DNA from: a virus
IMG/VR virus record: IMGVR_UViG_3300016672_000064
Strand: one strand, 5' to 3'
DNA: 43,316 nucleotides
Shown here: positions 1 through 43,316 of the stretch, in pieces
How the letters are laid out: each line of letters opens with the position of its first letter
How positions within the stretch are numbered: position 1 is the stretch's first letter
Translations under genes and position numbers: made by a program
Notes under the pieces: generated by a model
What the model was told of the DNA's origin: nothing
The model's input: the letters and a program-made list of their open reading frames with translations, nothing else
Database searches by the model: none

Positions 1-21
1 CGCCAAGCTGCAGGCCCTGGA
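1..21. repeat. 21-nt terminal duplication (copy 1), identical to 43296-43316
   Basis: cgccaagctgcaggccctgga occurs at both window ends. Confidence 0.95.
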
Positions 22-457
22 GTCGATCATCGAAGAAGCGAACGGCATGCCGGTGCTGGTGGCCTATCAGTTCAAGTCAGACCTGGCCCGCTTGCTCAAT
101 GCCTTCAAGAAGGGCAGGGCGCTCGACCAAGATCCGCAGACGATCCGCGACTGGAACGCCGGCAAGATCCCCGTGCTGTTCGCCCACCCGGCCAGCGCGG
201 GCCACGGGCTGAACCTGCAAGACGGCGGCAACATCCTGGCCTTCTTCGGCATGGACTGGAACCTGGAAAACCGGCTGCAGATCATCGAGCGCATCGGGCC
301 GACCCGCCAGCTGCAAGCCGGGCACAACCGGCCCATGTTCATCTACAACATCATTGCAAGGGAAACCGTGGATGAGCTGGTCCTACAACGAGTGGAGACC
401 AAGCGAGCCGTGCAGGATCTGCTGCTCGACGCCATGAAAACCAAAGGAGTGAAGTGA
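2..457 (+). CDS. SNF2/DEAD-like helicase, C-terminal half (continuation of 42349-43316 across the circular junction)
   Basis: Helicase C-domain motifs HPASAGHGLNLQ and QIIERIGPTRQ. The frame is open from nt 2 and contiguous with the ORF at the window end. Confidence 0.9.
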   Translation, partial: AKLQALESIIEEANGMPVLVAYQFKSDLARLLNAFKKGRALDQDPQTIRDWNAGKIPVLFAHPASAGHGLNLQDGGNILAFFGMDWNLENRLQIIERIGPTRQLQAGHNRPMFIYNIIARETVDELVLQRVETKRAVQDLLLDAMKTKGVK

Positions 458-735
458 TGCCCAACCAGGAGACCAACATGCTGCTGCGCAACACCCTGGC
501 CGAGGAAGGCCGACCTGTCGACACCGCCCTGGCCCGCCAAGAAGGCGGCAGCCACTACAAGGACATGGTCATCCAGCCATTCGAGTACAACTACGCCAAC
601 GGCATCCCCTTCGCTGAGGGCAACGTCATCAAGTACGTGAGCCGCTGGCGAGCAAAGGGTGGAGTGCAAGACCTCAAGAAGGCCCGGCACTTTCTCGACC
701 TGCTGATCGAGGCAGAGGAAAAGCGCCGTGCCTGA
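454..735 (+). CDS. DUF3310 (SaV-like) phage protein
   Basis: GGSHYK..IQP..Y....F..GNVIKYV.RW..KGG..DLKKA.H.L pattern typical of DUF3310. ATGA overlap with the helicase stop. Confidence 0.7.
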   Translation: MMPNQETNMLLRNTLAEEGRPVDTALARQEGGSHYKDMVIQPFEYNYANGIPFAEGNVIKYVSRWRAKGGVQDLKKARHFLDLLIEAEEKRRA

Positions 736-973
736 CTTCAAACTCTCCGACGAGCTGGACGCTGGCCAGGCGGCCACGCTGCTGGGCGTGTCTCGGCGCT
801 ACTATGTCGACGAGCTCAGTAAGCGCCAAGGGTTCCCCAAGCCCTCGACCAACCTGAGCCAGAAAACGCGCCGCTGGCGCTATGCTGATTTGCTCAAGGT
901 TAAGAAGGGCGCGGTGCACCTCAAAGCCGCGCCGCAATCTCCTCGTCCTGCTCCCGGTAATACCGCTCATTGA
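728..973 (+). CDS. Excisionase/AlpA-like HTH protein (putative Xis)
   Basis: GQAATLLGVSRRYYVDELSKRQGFPKP...RRWRYADL resembles HTH_17/excisionase. GTG start overlaps the upstream stop. Lies next to the integrase. Confidence 0.55.
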   Translation: MPDFKLSDELDAGQAATLLGVSRRYYVDELSKRQGFPKPSTNLSQKTRRWRYADLLKVKKGAVHLKAAPQSPRPAPGNTAH

Positions 974-1931
974 GCAGGCGCAAGTCCTTGATGCCGGTGA
1001 TCCGGCTCAAGGTCAGCACGTCGACCTTGCGCGCCAGCCGGGTGATCGCGGTGGCCCGCGTGTCGTGGATCGTCAGGTCGCCGATCATGAGCTGCGCCCG
1101 GTACTTGCGCCACAATGCGTCGACCCGCTTGGGCGTCGTGTCGAAGAACCGCCCGCCCTCCAGCCCCCGGGCCTGCAGCACCTCAAGCAGCCGCACCACC
1201 TGGCGCTGCATCGGCACCCGCCGAGGCTCGCCCGTCACGTACTGCATTTTGTGCCCGACCGTGGCCACCCTGGTCTGCAGGTTCACGCTGTCCGCCGACA
1301 ACCCCAGCACCTCCTGCGTGCGCATCGCGGTGCGCAGCGCCACCAGGATGAGGTAGGCAACCTCCTGGCTTTTCGTCGTCGGCGCTCGGCCCGTGACGTA
1401 CCCCAACCGGCGCACCACCTGCTTGGTGGTTGACCAGCCCCAGGTCGCCGTGCGCGGCGGGTTCTCCCTGGGCTTCTCCAGCTTGGTCAAGGGGCTGGCC
1501 CCCACGTAGGGGCCGAGCTCATGCATGGCCGCGTGGTAGACCGCGCTGAACAGGTTGATGTCACGCTGCACCGTCGAGCCGCTGACCACGCGCAGCCGGG
1601 CGTCGCGCCACTCGGCCCAATCCGCTGTTGTGGTCTCGCTCATGACCTTGGCCGCCAGGCGGGGGAAGTCACGTTTCAAGGCCTCGACGCGCAGCGCCTC
1701 CTTGTCGCCGCCTTCCTTCTTGCTGCTGACCCGCTTGACGTAAACATCAAGAACCTCGCCCAGGGTCTTGCGGGGGAACTGCCCCCGCTTGCCGGCCAGG
1801 ATCTCAGCCTCGCGGGCGGTCGCCCACTCCTGCGCCTCGCGCTTGGTGTCGAAGGTCTCCGACTCACGCACGCCCATCTTGTCGACATGGGCCCGGTGCT
1901 TGCCGCCCTTGGTTTTCTCGAAGTACGCCAT
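921..1931 (-). CDS. int: Tyrosine integrase (site-specific recombinase)
   Basis: Start taken at MAYFEKTKGG (ATG 1931). The C-terminal catalytic region has ..RTAMRTQE.., HKMQY, IHDTRATAIT (HxxR) and LLNERYY. The track ORF extension to 2120 runs through attP and is rejected. Confidence 0.9.
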   Translation of the reverse strand: MAYFEKTKGGKHRAHVDKMGVRESETFDTKREAQEWATAREAEILAGKRGQFPRKTLGEVLDVYVKRVSSKKEGGDKEALRVEALKRDFPRLAAKVMSETTTADWAEWRDARLRVVSGSTVQRDINLFSAVYHAAMHELGPYVGASPLTKLEKPRENPPRTATWGWSTTKQVVRRLGYVTGRAPTTKSQEVAYLILVALRTAMRTQEVLGLSADSVNLQTRVATVGHKMQYVTGEPRRVPMQRQVVRLLEVLQARGLEGGRFFDTTPKRVDALWRKYRAQLMIGDLTIHDTRATAITRLARKVDVLTLSRITGIKDLRLLNERYYREQDEEIAARL

Positions 1932-1957
1932 GCAACCCTTGGCCCTCCTGGCCAAGG

Positions 1958-1990
1958 CGCGGGGGATCGCGCGGGGGATTGGCGGGGGCA
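1958..1990. repeat. attP arm-type repeats (P arm): CGCGGGGGAT x2 plus a degenerate third copy
   Basis: cgcgggggat at 1958-1967 and 1970-1979; ggcgggggca at 1981-1990. Confidence 0.6.
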
Positions 1991-2094
1991 GCGGGGCAAA
2001 GTGTAGCCCGGAACAACCCGGAAACGGGTAGATGTGAACGCGCAAAACCCTGCAAACTAGGGGTCTAACCCGCAGGCAGGTAGCTTGCCGCCCG

Positions 2095-2118
2095 TGGTGC
2101 CCCGAACCGGACTCGAAC
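2095..2118 (-). other. attP core: 3'-terminal fragment of a tRNA gene (half T-loop, T-stem, acceptor stem, CCA)
   Basis: The minus strand reads (G)TTCGAGTCCGGTTCGGGGCACCA, i.e. T-loop TTCGAGT, stem CCGGT, acceptor TCGGGGC, discriminator A, CCA. Upstream sequence cannot form the complementary T-stem or the rest of a cloverleaf. Confidence 0.7.
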
Positions 2119-2147
2119 ACCCTTTAGCCATCGGGCTCAGTCGCCCG

Positions 2148-2179
2148 CGCGGGGGATAGACGGGGGGTCCGCGGGGGTT
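2148..2179. repeat. attP arm-type repeats (P' arm)
   Basis: cgcgggggat at 2148-2157, acggggggtc at 2160-2169, ccgcgggggtt at 2169-2179. Same G5 motif as the P arm. Confidence 0.55.
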
Positions 2180-2592
2180 TACGCCCGCCCCTTGACCTTT
2201 TCGAAAGTGCGCAGGCCACCCAGGCCCAGCATGCCGGTCAGCAGCACCATCAGGGTCTCGGTGTCAATGCTCGGCAAGTCGGGCACGTCGGCGCCGCAGA
2301 CCTTGACCGCCCAGGGCAGCAGCGGGCGCAGCACCAGCTGGTAGCCCAGGCCGAGCACGCAGACCCAGCCGACCGCCGGGCGCCAGCCGCCTCGGAAAAG
2401 GTCGGTGCCTGCCTCCACCTTGTTGACCTCCAGCTGGGCCAAGGCCAGCCGGGTGTCGGCGTCGAGCACCGCCAGCTCGCCCCGCTGGGCCAACTCCAGG
2501 GCCTTGAGCTTGGCGTCTGCTGCAGCCGTGGCGTCCGGCAGCACCTTGTCGAGCACGCCGGTGATGAGGGGCAGGAATTGCAACATGGTCAC
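2179..2592 (-). CDS. Holin-like membrane protein (3-TM, GTA-type holin family)
   Basis: N-terminal amphipathic segment, then NKVEAGTDLFRGGWRPAVGWVCVLGLGY and further hydrophobic helices. GTGA overlap with the endolysin stop (alternative ATG at 2586). Last gene of the late operon. Confidence 0.65.
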   Translation of the reverse strand: MTMLQFLPLITGVLDKVLPDATAAADAKLKALELAQRGELAVLDADTRLALAQLEVNKVEAGTDLFRGGWRPAVGWVCVLGLGYQLVLRPLLPWAVKVCGADVPDLPSIDTETLMVLLTGMLGLGGLRTFEKVKGRA

Positions 2593-3056
2593 GCCTCTTT
2601 CAAGTTGGCCGCGATGCGCTTGGCCCAGCCGCGGCCGAACGCGGGCCAGGCTTTCAGGTCAGCCATGAGGTCAAGCCGGTGGCCGTTGAATCGGGCGACC
2701 AGGCGGGGCGCAGGCATCGAGTTGATGGCCTGCAAAGTCTTGGGGCCCAGGATGCCGTCGGGCGTTGCGTCGACCGCGCGCTGCAGGCACTTGACCGCAG
2801 CCACCACGCCGGAGTTGACCGCCATGTCGAACAGGTCGAACTTGATGCCGTCGGGCACAGCGTCGCATCCAGCCGGGCCCCAATAGTCTTGCAGGTAGAG
2901 CACCTTGGCGCGTGCCAGTGTCATCCCCTTGATGTTCTCCAGGGGGTAGGCGCGCTTGGACACCCCGAACTTCGTCTCGCCGCCCGGGTCGTCTTTTCCT
3001 TCGGTGTACCCGCCTTCGTGGCCGATCAATCGCTCGAACGCTTGGTCGAAGTTCAT
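2589..3056 (-). CDS. Endolysin, GH108 lysozyme with C-terminal PG_binding_3 domain
   Basis: LIGHEGGYTEGKDDPGGETKFG is the GH108 signature. The C-terminal part resembles a peptidoglycan-binding domain. Confidence 0.85.
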   Translation of the reverse strand: MNFDQAFERLIGHEGGYTEGKDDPGGETKFGVSKRAYPLENIKGMTLARAKVLYLQDYWGPAGCDAVPDGIKFDLFDMAVNSGVVAAVKCLQRAVDATPDGILGPKTLQAINSMPAPRLVARFNGHRLDLMADLKAWPAFGRGWAKRIAANLKEA

Positions 3057-3316
3057 CGCGGCAACCTCATCAGGTGTTCAAACGCCCAGGTCAGCAGGCC
3101 GCCGAACGTGGCGCCCGCGCCCCCGAGCATCATCATGGCGCGCCAGCCCCCGCGCGCCTCGGTCAGCGTGGTGGCCACTGTGTCCAGCTTGCTGGCCAGC
3201 AGCTCGATGGCCTTGGTCAGCCGCTCGATCTCCTTTGCCTGGCCCTCGACCTTGGTCTCCAGCACCGCGATGGCGACGTGGGCCTGGCTCAGTTGTTCCT
3301 GGTGCAATTCGCTCAC
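3053..3316 (-). CDS. Small coiled-coil protein with C-terminal TM helix (lysis-cassette membrane protein, possible holin/antiholin or spanin-like)
   Basis: Heptad-like N-terminus, then GGWRAMMMLGGAGATFGGLLTWAF. Translationally coupled (GTGA upstream, ATGA downstream). Confidence 0.5.
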   Translation of the reverse strand: MSELHQEQLSQAHVAIAVLETKVEGQAKEIERLTKAIELLASKLDTVATTLTEARGGWRAMMMLGGAGATFGGLLTWAFEHLMRLPR

Positions 3317-3702
3317 AGATTGATCTCCGATGCGGTGCGGAAAAGGTCATCCACCTCGGCATCTGCCCAGCCGAGGGCCAGGGCCACCGACATCAGCAGC
3401 AGACTGCGCCGCTCCCAGGTGCCGGCCTCGTGCCATGCCAGCAGCGCCAGCGGGTCAACGTCGGCGCGCTCAAACCAAGCCGCGGCCACCCCCAACTGGC
3501 CTGCCGCCAGCAGTGCGGCGCGGGCCTGAAATCGGGTCACGCTCCGCGGCACAGGCGCTTGTGCGGGCACCGGCGCTTGAGCGCCGGGCGGCACCACCTG
3601 CCCTTCGTCGATCAACACCACGGCGCCATCAACCATGTGGGCCGCCGTGCCAATCAGCCGAATGCTGCCGGTCACAATGTCCAGCTCCATGCGCTGCATC
3701 AC
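3313..3702 (-). CDS. Hypothetical protein downstream of the tail fibre (possible fibre assembly/chaperone)
   Basis: Coupled ORF (GTGATG junction with the tail-fibre stop). No recognisable motif; function is guessed from position only. Confidence 0.5.
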   Translation of the reverse strand: MMQRMELDIVTGSIRLIGTAAHMVDGAVVLIDEGQVVPPGAQAPVPAQAPVPRSVTRFQARAALLAAGQLGVAAAWFERADVDPLALLAWHEAGTWERRSLLLMSVALALGWADAEVDDLFRTASEINL

Positions 3703-4865
3703 ACGCCCTCAATGAGCAGCGAGACAGAGCCGCCGTCGAACGTGTCAACGCCGCCGACGGTGGTCAACCGCACGCGCGTCAAATCCGCGCCGATGTCAAC
3801 CGATCCACCCATCCACCACACTCGGCGCGAATCGGACTGCCCGCCATTGCCCCGCGCAACCCAGGTGTTTGTCGCGCCAACACGCTCAAGCACAACGATG
3901 CCGCTGCGCACATAACCTGCGGACGTGTCCCCCGCCAGGTCAAAGCCGGTGCCCATCAGCGCAACAGCAGGCGCCAGGCCGTCGAGCGCCGAAGCCGCCG
4001 AGCCCGCGTAGCCGCTCGCAACAATCGACGCCGCTGTGCCGAGCCGCACGACAACGGGCGATGACCCGCTGGTGCTCACGCCCGACAAGATCAACGTCAA
4101 ACGACGCGCCCACGACGGAATGGGTGTGTAGTCCACAGCCACGCCGCTGGTGGTCGGCTGCGACCCTGCATCGACGTACCGCATGCGCGCCGCAGCAACA
4201 GCATCCAATTGCTGCTTGGGCACCGCATGCAGCGCGCTCGCTGCATCGCCCGGCAACACCAGCGCGCCAGTCATCGTGCCGCCGCTGCGTTGCAGGGCAC
4301 CCGCGCTCGCGGCGTTCGCTGTGTCGATCGCGTCCTGCGCGGCGTCGACCAAGCCCTCGGCCACGCTTGCCGCGGCCGCAGCGTCCGCCGCAGAACTGGC
4401 CGCCGTGCTCGCTGCGGTGGTGATCGTGTTCACCAGCTCGTCGGGGCTGACCAGCCCGCTGAATCCCACCTTGACCGACCGGCTCACTTCCTCGGCGAGC
4501 TGCTGCACCACGATGGTCACTCGGTCCAGTGCGTCGTTGAGCACGCGCGGATAGAACCGCCCCAGGTTCGTGAAGTTGGCCGGCTGTGTCGACGCGACTT
4601 TCGAGCCGATGACCAACGTGAACGCCGACGACAGCGGGGTGCCGATCCAGTTGACCGTGCCGCCCGGGTTCGTGTCCTGGTTGCTGTTCAGCGTGACGCT
4701 GTAGTGCGTCCCCCGCGTGAGCTCCAGTTCGGCAGCCGTGGCGATCTCGCCGCGCACCACCTTGACGTCGTCAACCGCGAACACCTTGAAGGTGAAGGGG
4801 AACGCCACGGTCACACCGTTGCCGGTGAACGGGCCAGCTTTGCGTGTGGTGGTGCTGATCGACAT
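3699..4865 (-). CDS. Tail fibre protein
   Basis: N-terminus RKAGPFTGNGVTVAFPFTFKVF..., an Ala/Ser-rich shaft, and the GGTMTGALVLPGD...AVPKQQLD motif common in phage fibres. Confidence 0.75.
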   Translation of the reverse strand: MSISTTTRKAGPFTGNGVTVAFPFTFKVFAVDDVKVVRGEIATAAELELTRGTHYSVTLNSNQDTNPGGTVNWIGTPLSSAFTLVIGSKVASTQPANFTNLGRFYPRVLNDALDRVTIVVQQLAEEVSRSVKVGFSGLVSPDELVNTITTAASTAASSAADAAAAASVAEGLVDAAQDAIDTANAASAGALQRSGGTMTGALVLPGDAASALHAVPKQQLDAVAAARMRYVDAGSQPTTSGVAVDYTPIPSWARRLTLILSGVSTSGSSPVVVRLGTAASIVASGYAGSAASALDGLAPAVALMGTGFDLAGDTSAGYVRSGIVVLERVGATNTWVARGNGGQSDSRRVWWMGGSVDIGADLTRVRLTTVGGVDTFDGGSVSLLIEGV

Positions 4866-4906
4866 GGGCCGCAGTGTCCGGCCCGGTGCTCAGGTCAGGG
4901 GCACCC
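4866..4906 (-). promoter_or_regulatory. Late-operon element copy A (GGGTGCCCCTGAC-N16-ACACTGCGG-CCC-ATG)
   Basis: Box 1 at 4894-4906, box 2 at 4869-4877, ATG at 4865. Starts 3 nt after the stop of the giant gene. No Shine-Dalgarno. Confidence 0.6.
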
Positions 4907-4909
4907 CCG

Positions 4910-7900
4910 TCACGGTTCCTGGTAGCCGAAGGCCAGGGCCCTGATGGGGCTGTCGGTCTCGCCGTCGATCAGAGCCTGCACCCCGGTGAACGTACGGTTT
5001 GCCTGCGCGGCCGGCAGACCAAACGCCGAGCCCAGCACGTTGATCGCGCGTTTCCTGAAACCGTCGTCGAGCTCCCCCTGGCCGATCTCCTTGCCCAGGC
5101 CGGCGATGTCACTCAGCAGACGCAGGCCCGCCGGCCCCTGGTAATCCTGGGAATACTCCGACAGGCCCAGCGCCATCTTGGCCGCGCCCGCCACCTCGCG
5201 CACCCCGACCATGAGGCCGAACAGGTTGTCGAGCTGGGCTTCCAACAGCTTGCGCAGGATCTTGTCGAGGTCTTCCCAATCGCCCGAGTCACCGGGCGTC
5301 AGGGCATCCTTGAGCGCAACGGTCAGCACCGCGGGCACCGAGTACAGCAGCAGGTAATCCGCCACCAGCTTGGCCTTGCTTTTCTCGGTCATCGTCTGCG
5401 CCACCCCGATGTTCAAGGCTGTGTTCATGAACGAGTAGAAGACCGTGAACAGCTTTTGCGCAGGGCCGCCGCGCTCGATGGCCGACAGGTCTTTCATCTG
5501 CCCGCTGCCCTGGGCGTCGATCACAGCCTGGTCGGCCAGCTGCCCCGCGCGCTCGTCGCTGTTGCCCTCGCTGATCGCCTTCTCGTAGGCGCCCAGCCAG
5601 GTGGGCACGTCGACCACCATCTGCATGCGGGTCATCATGTAGAACGCGGCATTGCTCACCCAGGTGCGCACCGGGTGCTCACCTTCCACTTGGTTGCGCA
5701 GTTCGTTCAACTCGCGGAACCGGGTGCGCGCCCGACTGGCCATGAACTCGCTGCGCTCGTTGACCTCGCGCGCTTTGCCCAGCGGGTTGGTCAGGTACTG
5801 CGCCACGCCCCGCCCGATCCACTTGCCGCCCACCCGCACGACAGACTGCGTCAGGCCGATGGGCTGGATGGCCGCTGACATGACGTTGAAGCCCAGGCCT
5901 GCAATGCTGACCCCCTGGCGCAGGCGCCCCAGCATGCTGTCCAGTTCAGCCTGCAGGCCGGCCTCGCCGCGCGCCGTGTCTTCAATCCAGGTTTTCAGCT
6001 GGCGCACCGCCGCCGGCCCGTAGGTCTCGCGGATGGCGTTGTTGATCTTGTCGCTGCGCAGCAGCTTGTTGACGTCGATCAGCCACTCGTGGAACGCCAG
6101 GTCGTGGATCACGTCCTGCGTGCCCGAGTAGACGGCAGCCAGAGAGTAGAGCAGGGGGCGACCCTTGACGGCTTCGGCCCGCGACTTGGTGAACCCGCGC
6201 CGGGTGGTCGCGCTGGTGTAGGCCGCTTGCATCTGGCGCTTTGCGTCCTCGGCGTCGGCGTGCTGCTCGGCCCGGTTGTTGGCCAGGGGGTCGTACTTCA
6301 CGGGGTAGTACCCGCCGCGCAGCTGCACGGTCTGACCGTCCGCCGTGCGCACGCTCAGGGGCATCGGGTCAACCCATGCGGGTTCTTTCCCGTAGACGCG
6401 GCGCTCCTTGGCACCGATCAACGTCCGGTAGCTCTCGAAGTGATCCCAAACCGCTTGCACCGCTTGCCAGTCGGCGGCCGACAACGTGGCCAGCACGGGC
6501 TCGATCTGCTGCACGGTCCATCCCTCGCCGTCGAGCATGCGCTGGATGTTGCCCTCGTTGCCCATGTTCAAGGCCATGGCGAACACCTGTTCGCGGTTCA
6601 TCGAGCGGTTGATCGCCGCGAAGAATTGCCCCTTGCCGTCCATGCGCCCGGCCTTGATCACAGGGGCCAGGATGCCGTGCAGCCTCTCGGTGGCCTCGGC
6701 CCGCATGCGCGTTTCCATGTCGGCCGCCTCGTTGGCCGGCCGGATGAAATACTCCCACACCGGGCCGCCGTCCTTGCCGCCGTCGAACACGCGGGCCCAG
6801 GTGGCGGCCTTGATGTGGGCCGCGCCGAAGTCCTTGACCGCTTTGAACCACCGGGCCGTGCGAGTGGCAGGCGTGCGGGTGTCGGCGACTCGTCCGCCTG
6901 CGTTGGCCACGATGCTGTCGGCGATCTGGTCGCGCACCGCCTGGAAGTCGCGCAGCTGCTTGGCGGTCAGCAGGGTGTTTTTGACCCGACCCAGCTTCTC
7001 GATCTGGCGCACCGTGTCGCGCAGGCCGCGCAGCTCGTCGACCGTCATGTCCTTGTAGCTGGTGCGTCCGGCCTCGTCCAGCAGTTCGGGCGGGATGTCC
7101 GGCTCGAACCCCTGCTCGCGCTGCGACTCGACCCAAGCGGCCAGGGTCTTGCGCTTGGCAATCTGCTTGAGCGTGGTGCTGCCTGCCAAGTCGAAGCGCA
7201 CCAGCAACTGGGCGATCTGGTCGTAATAGTCGGCGTCCAGTCCCTTGGGCTTGTCAGCGAACCGGCGCAGGTAGGAAGTGATTTTCTCGACCTCCTCCTG
7301 CGCACGGGTCGCGGCGCGGGCGGCCTGCAGGTTGATGAGCTGGTGGCGCTTTTCGGCCAGGGCTTCCTCGGTGTTGCCCGCCAGCATGGCGCGCTCGGCG
7401 GCCTTGGCCGCGCGGGTCTCCGCCGTGGTGTACTGGCTGGGCCGCAGGTTCTTGACCTTGGTGCCGCCCACGATGCGCTCGGCCTGCTGCTTGGCCACCT
7501 GCGCCATGATGTCGACCGTGACCCGCTGGCCCTTGGCATTCACCTCGCCGGTGTCGCGGCGCACCTGCATGCCGCGCTCCAGTGCTGCGATCTCGGTCGA
7601 CAGGAACCGTGCGCGCACCTCGTTGTGGATCGCGCGGTCGACGGCTCGCTGCAGTCCCTCGGGCGTGCCCAGGTCGCCGAAGCGCTCCAGCATCCGCCGG
7701 CTCGTCATGCCCTCGATCACCGCCTGCGGTGGTTCGGCGTCCAGCAGGGCCTTGACCATCTGGTCGCCCGACTCCATGCGCACGGTCTCGGCGATCACGT
7801 CGGGGTGCAGGCCCCGGGCGCCCGAGGTCATGCGCAGCTTTTGCAGCTTGCGCCAGGGGGCATCCGGCTTGTTGCCGTAGCGGCGCTCCAGCTCGGCGGT

Positions 7901-10900
7901 GTCGAGCTTGCCGTAGAGGTTGCTGTCCGGCCCTAGGGCCTGCACCGGGGCGTCATCGTCGGGCCGCTTGTAGTCGTGCCACAGGGAGTAGATCGACTCG
8001 CCGCGCAGGGCGGCGTTGAACTTGTCCTCGAAGTCACGGGTGTCGTGGCGGCCGTCCTCGTCGGGAAGCAGGTAGCCGGCTTCCAGCAGGCGCTCGGCCA
8101 TGGCGTCGATGCTCAGGCCCCCATTGGCGCGCAGCACCGGCGTGCCGAAGACACCCGACTCGGGTTTCTCCTTGGGGTCGATCCCCCACACCGTGACTGC
8201 CTGGTCCTTGTTCAGGCCGCCCAGCTTGGCCACTGCGGTCAGCAGGTCGTCGTTGATGACGTCCAGCTCCTTGCTGGCCTTTGGCTTGTCGGGGGCTTGC
8301 GCGGTCTCGTCGGCCTCACCCTTGCCGGTCAGGAATTGCCAGGCCCGGTACACCGGCTGGCTCATGACCTCGCGGCGCACCTCGGCGCGCACCTCGCGGC
8401 GCAGGCTGTCGTGCAGCTTCTGCAGCTCCTTGAGCTTGCGATTCTTGGCGCCCTCCAGCCACTTCATGTCGCGCAGGCCCCGGGCCTGCAGCTCCTCGAT
8501 CGCTGCCTGGCTGGCATCGGTGGCCAGCGCGTGGTAGGCGCGGAAGTCGTCGAGCGACATGCCTGCGTCTTCGGCGGTCTTGAACAGCGGGCCCAGCCGG
8601 CGCGCGGCCTCGGCTTCCTGGATGGCCTGGGTGCTCGCCAGCATGCGATCCATGACACCGCGCACGTCGTCGGTGAGCTCGACGCGCAAGGCCTTGAGCT
8701 CCTTGTAGACCGACAGCAGCCACGCGCGGAACTTCTGGAACATGCTCTGCAGCTCCAGGCTGGGTGCGTTGCCCTCGAAGGCATAGGCCTCGAAGCCCCG
8801 GGCAAACTTCTCGTGGTGCGGGCGCTTGCCTTCCAGGCCGAGGGCAAACCACTCGGTCAGCGGGCTGGTGGTCTCGCTGCCTTTGATGCCGAACCAGTTG
8901 AGCAAGGTGGTGGCGTCGGTGACGATCGAGCGCTCGCCCTCGGTGACTTGGGCGCCAGCGTCGATCTCGGCCTGGATCCGCGCGGCCAGGTCCAGCTGCA
9001 CCTCCAGGAAGAAGTGCCCCGATTCATGGATGAACGTGCTGAGGTCGGCGCCTGCGAACAGGCTCAAGATCGCCGGGCTGCGGGTCAGGTCGTCGGGCAG
9101 GTTGATGCTGCCGCGGGCGGCGCCACCGTTAGCCGGTGCGGGAGCGTTGTGCATCTCCTTGCCGTCGAACACCACGATCACGTCACTGCTGGGGATGTCG
9201 GCAGTTTGCTCAGGTGGCGCGCTGGCGCGCTGCTCGTCTGTGAGCGTTGCACGCACCTGGGTGTTGCGCGCCTCTACCTCACCGGCCAGTTTCAGGTAGC
9301 GGTCGCGCATGACCCGGCCCGCGCTGGCCGGGTCGCTCAGACCATCCAGCGTGCTCCACAAGTCGATGACTCGGGCGCCCTCGGGCAAGGCCTGCAGATC
9401 CGCCTCGGCTTTCTCGGCGGCCACGGGGTCGAACTCTTTGCCGATTTCCATGGCAGTCTGGAACCCGGCCCACTTGTCGAAGGCTTCAGCCAGCGTCTGG
9501 TTGGCTTCGAGCAGGGTGCGCAGATCCGCGTTCACCTGGTCGCTGTACGTGCTGGGGCTGTCCTCGGGCGAACCGCCAGCGGCAAAGCCCTCGATTTCTT
9601 GAATGCCGTGCTGAATCTCGTGCAGCAGAACGGTTTTCAACCGGTCACCAAACCCCACGTCAGGCGAAACGCGGATCTCGTTGCGCGCAGGGCTGTACGC
9701 GGCATTCGCACCGTCCGGGAGCGACACCCCAGCCGCAGTGCCTTCGCTTTGCCGTGCCGCGACAAAAAACCCAATTTTTGCAATTGCTGGGTAGGCGGCG
9801 TACAGCGCGGGGTGGTGCAGAACATCACCAACGGTCAGCTCTGCCAGAACGTCCACGCCCCGGCGGGCGATCAATTCTCGCACCCCTTCCTCGCCAATTG
9901 TCGCAGCCTCGTGGTCGCTGATCTCAAAGCGCCATTTGCCATCAACACCTTGGTGCCAACCGGTCTCCCGGCGCACGGTCTCGGCGTCGTCGCCCTGTGT
10001 GATTCGCGCCTGTGCCGTGGCCAGTGCGTGGGTGTCCGCTGTTTGTGCGTTGGGACCTGCAAACTGGTTCAGTATGCTGGGGTTGGCGGGGTCGAACTCG
10101 CCCGAGTTGCCGGTGGCGGATTTGATTTGCTCCCCGCTGAACACCGTCAACTGGCTAAATGCCCCGTCGTCAGCTAAGGTCAGCAGTCCATCGCGGCCGG
10201 CGGCTTTTGCGTTCCGGGTGTCCGCACGTGAGAACTCACGGGATAAAACAGTTGCCGGGTCTTCAATTCGCAAATACACCGGCAGAACGTGCCCGCCGCC
10301 TTCACGGGCCCCGTCCAGCGCCGCAATGATGTTAGCGTAGTCCGGCGCGGCGGCGAAAAACACGCCTGTGGTCTTGCTGCGGGCAGCGTCAAAGGTGTCA
10401 AAGTCGGCAGTCGTCCCGTGATACACCACCAGCGGGCGCCCCTGGTCGTCGACCACCTTGGAGTCGCCAAACCACTTCCAGAAGTTGCGCACGCCTTCCT
10501 CGGTTTGCGCGATCGGTTGCCCGTTGCTGTTCGTGGTCGGGCGGTCCTTGCCGTCGATGTTCAGGGTGTCGGGCAGCACTTCGGTCTGCTGCAACACCTT
10601 GCCCGGCGCCTGCCGGTACATGCTTTCGCTGGTGCTGAAAGCGCGATTCTTGCCCTTGTTCTCGACGAAGCCCAGCGCCTTGTAGAACTTGATCAGTCGG
10701 GCCTTGTTGCCGCCGAAGTCTGCCGATGGTGACAGCACCACATGCTTGCCCGTGCGGTCGGCGTAATCCAGCAGCGCACGCATGGCTGCCGTGCCTGCGC
10801 CCTGACCGCGTGCACCCTCAGGCACCACGATCTTGGACACCGTGATGCGGTCGCTGCTTTCCTGCACGGCGCTGTCGATGCCGGCCGCTCCCCACTGCTC

Positions 10901-12637
10901 GCGCACCGCGTCAAGCCCCGGGCCTTGATCCAACACCTGCCCACCCTCGACCCCCTTGGACTGCACGCGCAGCCCGTAGCGGGTCGCCAGCTCCTGCGGC
11001 GTCTGCCCCAGCTTGGCAGCGGTCACGGCGTAGAAGTTGGCCAGCAGGTTCGCATACTGCAGATTGACGTCGGAGGTGAAGCGCTTGACGCCATCCAGCT
11101 GGGCCTTGAATTCGTCGCGCAGGTCGTCGCGCATCTGGCGCCAGCTTTGATCCTGCTCCTGCTGGCCCAGCGCGGTCTGGATGTCGGCGGCCAGCTGGTC
11201 ACCTTTGGCCTGCATGTACTCGCGCGCCTCGACCGGGCTCATGGCGTCCGGTGCAGTGCGTGCGTTGTCGACCAGGGTCTGCATGAACGTCTGCCCCGGC
11301 CCGGCGGTCAGCAGCTCGGCGGTCGGGATCACCACGTCCCCACCGGTGGCCGCCGCCTGGTTGATCTGCTCGGCCACGCTGGGCAGCACGCTGGCCACCT
11401 CGTTGATGTCGACCGCCTGCAGCAGGGCCTTGGCTTCCACGTAGACGTTGGGCACGCCTTCCTCGGTCAGCGACTGCATGAACGTGGCGAAGGCCGCCGG
11501 GTCGCGCTCGCGCACCTTGCTGGCCTCGGCCAGGGTCAACAGTTCGCCCAACACCTTGGCATGGGCTTCGGACTGCTGCGCTTGTTGCTCAAGCCGCGCA
11601 TGGCGCGTGCGCACGTGCAGGGCCGACTCGACAATGCCGCGCACGATGCCGCCCACTGCTGCGCCCACGCTGCCCTCATCAAGGGCACCGGCCAGCTGGA
11701 TATCAGCATCGGGGTTCGTGAGTTGCTGGCGCAGCAAGTCCTGCGCAAGGCTTTCCGTGGCTTCCTGCGCACCCTCGGATGCCGCGGCCACGCCGATGCG
11801 CGCCAGCGCGCCCGTGAGGGATGCCTTTACGTTGTCCGCGACAGGGCCGATCAGCTTGTCCAGCGCCCATTTTTCCGTCACGCCGGTGACCACTGCGCCG
11901 GCCAGCGTGGCCAGGTCTTTGGCCCCTTGGCTGGCGTTGTCCCCCTGCACCTTTTCGTCCATGACGTCGAGGCCTTGAAGGTACAGACCGGCGGGGCCGG
12001 TAAAGGGCAACATGAGGATCTGGCCGCCCACCTGGCCAAGCCCCGCGCCCACCTGGTCGGCAAAGGTTTGCCGCTGCTGCGGAATCATGACGTCGTTGCG
12101 CGCGAAGCCCTTGACCTCGCCGCCGACGGCGCGGAAATCCTGCCCGACCAGCGGGCCGATCGCCGACTCGCGCGCGCCGGCCGACATGGCCCCTCCTCGG
12201 GGGGTGGGCAGCATGTCCGTGATCGCGCCGAGGATGTTGCGCTGCAAGAGGTTCAACCCGACACCAAACCCGCTTACGGCCATGCCGCCGGCTTCGATCA
12301 GGCCGCCGCCCAGCTGGCGCGCGCCACGCTCCAGCGTGCTCATGTTGTCGACGTCATCGTGCGCGATCGCGGCCTGGTTCGGATCGGTCAGGGTGCCCGC
12401 GGTCTTGGGGTACTGCCGGGCCAGGGTGTCGTAGTCGAGCGCATCCAGCCGGGCCGTGCGCTCGATCTCGGGCTGGCGCAGGCGCACCGCCTCCACCGGC
12501 ATGTTGTAGTCGCGGGCCAGGGTTTGCAGCCGGGCCTCGGCGTCAGGCTGACGGTCGACCGCGCTCGCCATCGACGCGCGCAGCGCCTGCGCGGTGTCTT
12601 GTTGCAGCAGGTCGTCGTAGGGGTTGCGGTCAGCCAT
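4910..12637 (-). CDS. Giant multidomain (polyvalent) virion/ejection protein: GNAT-like, ART-like, two HExxH zincin-like modules, C-terminal TM region
   Basis: Continuous 7.7-kb ORF. Start taken at MADRNPYDD (ATG 12637, ATGGCTGA overlap with upstream stop); alternative start at 12691. Motifs: ARGQGAG..FYKALGF, GRPLVVYHGT..GVFFA..VYLRI, LLHEIQHGIQEIEGF..LAGEVEARN, FIHESGHFF. Confidence 0.85.
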   Translation of the reverse strand: MADRNPYDDLLQQDTAQALRASMASAVDRQPDAEARLQTLARDYNMPVEAVRLRQPEIERTARLDALDYDTLARQYPKTAGTLTDPNQAAIAHDDVDNMSTLERGARQLGGGLIEAGGMAVSGFGVGLNLLQRNILGAITDMLPTPRGGAMSAGARESAIGPLVGQDFRAVGGEVKGFARNDVMIPQQRQTFADQVGAGLGQVGGQILMLPFTGPAGLYLQGLDVMDEKVQGDNASQGAKDLATLAGAVVTGVTEKWALDKLIGPVADNVKASLTGALARIGVAAASEGAQEATESLAQDLLRQQLTNPDADIQLAGALDEGSVGAAVGGIVRGIVESALHVRTRHARLEQQAQQSEAHAKVLGELLTLAEASKVRERDPAAFATFMQSLTEEGVPNVYVEAKALLQAVDINEVASVLPSVAEQINQAAATGGDVVIPTAELLTAGPGQTFMQTLVDNARTAPDAMSPVEAREYMQAKGDQLAADIQTALGQQEQDQSWRQMRDDLRDEFKAQLDGVKRFTSDVNLQYANLLANFYAVTAAKLGQTPQELATRYGLRVQSKGVEGGQVLDQGPGLDAVREQWGAAGIDSAVQESSDRITVSKIVVPEGARGQGAGTAAMRALLDYADRTGKHVVLSPSADFGGNKARLIKFYKALGFVENKGKNRAFSTSESMYRQAPGKVLQQTEVLPDTLNIDGKDRPTTNSNGQPIAQTEEGVRNFWKWFGDSKVVDDQGRPLVVYHGTTADFDTFDAARSKTTGVFFAAAPDYANIIAALDGAREGGGHVLPVYLRIEDPATVLSREFSRADTRNAKAAGRDGLLTLADDGAFSQLTVFSGEQIKSATGNSGEFDPANPSILNQFAGPNAQTADTHALATAQARITQGDDAETVRRETGWHQGVDGKWRFEISDHEAATIGEEGVRELIARRGVDVLAELTVGDVLHHPALYAAYPAIAKIGFFVAARQSEGTAAGVSLPDGANAAYSPARNEIRVSPDVGFGDRLKTVLLHEIQHGIQEIEGFAAGGSPEDSPSTYSDQVNADLRTLLEANQTLAEAFDKWAGFQTAMEIGKEFDPVAAEKAEADLQALPEGARVIDLWSTLDGLSDPASAGRVMRDRYLKLAGEVEARNTQVRATLTDEQRASAPPEQTADIPSSDVIVVFDGKEMHNAPAPANGGAARGSINLPDDLTRSPAILSLFAGADLSTFIHESGHFFLEVQLDLAARIQAEIDAGAQVTEGERSIVTDATTLLNWFGIKGSETTSPLTEWFALGLEGKRPHHEKFARGFEAYAFEGNAPSLELQSMFQKFRAWLLSVYKELKALRVELTDDVRGVMDRMLASTQAIQEAEAARRLGPLFKTAEDAGMSLDDFRAYHALATDASQAAIEELQARGLRDMKWLEGAKNRKLKELQKLHDSLRREVRAEVRREVMSQPVYRAWQFLTGKGEADETAQAPDKPKASKELDVINDDLLTAVAKLGGLNKDQAVTVWGIDPKEKPESGVFGTPVLRANGGLSIDAMAERLLEAGYLLPDEDGRHDTRDFEDKFNAALRGESIYSLWHDYKRPDDDAPVQALGPDSNLYGKLDTAELERRYGNKPDAPWRKLQKLRMTSGARGLHPDVIAETVRMESGDQMVKALLDAEPPQAVIEGMTSRRMLERFGDLGTPEGLQRAVDRAIHNEVRARFLSTEIAALERGMQVRRDTGEVNAKGQRVTVDIMAQVAKQQAERIVGGTKVKNLRPSQYTTAETRAAKAAERAMLAGNTEEALAEKRHQLINLQAARAATRAQEEVEKITSYLRRFADKPKGLDADYYDQIAQLLVRFDLAGSTTLKQIAKRKTLAAWVESQREQGFEPDIPPELLDEAGRTSYKDMTVDELRGLRDTVRQIEKLGRVKNTLLTAKQLRDFQAVRDQIADSIVANAGGRVADTRTPATRTARWFKAVKDFGAAHIKAATWARVFDGGKDGGPVWEYFIRPANEAADMETRMRAEATERLHGILAPVIKAGRMDGKGQFFAAINRSMNREQVFAMALNMGNEGNIQRMLDGEGWTVQQIEPVLATLSAADWQAVQAVWDHFESYRTLIGAKERRVYGKEPAWVDPMPLSVRTADGQTVQLRGGYYPVKYDPLANNRAEQHADAEDAKRQMQAAYTSATTRRGFTKSRAEAVKGRPLLYSLAAVYSGTQDVIHDLAFHEWLIDVNKLLRSDKINNAIRETYGPAAVRQLKTWIEDTARGEAGLQAELDSMLGRLRQGVSIAGLGFNVMSAAIQPIGLTQSVVRVGGKWIGRGVAQYLTNPLGKAREVNERSEFMASRARTRFRELNELRNQVEGEHPVRTWVSNAAFYMMTRMQMVVDVPTWLGAYEKAISEGNSDERAGQLADQAVIDAQGSGQMKDLSAIERGGPAQKLFTVFYSFMNTALNIGVAQTMTEKSKAKLVADYLLLYSVPAVLTVALKDALTPGDSGDWEDLDKILRKLLEAQLDNLFGLMVGVREVAGAAKMALGLSEYSQDYQGPAGLRLLSDIAGLGKEIGQGELDDGFRKRAINVLGSAFGLPAAQANRTFTGVQALIDGETDSPIRALAFGYQEP

Positions 12638-14774
12638 TGGTGCGTGGGGGGAGTCGGTTGCGGGCGCGGTAGAGGTTTTCCACCGCTGCATCGGTCACGG
12701 GTCGGCCTGCGCGGCGCAGCGCGGCCTCGATCTGCCTGCGCTCGGCGTCCGGCACGCGAACGGCGTCGCCCGGGGTGACCAAGCCCGCCGGGGTGTTGGT
12801 CGAGAAGCCCATGAAGCCGGAGACCTTGACGGGCTGGAACAGGGCCGCGGCTTCCTCGCGCAGTTCCTTGTCGCCCAGCTTCTTGCCGAGCACCGATTCG
12901 CGCGCGGCGATCCGCTCCTGGAATGCCGACATCAGCGTGCCGACCTTCTGCGCGCCGCTCTTGTCGCTGTCCTTGGGCGTCGGGTCGATGCCGTTCTCGC
13001 GCATCATCTGGTCCAGGATGCCCTTGGCGCTGACCAGGTGGGTGCGCTTTTCGGGGCTGTTGTTCAGGTCGGTCTGCTGGCCGGCCAGCTGCTTGAACTC
13101 AGCAGGCGCAAGTCGGTCGCGCAGCGCGCCCAGGTTCGTGCGGGCCAGCAGCTCGGGGTCGCTCGTGAGCCGGTAGTACAGGCCCCAATCGGTCGCCACG
13201 TTCTCGCCCTTGGCAATGCGACTGGCAAAACCCATCAGGTCGTCGACCTTGCCCGGCGGCAGGGCCGAGCGCACCGACGAGGGCAGATCGTGGAAGCGCC
13301 CGCCGTTGGCCAGCAACATGCGCTGCGCCTCGGCGACCAGGGCGTCCTGCCGCTCGGTGGTTGCCTTGTGGGCGACCTCCCACTGCTGGGTTGCATGGGT
13401 CACCGCAGCCTTGACCGTCATCGGGTCGGCGTCCGGGCCCAGGCGCGTGCGCACCGCTGCCTGCACGTCCATGAGGGTGGGCGCCGGCGGTGCACCGAAA
13501 CCCTCCTCCAACATCTTCATGTTTTTGGTGACGTAGGCCTGCGTTTCGTTCGGCATGAACGTGAGCCACGATGCACCCTCCGACCGACTGGCCTTCGCGC
13601 GCATCAGCGCATCGTCAAGCGCACCAGGCCCGGCGTTGTAGGCCGCCCAGGCTTTGGCCGGGTCACCGTCGTAGCGCTTGACCATGGCCTTGAGATAGTC
13701 CCGGCCCACACGGGCCAGCTCCTCGGGGCTGTCGTCACGGGCCGGGGTGACGCCGAACCCCGGGTCGCGCTGCGTGCCGGGCATCACCTGCATTTCCCCG
13801 CGCGCCCCCTTGGGGCTGGTCAGCAGCTGGCCGTCCTTGCCGTAGCGCCGGCCGCCGCTCTCTGATTGCATCGTGATGCCGACTAAGCGGTCCATGTCCG
13901 ACGGCTGTAGCTTGGGCGCGAGCTCGCCGACCACCTGGCTGCCGACCTGCACCGCCACGCGCGTGCGCATCTCCTTGTCGAGCACCGTGCGCACCGCCAG
14001 CTGGTCGTCGGCGGTCATCGAGCCCTTGTGCTTGTTCAGGTAGCCGCTGGCCAGCTCGATCTCGTCGTTTTCCAGCGCAGTCTTGATGGCCAGTCGGTGC
14101 GCTGCGCTCACTTCCTGGATCACCTGCTCGTCGGCCCAGGTCTGCGGCATGCCCAGCAGGCGGGCCTTTTCCTTGACCGCCGCGGTCACGGTCTGCACGC
14201 CCTGGGTCACCAGCCCGTCGTCGGCCAGGTCTTTGTAGTTCAGGGCAATCTGCCGCTTGGCCGCGCTGGCCGCCGCGTCGTAGGTCGCCGACTGATAGGT
14301 CTTGAACTCCTGTGCAGTGTGGCGCATCGCGTCGCCGCGCAGCTGCACGCGCATCTGGCCCGCCTGCTCGCGGAAGGCCTGCCGCTGGGCGTCGTTGCCC
14401 AGGCTCTTCTCGATCTCGCCGGCCTGCGCCTCGAACGCCTCATCGTACTCGTCGGCCAGCAGCTTGCCGCTGGGCCGCTGCAGGGCTTCGACCCCCTTGG
14501 CGCGCACCAGCCCTTGTTGCCCATATTGCAGATCGAACAGCCGCTCTTTGGCCTGGGTCACCGCGTCGATCACGCGCACCCGGTTGGCCTCCTGCTGCAT
14601 GTCAAGCGCGATGCGCCCGGCAGCCTGCCCCGCCTGCTCGACAGCCTGCCCCATCTGTGCGCCTTGGCGCGCGGCAATCGCCCCGGCGTCCGGCCCTTGC
14701 GGCGCCGTGAAACGCGCATTCGGCCCCGCCGACAGCGCCACGTCAAACGAATCACGACTCGGCACGCGCGGCAT
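12630..14774 (-). CDS. Internal virion protein with soluble lytic transglycosylase (SLT) domain
   Basis: QSESGG...GEMQVMPGT...AAYNAGPG (SLT motifs, about nt 13596-13898). Start at MPRVPSRD (ATG 14774, 1-nt TAATG overlap with the upstream stop). Confidence 0.8.
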   Translation of the reverse strand: MPRVPSRDSFDVALSAGPNARFTAPQGPDAGAIAARQGAQMGQAVEQAGQAAGRIALDMQQEANRVRVIDAVTQAKERLFDLQYGQQGLVRAKGVEALQRPSGKLLADEYDEAFEAQAGEIEKSLGNDAQRQAFREQAGQMRVQLRGDAMRHTAQEFKTYQSATYDAAASAAKRQIALNYKDLADDGLVTQGVQTVTAAVKEKARLLGMPQTWADEQVIQEVSAAHRLAIKTALENDEIELASGYLNKHKGSMTADDQLAVRTVLDKEMRTRVAVQVGSQVVGELAPKLQPSDMDRLVGITMQSESGGRRYGKDGQLLTSPKGARGEMQVMPGTQRDPGFGVTPARDDSPEELARVGRDYLKAMVKRYDGDPAKAWAAYNAGPGALDDALMRAKASRSEGASWLTFMPNETQAYVTKNMKMLEEGFGAPPAPTLMDVQAAVRTRLGPDADPMTVKAAVTHATQQWEVAHKATTERQDALVAEAQRMLLANGGRFHDLPSSVRSALPPGKVDDLMGFASRIAKGENVATDWGLYYRLTSDPELLARTNLGALRDRLAPAEFKQLAGQQTDLNNSPEKRTHLVSAKGILDQMMRENGIDPTPKDSDKSGAQKVGTLMSAFQERIAARESVLGKKLGDKELREEAAALFQPVKVSGFMGFSTNTPAGLVTPGDAVRVPDAERRQIEAALRRAGRPVTDAAVENLYRARNRLPPRTNG

Positions 14775-15382
14775 TACTTGCTCCCCCAAAACCCGCCCAG
14801 GGAGGCAGTGTTTGCTTTGAGCCCGCTGGTGTTGGGGCTGCTGTTTGCGGGGGGCTTGGTCGGGGTGTCGAAGGCGCCGGCCTTGTTCATCGAGTACCAA
14901 CTCGACGCGACCGACCCGGCGCTGCCGATGATCGACGTCAACGCCGCCCTGCCGGGCGAGATGGCGCGGGCTGCCGCCCGAGTGCTGCGGGCTTGCGACC
15001 GAATGTTCGTCGCCTCGATGCGGTGGCCCCAGGCCTGCGCGATGGCGTTCGCCTCGATCGCGTTGGTGTCGAACTCGCCCAGGTAGTCGGTGCCCGCCAG
15101 CACTTGCACGGCGCTGCCCTCGTCCAAGGCGATGCCGTTGGCACCCATGGCCGCGATCTGCCGGCCCTTGAGGCCCGCGGTCTGCATGCGGCTGCGCTGC
15201 ACTTCGCGGCGCCCGGACTCCAGGGTGCGCTCGGCGGTGCGCTCGGCCATGCGGGCGTTGATGTCCGCCATGTCGGCCTCGAAACCCAGGCGCGACTTTT
15301 CAGCCCTCGCACCGTAGTACGCGGACAAGGCACCGCCAACGGCGCCGCCGGCCTGCATCAACAATGGCAGAAACTGCAGCAT
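14774..15382 (-). CDS. Putative internal virion/ejection protein
   Basis: First gene after element B, upstream of the SLT protein and the giant protein. Hydrophobic Gly/Ala N-terminus MLQFLPLLMQAGGAVGGAL. Function inferred from position. Confidence 0.5.
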   Translation of the reverse strand: MLQFLPLLMQAGGAVGGALSAYYGARAEKSRLGFEADMADINARMAERTAERTLESGRREVQRSRMQTAGLKGRQIAAMGANGIALDEGSAVQVLAGTDYLGEFDTNAIEANAIAQAWGHRIEATNIRSQARSTRAAARAISPGRAALTSIIGSAGSVASSWYSMNKAGAFDTPTKPPANSSPNTSGLKANTASLGGFWGSK

Positions 15383-15423
15383 GCGCCGCAGTGTCCGCCC
15401 CGGTGCTCAGGTCAGGGGCACCC
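15383..15423 (-). promoter_or_regulatory. Late-operon element copy B
   Basis: Box 1 at 15411-15423 abuts the TAA of the upstream gene. Box 2 at 15386-15394. ATG at 15382. Confidence 0.6.
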
Positions 15424-17499
15424 TTACCCGGCAGCGTCGGCCTCGACAGCCATGGCCACGATGGTCAGCGGCAGTGGCGCCGATTGGCGCACGCAGACCT
15501 GGCCGCCGTTCTGCCAGGCTGGCGACACCACAATGCTGATCTCGTCGGTGACCAGGTCGGGCGCCGTGCCCATGCTCTCGTTGGCGCGCGGCTTGAACTC
15601 GGTGAGTTTGTCGAAGCGCGGGCCCGCCGACACGCCGCTGCTGCGGTAGACGCGCAGCAGCACCTTGTTGACGTTCTTGACCCGCCCCTGCCCAAACGCC
15701 GACATGCCTTCGATCACCAGAGGCAGCGATTGGATGTCGGCCTCGATCGGCAGGCCGACGGTCACCACGCTGGCGGGTTCATCCAGCGCGACCTGGCCGC
15801 CGGTGACAACTCGCTGCGGGTGCTCGCCGCCATCGGCCAGGATGCTGACCGTGCGGCCTTCGAGGTGGCCCAGGCCGCTGATCGTGGTGGCCGGTGCGCC
15901 CCGGTAGGTCAGGCTGCTGTCGACAAAAACCGCATCTTCCAGGGTGTCGAAGGAGCGCTGCGCAAAGCGCTCGATGTAGGTCCGGGCCGCGCCGTCGACC
16001 GTGCGGCGCACCGCCACATAGACCGCGTCCTCGTTGCCCTCGGCCACCGCGCACACGTCCAGGAACTCGTCACCGTTTCCCGTGTCGTGTGCGTGCCATG
16101 CGCCGATCTGCTGCTCGGGCACGTAGGTCAGGCCCAGCAGGCTGCCGTCGCTGCTGACGCACCACGCGGTGGGCACGGGCGCCTTGGCGTAGGCCATGCC
16201 CGTGATTTGCTTGTTGTCGAACAGGTGGGGTGCGCGCAGGCTCAGGTCGCCCGTGAGGTAACCCCCCGCCGAATCGTTGTAAGCCATTTCGCGCAGGTGG
16301 CCGCCGCGGGCCGCCCCGAACAGGATGTTGTTGTTGACCACCAGGGGTTGCACGTTGCTGGCCCCCACGTAGGACTGCGGCAACACGCTCGGCGGCTCGG
16401 CCGGGCTCAACACCCCGCTGGGCGGCACCACACGGAACTCGGTCGAGCCGGTGAGCAGCACCAGGGAGGTCAGCGGCACGATGTGCAGCACCCGGCTGAC
16501 CTGGCGGGCCGCGATGCGGAAGGTGATCGCGTCATTGTCCCGCGGGGGCACGGACGAATTGAGGTTCTTCTCGGTGCCCGTGCGGGTGCCCCAGAAGTTT
16601 TGCGGCTTGTTGGTCGTGCCTGCGAAGATCCGCCGCTGCTCGAAGTAAGACACCGCGCCGGGATAGTTGCCCGCGCCGGTGAACGGATCGGTGCCCGACG
16701 GCGGGGTCCGCGTCAAGTCGGGCGTGATGTTGTCATCGCGGAACGAGGTGCCCGTCGACGCGCCCACGTAGCCGAACGGGCCGGTGCTTCCGTTGTCGCA
16801 GCGATAAACCGCGTAGCGAGTCGCCCCCGAGGCCGCTGTCCAGCTCACGCTGTTGTAGGCGCCCGTCTGGTCCAGGTTGTTCGTGCAGCTGGCCGATGCC
16901 GACGCCGCGGACTCGTCGCTGTCGTCGTTGATCGACGTCACCACGTAGCTGTAGCTGCGGGTGTTGCTCGGGCTCGGTGCGGTGGTGGCGACCGCGCCCG
17001 GGCTTGCGGGCGCCGGCAAGGTGGGCGCGAACGTCACGTCGACCAGCTGCCAGTTGGTCGCAGCCAATCGGCGCAGCTCGCGCACCGGGTGGTTCGGGTG
17101 CACCAGGGTCAACACGTCGGCCGACTGCACGATCTTGATGCCGGCCAGGTCGGCCTGCGCGTAGGTGGTCGCCACTTCGTAGGCCGTGCCGGGCGTCGAC
17201 TCCACCGTGGCGCCCATCGTGTGAAATCGGATGTAGCCCGCGCCAAACTCCAGCACCAGGGTCTGGTCGCTGGAAAACTCGAAGGGGATCAGTCGCACAC
17301 TCACACCGGTGTCGCCCAGCTTGGCCTTGCGCACGAACTGCAAGCCGGGCCGGTTCTCGACGGGCCCGTGGGGCAGCACTCGAAAGTTGCGACACGTGGC
17401 CAGGCCGGTCTGGAACTTCGGGTCTGCGATCTGCCCCCAAAACTCCGGGGTCACCACTCCGCCGCTAAACGATCGGAAGAAGCTGCGCACCGTGCTCAC
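15424..17499 (-). CDS. Tail tubular/nozzle protein (phage stabilisation protein-like)
   Basis: 691 aa. N-terminus FRSFSGGVVTPEFWGQIADPKFQTGLATCRNFRVLPHGPVENRPG resembles podovirus tail-tube B/nozzle proteins. GTGA coupling to the upstream gene. Confidence 0.5.
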   Translation of the reverse strand: MSTVRSFFRSFSGGVVTPEFWGQIADPKFQTGLATCRNFRVLPHGPVENRPGLQFVRKAKLGDTGVSVRLIPFEFSSDQTLVLEFGAGYIRFHTMGATVESTPGTAYEVATTYAQADLAGIKIVQSADVLTLVHPNHPVRELRRLAATNWQLVDVTFAPTLPAPASPGAVATTAPSPSNTRSYSYVVTSINDDSDESAASASASCTNNLDQTGAYNSVSWTAASGATRYAVYRCDNGSTGPFGYVGASTGTSFRDDNITPDLTRTPPSGTDPFTGAGNYPGAVSYFEQRRIFAGTTNKPQNFWGTRTGTEKNLNSSVPPRDNDAITFRIAARQVSRVLHIVPLTSLVLLTGSTEFRVVPPSGVLSPAEPPSVLPQSYVGASNVQPLVVNNNILFGAARGGHLREMAYNDSAGGYLTGDLSLRAPHLFDNKQITGMAYAKAPVPTAWCVSSDGSLLGLTYVPEQQIGAWHAHDTGNGDEFLDVCAVAEGNEDAVYVAVRRTVDGAARTYIERFAQRSFDTLEDAVFVDSSLTYRGAPATTISGLGHLEGRTVSILADGGEHPQRVVTGGQVALDEPASVVTVGLPIEADIQSLPLVIEGMSAFGQGRVKNVNKVLLRVYRSSGVSAGPRFDKLTEFKPRANESMGTAPDLVTDEISIVVSPAWQNGGQVCVRQSAPLPLTIVAMAVEADAAG

Positions 17500-18149
17500 T
17501 GGTTGAACCTCCAGGGGATTCCGCCGCGCGCCGCGATCTGCTGCGGTGTGTGTTGTTCAGTGCGGCGTTGCTGATTCATGTCGGAGGCCTGGGCCTTGCC
17601 CAGCCATGCGGTGTGCAGCTGCAGCTGGGCGCGCGCCTCGGCCCGGCCGGCCTCGTTCTTGAGCACCGGCCCGGCCAGATAGCTGGCCAGCAGGTGCACC
17701 AGCGCCTGCACCGCGAGCGGGGGGAACTTGCCAACGTCGACCGCCGCAGAGGTGAAACGGATCACTGCCTCGGGTTGATCGGTGACGATCACCTCGGTGC
17801 CGTCCCCCAAGGTTTCGATGTCGAACGGCCGCTCGATCTCGGTCAGTCCTTGGTTGTAATCCGCCGCCGCCCCGGGCGGCAGCACCGCGCGGACGCGCAC
17901 GGCCCCGGCGGGCATCGCGTAGGCGTAGGCCCACGGGCCCACCGTGGTGGTCAGGGGTGCCCCTTGCACGCGCCGCCGCGCGAACTTCCAGTCGTGCGCC
18001 TCCAGCAGCACGCTGCGCGCGATCGGATACCACTGCGCGCAGTGATCCGCCTGCGCCGAGCCTTCGGGCGGGTCGATGCTGACGACCGTGGCCTCATCGC
18101 CCAGGGCTGCCAGGGCCAGGTTGCAGATGTCGGTCTCGGTGGTTGCCAT
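17496..18149 (-). CDS. Tail tubular protein A/adaptor-like protein
   Basis: N-terminus TDICNLALAALGDEATVVSI....SAQADHCAQWYP.AR..LLEAHDWKFA is typical of podovirus adaptor/gp11-like proteins. Sits between the head and nozzle genes. Confidence 0.5.
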   Translation of the reverse strand: MATTETDICNLALAALGDEATVVSIDPPEGSAQADHCAQWYPIARSVLLEAHDWKFARRRVQGAPLTTTVGPWAYAYAMPAGAVRVRAVLPPGAAADYNQGLTEIERPFDIETLGDGTEVIVTDQPEAVIRFTSAAVDVGKFPPLAVQALVHLLASYLAGPVLKNEAGRAEARAQLQLHTAWLGKAQASDMNQQRRTEQHTPQQIAARGGIPWRFNQ

Positions 18150-18160
18150 GTCGAACCCTC

Positions 18161-18187
18161 AAAAAAGAGGGGGCGCGCGGCCCCCTC
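18161..18187 (-). terminator. Rho-independent terminator (minus strand) between head and tail genes
   Basis: Minus strand: GAGGGGGC-CGCGC-GCCCCCTC followed by TTTTTTG. Immediately followed by GAGGG and the ATG of the adaptor gene. Confidence 0.7.
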
Positions 18188-18206
18188 AACGCTCTGGCTG
18201 TGCGGG

Positions 18207-18416
18207 TCAGGCCAGGGTTTCGTCGCTGCCCTCGGGCTTGTCGCCCTCGGTCTGCGCACCCTTGCCCTTGGCCTTGCCTTTGGGCTCGATGGCTTCGATG
18301 GCGCCGTCGGGCTTGGGGACCGTGGTGTCGGGCAGGGTGACGACGTCGCCCTTGTGGTAGTGGCGGCACTCGCCGGAGTGCCACAGCTTGTCGGCGGTCA
18401 CGCGAAACTGCACCAT
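18207..18416 (-). CDS. Small hypothetical protein (69 aa, Lys/Gly/Glu-rich tail)
   Basis: ATG-initiated ORF in the head-gene series, between the cement protein gene and the terminator. Confidence 0.5.
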   Translation of the reverse strand: MVQFRVTADKLWHSGECRHYHKGDVVTLPDTTVPKPDGAIEAIEPKGKAKGKGAQTEGDKPEGSDETLA

Positions 18417-18430
18417 GGTTCAGTCTCCGA

Positions 18431-18883
18431 TCACAGGACGGTGAAGCCGCTGGCGTAGTACTTCGCGCCATGCACTTCGGTGTTGGACAGGTAGCACGTG
18501 AACGCGCCCGCGGTCAGCGGCCCGGTGGCCACCGTGTAGCGCACGCCCAGGTAGCGCTGGCCCACGGGCAGGGCTGCGTACACCGAAGGCGGCAGGCACA
18601 GGCTGATCGGGGCGCGGCCCGCGGTCAGTTCGGCCTTGCCCACGGCGCCGGTGGCCACCAGCACGTTGGGGCTGGACAGGTCGGCGTTGGCCGAGGTGAT
18701 GACCTCGAACGTGACCGTGGCCGAGCCAGCCGCGGTGACCGTGGTGTCCACGCCGATGTTGACGTAGAGGTCTTCGCCCACGCCGATGTCGCGGGCTTGG
18801 GACAGGTCGATGGTGTTGGTGGACACCGCGGTCGAGGTGACCGCTTGAGCGTCCGACAGCTTGAGGAGTGCGTCGAGCAACAT
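18431..18883 (-). CDS. Capsid cement/decoration protein (Bbp16-like)
   Basis: 150 aa immediately after the major capsid gene. MLLDALLKLSDAQAVTSTAVSTNTIDL... matches my recollection of the Bbp16 family. Confidence 0.6.
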   Translation of the reverse strand: MLLDALLKLSDAQAVTSTAVSTNTIDLSQARDIGVGEDLYVNIGVDTTVTAAGSATVTFEVITSANADLSSPNVLVATGAVGKAELTAGRAPISLCLPPSVYAALPVGQRYLGVRYTVATGPLTAGAFTCYLSNTEVHGAKYYASGFTVL

Positions 18884-18901
18884 GGTGGGTTCTCCTTCCG
18901 A

Positions 18902-19921
18902 TCAGGTGACGGGGGTTTCGGCCACGCCCAGCTGGTCGACCAGGCGGCAAGGCACGCCCAAGATCGTCAGCTGTTTGATGTCCTGACCGAACTGGTTGAT
19001 GGCTTCCTCGATCTTCAGCACGTTTTGACTGCGTTCAAGGGCCTGAATCATCAGACCCTCGTACACGCTGCGGTTCGCGTAGAAGGCCAGGCGGCAGTTG
19101 TTCTTGTTCGGGATGCGGGCCAAGGCCTTCACCGCGAGCTTGACCACGTTGGTGCTGGCGCTCAGGGCTTGGGTGCCGGTGACGCCGAGCCAGTCGCTCA
19201 TGTCGATGTTGGCGATGCGCACGGCATAACGCCAATCCTTGACCACCAGGCCGACGTCCCACTGGAACAGCGAGCGAGCGGCTTGATACCAGCCGCCGGA
19301 CGAGTCCTGCACCGATTCCTCGCCCAGGTCGCGCTGCTTGAGGCCGGCGCTCGAACCCTTCGGGAAAGGGCAGAACACGGTTTGCTCGCCCCAACCGATC
19401 AGGTACATGGATGCGTTGTCGGCACCCGCGCCGCCAGCCAGGATCACGTTCTGGCCGTTGCCCGCCGTGGTCGAGGAGTAGCGGGTGGCGAAGCCGGAGA
19501 AGGTGCGCAGGTCGGCGCCCACGTTGCCGTTGAACATCTTGGAAGCGATTTCCTGCCCCATGGCTTCGACAAACGCCGATTCTTCGCCGAGGCGCCAGGC
19601 GGCGCTGTTGCCGTTGAGCTCCAGCAGCTTGGCGTCGATGTGGCTGCGGGCTTCGGCCATCGCGCAGGGCTCGGTCACCTGCGCGGTGGTCGACTTGCTC
19701 GACGGCACGCCTTGGTTGTACGAACGCCAGTAGACGGCAGGCAGGCCGGTGCGCACGCTCACGACGTGGCTGGTGGCTTGGTTGGCCTCGACGACAACAG
19801 CGTCTTCCAGGATGTCGTTTTGTTGGCTCAACAGCTCGGCGATGGGATCGACTTTGCCGTCGGCGGTGAAGCGCTTGGAAACGTCTGCCAGGGTCAGCTG
19901 GCCAGTGGACAGGACGGGCAT
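18902..19921 (-). CDS. Major capsid protein (HK97-fold, Bbp17-like)
   Basis: 339 aa. Follows the scaffold gene, has a strong SD (AGGAG), and is followed by the cement protein gene. Confidence 0.8.
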   Translation of the reverse strand: MPVLSTGQLTLADVSKRFTADGKVDPIAELLSQQNDILEDAVVVEANQATSHVVSVRTGLPAVYWRSYNQGVPSSKSTTAQVTEPCAMAEARSHIDAKLLELNGNSAAWRLGEESAFVEAMGQEIASKMFNGNVGADLRTFSGFATRYSSTTAGNGQNVILAGGAGADNASMYLIGWGEQTVFCPFPKGSSAGLKQRDLGEESVQDSSGGWYQAARSLFQWDVGLVVKDWRYAVRIANIDMSDWLGVTGTQALSASTNVVKLAVKALARIPNKNNCRLAFYANRSVYEGLMIQALERSQNVLKIEEAINQFGQDIKQLTILGVPCRLVDQLGVAETPVT

Positions 19922-19933
19922 GGTGTGCTCCTA

Positions 19934-20557
19934 TCAGGGATTCATGTTCGGGTACAGGCGTTGCGCCACGCTGGCGTTGGGGGACTGGCCGGGCTGACGC
20001 CCGGTGATCACCTTGTCCTGCGAGATCGCGCGGCCTGCTTTGAGGAAGGCGCGAACGACCGCCGGGTGGTCGATCAGTCCACTGCCTTCCAGGAGGGTGT
20101 TCAGCTCGGCATCGCCGAACTTGGTGAGCGCTTCCTTTGCGGCCGCCAGGTTCTCGGGCTTGCCAAGCTCGGGGTCCGCTTGCAGCGCGGTCTGCCACTC
20201 CTTGCGCAATGCCGCGAGCTGCTCGGCTTGCTGCTGTGCAGCTGCCGGTGCGAGCTTGTCGAGCATGGCCTGCGCAGCCTCCTGCGTCATGTTCAGACCC
20301 TTGGCGAACTCACCGAAAGCCTTGAGACCGGCGTCGTCCATGTTTGCCCCGTCGGGCAGCGTGAACGGCGTGTAGGTCTCGGGCGCACCTTGAGGGGCGG
20401 CCGGCTCGGGGTTCGGGGCAGGGGCCTGCACGGGTGCAGGGTCAGCGGCAACAGGTGCCGGGGCCGGAGTGGCCGGGGTTTCAACGGGCGCAGCAGCGGG
20501 AGCCGGGGCAGAGGGGGTGGCGGCCGGTGCTGTCGGGGTTGCGGTGGTGTCGCTCAT
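19934..20557 (-). CDS. Scaffolding protein
   Basis: Start at MSDTTATPTAPAA (ATGA overlap at 20554-20557). Pro/Ala-rich N-terminus then helical region. Located directly upstream of the capsid gene. Confidence 0.65.
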   Translation of the reverse strand: MSDTTATPTAPAATPSAPAPAAAPVETPATPAPAPVAADPAPVQAPAPNPEPAAPQGAPETYTPFTLPDGANMDDAGLKAFGEFAKGLNMTQEAAQAMLDKLAPAAAQQQAEQLAALRKEWQTALQADPELGKPENLAAAKEALTKFGDAELNTLLEGSGLIDHPAVVRAFLKAGRAISQDKVITGRQPGQSPNASVAQRLYPNMNP

Positions 20558-20859
20558 TGGTTTTCGCCGACCATGGTCGGGTAGAGGGCCGGGGCTGCCG
20601 CGTGGACCAAAGCCATGAGTCGGTAGCCCTCCTGCTTGCGCCCTTCGGCGTGCGCCATTTCCATGGCGACATGCGAATAGGAGGTCTTGAAGACACCGGC
20701 CCGGGTCAGCTGACGCCACACAATGCGGCGCCCGCGCTTGCTGCCCATCAACCACTTGACGTCGTCGAGCTCCTGTTCGGCTGCCAGTTGGTCGCGTTGC
20801 GCTTGCGCAGCGCGTGCGGCTTCCTGGGCCTGAAGATCGGTCGGGTCATGTGGACGCAT
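20554..20859 (-). CDS. Bbp19-like small head-module protein
   Basis: 101 aa with ...KWLMGSKRGRRIVWRQLTRAGVF..S....EMAHAEGRKQEGYRL. First gene after element C. Confidence 0.5.
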   Translation of the reverse strand: MRPHDPTDLQAQEAARAAQAQRDQLAAEQELDDVKWLMGSKRGRRIVWRQLTRAGVFKTSYSHVAMEMAHAEGRKQEGYRLMALVHAAAPALYPTMVGENQ

Positions 20860-20899
20860 GGCCGCAATGTGCGGCCATGGTCTTGAGTCAGGGGCACCC
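20860..20899 (-). promoter_or_regulatory. Late-operon element copy C
   Basis: Box 1 at 20887-20899, box 2 at 20862-20870, ATG at 20859. Box 2 lies inside a perfect 23-bp palindrome at 20857-20879. Confidence 0.6.
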
Positions 20900-21009
20900 C
20901 TGCGACGTCAACGGAGGGAGAACGGCGGATCGCATCCGCGTGTGACAGGCTGGTCACGGACCGCCTGGGCCGCCGACATGGCCTGCGTGCTTGGGGCGGT
21001 CCTTGGGGC

Positions 21010-23262
21010 TTAGGCGCCACTAACGCGGTAAGCCGTAGTCGTGCTGGAGCGCCGCACACTGATGATCCCACCAGGGTTGCTGGCTGCTGTGCGCGTGATC
21101 GATGCAGTCGCACCGTTCATCGTGGCCGAACCGGACACCGCCAGAGTCACCTGGCCAGATGCCGGGATCAGCACATCAAATGATCCCACCGTACCGTCCA
21201 GCGTCAGGGTCAGGCCCGTTGTGGTCACATCCAGCGTGGGGATACCGGCAGGCGGCACATCGGCGTGGGTCAGCGTCTTGCTGGTCGTGATGGCAGGCAC
21301 AAGCAGTTGGCCGCACGACTCGATTTGCCAGTAGTTCGTGCTGGCTTGTGACCCATCCGTCCGCATGAAGCGCAGCACCGCGAACGACTTCGGTGCCAGC
21401 GTGATGCTGGTCCAGCCCGCCACCGCATTGATCGTCATTGACCCCTGGCAGTTGAGGGTCAGCGTGCCGTTGCCTGCGTTGTAGAAGTAGTACGCAATGC
21501 CTGGGTATCCAGCATTGCCCTGCGTCAGGTTGGCAGATGCCGCGCCGGTCGTGTTGTAAACCTGCACCTGAGCCCAATCGTTGCCAATGCCCGCGTTGGT
21601 CACGTTGCCGAGTTGCATGGCAAACAAACCAAGCTTGGTCGGGAACGCGGCACGCGAGTCATTGCTCGCGTGGATCGCCGTGTTCTTCTCGAGCCACATA
21701 GACATATTCGTCGTGGTCGCGAACCCGCCGACCGTCGGGTCATTGGTGATGTTCATGACCAGGCCGCTGGGCATGCCGTTGGTCAGGCGGAACGGGCGCT
21801 TGCCTTGGTAAGCAAGGCGCGAGCCGCCCTCCATGTCCAACATATCGCACGCACCGAGCGCGCGGATGTTGTTGTCGTATCCACCACCGCGAACAACGAA
21901 GGTTGCGTAATACCCAACGCCACCCAGCGCCGTGCTATCCCACGCACCAAAACCAGATTGCAGGTATGTGCTCGATGCGTTTTGCAGCACCGCCATGACC
22001 GAGCCAGTGTTTTCGATGTCGATTTCGGTGACCGTGCACGCGGTCAGGCCGCCAGAGGAACCACCGCCCTGGTCAATCGGGTCGTAGCCGACAAACAACC
22101 CAACGCCGCCGCGCCCGCCGAGCGTTGCATTGACTGTGCCTGTGCCCCCCGGCGTGATGATCGTGTCACCGCGCTTGTAGCTGATCGTGATGGTGCCGGG
22201 ACCAGTCGTTGCGCCGGGCGTTTGGGGGGTGACTGAGCGGATGAAATAGGTGTCGTCGTTGCGCAGCCCCGTGACGGTGCCCCACGACGTGCTGGCCTGC
22301 GAGTTGAACATGACACAGTTGTTGACCCGGTAGTTCGACACATCGGCCACCGGAATCTGTGCGTTGCCTGCCGTGACAGTCACTGTCTCTGTGACCAACA
22401 CGCCCTTCATCATCACGGCGCAGCCCTTGACGTGCGTGTCATTGAGCGATGCATTCGCACCGCGACACAGCAACTCAACACCGCAGGCGAGCCGGTACTC
22501 GGACTCGCATGTCACTTGCTCGAATTTGATTTGGCCGTGGTTCCAATAGGCCGAGCCGCCAGTGATGTTGGAGCCCGACGAAACAATGCTGAGGCCACCG
22601 CCGCGATATGCAAACGCATTGAGGTGCTCGCCGCGCATCACATGGCAGTTTTCAAACCAAAAGCCACGGTCCAGCGCACCCACGGATGCCACATTCTCCA
22701 CAACGGCATTCTCGACGCCCTCGATGTACCGGGCGCCGAGCTTGATGCCAAAAAGACCCCCCTCGACCTGCAAATGGCGAACCGAGAAACCGCGAATGGA
22801 TGACGCCTTGAACTCGCCACCCGTCGGGAACGGCGTTGCCCGGTCCTCCCAGTTGTAGCCAATGACCGGCTTGGTCGTGGACGTGCTGCGAATGATGGTG
22901 CCCGCATCCACGACATCGCCGAACATCTTGACGCCCATGCCCGTGCCACGCAGCTCCACATAGGGCCGCGCTTGGATCATGTTGTCACCGATGTTGTAGA
23001 TCACGCCCTTGAGTTGCACGATGCCGCCACCAGCAGCCCACGCCATTGACAGGGCAGTCTCGATGCCGAGGTAGTCATCGGTCAGCGGTGTGAACACAGC
23101 CCCACCGCCAGAGAGGGGGTTGATCTGCCCGTCCGTGTCCCGCGACGCATACCCGTCGGCGATCCACATGGCCGCGACCTCGCGCGGCACGTCCAGGTTC
23201 TCGCCGGGAAAGCGCCGCGCGCCGCTGGCGTCGTCGAAGGTCTTGAGGATGTTGACGAGCAT
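21010..23262 (-). CDS. Tailspike/depolymerase with right-handed beta-helix (pectate-lyase-like) domain
   Basis: 750 aa. AAGGGIVQLKGVIYNIGDNMIQARPYVELRGTGMG resembles a Pectate_lyase_3 N-cap. The rest is a long Gly/Asn/Thr/Val-rich repetitive beta sequence. Visibly lower GC than its neighbours. Confidence 0.7.
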   Translation of the reverse strand: MLVNILKTFDDASGARRFPGENLDVPREVAAMWIADGYASRDTDGQINPLSGGGAVFTPLTDDYLGIETALSMAWAAGGGIVQLKGVIYNIGDNMIQARPYVELRGTGMGVKMFGDVVDAGTIIRSTSTTKPVIGYNWEDRATPFPTGGEFKASSIRGFSVRHLQVEGGLFGIKLGARYIEGVENAVVENVASVGALDRGFWFENCHVMRGEHLNAFAYRGGGLSIVSSGSNITGGSAYWNHGQIKFEQVTCESEYRLACGVELLCRGANASLNDTHVKGCAVMMKGVLVTETVTVTAGNAQIPVADVSNYRVNNCVMFNSQASTSWGTVTGLRNDDTYFIRSVTPQTPGATTGPGTITISYKRGDTIITPGGTGTVNATLGGRGGVGLFVGYDPIDQGGGSSGGLTACTVTEIDIENTGSVMAVLQNASSTYLQSGFGAWDSTALGGVGYYATFVVRGGGYDNNIRALGACDMLDMEGGSRLAYQGKRPFRLTNGMPSGLVMNITNDPTVGGFATTTNMSMWLEKNTAIHASNDSRAAFPTKLGLFAMQLGNVTNAGIGNDWAQVQVYNTTGAASANLTQGNAGYPGIAYYFYNAGNGTLTLNCQGSMTINAVAGWTSITLAPKSFAVLRFMRTDGSQASTNYWQIESCGQLLVPAITTSKTLTHADVPPAGIPTLDVTTTGLTLTLDGTVGSFDVLIPASGQVTLAVSGSATMNGATASITRTAASNPGGIISVRRSSTTTAYRVSGA

Positions 23263-23265
23263 GGT

Positions 23266-24930
23266 TCAAACTCCCGAGGGGATCGAGTACCCCGAAAACT
23301 GGTTCATGAGATCGCCGCCCACCGAACCGGCGCCGCTGGGAGACGTGGCCAGGTTCTTGACGGTCTGTGCGTTGAGTGCGGCCTGTTCGGCCTGGGCCTG
23401 CTGCTGCGCGGCATCAGCGCGGGCCTTGCGGATCAGGGCCACCTTGTCGCCGGCCACGATGAACTCGGGCGACACGCCCGTCATGTCGGCGTATTCGTCG
23501 GCCCACGTGTCCGCGTCGAACTTGTCGAGCACGTCGGGCTTGAGCTGGGCCACCACGCCGAGGTTGGCGACAAAGCGGTCCACCGCATTGGTCGACACCG
23601 CGCGCTGGGCCTGCGCCAACATGCTGACGAATTCGACGTTCAGGTCTTGGTCGGCCAGGCTGTCAGGCGGGGGAGGCAGCACGCCGGCGCGCAGCAGCTC
23701 GTCGAAAGTGTTGTTGACCGCAGGCACGTGGGTCTCGTGCGTCACACGCTCCAGCACCGGGCCCAGCATGAGCATCTTTTCTTCGTACCGCTCGGCCACC
23801 TCGGTGGCGGTCATCTGCGTGCGATCGCTCGACGCCAGCATCAGGAACAGGTTGGTGTGGAAGGACTCGCGGATGCGCTGGCGCACGTCCTGCAGGTCGC
23901 CCAGCAGGAAGTCCAGCCGCAGCGGCACCTCGAAAGCGGTGCGGATCGCGTTCTGCGGGCTGTCGACGAAAGACACGCCGCCGGGCAGCAAGTCGGCACC
24001 ACCGGCGCGCAGCGACACCGGAACCTGCACGGGCGGGTCAGCCTGGAAGCTGATCGCCTTGCCCTTCATCATCTGTTCATGTTGCAGCTGGCGCACCGAG
24101 CCCAAGGCCAGCATGCCCGGCCCGTAGCCATAGACATCGCCGCCGCGGGTGTGCCACCGTGCGCCCCAGCCGGGGAAGGACTTGAACCCGCTCACGCGCA
24201 GGTACTTGTCCTGGTTGCCCCCGAGCTCGAAGTAGACCGACTCGAAAGGCATGTTCTTGCCGTCGAGCTTGGTGCGGTCGCGGTCCTCACGGGGCCGAAT
24301 GGCGTGCACCACCTCAACCCAGCGCTGACCGTGGTTGTTGCGGTAGGACTGTTGCACCGAGGGGCTGCAGTTTCCCAGCCCAAACTCGCGCACCAGCTGG
24401 TTGACCGTGGCCTCGAAGTGGCGAAACAGGGTGTCCACCTCGCCCTTCCAGTTGGTGGCCATGGCGTACTCGCCCACGGTCAGCGATTGGAAGTGCGTGA
24501 CGGTCTGGAAGTCGGGCACCTGCAGGCACGCCCACGAACCAAACCCGCCCAGCTCCTCATAGCCCATGTGCATGGCCCGGTAGAAGTTGGACTTGTGGAA
24601 GACCCGCAGCATGATCTTGGTGACCTGATCCAGCCACACCTTGGCGTCGTGCTGCTTGGCCAGGTCGGGGTCGGCCGTGGTCAGTTTGAACCACGGGCGC
24701 GCCGGGCTGTTCATGCCTGCTTGCATGCCGGCAGCCAGGGTTTCAAGGGCCTGCGTGCCGGTCTCGTCCAGGATGTTGTTGTGCCGCTTCTCGCCCCGGT
24801 TGCGGTCCTGCGCGAAGAAGCGCCCCGAGCGGGGCAGCAGGTGGTCGCTGATGTCCCGCCAGTGCGAGACCCAGCTGGCGCGCTCGGTCTTGAGCGCTTC
24901 CCAGACCTGCAGGTGCTCGTGGTGGCGCAT
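23266..24930 (-). CDS. Portal (head-to-tail connector) protein
   Basis: About 554 aa downstream of the terminase genes. ATG at 24930 (TGATG junction); the TTG at 24933 in the track is rejected. Confidence 0.8.
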   Translation of the reverse strand: MRHHEHLQVWEALKTERASWVSHWRDISDHLLPRSGRFFAQDRNRGEKRHNNILDETGTQALETLAAGMQAGMNSPARPWFKLTTADPDLAKQHDAKVWLDQVTKIMLRVFHKSNFYRAMHMGYEELGGFGSWACLQVPDFQTVTHFQSLTVGEYAMATNWKGEVDTLFRHFEATVNQLVREFGLGNCSPSVQQSYRNNHGQRWVEVVHAIRPREDRDRTKLDGKNMPFESVYFELGGNQDKYLRVSGFKSFPGWGARWHTRGGDVYGYGPGMLALGSVRQLQHEQMMKGKAISFQADPPVQVPVSLRAGGADLLPGGVSFVDSPQNAIRTAFEVPLRLDFLLGDLQDVRQRIRESFHTNLFLMLASSDRTQMTATEVAERYEEKMLMLGPVLERVTHETHVPAVNNTFDELLRAGVLPPPPDSLADQDLNVEFVSMLAQAQRAVSTNAVDRFVANLGVVAQLKPDVLDKFDADTWADEYADMTGVSPEFIVAGDKVALIRKARADAAQQQAQAEQAALNAQTVKNLATSPSGAGSVGGDLMNQFSGYSIPSGV

Positions 24931-25259
24931 CAACCCCCCAGCAGCTGGTTGCGGCCCAGCGTGAGGTTGTTGGTGGCCGCGCCGCCCGGCCCGGTCAGCA
25001 TCGTGCTGCCCACGCCCTTGGTCATGGCGTTGCCGGCCAGCAGGGCGGCCAAGTCAGGGGCTCGGCGGTTTGCGCGATTGGTAGCCTGGTCGGCCAGGTC
25101 TGCCGCCTTGCGTGCGTCTTCGCGGGCTTGCGCCTGCGTGCGCTCCTGCAGCTCAAGCGCTTGGCGGCTTTCTTCCGCCTGGTTGCCCAGCAGTCCGCCG
25201 AGCAGTCCGCCAACAAGGCCGCCAAGCAAACCCTTGCCCTTGAAAAGTCCGCCGAACAT
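24930..25259 (-). CDS. Gly-rich small virion-module protein
   Basis: MFGGLFKGKGLLGGLVGGLLGGLLG then a charged helix. GGAGG SD is supplied by the upstream mini-ORF. Confidence 0.55.
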   Translation of the reverse strand: MFGGLFKGKGLLGGLVGGLLGGLLGNQAEESRQALELQERTQAQAREDARKAADLADQATNRANRRAPDLAALLAGNAMTKGVGSTMLTGPGGAATNNLTLGRNQLLGG

Positions 25260-25291
25260 GGTCAGGCCTCCGACATTGCGATGTCTTGCAT

Positions 25292-25332
25292 GGACCGCAA
25301 TGTCGGGCCGGGGGCGTGAGTCAGGGGCACCC
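25292..25332 (-). promoter_or_regulatory. Late-operon element copy D (feeds a 9-codon mini-ORF at 25262-25291)
   Basis: Box 1 at 25320-25332 starts 2 nt after the TerL stop. Box 2 at 25295-25303. ATG at 25291 opens MQDIAMSEA*. Confidence 0.6.
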
Positions 25333-25334
25333 CG

Positions 25335-26882
25335 TCAACGGGCGTAGGGGTCGAAGCGCCGGCGTGCCTGCGCGATCTGGCTGACCGCATCGCCCGCGGC
25401 TTGGTGGAACTCGGGCACCGGCTCGGCGAACGTGAGGGCCAGGGCGTCAGCATCGTCCGGACTGGCCAGGCCGCGCTTTTTCATGTCCTCTTTGCGCTCC
25501 AGCTGGATCTGGTCCTTGAGCGTGAACTGGTACTCGACGCTGGTCAGGTCGGTGGCCAGGGTCTCGTCCTTGTCGATGCAGCCCACCGCCAGCCAGTCGC
25601 GCATCGCGCCCCAGATCTCGGCCCGGCGGTTGAGGTACTTGCGCGGGTCGCGGGCTGCCGCCCCGAACTGCACCTCGATGACGTCGACGCCGATCTGACG
25701 CAGCCGGTCCACCACGCCGCCGCCCACGCCGCCGCCGTCGACGAACACCACGACACGCAGGCCCATGCCGGTGAGGTAGGTGACATGCTCGGACACCCGG
25801 GCCGCCAGCTGCATGGTGTCGAGGCCCTGGAACCGCTTGGGAGCGATGCTGCGGGCATCCCGGCCCAGACGGGTGCGGATCACGCTGGCGTCGTCACCAA
25901 AGCGCGCCACGTCAACGCCCACGCATGCCGTGCGGCCTGATGTGTTGGCGGCCTCGGCATCGCGGCGCATGGCCTCGTCGACCAGGCTGCGCGCGATGAA
26001 CTGCGTGCTGCTGGCGTTGGGGAAGACACCGCGCACGCGCACCTTGACGAAATCGGAGTCTTCACCGTAGTCGTCGACCCACTCCTGCAGCAGCTTCTTG
26101 TTGGTGATCGCCACGTCGCGGCTGTCGATCTGGCGATTGATCCAGCGGTGGCGCTGCTTGCCGAAGCACTCGGCGAAGGCGCCGGTGTTGCGCGTCGGGT
26201 TGCCAAACACGAAGTGCATGGGCTCGCCATCGGTCTTGCCTCCCTCGGCCACCTCCCATATCTTGTCGGGGATGGCTGATGCCTCGTCGAACAAGTACCA
26301 CGGGGTGCTGCTGGCCGCGTGCAGGCCCGCAAACGACTCGCTGTTCTCCTCGCGGCAGGTCTGCGCGTCCACGCGCCAGCTGTCGGGAAATTGCTTGTGC
26401 GTCAGGCGCATGGCGCCCTTGCCGGTGTTGACGTTGAACCAGTGTCGGGTGATGCACTTGGCGCCCCACGACGCCACGCCGGCCCAGGTCTTGGATTCCA
26501 GCTGCGGCGCCGTGTTGGCGGTCACCACGCCCTTGGAGTGGGGGCGGGTGCTCACGATCCACCAGGTCAGCCATGCGGACATGGCCGACTTGCCGATCCC
26601 GTGGCCCGAGCTGACCGCGTACTGGATGGGCGCGACTGCGTTGACCCCATCAAACCCGCGCTCGCGGACCTGGCGGCCAATGTCCTCAAGCATCTGACAG
26701 GCCCAAAGGTCGGGGCCAAAGTCGCAGCCGTACTGCATCCGGTACTCGGCGGGCAGGCGAACCACCTGCAGCGCCGGATCGGTGTCCCAGGGGAAGGCGA
26801 ACATTACGAACGACAACGGATCGTCGTAGAACCTGGCCATGTCCTCGGCCAGCTGCTTGTCGAGCGTGTCAGCCACCGGCAC
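25335..26882 (-). CDS. terL: Terminase large subunit
   Basis: Walker A SGHGIGKS and a C-terminal nuclease-like region. The start is uncertain: GTG at 26882 (overlaps terS) or ATG at 26840. Confidence 0.85.
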   Translation of the reverse strand: MPVADTLDKQLAEDMARFYDDPLSFVMFAFPWDTDPALQVVRLPAEYRMQYGCDFGPDLWACQMLEDIGRQVRERGFDGVNAVAPIQYAVSSGHGIGKSAMSAWLTWWIVSTRPHSKGVVTANTAPQLESKTWAGVASWGAKCITRHWFNVNTGKGAMRLTHKQFPDSWRVDAQTCREENSESFAGLHAASSTPWYLFDEASAIPDKIWEVAEGGKTDGEPMHFVFGNPTRNTGAFAECFGKQRHRWINRQIDSRDVAITNKKLLQEWVDDYGEDSDFVKVRVRGVFPNASSTQFIARSLVDEAMRRDAEAANTSGRTACVGVDVARFGDDASVIRTRLGRDARSIAPKRFQGLDTMQLAARVSEHVTYLTGMGLRVVVFVDGGGVGGGVVDRLRQIGVDVIEVQFGAAARDPRKYLNRRAEIWGAMRDWLAVGCIDKDETLATDLTSVEYQFTLKDQIQLERKEDMKKRGLASPDDADALALTFAEPVPEFHQAAGDAVSQIAQARRRFDPYAR

Positions 26883-27597
26883 GCTTCCGTGCGGCCGCGA
26901 TCATGGCGGCCACGTTCTCGGTGACGTCGTGCTCGACCTTGTCCTTGAACATGGCCAGATGTCGCCCGATGAGCTCGATGGCCTTGTCCTGGTCGCGCAT
27001 GAGCACCTGCACGCCGTCCTTGGTCTGCTTCACGCCGGCGTAAAGGCGACGAGCGGGGCCGGACAGGTGGCGCGTGTCGGCTAGGTGGATGCGTTCGACA
27101 CCCTCGCCAAAGCACTCAGGACAGTCCTCATGGGGCTCGCGGCGCGGGTCGTAGCCCACACCCCCAGCCTCGTCGAAAACGCGCGGCTGGTGGCGTTCTG
27201 GGTCTTTGCGCTGGCGCTCCAGCTCGGCAGCCTCGTGGGCCGCTCGATCGCGCTCCATTTCGGCCGGGGTCCGCTGGTAGCCGAACAGGTTGCCATGGCA
27301 GTGCCGGCAGCACCCGCGGCGGTGCTGGATGAGCTCGTTGGGGTCGGCGATCGCCAGCTCGACCAGATGGCGCAGCACCTCGTTGGCTTCGAGCTTGAGC
27401 TCGCGGGCCCGCTCGTCCTGCAAGGCCTTGACCGCAGCCTGCACGTCAGGGTCTTGAAGCAGGCGCCACGCCTCGACATCCGCCTGCGATCGAGCGTAGC
27501 CCGCGCGGATGGCGGCCTGCGTCCCGTTCAAGTCCTTGAGGTACTCAAACACGAAGCGCTGACGACGAGGGGGCAGTGCACTTGCAAAACCTTGCAT
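26869..27597 (-). CDS. terS: Terminase small subunit (Terminase_2 family) with Cys-rich insert
   Basis: RQRFVFEYLKDLNGTQAAIRAGYARSQADVEAWRLL plus CCRHCHGN...CPECFGEG. ATG at 27597 follows element E (alternative GTG at 27606). Confidence 0.85.
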   Translation of the reverse strand: MQGFASALPPRRQRFVFEYLKDLNGTQAAIRAGYARSQADVEAWRLLQDPDVQAAVKALQDERARELKLEANEVLRHLVELAIADPNELIQHRRGCCRHCHGNLFGYQRTPAEMERDRAAHEAAELERQRKDPERHQPRVFDEAGGVGYDPRREPHEDCPECFGEGVERIHLADTRHLSGPARRLYAGVKQTKDGVQVLMRDQDKAIELIGRHLAMFKDKVEHDVTENVAAMIAAARKRAGG

Positions 27598-27638
27598 GCC
27601 CCGCACTGTGCCCAGCGGTCAAGGAGTCAGGGGCACGG
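27598..27638 (-). promoter_or_regulatory. Late-operon element copy E (first late promoter candidate)
   Basis: Box 1 (cCGTGCCCCTGAC) at 27626-27638, box 2 (ACAGTGCGG) at 27601-27609. Follows the terminator directly. Confidence 0.6.
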
Positions 27639-27642
27639 GCGA

Positions 27643-27666
27643 CAAAAAACCCGCCGGGGCGGGTTT
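27643..27666 (-). terminator. Rho-independent terminator (minus strand; hairpin symmetrical)
   Basis: Minus strand: AACCCGCC-CC-GGCGGGTT followed by TTTTTTG. Ends the 27686-28175 cassette. Confidence 0.8.
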
Positions 27667-27692
27667 CAGGTCAGGTCAGGTCAGGTCAGGTC
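27666..27692. repeat. Pentanucleotide microsatellite (TCAGG)5.4 (CCTGA on the minus strand)
   Basis: Five perfect tandem TCAGG units at 27666-27690 plus tc. The last unit contains the TGA stop of the 27686-27862 gene. Confidence 0.95.
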
Positions 27693-27862
27693 TTGGCCTT
27701 GTCGATTTGGTGCTCCAGCCATTCGGTGCCCAGCGTTTTGAGCTTGGCCCAGCGTGCGTCGTCGAGGCGGACAGAGCGCGGGGGCTTGAGCGTGGATGCC
27801 TTGCGCTCGATGGGCACGGGAGGGCGCCCTCTCGGGCGCTTGGTTGTCTCAGGCGGCGGCAT
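27686..27862 (-). CDS. Small basic protein with AT-hook-like RPRGRPP and ribbon-helix-helix-like C-terminus
   Basis: Start taken at MPPPETTKRPRGRPP (ATG 27862); ...RSVRLDDARWAKLKTLGTEWLEHQIDKA. No clear SD, so the start is uncertain. Confidence 0.5.
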   Translation of the reverse strand: MPPPETTKRPRGRPPVPIERKASTLKPPRSVRLDDARWAKLKTLGTEWLEHQIDKAKT

Positions 27863-27932
27863 GCTAGATGGTAATGGTGGTAATGGTGGGCTCCTGGGTT
27901 TCAATCCACGCCCCCGGAGGGGCGAATGCGGG

Positions 27933-28175
27933 TCAGGCGTACAGGCCAGTGTCACGGTCACGGAGCGTGACGCATGCGAGAGTCGTGCCCTCCCACATCA
28001 GGTTGTCGGCCTGCACTTGGCCATTGTCGTAGGCGTCCGCGACTTTGCGGGCGCCGTCCTCGGACGTGGCGGCTACGAGGATGCTGTTCACGCCGTCCCA
28101 CTCGGTTGCTGCGTCGGCCTGGGTCACCTCGCCTTCGGCGACGAGGTACAGAGCCAGTGTGTCGTGGTTGCTCAT
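27933..28175 (-). CDS. Acidic 80-aa hypothetical protein
   Basis: Good SD (AAGGAG, 7 nt) and ATG. Own sigma70-like promoter upstream. Confidence 0.65.
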   Translation of the reverse strand: MSNHDTLALYLVAEGEVTQADAATEWDGVNSILVAATSEDGARKVADAYDNGQVQADNLMWEGTTLACVTLRDRDTGLYA

Positions 28176-28225
28176 GGTGGATCTCCTTTGGGTTGCTGGC
28201 CAGCACCGTGCTGTCCATGGAAATT

Positions 28226-28254
28226 AATGTACTACGATTTAATCGCGTCGTCAA
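28226..28254 (-). promoter_or_regulatory. Sigma70-like promoter (minus strand) TTGACG-17-TACATT with an 11-bp palindrome in the spacer
   Basis: -35 at 28249-28254 and -10 at 28226-28231, in a locally AT-rich stretch. The spacer contains CGATTTAATCG. Confidence 0.6.
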
Positions 28255-28257
28255 CGG

Positions 28258-28497
28258 TTATTTTGTAACACGCGAAAACACCTCTCGCCACTCGGTCGCC
28301 AGCTGCCGCTTGTGGCCCAGGCAGATCCGCCGGGCTTGCGACTTCGACACGTCGAACATCTTGGCCAGCGTGCCCCAGCCCAGGCCCGTCTCGCGCATCG
28401 CCAGCATGCGGTCCACGTCGGCGTCGGTCAGCTTGGCCTGCGGATGCGATTCGCCGACCCTGCGGTTTTTCTCGTTCACGCCGACGACCAGTTTCAT
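28258..28497 (-). CDS. Small HTH DNA-binding protein (79 aa)
   Basis: GESHPQAKLTDADVDRMLAMRETGLGWGTLAKMFDVSKSQARRICLGHKR. Start at MKLVVG (ATG 28497). Confidence 0.65.
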   Translation of the reverse strand: MKLVVGVNEKNRRVGESHPQAKLTDADVDRMLAMRETGLGWGTLAKMFDVSKSQARRICLGHKRQLATEWREVFSRVTK

Positions 28498-28566
28498 GTC
28501 CGGCCCCCGATCGTGCAAAAACTTGCAGGTTCTTCCAGTGTGTTGTTTTTTGCGTGCTCCAACTCA

Positions 28567-28733
28567 GTTGAAGCAGAAGCACCCCGCCAGTGCTTCGTTT
28601 CAACCCCCCGCTGCTTCTGCTTCAAGCACACACCACCACTAGAAGTGGTGTGTGTTGCAGTTGAAGCAGTGAAGACAGCTGCGCCAAGCTTCAAATGCTC
28701 CAAATGAAGCAGGTTGAAGCAGGTTGAAGCAAC
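28567..28733. repeat. Array of TTGAAGCA(G) repeats (direct and inverted) with nested palindromes
   Basis: Direct copies at 28568, 28661, 28704 (aTGAAGCAG), 28714 and 28724. Inverted copies at 28612-28625 and 28687-28694. The 14-mer TTGAAGCAGAAGCA (28568-28581) is inverted at 28612-28625. Imperfect palindrome at 28626-28658. Confidence 0.9.
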
Positions 28734-28749
28734 CAAACCGCCGGGCCGC

Positions 28750-28777
28750 TTGACAGCGTTGCAACACTCCGCACAAT
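28750..28777 (+). promoter_or_regulatory. Sigma70-like promoter TTGACA-16-CACAAT ending 7 nt before the ATG at 28785
   Basis: -35 at 28750-28755 and -10 at 28772-28777. Only AGGGGGT separates the -10 from the start codon. Confidence 0.6.
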
Positions 28778-28784
28778 AGGGGGT

Positions 28785-29198
28785 ATGACGCAAGCAACTT
28801 TCACCAATTCCAAGGGCCGTGTTTTCGTCGCCTTCGAGACCGTGCCCCACACGCGCATCGACGGCAAGAAAACCATGCTTCAACGCTGGCGTGGAACATG
28901 CGCGCACCCCGGGTGCGCCGCTGTTTTCGTGGTCGTCACGCCTTTGACCGTTGGCAGCACCAAGGCCTTTGAGCGCAAGCACTGCGACGCCCACAAACTC
29001 AACTGGCAGCAGATCCAGGCCCTGGGCCGTGCCCACCAGGCAAGCCGGGGGGCGAACCGCAGCCGCGTCCTGAGCGACGCCGAGGTGGCCGAGATCCGCC
29101 GCCTGGCGGGCGAAGGGCTCAAGCCCGCGGACCTGGCCCTGGTGTACCCGGCCACGGCTGGCACGCTGCGCGAGATCATCGCGGGCCGACGTCGTTAG
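28785..29198 (+). CDS. Cys/His-motif protein with C-terminal HTH paralogous to the 28258-28497 product
   Basis: CAHPGC...HCDAH, then GANRSRVLSDAEVAEIRRLAGEGLKPADLALVYPATAGTLREIIAGRRR, which aligns with the neighbouring HTH protein. Confidence 0.65.
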   Translation: MTQATFTNSKGRVFVAFETVPHTRIDGKKTMLQRWRGTCAHPGCAAVFVVVTPLTVGSTKAFERKHCDAHKLNWQQIQALGRAHQASRGANRSRVLSDAEVAEIRRLAGEGLKPADLALVYPATAGTLREIIAGRRR

Positions 29199-29203
29199 GC
29201 ATC

Positions 29204-29770
29204 TCATGCGATCACCATCCCGCGGCAGCGCGCCGCAACATCGAGCAGCCAAGCCGCGAAATCAGGAGGGGTGTGCTCTCTCTCTGCCTTAGTAAGGAAC
29301 TTCGCGCCAGTGCCGTTTTTCTTCGGGCGCACAACAAACTCAGGCTTGCCCGGTCGGTGCGGCATAGGGGGCAACGCGCGAACGTCAACCCCGCAGATGT
29401 AGAGCCATGTCTTTTTCTCTGCCTTGTGGCCCCAGCGGTACTGGCAGACCTCGATCGAGTAGCCGCCCCACAAGTCAGCCGGCTCGCCGGGCTTGGGGAT
29501 GCCGGTCTCCTTCCAGAGCGAACTGTGCGCGGGGTGCTCAAGGACGCCGCCCCACACTTGGATCTGCCAGAGCGCCCACACGGCAAGGAACTTCTCGTCG
29601 GGCCGCGGCTTGGCAAACTGGCGAAACCGGCCCCAGGCTCGGCAAGGTGGGTGTGCGACACAAGGTGCTCCGCCAGGCCACAGCCTTGCATCACGCTGGG
29701 CGTCCCACGCATCGACCCCGGGCACCGTTTTGTAGGTGCTGTCCTCGCGGACAAACAGGGCCGCGATCAC
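29204..29770 (-). CDS. C5-cytosine-methyltransferase-like protein lacking the SAM-binding Gly loop
   Basis: Motif order HPPCRAWG (IV-like), GGVLEHP (VI-like), CQYRWGHKAEKKTWLY (VIII-like), LTKAEREHTPPDF (IX/X-like). No FxGxG. GTGA coupling to the primase-helicase gene. Confidence 0.45.
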   Translation of the reverse strand: MIAALFVREDSTYKTVPGVDAWDAQRDARLWPGGAPCVAHPPCRAWGRFRQFAKPRPDEKFLAVWALWQIQVWGGVLEHPAHSSLWKETGIPKPGEPADLWGGYSIEVCQYRWGHKAEKKTWLYICGVDVRALPPMPHRPGKPEFVVRPKKNGTGAKFLTKAEREHTPPDFAAWLLDVAARCRGMVIA

Positions 29771-31731
29771 TCAGCCACCCCCACCTTGTCACCGTCGACG
29801 CGCAGCACGTTGGCCGCGATCAACGCATCAACGGCCCGGCCCACGTGGGCCCGCCGCTGGTCTCGCTTTCCTTGCTCGGGAGGCACCATCTGCTGCACCG
29901 AGTGCTCCAGCAGATCGGTGATCAGCACCGCCCCCGCGTCGAGCCCCATCAAGTCGTGCAGCACGCGCACCACGAGCTTCTGCACGTTGCCCTTGGCCTC
30001 CCCCTTGCGCTGGTGCACCGGCACGTGCTCGGTGTGCTCCACCACGCAGCTGGTGACTTCGTCGCCGTCCTCGTCCAGGCCCAGCGTCACGGGCACCAGC
30101 TTGAAGGGCAACTCCTGCCCCTCGCTGCCGTCCTTGAGCTTGGAGACCCGCATGCTGCGGTGGTCGCCCTCGCGCAGCACCTCGATTTCGACGTCGGCCG
30201 CGGCCTTGAGCCCTGACCAGCCGCGCGCACCCTTGGCCGCGTCCTTGCCGCTGTGGTGCACCAGCAGGATGAGCGCGCCAGTGGCCTGGTGCAGGCGCCG
30301 GCAGTGGGCCAAGGCCTTGCCCATGTCCTCGCCGCTGTTCTCGTTGGCGCCCGGCGTGGACTGAGCCAGGGTGTCGACCACGATGAGACTGGCGCCACCC
30401 CACGCTGCGACCTGCTTGGCCACCAGCTTGTCGTCGTGCGCCAGCAGGTTCGGCGCGTCCGCGATCACGCCCAGGGGCAGCGTGTCGATGTCGACCTGGT
30501 GCTGCCGTGCGTAGGCTTCGAGGCGCAGCTGGAAGCCTGCCGCGCCCTCGGCCACGATGTAGACCACACGCGCGGTGTTGACCCGGTGGCCACGCCACTC
30601 AGACGCGCCACGGGCCACCGCCATGACCAGGTCGAGCACCGCGAAGGTCTTGCCCGCGCCCGACTCACCGTAGAGCACCGCAAGCGCGGCCTGGGGCAGG
30701 AAGCCCTTGACCAGCCAGCGCAGCGGCTCGCGGCGCGAGAACTCACCAGCCTGCAGCACCTGGAAGCGCTCGGGCTTCGGGATGTCAGGGGTGCCGCTCA
30801 GGTCTTCGAACTCGCTGATGTCGGGCAGGTCTGCCCCCTCGGCCCGGCCCCACGCCAGCAACGACCTGGCAGTGATCGGGTTGGCGGTGCGCTTGCCGAA
30901 CGACTCCCACTTGCCCAGCCCGTACTCGCGGCTGGTGTACTTGGGCGACTTGCGGCTCCACTCGTCCCAGAGCTCGAACCCCTGGCCATCGGTCTCGTGG
31001 TGGATGGCCATGCCGACGCCGGTCCAGCTCGGGCCCTCGCTCGCTTCATAGGGCAGATCATCCGAGGGGATGGCGTCCAGGCACTCCAGCAGGCCGCGCA
31101 CGCCCATGCCCACCTTGATGGTCGGCAGGCTGTCCTCGACCTTGGTGCGGTGCAGCCCCTGCCAGATCGCCAGCAGCTCAGGCGGCAACACCTGCGGCTC
31201 GGACCAGTGGCCCACCAGGTCGTCGCCATACTCCCAGCGGTAGGCCTCGCCGGTCTCTGGGTGGATCGAAGGGGGCAGCACGTCCTGCAGGGTCAGGCCA
31301 TCGGCGGTCGCGCAGCGGAATTCAAGGCCCGCCTCCTTGGTCAGCACCTTGGAGGCGATCGGGGCCACGCCATCGGGCAAGCGATAAAGCAGCTTGCCCC
31401 GGTTCGGGCGGCCCGACGAGATCCGCACGGCCAGCGGGTGGGCCAGCAAGGCATCGAGGTCGGCACCTCGCTCGGCCAGCCACTCGCGTGCTGTCGGGAT
31501 GTGGTCGAGGTCGAGCGTGCACAGGCGGGAGTAGGCCAGCGCCAGGCCGACGTTTTCACGCACCCGGCTGCACTGCTCGGGCTGGGCGATGCAGTTGGCG
31601 ATCTGGTTCCAGCCCTTGCCGCTGGGGCCTTTGGTGCCCTTGGCAATGGGCACCAGCACCCAGCCCCGGCCCACGTACTGGCGCGCCGCCAGCGACACGT
31701 CGACATTGGTGGAGGAGGGCGCCGCCATCAT
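29767..31731 (-). CDS. Bifunctional primase-polymerase (Prim-Pol) fused to RepA/DnaB-like AAA helicase
   Basis: N-terminus GWVLVPIAKGTKGP...TLDLDH (Prim-Pol). C-terminus Walker A GESGAGKT and Walker B LIVVDTLAQS. Confidence 0.85.
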   Translation of the reverse strand: MMAAPSSTNVDVSLAARQYVGRGWVLVPIAKGTKGPSGKGWNQIANCIAQPEQCSRVRENVGLALAYSRLCTLDLDHIPTAREWLAERGADLDALLAHPLAVRISSGRPNRGKLLYRLPDGVAPIASKVLTKEAGLEFRCATADGLTLQDVLPPSIHPETGEAYRWEYGDDLVGHWSEPQVLPPELLAIWQGLHRTKVEDSLPTIKVGMGVRGLLECLDAIPSDDLPYEASEGPSWTGVGMAIHHETDGQGFELWDEWSRKSPKYTSREYGLGKWESFGKRTANPITARSLLAWGRAEGADLPDISEFEDLSGTPDIPKPERFQVLQAGEFSRREPLRWLVKGFLPQAALAVLYGESGAGKTFAVLDLVMAVARGASEWRGHRVNTARVVYIVAEGAAGFQLRLEAYARQHQVDIDTLPLGVIADAPNLLAHDDKLVAKQVAAWGGASLIVVDTLAQSTPGANENSGEDMGKALAHCRRLHQATGALILLVHHSGKDAAKGARGWSGLKAAADVEIEVLREGDHRSMRVSKLKDGSEGQELPFKLVPVTLGLDEDGDEVTSCVVEHTEHVPVHQRKGEAKGNVQKLVVRVLHDLMGLDAGAVLITDLLEHSVQQMVPPEQGKRDQRRAHVGRAVDALIAANVLRVDGDKVGVAE

Positions 31732-31991
31732 GCTGCCCCCCGGTGGATGCGCGCGATGGTGTGGAAGGCGGTCAGGATGACGGACTCAGCGCGCAGGTCA
31801 AACAGGCCCGTGCGCTGCGCTTGCAGCTCCCAAATCATCAGCGCGCAGCTGCTGAGGTAGCCCTCCAGCCACATGCGCGACTCGCGCCCCCCTGGCCACT
31901 GCACCGGCGGCAACTTCGGCCCCCTAACGCTAGGGAGACTCCCCCGCAGGGGGGTTTTCCCGCTCGACCAAACGACCGACAGTTCAGCCAT
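31728..31991 (-). CDS. Hypothetical early protein (87 aa)
   Basis: Coupled on both sides (ATGGCTGA with the cro-like stop, ATGATG with the primase start). No motif recognised. Confidence 0.45.
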   Translation of the reverse strand: MAELSVVWSSGKTPLRGSLPSVRGPKLPPVQWPGGRESRMWLEGYLSSCALMIWELQAQRTGLFDLRAESVILTAFHTIARIHRGAA

Positions 31992-32211
31992 GGCGCGCCC
32001 CCTTACTCGGCAGCACCACCAGACCCTGGTCGACCTTGTTGAAGTAGTCGATCAGCGGCTCGATGGAGCGCACCGTGGGGTTGCTTCGCTCGCCGCTTCG
32101 CAGCTTGCGGGGGAGATCAGGGGACACGCCTGCGGCGTGTGCGATGGCTTCCAGCTCGGCGTGCGTGTACGGCTCCAGCCTGGCCACCAGGGTGTTGAGA
32201 ATTTGGCTCAT
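31984..32211 (-). CDS. Cro-like HTH regulator
   Basis: 75 aa, divergent from the CI-like gene. AELEAIAHAAGVSPDLPRKLRSGERSNPTVRSIEPL resembles Cro/YdaS-type HTH. Confidence 0.55.
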   Translation of the reverse strand: MSQILNTLVARLEPYTHAELEAIAHAAGVSPDLPRKLRSGERSNPTVRSIEPLIDYFNKVDQGLVVLPSKGARHG

Positions 32212-32219
32212 GGGTCGGC

Positions 32220-32263
32220 AGTCTGCCCTTTAAAGGGTAGGCCAGTCAACCCGTTTACGGGTA
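32220..32263. promoter_or_regulatory. OR-like region: operators O1 (32224-32239) and O2 (32248-32263) overlapping the leftward promoter TTGACT-18-CAGACT
   Basis: O1 is TGCCCTTTAAAGGGTA and O2 is AACCCGTTTACGGGTA. On the minus strand, -35 at 32244-32249 and -10 at 32220-32225, 8 nt before the cro-like ATG. Confidence 0.65.
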
Positions 32264-32313
32264 ATAGCGCCGGAGCGACACGGCAGACTTGATCCCGCAA
32301 AAGGGAGAAGTAC

Positions 32314-32706
32314 ATGCCGCACAACGACAAAACAGGCTATTACGGGATCGCGGGCAACATGGACATCAGACAAATCCTAGCTACGAATTTGGCTGAGCTG
32401 CGCAAGAGGCACCCCCACCTCAAAAGCACGAACGCCATCGAGCGAGCGTCCGCCGAGCTGGACCCGGATCGCAAGATCGCGCACTCAGTCGTGCAACGAG
32501 TGTTCAACGGGAAAACCCCGTTCAACCTGGACGACCTGCAGACCTTGGCCGAGCTCTTTGGCCTCGACGCCTGGCAGCTGCTGGTCCCGCAGATCGACCC
32601 AGACCACCCGCCTGTGCTCACCAGTGTGGGCGAGACCGATCGCAAGATGTACGAGCGCATGAAGGCCGCCAGGGAGGCACTAGATGCAGTCCTCGGAGAC
32701 AAGTAA
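32314..32706 (+). CDS. CI-like repressor (XRE-family HTH, no S24 peptidase domain)
   Basis: IRQILATNLAELRKRH...SVVQRVFNGKTPFNLDDLQTLAELFGLDAWQLLVP. Good SD (AAGGGAGAAG). Divergent from the cro-like gene. Confidence 0.7.
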   Translation: MPHNDKTGYYGIAGNMDIRQILATNLAELRKRHPHLKSTNAIERASAELDPDRKIAHSVVQRVFNGKTPFNLDDLQTLAELFGLDAWQLLVPQIDPDHPPVLTSVGETDRKMYERMKAAREALDAVLGDK

Positions 32707-33019
32707 CCCCTACGACGCACTGGTGGCCGCCTCGCCAGTTGTCGAAGAACAGCCCAGCGCGGCCGTCGCGCTCGCCCCGCTGGGCCTGGCGCTCGTCATC
32801 TTGCTGCTGGCAGGCGCCGTGGTCTGGCGCAAGCGGGCCGCGCTGGCCCCCGGCCCGCTGGCCAGGAAAGCCGGCGGGGTGTTGCTGGCCCTGTTGACCA
32901 TCGTCTGGTTCCTGTGGTTCACCGGTAACCTCAACGACACAGAGGCCCAGGCCTACGCTGTCGGCCTGCCGCTCGCGGGCATCGGTTTGCTCGCCGCCTG
33001 GAAACTCACCCGGCAGTAA
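32684..33019 (+). CDS. Three-TM membrane protein co-transcribed with the repressor
   Basis: SD AGGGAGG 7 nt upstream. Overlaps the repressor gene by 23 nt. Three hydrophobic helices. Followed by a terminator. Confidence 0.7.
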   Translation: MQSSETSNPYDALVAASPVVEEQPSAAVALAPLGLALVILLLAGAVVWRKRAALAPGPLARKAGGVLLALLTIVWFLWFTGNLNDTEAQAYAVGLPLAGIGLLAAWKLTRQ

Positions 33020-33036
33020 GCCGCCGCGCCCCAACC

Positions 33037-33062
33037 AAGCCCGCCCGCGTGCGGGCTTTTTC
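33037..33062 (+). terminator. Rho-independent terminator of the repressor operon
   Basis: AAGCCCGC-ccgcgt-GCGGGCTT followed by TTT(CG). Confidence 0.8.
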
Positions 33063-33092
33063 GCGTTTGCATTGTAAAGTTGTGTAAAGACA

Positions 33093-33144
33093 ACCCGTAA
33101 AAGGGTAGATTGTTCTTGCTTGCCTACCCGTTAAAGGGCAATAT
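33093..33144 (+). promoter_or_regulatory. OL-like region: operators O3 (33093-33107) and O4 (33125-33140) with rightward promoter TTGCTT-17-CAATAT
   Basis: O3 is ACCCGTAAAAGGGTA and O4 is TACCCGTTAAAGGGCA. -35 at 33116-33121 and -10 at 33139-33144. Confidence 0.6.
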
Positions 33145-33194
33145 TCACCCCGTCGCAACCCGATCCCGGGTAGCAAATTGATGAGGTGAAGACG

Positions 33195-33347
33195 ATGAGC
33201 AAGACGACCGCAAACGCATACGCCCTGATGGGCTACGTGGTGACCACCAAAGAGCAGGCCCGCACGGTTTTGATGGTCGCGAAGCTCAAGGGCGCCGACC
33301 ACGTGGTGCGCCAAGCCCTGCGCCTGATCGAGATTCTGCCTGCTTGA
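33195..33347 (+). CDS. Small (50 aa) ribbon-helix-helix-like protein, first gene of the rightward early operon
   Basis: Not in the ORF track (<60 aa). SD GAGGTGA 6 nt upstream. Sequence: MSKTTANAYALMGYVVTTKEQARTVLMVAKLKGADHVVRQALRLIEILPA. Confidence 0.5.
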   Translation: MSKTTANAYALMGYVVTTKEQARTVLMVAKLKGADHVVRQALRLIEILPA

Positions 33348-33365
33348 CCAGTGGAGCACACCACC

Positions 33366-33812
33366 ATGCTGCTCACTGCCCTGACCGACGAGGAGTTCCT
33401 GCGCCACGCGCAGGCCCAGCACGACACCCTGCTGGCCTCGGCCATCGAAACCGAACTGCTGCGCCGCTTTGCCAGCCTGATCGACCGCGCCGAAGTCGGC
33501 GACGAACTGGCCGACGTGTGCGGTGACCACGGCCTTGACGCCAGCCGCGCCGACCTGGAGGCCCGGCTTGAACAGCCCGGCGAGTGGGCAGACAAGAAGG
33601 TGGGCGAGCTCACCGACCTGCTCGACGAGCTCGAAATCAAGGACCACGACACCCTGCGCCGCGTCGACGCGGTGTTCAACGTGGCCATGGAGCACGACCT
33701 CGACACCCCCGAAGCCCTCAAGAAAGAGCTGGAGCGCATCCGCCGCTTCGACTCCCTCATGAACGACCTGACCCAACCCCTCAAAGACCTGGCCGAACTG
33801 GCCCCCAACTGA
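33366..33812 (+). CDS. Highly acidic early protein (148 aa)
   Basis: ATG at 33366 with GGAG upstream (the track GTG at 33351 is also possible). By my count 36 D/E versus 17 K/R. Confidence 0.6.
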   Translation: MLLTALTDEEFLRHAQAQHDTLLASAIETELLRRFASLIDRAEVGDELADVCGDHGLDASRADLEARLEQPGEWADKKVGELTDLLDELEIKDHDTLRRVDAVFNVAMEHDLDTPEALKKELERIRRFDSLMNDLTQPLKDLAELAPN

Positions 33813-33829
33813 ACAGGAGAACCGCCCCA

Positions 33830-34369
33830 ATGTTCCCGACCACCATCACCATCAACAACATCAGCGACCTGCAGAAGGTCATGAGCGTGCTCTGCCCGAC
33901 CACGGGCGTCATCGAGATCGCTGACAAGACTCGCGACATCAACCACACCGCGACCGGCGCCACCGTCGACCTGCAATCCGTCAACCTGCAATCCGTCGTC
34001 AACAAGGCCGAGGCCAAGGTGGCCGCGGGAAAGTCGCAGACCACGTCTGCCGCGACACAGGCGGACGCTGCCCGTTCGCGGCCTACTGCCGAGGCGGCTG
34101 CGGAGACCGCTGCGCCCGAGAAGACGGCCGCCGCATCCGCCCTAACTGCAGCGTCTGCGGAGACCGCACAGCAGGCCTCGACTGCTGCGACTGACACCCC
34201 TGCCATTGCCTACAAGGACGTGCAGGCCGCGGTGGTGGCCGCTGTCAAGGCCGGCAAGCGCACCAACGTCGTCGACCTGCTCAAGGACTTCGGCGTCGAC
34301 CACGCCGAGAAGCTGACCCCCGAGCAGTGGCCGGGCGCCCTGGCCAAGCTGAAGGGCATGGTGGCCTGA
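33830..34369 (+). CDS. Hypothetical early protein with Ala/Thr-rich low-complexity linker
   Basis: ATG at 33830 with AGGAGA SD. The N-terminal extension in the track (from 33584) overlaps the upstream gene and is rejected. Confidence 0.6.
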   Translation: MFPTTITINNISDLQKVMSVLCPTTGVIEIADKTRDINHTATGATVDLQSVNLQSVVNKAEAKVAAGKSQTTSAATQADAARSRPTAEAAAETAAPEKTAAASALTAASAETAQQASTAATDTPAIAYKDVQAAVVAAVKAGKRTNVVDLLKDFGVDHAEKLTPEQWPGALAKLKGMVA

Positions 34370-34370
34370 C

Positions 34371-35654
34371 ATGGCTGAAACCCACGCCACCCTGTCGCCG
34401 TCTTCGGCTGACCGCTGGATGACGTGCCCGGGCAGCGTGCCGCTGTCCGAGGGCATCGTCGACACCTCCAGCGAGTACGCCGCCGAAGGTTCGGCCGCCC
34501 ACGAGATCGCCGCGCTGTGCCTGACCAGCGGCAGCGACGCCGCTGCCTACGTCGGCCGCATTGTCGAGATCGACGCTCGCGAAATCGAGATCACGGCCGA
34601 CATGGCCGAGCACATCCAGGTCTATGTCGACCACGTGCGCAGCCGCGTCGCCGACTGGCAAGCCTTGGGCGCCACCGTCACGCTCGAAGTCGAGCAGCGT
34701 GTGCCCATTGGCCACCTCACCGGTGAAGACGGCGCCGAAGGCACCGCCGACGCGGTGATCATCGCCGAGCTGCCCGACGTGCGCACCGCCATCGAGGTCA
34801 TCGACCTGAAGTTCGGCCGCGGTGTCGAGGTCGAGGCCACGGACAACCGGCAGCTGCGCCTGTATGCGCTCGGCGCCATCGAGAAGTTCGGCATGGTCTG
34901 GACCTTCACCGAGGCCCGCGTCGCCATCAGCCAGCCGCGCCTGTCGATCAAGCCCGCCGAGTGGGAGGTCAGCATCGAAGACCTCGAACGCTTCGGCCAG
35001 GACGTCAAGCGCGCCGCCAGCTCGGTGGCCGAGGCCCGCATCTGCTTTGCCAACAAGTCGCCCGACTTCGACCTGTTCCTGCAGCCCTCCGAGAAGGCAT
35101 GCAAGTGGTGCAAGGTCAAAGGCACCTGCGGCAAGCTGGCCCAGCACGTCACCGCGACCGTGCTTGACGACTTCGAAGACCTGACCCAGGCCGGTGTCGA
35201 GCAGGCGATCAAGGACGTGCCCGCACGCTCCGACGACAACCTGGCCAACGCCATGGAGTGCGTCGACCTGATCGAAGACTGGTGCAAGGCGGTGCGCGCG
35301 GACGTCGAGCGCCGCCTGCTGGCCGGCGGCCAGGTGCCGGGCTTCAAGCTGGTCGAAGGCCGCGCAGGCGCACGCAAGTGGGCCGACGAGGCGCAGGCCG
35401 AGGCGGTGCTCAAGTCCATGCGCCTCAAGCAGGAAGCCATGTATGACTTCAAGCTCATCAGCCCGACCCAGGCCGAGAAGTTGGCCAAGGCCGAGACCAT
35501 CGGCCCGCGCCAGTGGCCCAAGGTCGAGGCCCTGATCACGCGCAGCGCGCCCAAGCCCAGCGTGGCGCCGGCCAGCGACAAGCGCCCCGCGCTGGTCATC
35601 AAGCCGGTTCACGAGGAGTTCCCCAACCTCGAAGAAGCGGGGGACCTCGCATGA
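34371..35654 (+). CDS. PD-(D/E)XK nuclease, DUF2800 (Cas4-like) family
   Basis: N-terminus ATLSPSSADRWMTCPGS, ..DLKFGRGVEVEA..NRQLRLYA, and C-terminal Cys cluster CKWCKVKGTC. Confidence 0.8.
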   Translation: MAETHATLSPSSADRWMTCPGSVPLSEGIVDTSSEYAAEGSAAHEIAALCLTSGSDAAAYVGRIVEIDAREIEITADMAEHIQVYVDHVRSRVADWQALGATVTLEVEQRVPIGHLTGEDGAEGTADAVIIAELPDVRTAIEVIDLKFGRGVEVEATDNRQLRLYALGAIEKFGMVWTFTEARVAISQPRLSIKPAEWEVSIEDLERFGQDVKRAASSVAEARICFANKSPDFDLFLQPSEKACKWCKVKGTCGKLAQHVTATVLDDFEDLTQAGVEQAIKDVPARSDDNLANAMECVDLIEDWCKAVRADVERRLLAGGQVPGFKLVEGRAGARKWADEAQAEAVLKSMRLKQEAMYDFKLISPTQAEKLAKAETIGPRQWPKVEALITRSAPKPSVAPASDKRPALVIKPVHEEFPNLEEAGDLA

Positions 35655-35863
35655 ACTACCACAGCACGGCAGGCGTCAGTGAGCTCCCCCGCGAGCCCAA
35701 GCCCTGCGACTTCTTTCCCCCGATGGTCCGCGACGCCTTGATCGCCGCATCGCAGACCCCCATCCATCCGACCCTCAACCCCCTGGCCCGCCAGGTTGCG
35801 ATCGACAAGGCGATCCAAGAAGCTCGCCGCCACTTCCCTGAACGCTTTCACCCGGAGAACTGA
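35651..35863 (+). CDS. Hypothetical protein (70 aa)
   Basis: ATGA-coupled to the nuclease gene. No motif recognised. Confidence 0.5.
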   Translation: MNYHSTAGVSELPREPKPCDFFPPMVRDALIAASQTPIHPTLNPLARQVAIDKAIQEARRHFPERFHPEN

Positions 35864-35867
35864 AACC

Positions 35868-36458
35868 ATGGCCGACATCCTCATCAAGAACGTGCGTCTG
35901 TCCTTCCCCACCTTGGGCGAGCCCAAGGAATTCACGGCGGGCGACGGCAAACCCCGCTGGTCTTCCACCTTCCTGGTCGAACCCGGCAGCGAAGCCGACC
36001 AGAAGATCCGCGCAGCCATCGAAGAAGCCGCCAAGGAAGAATGGCCGAAGGACTGGCAACAAAAGCTCAAGGCCCTGGCCGGCCAGAAAAACCAGTACTG
36101 CTACCTGGACGGCGACACCAAGAGCTTCGACGGCTACGCCGGCATGTGGGCCCTGGCTTCGCACCGTGCGGCCAAGACCAAGAACGGCGCCAACACCCCG
36201 CCGCTCATCGTCGACAAGGATCCCAAGGTCTCGCTGCGTGACGAGCGTACCGGCGAGCTCATCGGCGGCAAGCCCTATGCCGGGTGCTACGTCAACGCCA
36301 AGGTGTCGATCTACGCGCAATCGGGCGCCAATCCTGGCATTCGCTCCAGCTTCAGCGTGATCCAGTTTGCCGCCGATGGCGACGCCTTCAGCAGCTCGAC
36401 CCCGACCGCCGACGACCTGGAAGACCTCAGCGTCGCCGACGAGGTCGACATCGCCTGA
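35868..36458 (+). CDS. ssDNA-binding protein, DUF2815 (T7 gp2.5-like)
   Basis: MADILIKNVRLSFPTLGEPK and an acidic C-terminal tail DDLEDLSVADEVDIA. Canonical partner of DUF2800 and PolA. Confidence 0.75.
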   Translation: MADILIKNVRLSFPTLGEPKEFTAGDGKPRWSSTFLVEPGSEADQKIRAAIEEAAKEEWPKDWQQKLKALAGQKNQYCYLDGDTKSFDGYAGMWALASHRAAKTKNGANTPPLIVDKDPKVSLRDERTGELIGGKPYAGCYVNAKVSIYAQSGANPGIRSSFSVIQFAADGDAFSSSTPTADDLEDLSVADEVDIA

Positions 36459-36616
36459 TTACCAACGCGGGGCGACCACCTTACCCGGCCCCGCCTGGGT
36501 CGGACACAGCCCCCGCTTGCTACCTGGCCACGCCCGCACTGCTTTCAACCGTGGCCAGTGAGTTTGCACAAACCGCGCTCGCTTAATCCATCAAGCGGAA
36601 AGCGGGGGAACAGGCG

Positions 36617-36642
36617 CCCCGGGCTTCGGCCCGGGGGTTTTT
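36617..36642 (+). terminator. Rho-independent terminator after the SSB gene
   Basis: CCCCGGGC-TTCG-GCCCGGGG then GTTTTT. Confidence 0.75.
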
Positions 36643-36708
36643 GAATCGACACCCCGGTGCGACCGAACGGTCGGCCTCGCAACCCGGCCGGGGGTGTCGA
36701 TTCAAAAA
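36638..36708. repeat. 18-bp perfect inverted repeat (arms 36638-36655 / 36691-36708) enclosing a second palindrome
   Basis: TTTTTGAATCGACACCCC ... GGGGTGTCGATTCAAAAA. The inner palindrome CGACCGAACGGTCG lies at 36660-36673. Confidence 0.9.
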
Positions 36709-36725
36709 CCCAGCACATCGACACC

Positions 36726-38819
36726 ATGCCTAAACTGTTCATCGACACCGAAACCTTCAGCCCCGTGCCCATCAAGGCCGGCGTGCACCGCTATGCGGAG
36801 GAGGTCGAGGTCATGCTGTTCGCCTGGGCCCTGGACGACGGGCCGGTGCAGGTGTGGGATGTGACCCGGGACGTGAGCCCCGCCGCCGAGCTTTGGGACG
36901 CGTTGTTCGATGACGCCACGGAGGTGTGGGCCCACAACAGCCATTTCGACCGCACGGTGCTGCGCCACGCATTGCGCGATCTTTGCCCGCCGCTGCACCG
37001 CTGGCGCGACACCATGGTCCAAGCCTACGCCCACAGCCTGCCCGGCTCGCTCGACATGCTGTGCCAGGTGCTCGGCGTCGCGCAGGACAAGGCCAAGGAC
37101 AAAGAGGGCAAGGCCCTGGTGCGCATGTTCTGCATGCCCGACTCCAAGGGCCAGCGCAACACCCGCGAGACCCACCCCGAGCAGTGGGCCAAGTTCATCA
37201 CCTACGCCGGCCAGGACATCGTCGCCATGCGCGAATGCCACCGGATCATGCCGAAGTGGAACTACCCGAACAACGCCGACGAGGTTGCACTCTGGCACCT
37301 TGACCAGCGCATCAACGACCGGGGCGTGGCCATCGACACCGACCTGGCCGAGGCCGCCGTGCGCGCGGTCAACCTGGCCCAGGCCAAGCTGGCGCAGCAG
37401 ACCGTCGACATGACAGGCGGACAGGTGCAGACCGCCACCCAGCGCGACGCCATGCTGGCCCACATCCTCGAAGCCTATGGCGTGGCCCTGCCCAACCTGC
37501 AGGCCAGCACCCTGGAGCGCCGCATCGCCGACCCGGATCTGCCTGAGCCGCTGCGCGAGCTGCTGGCCGTGCGCCTGCAAGCCAGCACCACCAGCACGTC
37601 GAAGTACCAGACCCTGATCCGCTCGACCAGCAGCGACGGGCGCCTGCGCGGCCTGCTGCAATTCAATGGTGCCGCTCGCACCGGCCGCTGGGCCGGCCGC
37701 TTGTTCCAACCCCAGAATTTACCGCGCCCAACCATGAAGGACGCCGCGATCGAGCTGGGCATCGAAGCGCTCAAGGCCGACGCCGCCGACCTGGTGTTCG
37801 ACAACGTCATGGCCTTGACCAGCAACACGATCCGGGGCTGCATCATCGCCCCGCCGGGCAAGAAGCTGGTGGTGGCCGACCTGTCCAACATCGAAGGCCG
37901 CGACCAGGCGTGGCTCGCCGGCGAGCAGTGGAAGCTCCAAGCCTTCTGCGACTTCGACGCAGGCACCGGCCACGATCTGTACGCCTTGGCTTACGCCAAG
38001 TCCTTCGGCGTCACGCCCGAGGAGGTCATGGCCAACAAGAAGACCGGCGACGGCTCCATGCGCCAGATCGGCAAGGTGCAGGAACTGGCCCTCGGGTACG
38101 AGGGCGGGGTCGGCGCGTTCGTCACTTTCGCCGCGGCCTACGGCATCGACCTCGAAGACCTGCCGACCAAGGTGCTGCCCGCAGCGGACACCGAACTGGT
38201 GGCCGAGGCCCGCGACTTTCTGGGCTGGCTGGTCGGCCAGAAGGGCCAAACCTTCGGCCTGTCCGACGATGCGTTCGTGGCCTGCGACGTGCTCAAACGC
38301 GCATGGCGCCGCGCCCACCCGGCTATCGCCAGCATGTGGCGCGACCTGCGCGACGCAGCGGTCAACGCCATCGAGTCGCCGGGCAAGACCTTTCAGGTGC
38401 GCATGCTCAAGCTGCGCCGCGACGGCAACTGGCTGCGCATCGTGCTGCCCAGCGGCCGGGCCCTGTGCTACCCCTCGCCCCGCGTCGACGAGGTCAACGG
38501 CAAGGACACCGTGACCTACATGGGCATCGACCAGTACACCCGCAAATGGTCGCGCCTCAAGACCTACGGGGGCAAGCTGTTCGAGAACGTGTGTCAAGCC
38601 GTGGCCCGCGATGTCATGGGCCACAACATGCCCGCCATCGAGGCCGCCAGCTACGAGATCGTGCTCACCGTGCACGACGAAGTGATCACCGAGGCGCAGG
38701 ACCGCGACGAGTTCAACGCCGAGCACCTGGCCAGCCTGCTGGCCGCAAACCCGCCCTGGGCCCCCGACATGCCGCTGGCGGCCGCGGGCTTCGAGACCTA
38801 CCGCTATAAGAAGGACTGA
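36726..38819 (+). CDS. Family A DNA polymerase with 3'-5' exonuclease domain
   Basis: Exo motifs FIDTETFS, HNSHFDRTVL and YAGQDIVA. Pol motifs VVADLSNIEGR, RQIGKVQELALGYEGG and LTVHDEV. ATG at 36726. Confidence 0.9.
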   Translation: MPKLFIDTETFSPVPIKAGVHRYAEEVEVMLFAWALDDGPVQVWDVTRDVSPAAELWDALFDDATEVWAHNSHFDRTVLRHALRDLCPPLHRWRDTMVQAYAHSLPGSLDMLCQVLGVAQDKAKDKEGKALVRMFCMPDSKGQRNTRETHPEQWAKFITYAGQDIVAMRECHRIMPKWNYPNNADEVALWHLDQRINDRGVAIDTDLAEAAVRAVNLAQAKLAQQTVDMTGGQVQTATQRDAMLAHILEAYGVALPNLQASTLERRIADPDLPEPLRELLAVRLQASTTSTSKYQTLIRSTSSDGRLRGLLQFNGAARTGRWAGRLFQPQNLPRPTMKDAAIELGIEALKADAADLVFDNVMALTSNTIRGCIIAPPGKKLVVADLSNIEGRDQAWLAGEQWKLQAFCDFDAGTGHDLYALAYAKSFGVTPEEVMANKKTGDGSMRQIGKVQELALGYEGGVGAFVTFAAAYGIDLEDLPTKVLPAADTELVAEARDFLGWLVGQKGQTFGLSDDAFVACDVLKRAWRRAHPAIASMWRDLRDAAVNAIESPGKTFQVRMLKLRRDGNWLRIVLPSGRALCYPSPRVDEVNGKDTVTYMGIDQYTRKWSRLKTYGGKLFENVCQAVARDVMGHNMPAIEAASYEIVLTVHDEVITEAQDRDEFNAEHLASLLAANPPWAPDMPLAAAGFETYRYKKD

Positions 38820-38824
38820 CCACC

Positions 38825-38929
38825 ATGCTGCGCATCTGCATCTTCGCCAAGCTGTTCGCGCTCTACCGGCGCGCAGGCTGGAACCTCATCAACGCCACGC
38901 GCCAAGCCTGGAGGACATCAGCATGGTGA
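38825..38929 (+). CDS. Possible 34-aa ORF
   Basis: ATG 5 nt after the polA stop. Weak support only. Confidence 0.25.
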   Translation: MLRICIFAKLFALYRRAGWNLINATRQAWRTSAW

Positions 38930-39012
38930 CCGCCGGCGTCGTGATCTGGTTGACCCTCGTGCTGATCGTGGCCCGGTGCATGGGCATCAATGGAAAGGAC
39001 AAAGACGAATGA
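38923..39012 (+). CDS. Possible 29-aa single-TM peptide
   Basis: GGAGG 8 nt upstream. MVTAGVVIWLTLVLIVARCMGINGKDKDE. ATGA-coupled to the next gene. Confidence 0.35.
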   Translation: MVTAGVVIWLTLVLIVARCMGINGKDKDE

Positions 39013-39461
39013 CCACCACCGCAATGCCTGAGTTGCCTGAGCCTGAGCTTGGCTACATCGAGACAGACAAGAGCCGCCAGCCCGCGTTTTCTGCGCGGCA
39101 GATGCGTGCAGCAATGCAAGCGCAACCGGCAGCGGTGTCGGATGCTGAGATTGACGCGGTGACGCTTGAGCAATGGGGGCAGGACGCCATCCGCGCCGCT
39201 CATCGCCAATATGCCCGCACCATCCTCGCCCTGCGCCCGCAGGCGGTGCCGATGACGGAGGACGCCGCACGGCTCGACTGGATGGCGAGCCGCAGCGCCC
39301 ACATCGGGTGGGACCGCGACGGTGACTTTTGTCGGGTGTGGGCGATCGAAGACGAGGAGATCGGGCAAGCGCCGATCACCGGATGGCACGACAGTGCACG
39401 AGATGCCATTGACGCCGCCCGAGGCATCACCGCCCCTGCCGGTGGGGAGAAGCAAGCATGA
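39009..39461 (+). CDS. Hypothetical protein (150 aa)
   Basis: Start at MTTTAMPELPEPEL (ATGA coupling). No motif recognised. Confidence 0.55.
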   Translation: MTTTAMPELPEPELGYIETDKSRQPAFSARQMRAAMQAQPAAVSDAEIDAVTLEQWGQDAIRAAHRQYARTILALRPQAVPMTEDAARLDWMASRSAHIGWDRDGDFCRVWAIEDEEIGQAPITGWHDSARDAIDAARGITAPAGGEKQA

Positions 39462-39874
39462 CGAACGAATCAGAACTGCGCTGCCCGTCGTGCGGCAGCA
39501 ATCGAGTCACGGTGACCGAGGAAACAAAGTGGATGGTCAACACCATGGAGCACTGGTGCCACAGCGTTAAAGCCCACGACGCAGACGCGACGGCTGATTG
39601 CTTGGCTTGCCGCTGGCAGGGCATCCGGGCACAACTGACCGCCGCCCCTCAAGCCCCAGCCGCTGCGCTGGATGCGGGGGTGGTGCGGGATGCGGTGTTG
39701 GCAGAGCGTGAGCGCCTGATTCAGCTTGTCATTGGCCGAGCCCAAAGCCACAACGGTCCGCACTTGCTGACCTTGGAACTGAACCAACTGGCAGCGTGGA
39801 TGGCGGGCAAGGATTGGCACGGCGTGCCGCCACCAGAAGCCGCCATGTCCGCCCAGGCGGGAGGTGCAGCGTGA
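39458..39874 (+). CDS. Zinc-ribbon protein (CxxC ... CxxC)
   Basis: RCPSCGSNRV ... DCLACRW. ATGA coupling and a GGGGAGAAG SD. Confidence 0.6.
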   Translation: MTNESELRCPSCGSNRVTVTEETKWMVNTMEHWCHSVKAHDADATADCLACRWQGIRAQLTAAPQAPAAALDAGVVRDAVLAERERLIQLVIGRAQSHNGPHLLTLELNQLAAWMAGKDWHGVPPPEAAMSAQAGGAA

Positions 39875-40104
39875 ACATCGACACCATCAGTCTGACCCGT
39901 AGCGCAAAAGTGCCAACGGCAATCTACACCAGCAGCGCCGAACCGGTTTGCGTTGTGGACAGCATGGCCGAGCGCAAAGACGACGCCGAGGTGGCGCGGC
40001 GAATCAAGGCGTGCTGGAACGCCTGCCGGTTTATCGCTACGGCAGACCTTGAAGACATGGTCGCACGTGACGCCGCCCACCAAGCCACCAAGGAGCCGCG
40101 ATGA
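39871..40104 (+). CDS. Hypothetical protein (77 aa)
   Basis: GTGA coupling. Contains ..RRIKACWNACRFIATADLE.. Confidence 0.45.
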   Translation: MNIDTISLTRSAKVPTAIYTSSAEPVCVVDSMAERKDDAEVARRIKACWNACRFIATADLEDMVARDAAHQATKEPR

Positions 40105-40337
40105 GCCGCATCTTCCGCATGTTCTTCAAGCTGTTCGTATTCAGGCACTTTCTCGGCCAGCGTTTCAGGTGGTATCGGCGCTGGTTCGGTGGCCGATGGG
40201 AGTGCCACTACATCGACATCTGCCACAGCTTCATCTGGCTCGATATGCACCCGGATCGCAAATGGCCTGAATACCGCCAGCCCTGTTCGTTTGGCACACC
40301 AACAATTGAAGACTACCCGCTGAAGGACCACCCATGA
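40101..40337 (+). CDS. Trp/Arg/Phe-rich Cys/His protein (78 aa)
   Basis: AAGGAG SD and ATGA coupling. Visibly lower GC than the genome. Confidence 0.55.
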   Translation: MSRIFRMFFKLFVFRHFLGQRFRWYRRWFGGRWECHYIDICHSFIWLDMHPDRKWPEYRQPCSFGTPTIEDYPLKDHP

Positions 40338-41446
40338 CCACAGAACTGACCAAGGCGGCGCAGCAGGCGCTGGAGGCGTTGAGCCTGGCGCTATCCGATG
40401 TTGACCGGAGGGGCAACAGCCCTACCCAACCAGTGCTCCACAAGGCTTACAACAGTCTGCAATCCGCCCTCACCCAGCGCCCCGCAGCGCAGTCAGAAGC
40501 CCAGGCACTGGCGCACAACATGATGCTGTGGCGTGAGGATGCAGTTCACAGCGGTAACGAGTACGTGCCTGTGCATGTTCGCACGCTGGAGAAGGCGATC
40601 GCGCAACTGCGCAACATGCCCGCCCCCCAGCAGGCCACGCCTGAGCCGGTGCCGTTCAGCCACGCAGGGCACTTCTACAACCTCGTCGGACATGCCTTGA
40701 TGGAAGTGAAGCGACCAGATGCGTGCGCTTACAGGCTGCGCTTGATCCTTGACGAACTAGCCGCCCTCATGGGGCAACCCGCCACGCCTGAGCCGGTGGG
40801 GGAGCCGCTTCAAGGCGGGCTTGACAACGACGCACTGCTGAATGCGTGGCGCTCGAAACTGCCAGGCGTCACTCCAACCGATGCGCAGATGACTGCATTC
40901 GCTCTTGGTGTTGAAGTGGGCTTTGCGCATGCGCGCACACTGGAACGGTCCGACTGGAGCCGCGTCCACGAGGCTTTGCAAGCCGCTGGCGTCCACCCTG
41001 GCAGAACAGACGACCACCTTGCGGACGTGATTGCGAAGGCGCTTGCCAACCGCCCCGCGCCTGTCGAGAATGAGCCGGTTGGGGAGCCTGCTTTTTGGGT
41101 GCTGACCAAGCAACTGCAACAGCGCGAAACCACGACACGGGGCTACATGTGGTTCAGCAACCCTCAAAACGACTGTTGGACGCCGGTGTTCACCCGCCCC
41201 GCGCCGGGCGTGCCTGAGGGGCTGCCCGCCGTGCTGACCGACTGGGGCTTTGATGTCCACGGCGATGAAGAAGGGCGCACGTGGCTCACCATTCGCAACC
41301 CAGATGACGACGTTGCACGCATGAGTGTCCCAACTGTTTGGCCGCTGAACGGCAACCAAACGATTGGCGCTGTGGTGCTGCATCAGTTCAGCGCGGCTTT
41401 GAGCGCCGCGCTCGCCGCCGCCCAGGCGAAGGGAGGGGAGAAGTGA
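40334..41446 (+). CDS. Hypothetical modular protein (370 aa) with repeated (A)TPEPVGEP linkers
   Basis: Three linker motifs (ATPEPVPF, ATPEPVGEP, VENEPVGEP) separate segments of about 100 aa. Confidence 0.6.
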   Translation: MTTELTKAAQQALEALSLALSDVDRRGNSPTQPVLHKAYNSLQSALTQRPAAQSEAQALAHNMMLWREDAVHSGNEYVPVHVRTLEKAIAQLRNMPAPQQATPEPVPFSHAGHFYNLVGHALMEVKRPDACAYRLRLILDELAALMGQPATPEPVGEPLQGGLDNDALLNAWRSKLPGVTPTDAQMTAFALGVEVGFAHARTLERSDWSRVHEALQAAGVHPGRTDDHLADVIAKALANRPAPVENEPVGEPAFWVLTKQLQQRETTTRGYMWFSNPQNDCWTPVFTRPAPGVPEGLPAVLTDWGFDVHGDEEGRTWLTIRNPDDDVARMSVPTVWPLNGNQTIGAVVLHQFSAALSAALAAAQAKGGEK

Positions 41447-41664
41447 AGCTCCGCAAAGCAACAGGAACAATCGACTTTGGCGGGGCGATGGTGCTCCACC
41501 ACAACGACTACACAGTGGACATTGACATTGAATCAAGCGTGTGCATCGTTGATGTGTGTTTTTGGCACACAGGAAGGACGCTCAAGGGACGCCTGCGCTG
41601 CACATGGGCGGCGATCAAATACATCTGGACTGCGCATCAGACGAAGGGAGCAGGCCATGCGTGA
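41443..41664 (+). CDS. Hypothetical protein (73 aa)
   Basis: GTGA coupling with GGGAGGGGAG SD. Lower-GC sequence. Confidence 0.45.
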   Translation: MKLRKATGTIDFGGAMVLHHNDYTVDIDIESSVCIVDVCFWHTGRTLKGRLRCTWAAIKYIWTAHQTKGAGHA

Positions 41665-41992
41665 ATCACAGATCGAGGCCTACCTGGCCAAGCGAGTCAA
41701 GGAACTCGGCGGCGAGGTGCGTAAAGTCGAATGGGTCGGCCGCCGCAGCGCCCCCGACCGGCTGGTGATGCTGCCCCCCGAGGTGTCCATGCACGACTGC
41801 AGCGGCATGGCCATCCAGCAAGAGGTCGAACGCTCCTGCTGGGTCGAAGTCAAGAACCCCGAGACCATCAAGACCTTCCCCGCCGATGCGCGCGAGCGGG
41901 CCCAGCACCGCGAGCACGAGCGCATGCGCAAGCTGGGCCAGCGGGTCGAAGTCATCGGAACCATCGAACAAGTTGACAAGCTGCTGTCATGA
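41657..41992 (+). CDS. VRR-NUC domain nuclease
   Basis: ESQIEAYLAKRVKELGGEVRKVEWVGRRSAPDRLV...WVEVKNP (D..E.K type). AAGGGAG SD. Confidence 0.75.
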   Translation: MRESQIEAYLAKRVKELGGEVRKVEWVGRRSAPDRLVMLPPEVSMHDCSGMAIQQEVERSCWVEVKNPETIKTFPADARERAQHREHERMRKLGQRVEVIGTIEQVDKLLS

Positions 41993-42156
41993 CCTACGAA
42001 CACGAAATCGAACAGGCCGTCGAGCGCCAGCTCGAAATCGAACGCAAGGCCGCCGCCTGGGACTTCCTGGTCCTGCACCTTCAGGAGCAGGGCAACGAGC
42101 CCGGCAAGGCCCTGCTCAGTTGGATGCGGCAGTTGCAGGAGGCGATCCGTGTCTGA
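41989..42156 (+). CDS. Hypothetical helical protein (55 aa)
   Basis: ATGA coupling. Not in the track (<60 aa). Confidence 0.45.
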   Translation: MTYEHEIEQAVERQLEIERKAAAWDFLVLHLQEQGNEPGKALLSWMRQLQEAIRV

Positions 42157-42352
42157 CCTCACCCTGTCCAAACGCGAGGCCGAGGTGCTGCAGCACATCG
42201 CCGACGGCAAGCTGTGCAAGCAGGTAGCCGCCGACCTCAACATCAGCGAGCGCACCGTGCAGACCCACATCGTCAACATCCGCAAGCGTCACCGCATTCA
42301 AGGCATCCCCGCCATGGTGGCCGCCGCCATCCGTCAGGGGCTGATCAAGTGA
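42149..42352 (+). CDS. Stand-alone LuxR/GerE-type HTH protein (sigma region-4-like)
   Basis: LSKREAEVLQHIADGKLCKQVAADLNISERTVQTHIVNIRKR is the LuxR_C signature. GTG start with AGGAGG 7 nt upstream. Confidence 0.8.
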   Translation: MSDLTLSKREAEVLQHIADGKLCKQVAADLNISERTVQTHIVNIRKRHRIQGIPAMVAAAIRQGLIK

Positions 42353-43316
42353 CCGCCAAACCCTTCACCCCCCGGCCCTACCAGAAGCTGATCATGGATC
42401 ACCAGCTCGACACCCCCCGCTGCGGCATTTGGGCCGGCATGGGCATGGGCAAGACATCGAGCACCCTGACCATGATCAACGACCTGCAGCTGCTCGAAGG
42501 CAACCCGGTGCTGGTGCTCGCCCCGCTGCGCGTGGCCACGTCGACCTGGCCCGACGAAGGCCGCAAGTGGCAGCACCTCACCGGCATCTCGATCATGCCG
42601 GTCACCGGCAGCCTGGAAGATCGCCGCCGCGCCCTGCGCTTCGACGCCGCCGTCTACACGACCAACTACGAACAGCTGCCCTGGCTGGTCGAGCACCTGG
42701 GCGACCGCTGGCCCTTCCGCACCGTCATCGCCGACGAGGCCACGCGCCTGAAATCCTTCCGAGGCTCGGAGGGCGAAAGCAAAACAGGCGCCAAGTTCAT
42801 CCGCCACAACGGCACCGGCAGCGTGCGGGCCCGCGCCTTGGCACAGATCGCGCACACCAAGGTCAAGCGCTTTGTGGAGCTCACCGGCACCCCCGCGCCC
42901 AACGGGCTGCAAGACCTTTGGGGGCAAGCCTGGTTTCTCGACGCGGGCCAGCGGCTCGGCCGCACCAATACCAGTTTTCGCCAGCGGTGGTTTCGCCCTG
43001 CCGACAACGGGTTCGGCACCGTGCCCCTGGCCCACGCCCAGGAGGAGATCCAGACCAAGCTGCGCGACCTGTGCCTGACCATCGAGGCAAAGGACTGGTT
43101 TGACCTGCGCGACCCGATCGTCACCAACGTCATGGTGGATCTTCCCGTCAAGGCCCGCCAGCTCTACCGGCAGTTCGAGAAAGAGATGTTCATGCAGCTG
43201 GGCGAGCACCAGGTCGAAGCGTTCAACGCAGCGGCCCGCACGGTCAAATGCCTGCAGCTCGCCAATGGCGCGGCCTACGTCGGCGAGGACAACAACGCCA
43301 AGCTGCAGGCCCTGGA
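42349..43316 (+). CDS. SNF2/DEAD-like helicase, N-terminal part (continues at nt 2 across the junction)
   Basis: GTGA-coupled GTG start. RPYQ, GMGMGKT (motif I), VIADEATRLK (motif II), ELTGTPAPNGLQDLW (motif III). No stop before the window end. Confidence 0.9.
   Translation, partial: MTAKPFTPRPYQKLIMDHQLDTPRCGIWAGMGMGKTSSTLTMINDLQLLEGNPVLVLAPLRVATSTWPDEGRKWQHLTGISIMPVTGSLEDRRRALRFDAAVYTTNYEQLPWLVEHLGDRWPFRTVIADEATRLKSFRGSEGESKTGAKFIRHNGTGSVRARALAQIAHTKVKRFVELTGTPAPNGLQDLWGQAWFLDAGQRLGRTNTSFRQRWFRPADNGFGTVPLAHAQEEIQTKLRDLCLTIEAKDWFDLRDPIVTNVMVDLPVKARQLYRQFEKEMFMQLGEHQVEAFNAAARTVKCLQLANGAAYVGEDNNAKLQAL
43296..43316. repeat. 21-nt terminal duplication (copy 2)
   Basis: Exact match to 1-21. The reading frame ...DNNAKLQALE continues as AKLQALESIIEEANG at the window start. 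Confidence 0.95.

Follow-up and report, generated by a model that had tools for sequence, protein, structure and literature searches.

How do phages of the BPP-1 group switch on their late genes? BPP-1 serves as the model phage in work on diversity-generating retroelements, and Burkholderiales and other Proteobacteria commonly carry its relatives as prophages. We found no description of the late-gene switch in this group in the literature, the 2004 BPP-1 genome paper lying outside the scope of that search. The question is raised by a stretch of 43,316 nucleotides (IMG/VR record IMGVR_UViG_3300016672_000064, analyzed whole and called the window here), which is a complete BPP-1-like (Rauchvirus-like) temperate podophage with an integrase gene and a repressor-like gene (Table 1). 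A preliminary description of this DNA had reported a bipartite element in five late-region gaps and proposed a phage-specific class of late promoters, read by an appropriated or auxiliary factor and producing leaderless mRNAs.

Five copies of a bipartite element in the late region

An exact pattern scan of the window for GTGCCCCTGAC-N16-ACANTGCGG gave five matches, all on the minus strand (copies A to E; Table 1). The pattern did not occur in any of 100 dinucleotide-preserving shuffles of the window, and allowing up to three mismatches added no further copies (0.05 expected). Box 1 and box 2 are separated by 16 nt in 5/5 copies, and the invariant spacing reported at the outset therefore stands. 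The gaps that hold the five copies measure about 45-55 nt, every copy is on the late-gene strand, and the distance from the end of the element to the ATG is 3 nt except in C, where it is 2 nt. The original claim that the element heads every late unit does not hold, as there is no copy at the tail genes after the terminator at 18167-18187 or at the lysis genes; the distribution instead supports reading the elements as putative internal promoters of one long late region. Copy E follows immediately on an intrinsic terminator closing the small-gene unit upstream, and the relative L039 has a compensatory variant of this terminator (CCCGC-TTCG-GCGGG plus a T-run) at the matching place before its own E-type promoter.

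Table 1. Features of the window, numbered along the 43,316-nucleotide stretch.
Feature	Position	Strand	Exact pattern match	Remarks
Predicted late promoter A	4863..4906	-	4869-4904	Before tail fibre gene; box 1 4904-4894; hexamer GACACT 4878-4873; ATG 4865-4863
Predicted late promoter B	15380..15423	-	15386-15421	Before internal-virion-protein genes; box 1 15421-15411; hexamer GACACT 15395-15390; ATG 15382-15380
Predicted late promoter C	20857..20899	-	20862-20897	Before Bbp19-like, protease/scaffold, and major capsid genes; box 1 20897-20887; hexamer CACATT 20871-20866; ATG 20859-20857
Predicted late promoter D	25289..25332	-	25295-25330	After terL; box 1 25330-25320; hexamer GACATT 25304-25299; ATG 25291-25289
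Predicted late promoter E	27595..27638	-	27601-27636	Before terS; box 1 27636-27626; hexamer CACAGT 27610-27605; discriminator GCGG; ATG 27597-27595
Tail fibre gene	3699-4865	-		ORF opened by A ATG
Internal virion protein gene	14774-15382	-		ORF opened by B ATG
Bbp19-like 101-aa gene	20554-20859	-		ORF opened by C ATG
109-aa gene	24930-25259	-		Shine-Dalgarno-led ATG, 2 nt after mini-ORF stop
9-codon mini-ORF MQDIAMSEA*	25262..25291	-		At D ATG; stop 2 nt before next gene's ATG
terS	26869-27597	-		ORF opened by E ATG
Intrinsic terminator	27644..27666	-		End of upstream small-gene unit; CCCGCC..GGCGGG then T6; read directly from sequence
79-aa three-helix HTH protein gene	28258..28496	-		Candidate reader of box 1 (conservation, position, co-variation, model)
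RHH-like ORF	27686-27862			Activator candidate of the preliminary description
GerE/LuxR-type gene (67 aa)	42149-42352			Activator candidate of the preliminary description
Integrase gene	921-2120
Repressor-like gene	31984-32211

Four of the five abutting ATGs are the first codons of long, high-GC3 ORFs (terS and the Bbp19-like, internal virion protein, and tail fibre genes), and homologue alignments of these four products begin at residue 1. At D, the ATG opens a mini-ORF followed by the 109-aa gene. The D orthologue in L001, L006, and L039 abuts the ATG of a 151-152-aa gene; since the mini-ORF retains the first and last codons of the relatives' 152-aa gene, we regard it as a deletion scar of that gene. 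As first reported, the abutting ATGs differ from starts inside the units: a GGAG-type Shine-Dalgarno sequence precedes none of the five (0/5), whereas most internal late genes have one (GGAGG, AGGAG, AAGGAGA, GGAGA, or GAGGG). We infer that the first genes of the units are translated from leaderless mRNA. Leaderless mRNAs are known from Burkholderiales: in C. metallidurans they account for 4.67% of primary start sites (PMC7563307).

Conservation of the architecture in BPP-1-like phages

A motif search in related phage genomes, which the preliminary description had suggested, recovered the same architecture throughout the phage group: 49 copies in 14 genomes or loci, chosen by box 1 alone and blind to the downstream sequence. 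Box 1 takes lineage-specific forms with the consensus GT[G/A/T]CnCnT[G/A]nC. All 49 copies are on the late strand, and each is followed exactly 15 nt downstream by nAnnnT, with A at +27 and T at +31 in 49/49 and no other conserved downstream column. An ATG or GTG, often in a CA context, begins 5-7 nt after the hexamer T in 31 of the 49 (6-7 nt for the ATGs of the window); the remaining copies are followed by a leader with a Shine-Dalgarno sequence before homologous genes, and some stand 20-40 nt upstream of Shine-Dalgarno-led starts. Because some copies abut the start codon and others carry such leaders, the element is separable from the start codon and placed where a transcription start would be expected. 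The homologous tail-fibre ATG of DC33, MW202722, and zth2-2, for instance, has the same predicted promoter type but a leader carrying a Shine-Dalgarno sequence.

Close relatives (77-98% nucleotide identity) keep both boxes and the 16-nt spacer length, while the spacer sequence has changed. Orthologues of C precede the Bbp19 homologue in BPP-1, DC33, zth2-2, MW202722, L018, L021, L023, L009, and L039. Box 1 travels with the structural module and a small helix-turn-helix (HTH) gene, although replication and immunity modules differ among the relatives. An unrelated Azonexus prophage with an HTH protein of the same family has GTGCNCGTACY boxes, again with nAnnnT 15 nt downstream.

A predicted sigma70-type -10 element beside an unusual box 1

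The invariant downstream positions, an A and a T 4 nt apart, correspond to A-11 and T-7 of a -10 hexamer, and nAnnnT occupies this fixed position in 5/5 window copies as well as in the 49 copies from relatives. Lower-GC relatives (DC33, MW202722, zth2-2) have hexamers such as TAGATT, TAAATT, TAATCT, and TACTGT, which are canonical TAnnnT. Given these two observations, box 2 can be read as a sigma70-type -10 element followed by a GC-rich discriminator. The -10-like character first ascribed to box 2 is therefore borne out by the invariant A and T. Box 2 is not exotic in this reading, and its remainder fits a lineage-specific GC discriminator. The placement of box 1 at the -35 position despite its dissimilarity to TTGACA was confirmed, the sequence CCCCTG inside box 1 occupying that place. 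No hexamer resembling TTGACA was found 16-18 nt upstream of the -10 hexamer, and the CTGAC at the end of the box would leave a 14-nt spacer. A consensus scan of the late region (2000-21000) returned no sigma70 consensus promoter. Predicted early promoters of the window phage (TTGACA-16-CACAAT and TTGACG-17-TACATT) share the -10 style and have a normal -35.

Family scans of non-structural ORFs found no phage RNA polymerase or sigma gene in the window, and an RNA polymerase is reportedly missing from the related Jessavirus phages (PMC11053796). Taken together, the five elements are most likely the phage's late-gene promoters, with the transcript starting at the start codon. We consider it likely that they are used by the host polymerase with a sigma70-type factor, that box 1 is read by a phage factor, and that the first genes are leaderless. 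Comparative support for the class of promoter originally proposed comes from the group-wide conservation, the invariant A and T at a fixed distance, and the start codon 5-7 nt further on in 31/49 copies.

In the mechanism we propose, the host RNA polymerase and its primary (sigma70-type) sigma would use the five elements as late promoters at the DNA level. Box 2 would give a minimal -10 hexamer, nACAnT (A-11, T-7), followed by the discriminator GCGG, and the start point of transcription would fall 6-8 nt past the hexamer T, either on the A of the ATG or 1 nt ahead of it, which would make the first gene of each unit leaderless. Box 1, covering about -38 to -28 together with a G at -39, would stand in for the absent -35 hexamer and would be read by a phage-encoded factor, most probably the 79-aa HTH protein, which may recruit or stabilize polymerase much as other late or middle activators do when bound across the -35 region. 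Several observations count against this explanation. The window hexamers GACACT, CACATT, GACATT, and CACAGT are missing T-12 and, for E. coli, would rank as weak; Caulobacter phage Jess A lacks the conserved T at +31; and the start codon at three of the relatives' copies would be GTG without a leader, a configuration that E. coli translates poorly.

A small HTH protein as candidate activator

The gene for the 79-aa HTH protein is the only non-structural gene common to all relatives. Its place is always just ahead of terS and the first promoter copy, and in the relatives it directly abuts the first promoter. The recognition helix of its product varies in step with box 1 across about 15 pairs, a relationship confounded by shared ancestry: in BPP-1 and in the L044 phage of a Pseudomonadaceae metagenome-assembled genome, the recognition helices are nearly identical (SKGAIAKICRYERR and SKGAVAKICRYERR) and the box is the same, GTGCCCGTGCC, and other helix variants pair with other boxes. 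A structural model predicts a three-helix HTH, for which no specific PDB relative was found, and family searches matched the protein to no named family. Its own family comprises 3,820 clusters at E<=0.001, mostly stand-alone proteins of 75-120 aa. The BPP-1 counterpart, bbp27, is currently annotated 'endonuclease'. The HTH protein is probably the late activator that reads box 1. We can point to no direct precedent for a 79-aa single HTH that would read an asymmetric 11-13-bp site and also contact polymerase, and this too counts against the explanation.

The preliminary description had named two other candidate activators, the GerE/LuxR-type and RHH-like proteins, and it is quite improbable that the elements are such promoters with one of these as their activator. 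Each is a small protein with predicted DNA binding whose gene lies outside the late region, and the GerE/LuxR-type protein could be a local activator in the window phage; B. subtilis GerE is a stand-alone late-gene regulator. However, no homologue of either was detectable in the relatives searched, including those with the same promoter architecture. Furthermore, the block that holds the RHH-like ORF (27637-28279) is absent from L003/L007, which nevertheless keep an unchanged D copy and an E copy with a single changed box 1 base. GerE/LuxR proteins are usually dimers on dyad-symmetric sites, whereas box 1 is asymmetric, without dyad symmetry. These candidates consequently lost ground, and the comparison supports the conserved HTH gene as the better one.

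Alternative explanations

Could a single alternative sigma factor, phage-encoded or a host ECF-like or other non-primary one, read box 1 with region 4 and box 2 with region 2, leaving no separate activator? The bipartite element, its rigid spacing, and box 1 in the -35 position are what such a factor would need; the 67-aa GerE/LuxR-type product matches Sigma70_r4_2 weakly and PHROG 3282 'sigma factor', and the conserved HTH protein, too, could represent a module of the region-4 type. We nonetheless judge this unlikely, since no protein with sigma region 2 was found in the window and the HTH gene is the one non-structural gene that the relatives share. The 67-aa product fits GerE/LuxR far better (E 1e-15) than sigma region 4 and is absent from the relatives. 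Moreover, the invariant A-N3-T, with TAnnnT in lower-GC relatives, is the signature of a primary-type sigma region 2, from which ECF -10 motifs differ, and the early promoters of this phage share the hexamer style. An ECF-sigma promoter was rejected as a class on the same domain evidence, the only sigma-like match being the region-4/GerE-type HTH; the ECF consensus (GGAAC-like -35, CGTC-like -10) is also unlike the window motifs.

Two further readings were weighed. The phage is temperate, and box 1 might be an operator through which a repressor silences late genes in the lysogen, like the 'stoperators' in the short gaps of mycobacteriophage L5. Box 1 sites are about 13 bp long and asymmetric, share one orientation, and lie in short gaps, and overlap with the -35 position is well placed for repression. 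This seems very improbable to us. Weak hexamers lacking a -35 or extended -10 would hardly function unaided, so there would be little to repress; the exact 15-nt distance from box 1 to the hexamer in 49/49 copies suits a partner of polymerase rather than a roadblock; and box 1 goes with the structural module and HTH gene while immunity and replication modules vary. An RNA-level role for the element within one long late transcript, whether as a processing site, a translational enhancer, or a nut/put-like antitermination signal, strikes us as scarcely credible. In its favor, read-through RNA would include the elements, since A-D have no terminators upstream of them; the bipartite layout is reminiscent of boxA/boxB; and C and some copies in BPP-1 and MW202722 can form hairpins. 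But the five copies have no fold in common, with fold-energy z-scores against shuffled sequence of +0.15, -0.75, +0.52, and -1.06 and a significant value for C only (-4.6). The spacer varies freely with no compensatory pattern, the conserved downstream positions are exactly A-N3-T, and copies both abut start codons and stand 20-40 nt before Shine-Dalgarno-led ones.

Known promoter classes were rejected as follows. A sigma54 promoter requires GG and GC at a distance of exactly 10 nt (TGGCAC-N5-TTGC), whereas the GG nearest to the TGC of box 2 is at N10 for copies A and B, at N9 for C and D, and at N6-7 for E, and the variable spacer moves it further in orthologues; the sigma54 start, about 12 nt past the GC, would also fall within the ORF. 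For a T7-like single-subunit RNA polymerase promoter, no polymerase gene was identified (the scanned non-structural ORFs have other functions or no match, and the 756-aa and 2593-aa late ORFs were assigned to virion proteins through tblastn against BPP-1, not through a family scan), and in place of one contiguous conserved block of about 20 bp across the start point there are two boxes around a free 15-16-nt spacer. A T4 MotA-dependent middle promoter differs in both box sequence and the 15-bp spacing found here, and Pfam, PHROG, and NCBIfam scans of non-structural ORFs, with a few small ORFs outside the scan, returned no MotA or AsiA homologue. A Mu C/Mor-type promoter has a dyad of about 16 bp at -43.5 instead of an asymmetric box at about -38 to -28, and family scans of the window ORFs gave no match to a Mor/C-family activator.

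Discussion

Activator-dependent phage late promoters such as those of the T4 MotA and Mu C kind are already known, and the present design differs from them. T4 MotA/AsiA offers a close likeness in that a host-type -10 is kept and a phage box replaces the -35 at a fixed distance, the box being asymmetric, about 10 bp long, read by a phage protein, and present in many copies per genome (PMC2988021). The MotA box, (a/t)(a/t)(a/t)TGCTTtA, lies 12±1 bp from the -10 and is centred at -30 (PMC2988021), whereas box 1, with its own consensus, lies exactly 15 bp from the -10 and is centred near -33. The candidate reader here is a 79-aa single HTH, and the T4 promoters are middle rather than late and are not leaderless. 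The late promoters of Mu (Plys, PI, PP, and Pmom, activated by C) and its middle promoter Pm (Mor) likewise have a recognizable -10 and no -35, number four to five for the late ones, and use the host polymerase with a small HTH activator of phage origin, bound at a site that overlaps the -35 (PMC2582627). However, the C dimer binds a 16-bp imperfect dyad, the asymmetric box 1 is about 10 bp nearer the start, and Mu transcripts carry leaders.

RinA, LtrC, and ArpU share the gene order, a small activator gene directly upstream of terS with the target promoter between them (PMC3152322, PMC3753634). They act at a single late promoter per genome, belong to other protein families, and serve phages of Gram-positive hosts, with no multi-copy bipartite box or leaderless design described. 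Repeated motifs of mycobacteriophages also bear comparison. The SAS/ESAS of cluster K mycobacteriophages and the stoperators of cluster A are short and asymmetric and occur in one orientation in small gaps before starts; the SAS includes a Shine-Dalgarno sequence and is thought to be translational, and stoperators bind repressor. Our elements, by contrast, have no Shine-Dalgarno sequence and carry a -10-like A-N3-T at a fixed distance. A predicted transcript start on the A of the AUG is shared with lambda PRM-cI and the other leaderless mRNAs known from Proteobacteria. Such mRNAs usually encode low-expression regulators, and the repressor-like gene of the window itself appears to be built leaderless like PRM-cI, whereas the predicted leaderless design of the elements heads several structural-gene units of a phage group.

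A broader proposal, which we put forward tentatively and with more doubt than confidence, is that the HTH family constitutes a new class of phage late-transcription factors that seize the -35 position of the host sigma70 holoenzyme with one small domain, a one-protein 'sigma appropriation'. BPP-1-like phages of beta-, gamma-, and alpha-proteobacteria might thereby express their virion modules from sets of leaderless mRNAs, with box 1 and recognition helix re-tuned together in each lineage. Leaderless starts of structural units are, to our knowledge, unusual outside Actinobacteria, Deinococcus, and archaea. If the promoter reading is true, the late promoters of the whole BPP-1-like group would be defined, a candidate activator (bbp27 in BPP-1) would be named, and several gene starts would be corrected. 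A proteobacterial phage group would then routinely open its structural-gene units with leaderless mRNAs. The matched variants of box and recognition helix would form a natural series on how a small HTH replaces -35 recognition, and would be a possible source of orthogonal promoter-activator pairs.

Five copies of a two-part element in the late region

The pattern GTGCCCCTGAC-N16-ACANTGCGG has exactly five matches in the 43,316-nt window, on the minus strand every time (elements A to E), with zero matches in 100 shuffles of the window and no extra copy of the two-part element when three mismatches were allowed in the search. The gaps that hold the copies are ~45-55 nt long. In A-D, the upstream gene's stop codon lies 2-8 nt ahead of the upstream part (box 1), and the downstream part (box 2) is followed by an ATG after 2 nt in C and 3 nt in A, B, D and E. 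None of these five ATGs has a Shine-Dalgarno sequence, while GGAG-type sites are found at most internal late genes. Because the five copies are exact and their ATGs lack Shine-Dalgarno sequences, the preliminary description of an element with invariant 16-nt spacing that ends just before such starts is accurate for 5/5 copies by pattern search. Its statement that the element heads every late unit goes too far: no copy lies before the tail genes past a strong terminator (18167-18187) or before the lysis genes.

Two-part elements on the window and the start codons that they adjoin, assigned by frame-specific GC3 and family scans
Element	Position	Strand	Adjoining ATG
A	4869-4904	-	start of tail fibre gene
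B	15386-15421	-	start of internal virion protein gene
C	20862-20897	-	start of Bbp19-like 101-aa gene
D	25295-25330	-	opens 9-codon ORF only
E	27601-27636	-	start of terS

The Bbp19-like gene at C lies upstream of the protease/scaffold and major capsid genes. At the same copy, a 10-bp palindrome (CCATGGCCGC / GCGGCCATGG; 20860-20884) brackets the -10 hexamer and takes in the ATG; its fold-energy z-score against shuffled sequence is -4.6, and it is retained in related loci L002 and L004 and, with one mismatch, in L005.

The window is a BPP-1-type phage

The window ends cut through a helicase gene, 54-78% identical to bbp47 of BPP-1, with 42349-43316 continuing at 1-457. Since this gene runs off the end and resumes at the start, we take the window to be a whole genome in circularly permuted form. 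It belongs to a BPP-1-like (Rauchvirus-like) temperate podophage, whose portal protein shares 56% identity with its counterpart in Bordetella phage BPP-1; gene order matches BPP-1, an integrase gene is present, and the replication module comprises a DUF2800 nuclease, an Enc34-type ssDNA-binding protein, a family A DNA polymerase and a primase-polymerase/helicase. Two late ORFs (756 aa and 2593 aa) were assigned as virion proteins via tblastn to BPP-1 rather than by family scan. Among genome collections, the nearest prophages come from metagenome-assembled genomes of Burkholderiales (Rhodoferax and Mycoavidus); megablast of window 20000-28000 found no near-identical GenBank phage, and a portal-protein scan of genome contigs returned only ~50%-identity relatives.

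Conservation in close relatives

A motif search in related phages, suggested in the preliminary description, recovered the exact motif in seven short viral contigs 77-98% identical to the window. Across them the boxes and the 16-nt spacer length are constant, while drift is seen in the spacer sequence and in the 2-3 nt between box 2 and the ATG. One relative (L039) has a terS of a different type, yet its boxes at the E, D and C positions are identical to those of the window, and the intrinsic terminator directly upstream of E is retained with a compensatory stem variant. In L001, L006 and L039, the D copy adjoins the ATG of a 151-152-aa gene. The 9-codon ORF of the window retains the first and last codons of that gene along with the next gene's Shine-Dalgarno sequence, which marks it as a deletion scar.

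Promoter copies lie at, or no more than ~45 nt from, points where homology to related contigs is lost (window 27636, 20902-20942 and 25283), and a 750-aa ORF between the portal gene and C (21010-23262) is swapped for other sequence in several relatives. The repeated putative promoters coincide with mosaic-module boundaries.

An invariant A-N3-T downstream of box 1

More distant relatives share the architecture. BPP-1 carries GTGCCCGTGCC-N16-(AAACTGCGC / ACTGTGCGC / AGAGTGCGC)-gc/ggc-ATG ahead of terS, bbp24 and bbp19, and a fourth box-1 copy ahead of its tail fibre gene bbp9. Three lower-GC relatives (Limnohabitans phage DC33, phage zth2-2 and Manatee Spring phage MW202722) have GGTACCCGTA[T/A][C/G], 15 nt, and then TAGATT, TAAATT, TATTCT, TAATCT, TACTGT or TAGTCT, each of them matching the textbook -10 hexamer TAnnnT.

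In each of 14 genomes/loci, both strands were searched for that genome's own box-1 consensus and all matches were kept, leaving the downstream sequence unconstrained. Every one of the 49 copies lies on the late-gene strand and carries A at +27 and T at +31, counted from the box 1 start; no other downstream column is conserved across the set. A looser 8-mer definition of box 1 gave many chance matches, yet the A and T columns alone remained prominent; the 49-copy counts rest on the clean per-genome definition. An ATG (28) or GTG (3) follows the T by 5-7 nt in 31/49 copies, often with C before it. The remaining 18 have leaders, most with a clear Shine-Dalgarno sequence, and these sometimes front the same gene that is leaderless elsewhere, as at the tail fibre start (MSIST in the window versus MTISS in DC33 and MW202722). 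Caulobacter phage Jess A has three copies, GTGCGCATGAT-N15-TAAAAA / GATACA / TAAATA, in which the A is retained and the T lost. These hexamers resemble the distinct -10 consensus of Caulobacter sigma73 and would in that respect agree with reading by a host sigma factor.

Several individual copies deserve mention. In L042, a related locus, box 1 is 2 nt shorter (GGTGCATAC; 10238-10277 and 15203-15240) and its 3' half stands at an unchanged distance from the hexamer, which suggests that the promoter-proximal half of box 1 sets the register. Promoter copies fall within the annotated 5' ends of BPP-1 bbp26 (terS; 26255-26318) and of the Bbp19 homologue of a Pseudomonadaceae MAG phage (L044; 16033-16110); the true starts of both genes are probably the adjoining ATGs farther downstream. 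Before the tail-fibre gene of BPP-1 (6126-6186) and the internal-virion-protein gene of relative L038 (24445-24502), the spacer and its flanks fold into a strong predicted hairpin with a T-run behind it, so that in effect a terminator overlaps the promoter.

Predicted promoter anatomy

Because the A and T are invariant in 49/49 copies and the other downstream columns are free, we assign the core of box 2 as A-11...T-7 of a -10 hexamer; in the window, TGCGG would then be a lineage-specific GC-rich discriminator. Primary-type sigma region 2 characteristically recognises such an invariant A-N3-T. Box 1, with consensus G-GT[G/A/T]C-n-C-n-T-[G/A]-n-C, would occupy ~-39 to -28 in place of a -35 hexamer, and the A of the ATG should fall at the predicted transcription start. 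A consensus scan predicted early promoters at 28750-28777 (TTGACA-16-CACAAT) and 28254-28226 (TTGACG-17-TACATT), in which the -10 hexamers are styled like the late ones and the -35 elements are normal; it found no consensus promoter in the late region 2000-21000.

Two other readings of the boxes were discarded. TTGC/CTGC in box 2 and GGCAC in the reverse complement of box 1 prompted a sigma54 reading, which fails on two counts: the GG-N10-GC register varies, and transcription would begin within ORFs. CTGAC was also considered as a degenerate -35 element and ruled out because it would leave a spacer of only 14 nt.

Leaderless mRNAs are a minority in Burkholderiales, accounting for 4.67% of primary start sites in C. 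metallidurans (PMC7563307). Elsewhere in the window, a repressor-like 75-aa gene (31984-32211, minus strand) is preceded by TTGACT-N18-CAGACT-N8-ATG (32195-32260) without a Shine-Dalgarno sequence and may also be leaderless, like lambda cI from PRM.

A small HTH protein as the candidate reader of box 1

Box-1 copies are near-identical within a genome and differ between lineages (GTGCCCCTGAC, GTGCCCGTGCC, GTGCACATGCC, GTGCACCTAAC, GTGCACGTACC, GTGCGCGTAGC, GTTCGCGTACC and GTACCCGTATC), the pattern expected of a phage-encoded reading head. When all window genes were compared by tblastn, a small ORF (28258-28518) was the only non-structural gene common to all relatives; its start is likely the ATG at 28496, giving 79 aa. 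In the relatives, this gene lies directly upstream of terS, its 3' end adjoining or overlapping the first promoter copy. In the window, it is parted from promoter E by 640 bp (27637-28279) containing a sigma70-type promoter of its own (TTGACG-17-TACATT), two small ORFs (one of 80 aa; the other, of 58 aa, RHH-like and bearing the motif RPRGRPP), a terminator and a (CCTGA)x4 repeat. Relatives L003 and L007 lack this segment, and we interpret it as a moron-like insertion between the HTH gene and promoter E.

The predicted fold of the 79-aa protein is a three-helix HTH with short strands at its flanks (pLDDT 69); PDB sequence and fold searches gave only generic 3-helix HTH matches (resolvase, homeodomain, GerE-like in fold). 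Pfam yielded only a sub-threshold HTH_7, NCBIfam no match, and PHROG no annotated family, only a weak match to the C-terminal domain of an 'endonuclease' family. The 'endonuclease' label of the BPP-1 homologue bbp27 rests solely on such a weak match to that family's C-terminal HTH domain. The family comprises 3,820 clusters at E<=0.001, its members named 'hypothetical' or misnamed; in epsilon15, whose portal is 43% identical, the family profile found no homologue.

Recognition helices and boxes vary together: SKSQAR[R/N]IC pairs with GTGC[C/A]CCT, SKSQAGNIC with GTGCACAT, helices with [T/A/L][I/V] with ..CGT.., and those with [V/I][Q/K]KIC with GTAC. BPP-1 and the Pseudomonadaceae MAG phage share box GTGCCCGTGCC exactly, and their helices (SKGAIAKICRYERR and SKGAVAKICRYERR) are almost identical. 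A family member is also encoded by an Azonexus prophage of another type (L045), in which nAnnnT lies 15 nt downstream of GTGCNCGTACY boxes; three of these boxes stand in tandem (8440-8500) upstream of the operon containing the HTH-family gene. These pairings, confounded as they are by shared ancestry, are consistent with the HTH protein being the putative box-1 reader.

The late-promoter interpretation in the preliminary description, with an auxiliary factor and leaderless mRNAs, thus finds support for its core in the 49-copy comparison; that support does not extend to the activators it named. The product of 42149-42352 is a GerE/LuxR-type HTH protein (E 1e-15) absent from all relatives, with tblastn matches in unrelated phages only, and we rejected it as a conserved partner; 27686-27862 sits within the dispensable insertion. 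The conserved 79-aa protein now likely takes their place.

Between the HTH gene and a divergent gene (28785-29198), at least seven TTGAAGCA(G) copies lie in both orientations (28555-28731), one pair of them making up an inverted repeat that is perfect over 14 nt; at the corresponding position, BPP-1 carries an analogous GTTTGCCTC repeat cluster. The TTGAAGCA cluster is probably an operator region governing expression of the putative late activator.

Proposed mechanism and alternatives

We propose that the HTH protein would be made from an early or middle unit, its gene being preceded by the TTGAAGCA cluster, and would bind box 1 at the five late promoters. Host holoenzyme would take the weak -10 hexamer, the HTH protein standing in for -35 recognition, and transcription would begin with the A of the start codon. 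Each unit's first cistron would then undergo leaderless translation, with downstream cistrons using Shine-Dalgarno sequences.

The most serious rival is a single alternative sigma factor that reads both boxes. It lacks a candidate gene, no sigma region 2 protein having been found among the window ORFs scanned, and it fits poorly with a housekeeping-type -10 element. The scanned ORFs yielded no RNA polymerase gene either. Were box 1 instead a repressor operator, its exact spacing from the hexamer would be left unexplained. An element working as RNA gains no support from the pattern of variation, and folding the five copies revealed no common fold.

Activator-dependent promoters of related working are known. 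T4 middle promoters combine a MotA box, which replaces the -35 element, with a sigma70 -10 element (PMC2988021), and Mu late promoters have a -10 element and no -35 element, activator C binding over the -35 region (PMC2582627); the late promoters described here would work in a similar way. RinA-type activators are encoded upstream of terS, as is the candidate HTH activator. Box sequence, spacing, symmetry and protein family nevertheless differ from those of T4 MotA, Mu C and RinA, placing the present system outside these families. In the literature searched, from which the 2004 BPP-1 genome paper (J Bacteriol) was missing, none of the box sequences turned up in a relevant context and no description of these promoters was found. 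The DGR paper and the Caulobacter phage paper are silent on these promoters.

The comparison supports the core of the interpretation, a class of activator-dependent, -35-less phage late promoters. Unusual features of this class are systematic predicted leaderless starts across a proteobacterial phage group and, as the likely activator, an uncharacterised and widespread family of small HTH proteins.

Follow-up and report, generated by a model that had tools for sequence, protein, structure and literature searches.

The 43,316-nucleotide stretch of viral DNA analysed here (IMG/VR record IMGVR_UViG_3300016672_000064; hereafter the window) represents the whole ~43-kb genome, assembled as a circle, of a temperate podovirus related to Bordetella phage BPP-1. 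One of its genes is 7.7 kb long, and a sequence-only reading had described the product as a polyvalent virion protein in which GNAT, ADP-ribosyltransferase (ART)-like and zincin-like modules are joined to an ejection-protein-like C-terminus. This raises the question of what kind of protein carries such a set of enzymes and whether the set is peculiar to this phage. As judged from sequence comparison across relatives, the enzymes are the cargo of one recombining slot in a very large protein family, and not a one-off combination. The polyvalent class, the pairing of GNAT with ART and the idea of ejection have already been published (Iyer et al., 2017); the bounded slot beside a zincin-like domain is the main addition made here.

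The giant gene and its operon

The ORF proved to be real. It lies on the minus strand, which had not been stated before, with its ATG at 12637 and its stop codon at 4910-4912, and all the motifs quoted from it were found where they had been placed or a few codons away. It stands in the following operon:

4910..12637, minus strand: whole coding sequence, Bbp10 homologue, 2575 aa (ORF; tblastn to BPP-1; PHROG 9880, E=0)
12630..14774, minus strand: SLT transglycosylase gene, Bbp11 homologue, longest ORF to 14900 (Pfam SLT; PHROG 10475)
14774..15382, minus strand: T7 gp14-like internal virion protein gene (Pfam T7_gp14, 5.6e-10; PHROG 418 'internal virion protein')

Four lines of evidence favour 12637 as the start: the overlap of its ATG with the stop of the upstream gene (ATGGCTGA), an identical protein that was independently called as a gene on a metagenome contig, an alignment in which the N-termini of homologues match from residue 1, and the same coupled arrangement in BPP-1. 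A longer ORF with an ATG at 12691 is also possible.

The placement of the gene after the SLT gene, in the position of the largest internal or ejection protein, was borne out by synteny. The order T7_gp14-like gene, SLT gene, giant gene and tail-fibre gene is identical in BPP-1, Caulobacter BL94 and Pseudomonas AF, and the genes for capsid, portal and tail tube lie upstream of the giant gene. The SLT gene (714 aa by gene call, 38% identity with Bbp11) is translationally coupled to it. The closest described counterpart is the BPP-1 orthologue Bbp10 (NP_958679, 2052 aa), with a like operon position and the same SLT coupling; tblastn of the giant protein against BPP-1 gave 54% identity over 64% of the query. 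Identity to Bbp10 is 33% in the N-terminal part, 47% in the second HExxH domain and 61% in the C-terminal part, whereas the region between the conserved anchors described below measures ~158 aa in Bbp10 and 601 aa in the window protein. BPP-1 also carries a diversity-generating tropism cassette (DGR), which we looked for in the window phage and found to be absent.

Several GenBank homologues are labelled 'lysin', 'lysis protein' or 'crystallin beta/gamma motif-containing protein', and the authors of the phi24B work propose that the polyvalent protein of their phage degrades peptidoglycan by means of its metallopeptidase. A role in lysis or peptidoglycan degradation, with the metallopeptidase modules cutting peptidoglycan peptides at entry, nevertheless appears extremely improbable here: no peptidoglycan-hydrolase family matches the giant protein, the SLT domain sits in the adjoining gene, a GH108 endolysin and a holin are encoded separately (2179-3056), and the cofactors of GNAT and ART are cytoplasmic. 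Neither the 'crystallin' nor the 'lysin' label corresponded to a domain in our Pfam and PHROG searches, and the former stems from a short pattern match.

A bounded cargo slot in a conserved backbone

Pfam assigned four domains to the protein: LPD22, Acetyltransf_1 (aa 594-657, 25.7 bits against a cut-off of 20.7), ART-PolyVal (aa 730-848) and LPD23. The GNAT, ART and HExxH modules named by the sequence-only reading were all recovered, but it had overlooked LPD22, which the precomputed Pfam annotation of relatives places N-terminally in nearly every family member. A 'GWHQG...' string that it had assigned to a zincin-like module is present, but belongs to the Pfam domain LPD23; the GWHQGVDGKWRFEISD motif spans aa 893-908. 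Searches of the full protein against PDB sequences gave no match, and an NCBIfam search returned nothing useful. The domain map, from the N-terminus, is as follows:

10922..12637, minus strand: conserved N-terminal part, aa 1-572, LPD22 plus a Gly-rich, partly hydrophobic region (aligns to Bbp10 24-611)
12308..12586, minus strand: LPD22 (PF18834), aa 18-110 (Pfam, 2e-21)
9119..10921, minus strand: variable cargo slot, aa 573-1173, 601 aa (anchors in 116 relatives; sister-phage breakpoints)
10610..10915, minus strand: small GNAT acetyltransferase, aa ~575-676 (Pfam Acetyltransf_1 above cut-off)
10064..10486, minus strand: ART-PolyVal ADP-ribosyltransferase, aa 718-858 (PF18760, 3e-20)
9905..10066, minus strand: LPD23 (PF18838), aa 858-911 (Pfam, 5e-21)
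9158..9904, minus strand: first HExxH module (ZN1), aa 912-1160 (alignment of 30 sequences; AF2 topology)
8618..9118, minus strand: backbone HExxH domain (ZN2), aa 1174-~1340 (at least 95% conserved in 101 relatives)
4913..8617, minus strand: helical C-terminal part (~1250 aa), aa 1341-2575 (61% identity to Bbp10 1051-2050)
5312..5452, minus strand: conserved hydrophobic helices, aa 2396-2412 and 2424-2442 (Kyte-Doolittle, family consensus)

The term polyvalent protein, as used by Iyer et al. (2017), was upheld by the four Pfam domains, which are diagnostic or typical of the class. LPD22, GNAT, ART-PolyVal and LPD23 are combined with two conserved HExxH modules in one phage polypeptide, and, as a phage-type member, it is encoded among late or virion genes. 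The likeness extends to the giant multi-domain format, to the GNAT beside an ART and to HExxH metallopeptidase-like domains, which were proposed to process the polyprotein; the LPD22, LPD23 and ART-PolyVal families themselves come from that study (Iyer et al., 2017; PMC5512222), which also describes MPTase processing and predicts injection with the DNA. It makes no mention, however, of Bordetella phages, gp16 or internal virion proteins, its MPTase-PolyVal family matches neither HExxH module here, and we found no statement there of a single fixed cargo slot in a conserved ejection-protein chassis.

The slot was delimited by comparison with 116 relatives. In these the N-terminal anchor ends at aa ~572, the N-terminal part of the window protein closing with ...GGQVLDQG, and the C-terminal anchor begins at aa ~1174. 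Between the anchors the window protein holds GNAT, ART-PolyVal and LPD23/ZN1, while across the relatives and the window the slot ranges from 2 to 799 aa in length and falls into 38 content classes, among them PBECR1 RNase, RadC/JAB, ART, GNAT and empty slots. The closest relatives show 94-95% identity from aa 1174 on, yet their cargo differs. In a sister phage (L012, 92-94% nucleotide identity) the identity stops exactly at codons 572/573 and 1173/1174, restarting precisely at nt 9118, which is codon 1174. Since the cargo is confined to a single slot with precise boundaries, cassettes could be cleanly swapped or deleted. Natural near-isogenic phages with differing cargo (~93% nucleotide identity outside the slot) offer ready-made comparisons, and BPP-1, the Caulobacter Rauchvirus phages, Pseudomonas AF and Xanthomonas CP2 are cultured relatives.

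The N-terminal part, GNAT, ZN2 and the C-terminal part are under purifying selection, with dN/dS values of 0.10-0.17 (0.12 for aa 356-572 of the N-terminal part). Thousands of relatives have the same layout, in which LPD22 and an N-terminal region precede the variable slot, and ZN2 and the helical C-terminal part come after it. The backbone is represented by 5,607 clusters at 50% identity (E<=1e-30) and is matched by 51 phage records; the named relatives are betaproteobacterial (Bordetella, Aquabacterium, Hydrogenophaga, Thiobacillus). The window protein alone adds little to the 2017 concept, and the practical value lies in this family context. We also considered E. coli phage PTXU04, in which a 2198-aa polyvalent protein is essential; it is not among the 51 records, and since its protein is absent from the backbone matches it provides no evidence for the Bbp10-type family.

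Enzyme-like modules of the slot and the backbone

The GNAT call was correct. The motif quoted for it spans aa 605-659, and the acetyl-CoA motif A, R-G-Q-G-A-G, lies within aa 609-615, with R-x-x-G-x-G kept in 11 homologues. The module belongs to a conserved family of ~115 aa, its weak PDB matches are GNATs in 13 of 14 cases, and it is the only cargo in one relative (P0125). Alignment to the GNAT fold is restricted to the beta4-alpha3-beta5-alpha4 core, and the module is cut down to this core plus ~40 residues; with a conserved block of only ~115 aa, its N-terminal arm appears to be shortened.

The ART assignment held too, with PF18760 (Tox-ART-HYD2 clade) scoring above its curated threshold (73.8 bits against 31.2) over the full model, 1-140. 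The H-Y-D configuration of this clade has its His in strand 1, its Tyr in strand 2 and its Asp in strand 5. H740, within VVYHGT at aa 737-742, is kept in 59 of 60 homologues and D816 in 52, while Y788, a candidate for the catalytic Tyr, is kept in 49. At the aromatic position 760 the window protein has Phe, and the 60 homologues have Tyr (24), Phe (20) or Trp (13). Given the Phe at this position, the H-Y-D triad is not certain.

Downstream of the ART, LPD23 is followed by an HExxH motif in 61 of 61 proteins. LPD23 has no assigned function in Pfam; its pLDDT exceeds 90, and we suggest that it is the N-terminal part of an HExxH domain of ~300 aa. In ZN1 the motif is HEIQH (aa 1006-1010, nt 9608-9622), and EGFAxGG and YxxLAGEVEARN motifs are conserved downstream of it in 30 sequences. 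ZN2 begins at the ARGSINL junction and contains HESGH (aa 1204-1208, nt 9014-9028), after which comes HEKFARGFEAYAFEG. In 143 of 143 representatives the domain retains its HExxH; a conserved HE..ARGFE.Y accompanies the motif (at least 95%), and the domain has a dN/dS of 0.10. The second HExxH noted earlier is real, but it is part of the conserved backbone and not of the variable enzymatic part. A role in processing or structure seems to us likelier for ZN2 than one as an effector directed at the host.

Two zincin-like modules had been proposed, and in both the HExxH and a downstream Glu helix are indeed conserved, but Foldseek gave no match to a solved zincin. The AF2 model (pLDDT 81) places each HExxH motif in a helix that comes after beta-strands and before a further helix bearing the conserved Glu; ZN1 has the order strands, HExxH helix, Glu helix. 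A Foldseek search of the ZN1 and ZN2 model against the PDB gave no match at E<=0.001 (best E 0.59), and the Pfam MPTase-PolyVal model hit neither module. DUF6782 matched ZN1 at E=0.043 here and at 1.2e-6 in a homologue, and the hits of family members to zincin families were below threshold (DUF6782, 10 of 39; Peptidase_M78, 6; SprT-like, 5). Profile matches of the HExxH modules in the PDB were limited to IrrE and FtsH, each at E=1.4. Residues 700-1000 of Bbp10 have been placed as a 'CLCA_X' (CLCA-like) zincin seed by FFAS/HHsenser (Lenart et al., 2013; PMC3650047), and the ZN2 counterpart in Bbp10 spans 770-1109. Aminopeptidase-N was rejected as a fold match for the two modules, since only two chains were found, at E~4-5, which is noise.

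Such findings could also be read as decay, with the modules being inactive remnants and the slot serving mainly as a spacer for core mass or length, or as a binding surface. The truncated GNAT, the Phe in place of Tyr at one aromatic position of the ART and a zincin fold unconfirmed by Foldseek against the PDB all agree with this, as do slots of 2-18 aa, which indicate that cargo is dispensable for the chassis. We nevertheless regard it as highly unlikely that the modules are dead, because H740, D816, GNAT motif A and both HExxH motifs with their Glu helices are retained, the GNAT has a dN/dS of 0.17, and many other proteins carry these modules as conserved families in their own right.

The helical C-terminal part and a proposed route of delivery

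A helical C-terminus with hydrophobic helices had been described correctly: the last ~1150 aa are predicted to be nearly all helical, with the helices conserved. The Kyte-Doolittle maximum of the whole protein (1.88) falls at aa 2424-2442, the sole strongly hydrophobic helix. Hydrophobic C-terminal helices are reported in all gp16-like proteins, and in T7 gp16 the middle part is cytoplasmic while the transmembrane helices are C-terminal (review, PMC8954989). Like T7 gp16, the window protein is the product of the last and largest gene of a gp14-like operon, is mostly helical and has hydrophobic helices near its C-terminus; K1E/SP6-type phages share the SLT domain in a neighbouring ejection gene (PMC8954989). 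T7 gp16, in contrast, is half the size and has no GNAT, ART or zincin modules.

Bbp10 was named as a divergent IVP-D homologue by Hardies et al. (2016; PMC4819975). We compared the family C-terminal part by hhalign with T7 gp16 alone, T7 gp15 alone and a 6-member gp16-C profile, and every match was weak (for gp16, probability 1.8-3%, E 0.015-0.028). Foldseek of the mostly helical AF2 model of this part (pLDDT 66.7) against the PDB retrieved MukB/SMC-type coiled coils only and no T7 gp16, and PHROG 342 did not match the giant protein. A claim of homology of the C-terminal part to T7 gp16 thus rests on Hardies et al. (2016); it is not demonstrable by profile or fold, and we do not make it. Both hhalign runs against gp16 paired one motif, RGGYYPVKYDP with hkGTYVPHVYD.

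From the operon position and the architecture, we consider it probable that the giant gene encodes the largest internal (core or ejection) protein, built of a conserved chassis and one effector slot and standing in the position of gp16. A few copies would be packaged in the head, be ejected via the tail at infection and help to form a trans-envelope channel. The slot would enter the cytoplasm, as suggested by the requirement of GNAT for acetyl-CoA and of ART for NAD+, and its enzymes, if catalytically active, may modify host proteins as their targets ahead of any phage gene expression. ZN2, which in all relatives directly borders the slot on its downstream side, probably cleaves the polyprotein and so releases or activates the cargo. 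If the protein is packaged and ejected, an acetyltransferase, an ADP-ribosyltransferase and a metallopeptidase-like enzyme would enter the cell before phage genes are read, which is the earliest moment at which a host can be taken over or its defence systems countered. We found no virion proteomics for the Bbp10-type family in the literature, and nothing on the giant protein in the papers on Ab31, the Xylella phage and BPP-1 cryoEM; the one analogous case is phi24B gp47, an unrelated 2811-aa polyvalent protein, which was detected in virions by MS.

Alternatively, the modules might act in the producing cell or capsid, with ZN1 and ZN2 maturing the core, GNAT and ART modifying phage or host proteins late in infection, and the C-terminal part alone acting, once processed, as an ejection protein. 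In phage P1, DdrB undergoes processing ahead of packaging, and Iyer et al. give pre-packaging processing as one role of MPTases (PMC5512222). Processing during assembly is made plausible by a head protease that is encoded elsewhere in the window (19934-20755), and an invariant ZN2 beside variable cargo fits a housekeeping role in assembly. We hold this to be unlikely: the cargo of relatives (RNases, RadC/JAB, ARTs, GNATs) consists of typical conflict effectors, its recombination between 93%-identical phages fits an arms-race function better than assembly, and a late structural operon together with fusion to a core protein follows the pattern of T4 Alt and N4 vRNAP. T4 Alt and the N4 virion RNA polymerase are likewise late products that are packaged in the head, enter the cell together with the DNA and work ahead of phage gene expression, and Alt is itself an ADP-ribosyltransferase. 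They differ in that Alt belongs to the R-S-E and not the H-Y-D clade, both are without a gp16-like chassis, and their injection was shown experimentally, whereas we infer it for the window protein.

A further and more tentative extension of the ejection-protein reading, which we regard as possible but doubtful, is that the Bbp10-type protein is a delivery platform for polymorphic effectors, a phage counterpart of Rhs/CdiA. The chassis, common to thousands of podoviruses, would then take up exchangeable effectors directed at the cytoplasm in one slot defined by its junctions, with the invariant ZN2 cleaving conserved (hydrophobic)-x-Q...ARG junctions after ejection to free the cargo, and the slot contents would amount to a ready-made inventory of enzymes that take over the host or oppose its defences in the first minute. 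The motif [VILFM][LFY]xQ was rejected as a general signature of cleavage, because it is not enriched over the whole protein (7 occurrences against 5.4 +/- 2.2 in shuffles); we keep it only as a remark on module boundaries. Rhs/CdiA polymorphic toxins resemble the family in their conserved chassis, their sharply bounded variable effectors and their recombination breakpoints at a conserved junction. Their variable region is C-terminal, however, whereas here it is internal, with no evident immunity gene; delivery here would be by phage ejection, and cleavage is putative. Rhs proteins undergo autoproteolysis by a protease at the junction, to which ZN2 at the edge of the slot can be likened.

The giant gene and its phage

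The giant gene is one long ORF on the minus strand of the window, with its stop codon at 4910-4912. We prefer ATG 12637 (2575 aa) over ATG 12691, which opens the longest version (2593 aa), because in ATGGCTGA the former overlaps the stop codon of the gene upstream, the same coupling to the upstream gene is found in Bordetella phage BPP-1, close homologues align with residue 1 of the 2575-aa version, and an independent gene call on the metagenome contig ERZ3624461 NODE_388 (ENA), which encodes the identical protein, begins at 12637. The single giant ORF of the sequence-only reading is confirmed in start and length, its strand having been left unsaid there, and every peptide string quoted from it lies in the protein where it had been placed.

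A SNF2-like helicase gene spans both window ends (1-454 and 42349-43316, plus strand), and the last 20-21 nt of the window repeat the first, marking it as a complete genome of ~43.3 kb that was assembled as a circle. The phage is a temperate podovirus related to BPP-1 (Rauchvirus), with which it has in common an integrase, 3TM holin, GH108 endolysin, GP7-type capsid, Bbp16 cement protein, Bbp13/Bbp14-like tail tube, portal, terminase and Prim-Pol. BPP-1 has a diversity-generating retroelement, whereas none was seen in the BPP-1-like window, where Brt, Avd and Mtd homologues were all absent by blastp or tblastn. A betaproteobacterium is the probable host, judging from the sources of the named relatives (Bordetella, Aquabacterium, Hydrogenophaga, Thiobacillus, Sterolibacterium and Ferribacterium) and the window G+C of 66%. 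The giant gene has the following neighbours:

3699-4865, minus strand: Bbp9-like tail-fibre gene, downstream
12630-14774/14900: SLT protein gene, Bbp11 homologue, upstream
14774-15382: T7_gp14-family internal virion protein gene, upstream

The two upstream genes confirm the proposed position after the SLT protein among internal or ejection genes. The tail-fibre product shares only its N-terminal ~200 aa with BPP-1 Bbp9 (39.5%), its C-terminus being unrelated.

Modules of a known class of protein

Pfam models matched the giant protein, a homologue of BPP-1 Bbp10, as follows:

aa 18-110: LPD22 (2e-21)
aa 594-657: Acetyltransf_1 (25.7 bits, cut-off 20.7)
aa 730-848: ART-PolyVal (3e-20)
aa 858-911: LPD23 (5e-21)

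With LPD22, GNAT, ART-PolyVal and LPD23 matches, the protein had been correctly identified as a polyvalent protein, a class already described and the source of the Pfam families matching here (Iyer et al., 2017; PMC5512222). That work places a GNAT family 'typically' next to the ART, notes the prevalence of zincin metallopeptidases (MPTases) and predicts packaging and injection (PMC5512222). The UniRef label of the Bordetella parapertussis prophage homologue is large polyvalent protein. Experimental backing of the class is growing in other polyvalent families: MS detected phi24B gp47 in virions, and gp25 is essential in PTXU04. Our literature search found no experimental work on LPD22, LPD23 or ART-PolyVal, nor any proteomic study of the Bbp10 family. 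The novelty beyond the published class is modest and lies in the view of a slot within a conserved backbone and in the link between LPD23 and HExxH; slot and family context is the main addition to the sequence-only reading. The system will be unsurprising to a specialist, yet it is clean and experimentally tractable.

Other large phage proteins contain homologues of every module, a different set for each. The GNAT module belongs to a conserved ~115-aa family and retains the acetyl-CoA motif A (R-G-Q-G-A-G). Thirteen of its 14 weak matches among PDB sequences were GNATs, and the alignment was limited to the beta4-alpha3-beta5-alpha4 core, so that the module counts as a GNAT of reduced length. 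GNATs as small as ~100 aa exist (COG2388). The minimal acetyltransferase recognized by eye is borne out by the Pfam match above cut-off, motif A and these PDB matches. Its dN/dS was 0.17 against the copy in the homologous protein P0124. The Pfam match likewise upholds the proposed ADP-ribosyltransferase-like module, in which H740, Y788 and D816 are retained in 59/60, 49/60 and 52/60 homologues, respectively. The aromatic position of G-x-[YFW]-F is Phe in the window and Tyr, Phe or Trp in 24, 20 and 13 of the 60 homologues. An H-Y-D configuration defines this ART clade (PMC5512222); its Tyr may correspond to Y788 or to the position that is Phe in the window, so catalytic activity is plausible, not certain.

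A variable cargo slot in a conserved backbone

A family search with the C-terminal 1405 aa as query returned >1,794 clusters (90% identity), and scanning all 1.84 billion cluster representatives yielded 5,607 at E<=1e-30. Among cultured phages, the backbone (N-terminal part, second HExxH domain and helical C-terminal part) occurs in 51 records of 39-48-kb podoviruses, from Bordetella, Caulobacter, Xanthomonas/Xylella, Pseudomonas, Vibrio, Cobetia, cyanobacteria and others. LPD22 stands at the N-terminus of nearly all relatives. A second clade of the backbone, only 28-30% identical, was seen in podoviruses like Pseudomonas phage AF (L004 gp16, P0241-P0360); it has N-terminal LPD22 and a variable middle, often with LPD23 and the first HExxH module (ZN1), and some members carry extra modules between ZN1 and the backbone HExxH domain (ZN2).

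When 116 relatives were anchored on the window's N-terminal part and ZN2, homology ended at window aa ~572 (...GGQVLDQG) and restarted at aa ~1174 (ARGSINLPDDL...ADLSTFIHESGHFF). The slot in between is 601 aa long in the window and 2-799 aa in relatives, three of which have it nearly empty (2-18 aa). We distinguished 38 classes of slot content, the window's included.

Representative slot contents by Pfam:
PBECR1 RNase, 29 members
RadC/JAB, 18 members
Single ART
317-aa cassette with ART-PolyVal
The window's mini-GNAT as sole cargo
Another GNAT
GNAT + LPD23 + ZN1
Several unknown cassettes

Only one cassette in this sample is larger than that of the window (GNAT + ART + LPD23/ZN1), and no other has its full composition. 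In P0361, a homologous protein of 2571 aa, ART, LPD23, ZN1, ZN2 and the C-terminal part are colinear with the window protein at 68% identity.

From aa 1174 onward, the four closest relatives match the window protein at 93-95% identity, against only 50-61% in the N-terminal part, and their cargo differs from that of the window. The sister phage L012 (Logan SRR9924803 contig) has 92-94% nucleotide identity over window 12327-20900 and 4210-9118. Within the giant gene, identity to L012 is lost in three stretches:

11572-12326, minus strand: aa 104-355
10598-10922, minus strand: GNAT
9119-10412, minus strand: rest of ART, LPD23 and ZN1

The break lies at codon 572/573 on one side of the slot and precisely at codon 1174 on the other, direct evidence that cassettes are exchanged by recombination at the slot edges. 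The stretch at aa 104-355, in the Gly-rich N-terminal region after LPD22, is a second mosaic patch, a divergent allele with flanks 92-94% identical to L012. Elsewhere, the match to the sister phage (93% nucleotide identity) ends near 20900, beside a 750-aa ORF (21010-23262, minus strand) directly downstream of the portal gene. This ORF had no Pfam or PHROG match, and relatives' genes there encode 425-518 aa; possibly it is another variable virion gene.

HExxH modules, the C-terminal part and possible cargo release

Among P0001-P0360, an HExxH follows LPD23 by 67-164 aa in all 61 LPD23 proteins, with EG[FL] at most 12 aa later in 60/61 and a further GExE[AS] motif in 56/61. The window has HEIQH (aa 1006-1010), EGFAAGG and YLKLAGEVEARN in this unit:

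9158-10066, minus strand: LPD23 + ZN1, by Pfam LPD23 and conserved motifs

Because HExxH invariably follows, usually with EG[FL] and GExEA, LPD23 (58 aa in Pfam, function unknown) seems to be the N-terminal sub-domain of a zincin-like domain of ~300 aa that has no Pfam model of its own. In ZN2, conservation of HESGH (aa 1204-1208) and HEKFARGFEAYAFEG across 101 relatives is 95% or higher, and HExxH is present in 143/143 cluster representatives. An AlphaFold2 model of aa 856-1420 (mean pLDDT 81) predicts, in both modules, two or three beta-strands, the HExxH helix and a helix with a conserved Glu, the topology of zincin MPTases (PMC5512222). Bbp10 residues 700-1000, corresponding to ZN2, served as a seed of the 'CLCA_X' zincin family (Lenart et al., 2013; PMC3650047).

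Foldseek of the two-module model against PDB gave nothing significant (best E 0.59), and the Pfam MPTase-PolyVal model did not match the giant protein. BFVD structure matches of the same two-module model were all phage proteins, labelled 'large polyvalent protein associated domain' or 'crystallin motif'. Matches of 39 aligned family members to zincin families were all sub-threshold (DUF6782 in 10, best 1.2e-6; Peptidase_M78 in 6; SprT-like in 5), and when PDB sequences were searched with an HExxH-module profile, the zincins IrrE and FtsH were the sole hits, each at E=1.4. Thus the two modules proposed as zincin-like appear so by motif and predicted topology, whereas our searches did not place them in a known zincin family.

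The predicted helical C-terminus ending in hydrophobic helices is borne out: AlphaFold2 renders aa 1421-2575 nearly all helical (pLDDT 66.7), hydrophobicity over the full protein peaks at aa 2424-2442, and both this segment and its neighbour at aa 2396-2412 are conserved in the family. Bbp10 has been listed as a divergent homologue of T7 gp16 (IVP-D) (Hardies et al., 2016; PMC4819975). We did not reproduce this homology: hhalign of the family profile against gp16 or a 6-member gp16-C profile was weak (probability 2-3%, E 0.015-0.028), both runs pairing one conserved motif (RGGYYPVKYDP with hkGTYVPHVYD), Foldseek of the C-terminal part returned MukB/SMC-like coiled coils only, and PHROG 342 did not match the protein. 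Hydrophobic C-terminal helices are universal in gp16-like proteins according to a review (PMC8954989), and the reading as an ejection protein rests on them, on synteny and on the published claim. The earlier interpretation thus finds support in part: the polyvalent class stands, and our profile and fold searches showed neither a known zincin fold nor similarity to gp16.

A few copies of the protein would be packaged within the internal core, and ejected copies would help to build a channel; the T7 virion holds 3-4 copies of gp16 (PMC8954989). The slot cargo would have to act in a cytoplasm, since GNAT needs acetyl-CoA, ART needs NAD+ and sister cargos include RNases and RadC. In the T7 gp16 model the segment after the first membrane region and before the C-terminal TM helices is cytoplasmic (PMC8954989), which fits the slot position. 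ZN2 could process the polyprotein, a role we propose because it is invariant and starts at the slot's downstream edge; such processing has been suggested for MPTases in general (PMC5512222). We hold a polymorphic-effector platform with zincin-mediated cargo release to be a tentative and rather unlikely reading.

The compared parts of the giant protein are under purifying selection (dN/dS 0.10-0.17). Module ends often read hydrophobic-[LFY]-x-Q, in the window VLDQ/G, VLQQ/T and SILNQ/F (10922-10936, 10583-10597 and 10061-10075, minus strand; slash, module end); across the full length of the giant protein the motif shows no enrichment. These junctions could be cleavage sites or linkers and offer only a lead for cleavage-site mapping. 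In many relatives (P0121-P0239) the slot ends in ...LxQ(x) directly before the invariant ARG...ADLSTF-HExxH.

Follow-up and report, generated by a model that had tools for sequence, protein, structure and literature searches.

The intergenic hub between two divergent genes of a 43.3-kb phage genome with 66% G+C is probably an iteron-type replication origin. The whole stretch of DNA analyzed (43,316 nucleotides) is referred to as the window. Judged by sequence comparison, the hub would serve a BPP-1-like temperate phage, with the putative origin joined to the control region of HTH79, a gene for a small HTH protein, as well as to the divergent gene's promoter. The short repeats of the hub are most simply explained as binding sites for the predicted winged helix of the phage's own replicase. 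A first-pass annotation of this DNA had left three readings of the region unranked, namely an iteron-type origin, a switch run by two paralogous HTH proteins and the template of a structured RNA; the comparative evidence given below favours the first. The same annotation held the region to be unexplained by the remaining modules of the genome; the Prim-Pol/helicase, whose gene is two genes away, does explain it.

The window is collinear with Bordetella phage BPP-1, with a matching gene order and many matching proteins (56% identity for the portal, 63% for the 720-aa ORF at 36657-38819 and 42% between HTH79 and Bbp27), and BPP-1 is the closest cultured relative that was found for it in sequence comparisons. 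The BPP-1 record begins at attP, and its coordinates are therefore uninformative on virion ends. The late and structural genes of the window are located on the minus strand from 921 to 28497, and this block includes a 2593-aa virion protein, the portal, the large terminase, a small terminase of the Terminase_2 family, a two-gene cassette and HTH79. Past the hub, the order is the 137-aa gene (+), a 188-aa gene (-), the 654-aa replicase gene (-), a cro-like gene (-), a cI-like gene and a rightward operon. The frame open at the 3' end of the window (42157 stop-to-stop; GTG at 42214 in the ORF list) continues in-frame into the frame at 2-457, so that the record is probably circular or permuted. 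No match among deposited phages was returned by a DNA search with the hub plus flanking sequence, and no tRNA genes were found. Boxes of the sequence GTGCCCCTGAC are present at five late-promoter sites away from the hub (4894, 15411, 20887, 25320 and 27626).

Table 1. Location of the hub, its sequence elements and the associated genes in the window.
Feature	Position	Strand	Description
HTH79 gene	28258..28497	-	79 aa; homologue of BPP-1 Bbp27, 42% identity; upstream of the small-terminase gene in relatives
Hub	28498..28784		287-bp intergenic gap between the divergent HTH79 gene (-) and 137-aa gene (+)
Conserved block before HTH79	28498..28560	-	Dyad GCAAAAACTTGC at 28515-28526; CACTGGAAGAAC at 28529-28540 (-); A-run
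Iteron block	28555..28731	both	Nine copies of TTGAAGCA or its one-mismatch variants, plus half-sites GAAGCA/TGCTTC
Second dyad	28568..28625		14-nt arms TTGAAGCAGAAGCA / TGCTTCTGCTTCAA, 100% complementary; encloses the short hairpin 28576-28596
Central palindrome/hairpin	28617..28669		Core stem 28627-28654; bracketed by inverted iterons TGCTTCAA (28618-28625) and TTGAAGCA (28661-28668)
Three tandem iterons	28704..28731	+	ATGAAGCAGG TTGAAGCAGG TTGAAGCA; starts 28704, 28714, 28724; exact 10-bp spacing
Predicted sigma-70-type promoter of the 137-aa gene	28750..28784 (boxes 28750-28777)	+	TTGACA-16-CACAAT; 10/12 matches, 0.1 expected
137-aa protein gene	28785..29198	+	Cys/His motif and C-terminal HTH paralogous to HTH79
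Predicted winged-helix DNA-binding domain	29770..29994	-	Replicase residues ~580-654
Replicase gene	29767..31731	-	654 aa; Prim-Pol, PriCT_2, RepA-like (AAA_25) helicase and C-terminal winged helix (Pfam; model)

Repeats and palindromes of the hub

Five exact copies of TTGAAGCA were located in the hub, at 28568, 28661, 28714 and 28724 on the plus strand and at 28618 on the minus strand, together with four copies that carry one mismatch, at 28704 (+), 28687 (-), 28555 (-) and 28696 (-). The seven copies reported in the first-pass annotation are all present, and the copies at 28555 and 28696, both of which read TTGGAGCA, are additional to them. An 8-mer repeated five times on both strands of 287 bp was obtained in none of 5000 dinucleotide shuffles, and one repeated four times in 9 of 5000. 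The hexamers GAAGCA/TGCTTC are likewise frequent, with nine of the 17 in the window falling inside the hub. Exact copies of TTGAAGCA elsewhere in the window are limited to singles at 27454 and 28876, and no second iteron cluster was found there. The phasing of the last three copies by 10 bp, as first proposed, is exact, and tandem motif copies at 9-10 bp also occur in the related loci L003, L009 and L004 and in BPP-1.

The inverted structures described earlier were recovered with small corrections. The 14-mer at 28568-28581 is perfectly inverted at 28612-28625 and provides the arms of the second dyad. The short hairpin GAAGCAC/GTGCTTC inside it does exist, but it had been placed one base too far to the right, and its arms are located at 28576-28582 and 28590-28596. 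The earlier repeat inventory as a whole thus lists only elements that exist, with one-base slips in two coordinates. The central palindrome was confirmed, and its arms at 28627-28636 and 28645-28654 are 100% complementary. Folding of the palindrome as DNA, with the inverted copies on either side included, gave -20.3 kcal/mol with a z of -5.2.

The G+C content is 54% in the hub versus 66% in the window, so the window's member has no classic A+T-rich unwinding element; no A+T-rich tract was found in the hub, which does hold the palindrome. A+T-rich centres are present in the hubs of L004 and BPP-1. Of the frames that reach into the hub, which the first-pass annotation held to contain no credible ORF, one passes the third-position G+C filter (28728-29198, stop-to-stop), and it is the upstream extension of the 137-aa gene frame.

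Conserved anatomy and changing motifs in related loci

Related loci were collected from homologues of HTH79 (L001-L016) and from homologues of the replicase (L017-L233), and the metagenome scan contributed just four of them. About 40 loci share the layout of the hub, with short repeats in two orientations, a G+C-rich hairpin that retains its pairing despite a changing sequence, and a conserved block that precedes a small HTH gene. The recurring elements are a clustered short motif that is found in direct and inverted orientation, with two or three of its copies arranged in tandem at 9-10 bp, a hairpin at the centre that is flanked by, or made from, inverted motif copies, and, in HTH79-bearing phages, the conserved block (dyad GCAA-N4-TTGC and CACTGGA) immediately before the HTH gene.

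The motif itself differs between loci. It is TTGAAGCA in the window, L001 and L003, TTGGAGCA in L009-L015, TGCACCA in L017, L019, L031, L097 and L230, TGCAACAC in L023, L025 and L027, CATCCCA in L008 and L232, GGGACGGAT in L004 and GTTTGCCTC in BPP-1. The BPP-1 motif is a 9-mer, and its two tandem and two inverted copies, twice per arm, form the arms of the stem-loop that had been predicted as an origin in BPP-1 (see below).

The sequence of the central hairpin varies as well, with its pairing kept. The stem begins with CACACACCAC in the window and with CCCCCACC in L001, where both arms have changed in a compensatory manner, and unrelated G+C-rich stems with preserved pairing are found in L003, L009, L230 and L231. 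Of 16 loci that were folded, 13 give z values from -4 to -10, and the weakest value is -2.0. Such strong predicted hairpins with compensatory changes would also be expected of a template for a structured non-coding RNA, a reading that we consider extremely improbable. No Rfam family was matched in a scan of the region (best match E 0.27, 21 bits versus a gathering score of 77), and no dedicated promoter-terminator pair was found. The structure is a symmetric palindrome that would form on both strands and is made of inverted copies of a short motif resembling a protein site. Moreover, the palindrome centre is itself palindromic in several relatives (TATA, CTATAG), which fits DNA symmetry better than an RNA loop. 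The central hairpin was also considered as an intrinsic terminator and ruled out, as it lacks a following T-run on both strands in all relatives.

Association of the repeats with the replicase and the flanking genes

The replicase domains were assigned from Pfam and structural models. The Prim-Pol domain (PF09250) was detected with E 5.7e-18, and residues 336-504 match RSF1010 RepA (1G8Y) with E 3.7e-6. A winged helix was predicted by modelling of the C-terminal 75 residues (block pLDDT 81-91), and the top Foldseek matches of this domain are mostly winged-helix domains or winged-helix-containing proteins, with weak E-values (8e-3 or worse). Residue Q625 (codon 29857-29859) directly follows a conserved KRD and takes the N-cap position of what is predicted to be the recognition helix.

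A repeat cluster, defined as one 7-mer with five or more copies in the interval from -60 to +350 around the stop codon of a gene of this helicase family, follows the replicase stop in 37% of 116 distinct loci (n=43) and in 1.2% of 1167 control windows, an enrichment with an odds ratio of 48 (p 1e-36). In most loci with such a cluster, no other part of the locus is as dense in repeats. No repeat cluster was found after the gene in about 45 loci with replicases of 40-45% identity. In the window, the hub lies about 1 kb from the replicase stop, with the 137-aa and 188-aa genes between; genes are also inserted after the replicase in L009-L015, L017, L019, L027 and L230, and in these loci the hub stays beside the HTH gene. 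Two integrated elements in Sphingomonadales, L101 (Erythrobacter MAG) and L102 (Sphingomonadaceae chromosome), carry TGCTTCA repeats and a hairpin directly 3' of the replicase gene. The next ORFs of L101 look like ordinary host genes by sequence, and the flank of L102 was covered over only a few hundred bases. The hub of every HTH79-bearing locus also lies upstream of the HTH79 operon, with two small genes between in L006-L008, and position alone therefore cannot separate an origin from a promoter.

The identity of the repeats changes along with Q625 and A628, two residues located where the predicted recognition helix begins. The residue after KRD is Q with TGCTTCA (window, L101, L102), N with a TCCA core (L009, L154, L156, L162), T with TGCA(C/A)C (L017, L019, L023, L025, L027, L031, L097, L165, L170, L171, L185), K with CATCCCA or ATCCCCCA (L008 and L007; general form (C)ATCCC(CC)A) and M with CGAGTAA (L160, L173, L179). 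This rule was used to predict four loci in advance, and all four agreed with it. Q is present, as expected, in the replicase encoded on the L003 contig, L231 combines Q with TG(C/T)TTCAA, and L232 combines K with six copies of CATCCCA. The fourth, L230, has a replicase 94.5% identical to that of the window which reads KRDTRRQH, and its repeat is TGCACCA in seven copies; the two loci constitute a natural near-isogenic pair with iterons TGCTTCA versus TGCACCA. Two exceptions were observed, L149 with Q and GCTACAC, and L176 with T and GCCGCCA. Part of the covariation could reflect descent, as related genomes share ancestry, but descent alone is insufficient as an explanation because the Q and T states recur in replicases that are merely 37-49% identical. 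A second, independent case of covariation is provided by the BPP-1 group, where the 9-mer occurs in six variants, each accompanied by its own version of one variable segment in the otherwise conserved C-terminus of Bbp29.

The replicase is distinguished in this respect from the HTH proteins encoded on either side of the hub. BLASTP of HTH79 against the 137-aa protein alone gave nothing significant (E 5.5); the proposal that their HTH modules are paralogous was borne out by a profile-profile match of the two families (probability 97%, E 6e-11, 48 columns). No relatives of the 137-aa protein were found with a single-sequence query against viral contigs. Homologues of 185-199 aa are encoded at the same divergent position in L003, L009, L017, L019 and L230, BPP-1 has at this position a gene, bbp28, that looks like a lipoprotein gene, and L004, L008 and L022 have no divergent gene.

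The repeats could in principle be operator or activator sites for the HTH79 and 137-aa genes, read by one or both of the paralogous HTH proteins. This would agree with the location of the hub upstream of both genes, the paralogy of the HTH modules, the conserved dyad adjoining the HTH79 start and the end of the phased triplet 19 bp before the -35 box of the 137-aa gene promoter; and since no sigma-70 promoter was found for HTH79, an activator-dependent promoter is plausible. We nevertheless regard such a transcriptional control region as unlikely to account for the repeats. The HTH79 recognition helix SKSQ(A/V)RRIC(L/S)G is near-identical in loci with five different repeats, and conversely four different HTH79 helices occur within the TGCACCA class. 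The window and L003 have the same repeats but different HTH helices in their proteins of the 137-aa family. Many relatives lack the divergent gene or have another gene in its place, as listed above, and 29 of the 43 clustered loci have the same kind of cluster and no detectable HTH79 homologue downstream. These observations speak against the switch by two HTH paralogues that had been suggested for the repeats, which covary with the replicase instead.

An operator role is conceivable only for the conserved block beside the HTH gene. The block may act as a promoter, an operator or a host-factor site, all of which were considered. It is kept wherever HTH79 follows directly, across loci with different iterons, and is near-identical in L230, where HTH79 is just 43% identical, so it is probably not an HTH79-specific operator; HTH79 as the reader of the conserved dyad, a candidate that we had considered, is weakened by the same conservation. 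Window-wide, the dyad GCAA-N(3-6)-TTGC is not enriched, with five found and five expected. A sigma-54 reading of CTGGAAGAACCTGCA was dropped by eye, the GG-GC spacing being 8 nt versus 10 nt in the consensus. On the other side of the hub, the promoter of the 137-aa gene ends 7 nt before the ATG, and the start of this gene is likely leaderless. Homology with L001 stops near 28722, and the promoter segment and the 137-aa gene are absent there, with a methylase gene in their place. From this comparison, the promoter and the 137-aa gene appear to be a swappable module. Two unrelated control elements thus abut the putative origin, the predicted sigma-70 promoter on the right and the conserved block on the left.

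A packaging site was also weighed, like P1 pac or SPP1 pacL/pacR, with a cleavage region between repeats that the small terminase would recognize. The hub lies upstream of the block of HTH79, small terminase and large terminase genes, and the large terminase shares about 47% identity with its counterparts in BIS08P22 and other Salmonella phages, which we take to be P22-like headful packagers. Repeat clusters flank a central region in P1 pac, and the layout of the hub is similar. However, TTGAAGCA is retained in L003 despite a small terminase of another family (Sf6_terminase versus Terminase_2 in the window), the same module is present in elements without a nearby terminase, and the repeats covary with the replicase. 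The occurrence of the same iterons with unrelated small terminases and in terminase-less elements makes a pac site very unlikely. As far as the sequences can tell, the repeats appear to track the replicase and not the flanking HTH genes or the terminase.

The covariation and linkage evidence applies equally to sites that the replicase would bind in a role other than initiation, such as autoregulation, handcuffing copy control or an enhancer like P4 crr, with the true origin elsewhere. A precedent is provided by P4, where crr is a second iteron site and not the origin. We consider such a role improbable for the hub, as no second iteron cluster is present in the window, and inverted iterons around a palindrome that could melt are the expected anatomy of an origin.

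Comparison with known origins and a possible mode of initiation

An origin served by the replicase would resemble several known systems. In the pri-rep-ori module of SaPI/PICI, the origin is located immediately 3' of the replicase gene, two iteron sets face a meltable centre and iteron specificity is matched to the initiator. The family-wide layout of iterons 3' of the replicase gene found here is similar, whereas the protein families and the hosts are different. In addition, two genes are inserted between the replicase gene and the hub of the window, and this hub has a G+C-rich palindrome instead of an A+T-rich spacer, though the centres of L004 and BPP-1 are A+T-rich.

The alpha protein of P4 unites primase, helicase and a C-terminal winged helix in one polypeptide and reads 8-bp iterons in direct and inverted orientation (PMC4234260). 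The window shares with P4 alpha/ori the single-polypeptide primase-helicase with a predicted C-terminal winged helix and the short iterons in two orientations. It differs in its primase, which is an archaeo-eukaryotic Prim-Pol and not a Toprim primase, in its helicase, which is RepA-like (AAA_25) and not of superfamily 3, in having one iteron site instead of two, and in the presence of a central hairpin that is conserved in structure and not in sequence. The passages on RSF1010 oriV in PMC4234260 and PMC8567376 describe iterons together with the hairpin-forming inverted repeats ssiA and ssiB, which are primase start sites. The helicase domain of the window's replicase is homologous to RepA of this IncQ plasmid (1G8Y); RepA, RepB' and the iteron-binding RepC are separate proteins in RSF1010, while primase, helicase and predicted DNA-binding domain are fused in the 654-aa replicase.

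Replication of pRN1 requires a stem-loop located 3' of its Prim-Pol/helicase gene, and for BPP-1/BIP-1 the same authors predicted a similar stem-loop origin at the 3' side of the replicase gene (Berkner et al. 2014, PMC4234260). Berkner et al. did not report short iterons beside the BIP-1 stem-loop (PMC4234260). A Prim-Pol replicase with a C-terminal winged helix (here a predicted one) and a hairpin 3' of its gene are common to pRN1 ORF904 and the window. The helicases of ORF904 and Bbp29 are of SF3 type, unlike the AAA_25/RSF1010 RepA-like helicase of the window, and the iterons, rather than the stem-loop of that account, are the main feature here. This in-silico suggestion is the one earlier origin proposal for phages of the BPP-1 group that was found in the literature.

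From these comparisons we infer binding, melting, priming and origin activity in the following way. The replicase, with its Prim-Pol, RepA-like hexameric helicase and winged helix, would bind the TTGAAGCA repeats via the winged helix. Because the iterons are inverted around the central palindrome and face each other across it, the loading of helicase rings would be bidirectional. Melting or hairpin extrusion would take place at the palindrome and in the surrounding hub DNA, which is relatively A+T-rich, and the Prim-Pol domain would prime on the exposed strands. Extrusion of a hairpin as template for the Prim-Pol would resemble ssiA/ssiB of RSF1010 and the stem-loop of pRN1.

The putative origin is located directly upstream of the small-HTH-gene operon in every BPP-1-like relative, which raises the possibility of a coupling between origin and late genes. 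If HTH79 were the DNA-binding partner of the five late promoters, loading of the replicase or extrusion of the palindrome could open or activate the HTH79 gene, for which no sigma-70 promoter was found, and so license late transcription only after the onset of replication. We hold such a replication-coupled switch to be unlikely; if true, it would be unlike switches of the Q or Ogr type.

The design is a familiar one and leaves the thinking on how such origins work unchanged. Specific to this case are the hub displaced from the replicase gene by other genes, the hairpin conserved in structure and not in sequence, the link to BPP-1 and the rule between residue and iteron. The hub provides a concrete and testable candidate origin for the temperate podophages of the BPP-1 group, and the same module of replicase, iterons and hairpin is distributed across phages and integrated elements of Alpha-, Beta- and Gammaproteobacteria. 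The residue-to-iteron rule offers a simple lead to origin specificity, which may guide work on origin incompatibility between co-infecting relatives and on orthogonal replicons.

The HTH gene and its neighbours

The gene encoding the 79-aa HTH protein (HTH79), which borders the candidate origin on its left, is accompanied by a segment with two small ORFs and a promoter of its own. This segment is missing in two relatives that are 97-99% identical (L001 and L002), where the small-terminase gene comes directly after HTH79, and it is therefore an inserted cassette. In some relatives (L006, L007, L008, and L012) two tandem paralogues, about 46-49% identical to the HTH79 of the window, are preceded by a gene for a protein of 223-232 aa. 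In L006, L007, and L012 they are followed by the gene for a very large LPD22-domain protein and not by a recognisable small terminase.

On the other side of the gap, proteins of the 137-aa family carry an N-terminal Cys/His motif (C39, C44, C67, and H70) that is joined to a C-terminal HTH by a charged linker. The copy of the window is missing about 50 residues of this linker. The place of the C5 DNA methylase found in L230 is taken in the window by a 188-aa phrog_12600 protein (29204-29770). At the 3' end of the window (42157-43316) a reading frame stays open and runs in frame into the one open at the 5' end (1-457). The sequence probably represents a complete genome, either circular or permuted.

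Features of the window and of related loci (L-numbers)
Feature	Locus and coordinates	Strand	Remark
Two small ORFs	window 27637-28279		own promoter at 28226-28254
GTGCCCCTGAC, five exact copies	window 4894, 15411, 20887, 25320, 27626	minus	
Block with A-run, CACTGGAAGAAC, and dyad GCAA-N4-TTGC	window 28498-28560	minus	ahead of the HTH gene in most relatives
137-aa protein family	window 28785-29198; L003 96-659; L009 4087-4644; L230 5936-6535		
Tandem HTH79 paralogues (two)	L008 4774-5243		also L006, L007, L012
514-aa C5 DNA methylase (PF00145)	L230 4377-5921		after replicase gene
Bbp29 replicase and iteron region	L144 (BPP-1) 1321-3885 and 4340-4460		also L084-L096
TGCTTCA iterons and hairpin	L101 2063-2230; L102 5416-5540		after Prim-Pol/helicase gene

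Boxes and dyads

All five GTGCCCCTGAC copies lie on the late-gene strand and none, as an exact match, in the 287-bp gap. L007, L008, and L016 also have this box, ahead of the operon that contains the HTH gene. The conserved block ahead of this gene is almost the same in L230, whose HTH protein is just 43% identical. Similar dyads were found on both sides of the iteron block in L001, L020, L021, L085, and BPP-1. In L040 and L050, which lack iterons, such dyads also lie 3' of the replicase gene. The block could act as a promoter, bind a host factor, or belong to the proposed origin.

Replicase and iterons in relatives

Among BPP-1-like phages, the C-terminal domain of the Bbp29 replicase is almost constant except for one short stretch close to the C-terminus, which covaries with the 9-mer iteron (AAACG followed by AGGC, ACGC, TCGC, TCCC, TTCC, or TCTC). 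Iterons of the window type, with a hairpin, follow the Prim-Pol/helicase gene in two integrated elements of Sphingomonadales. No terminase or HTH79 homologue was found within about 4 kb downstream, and these elements may be satellite-like or plasmid-like replicons.
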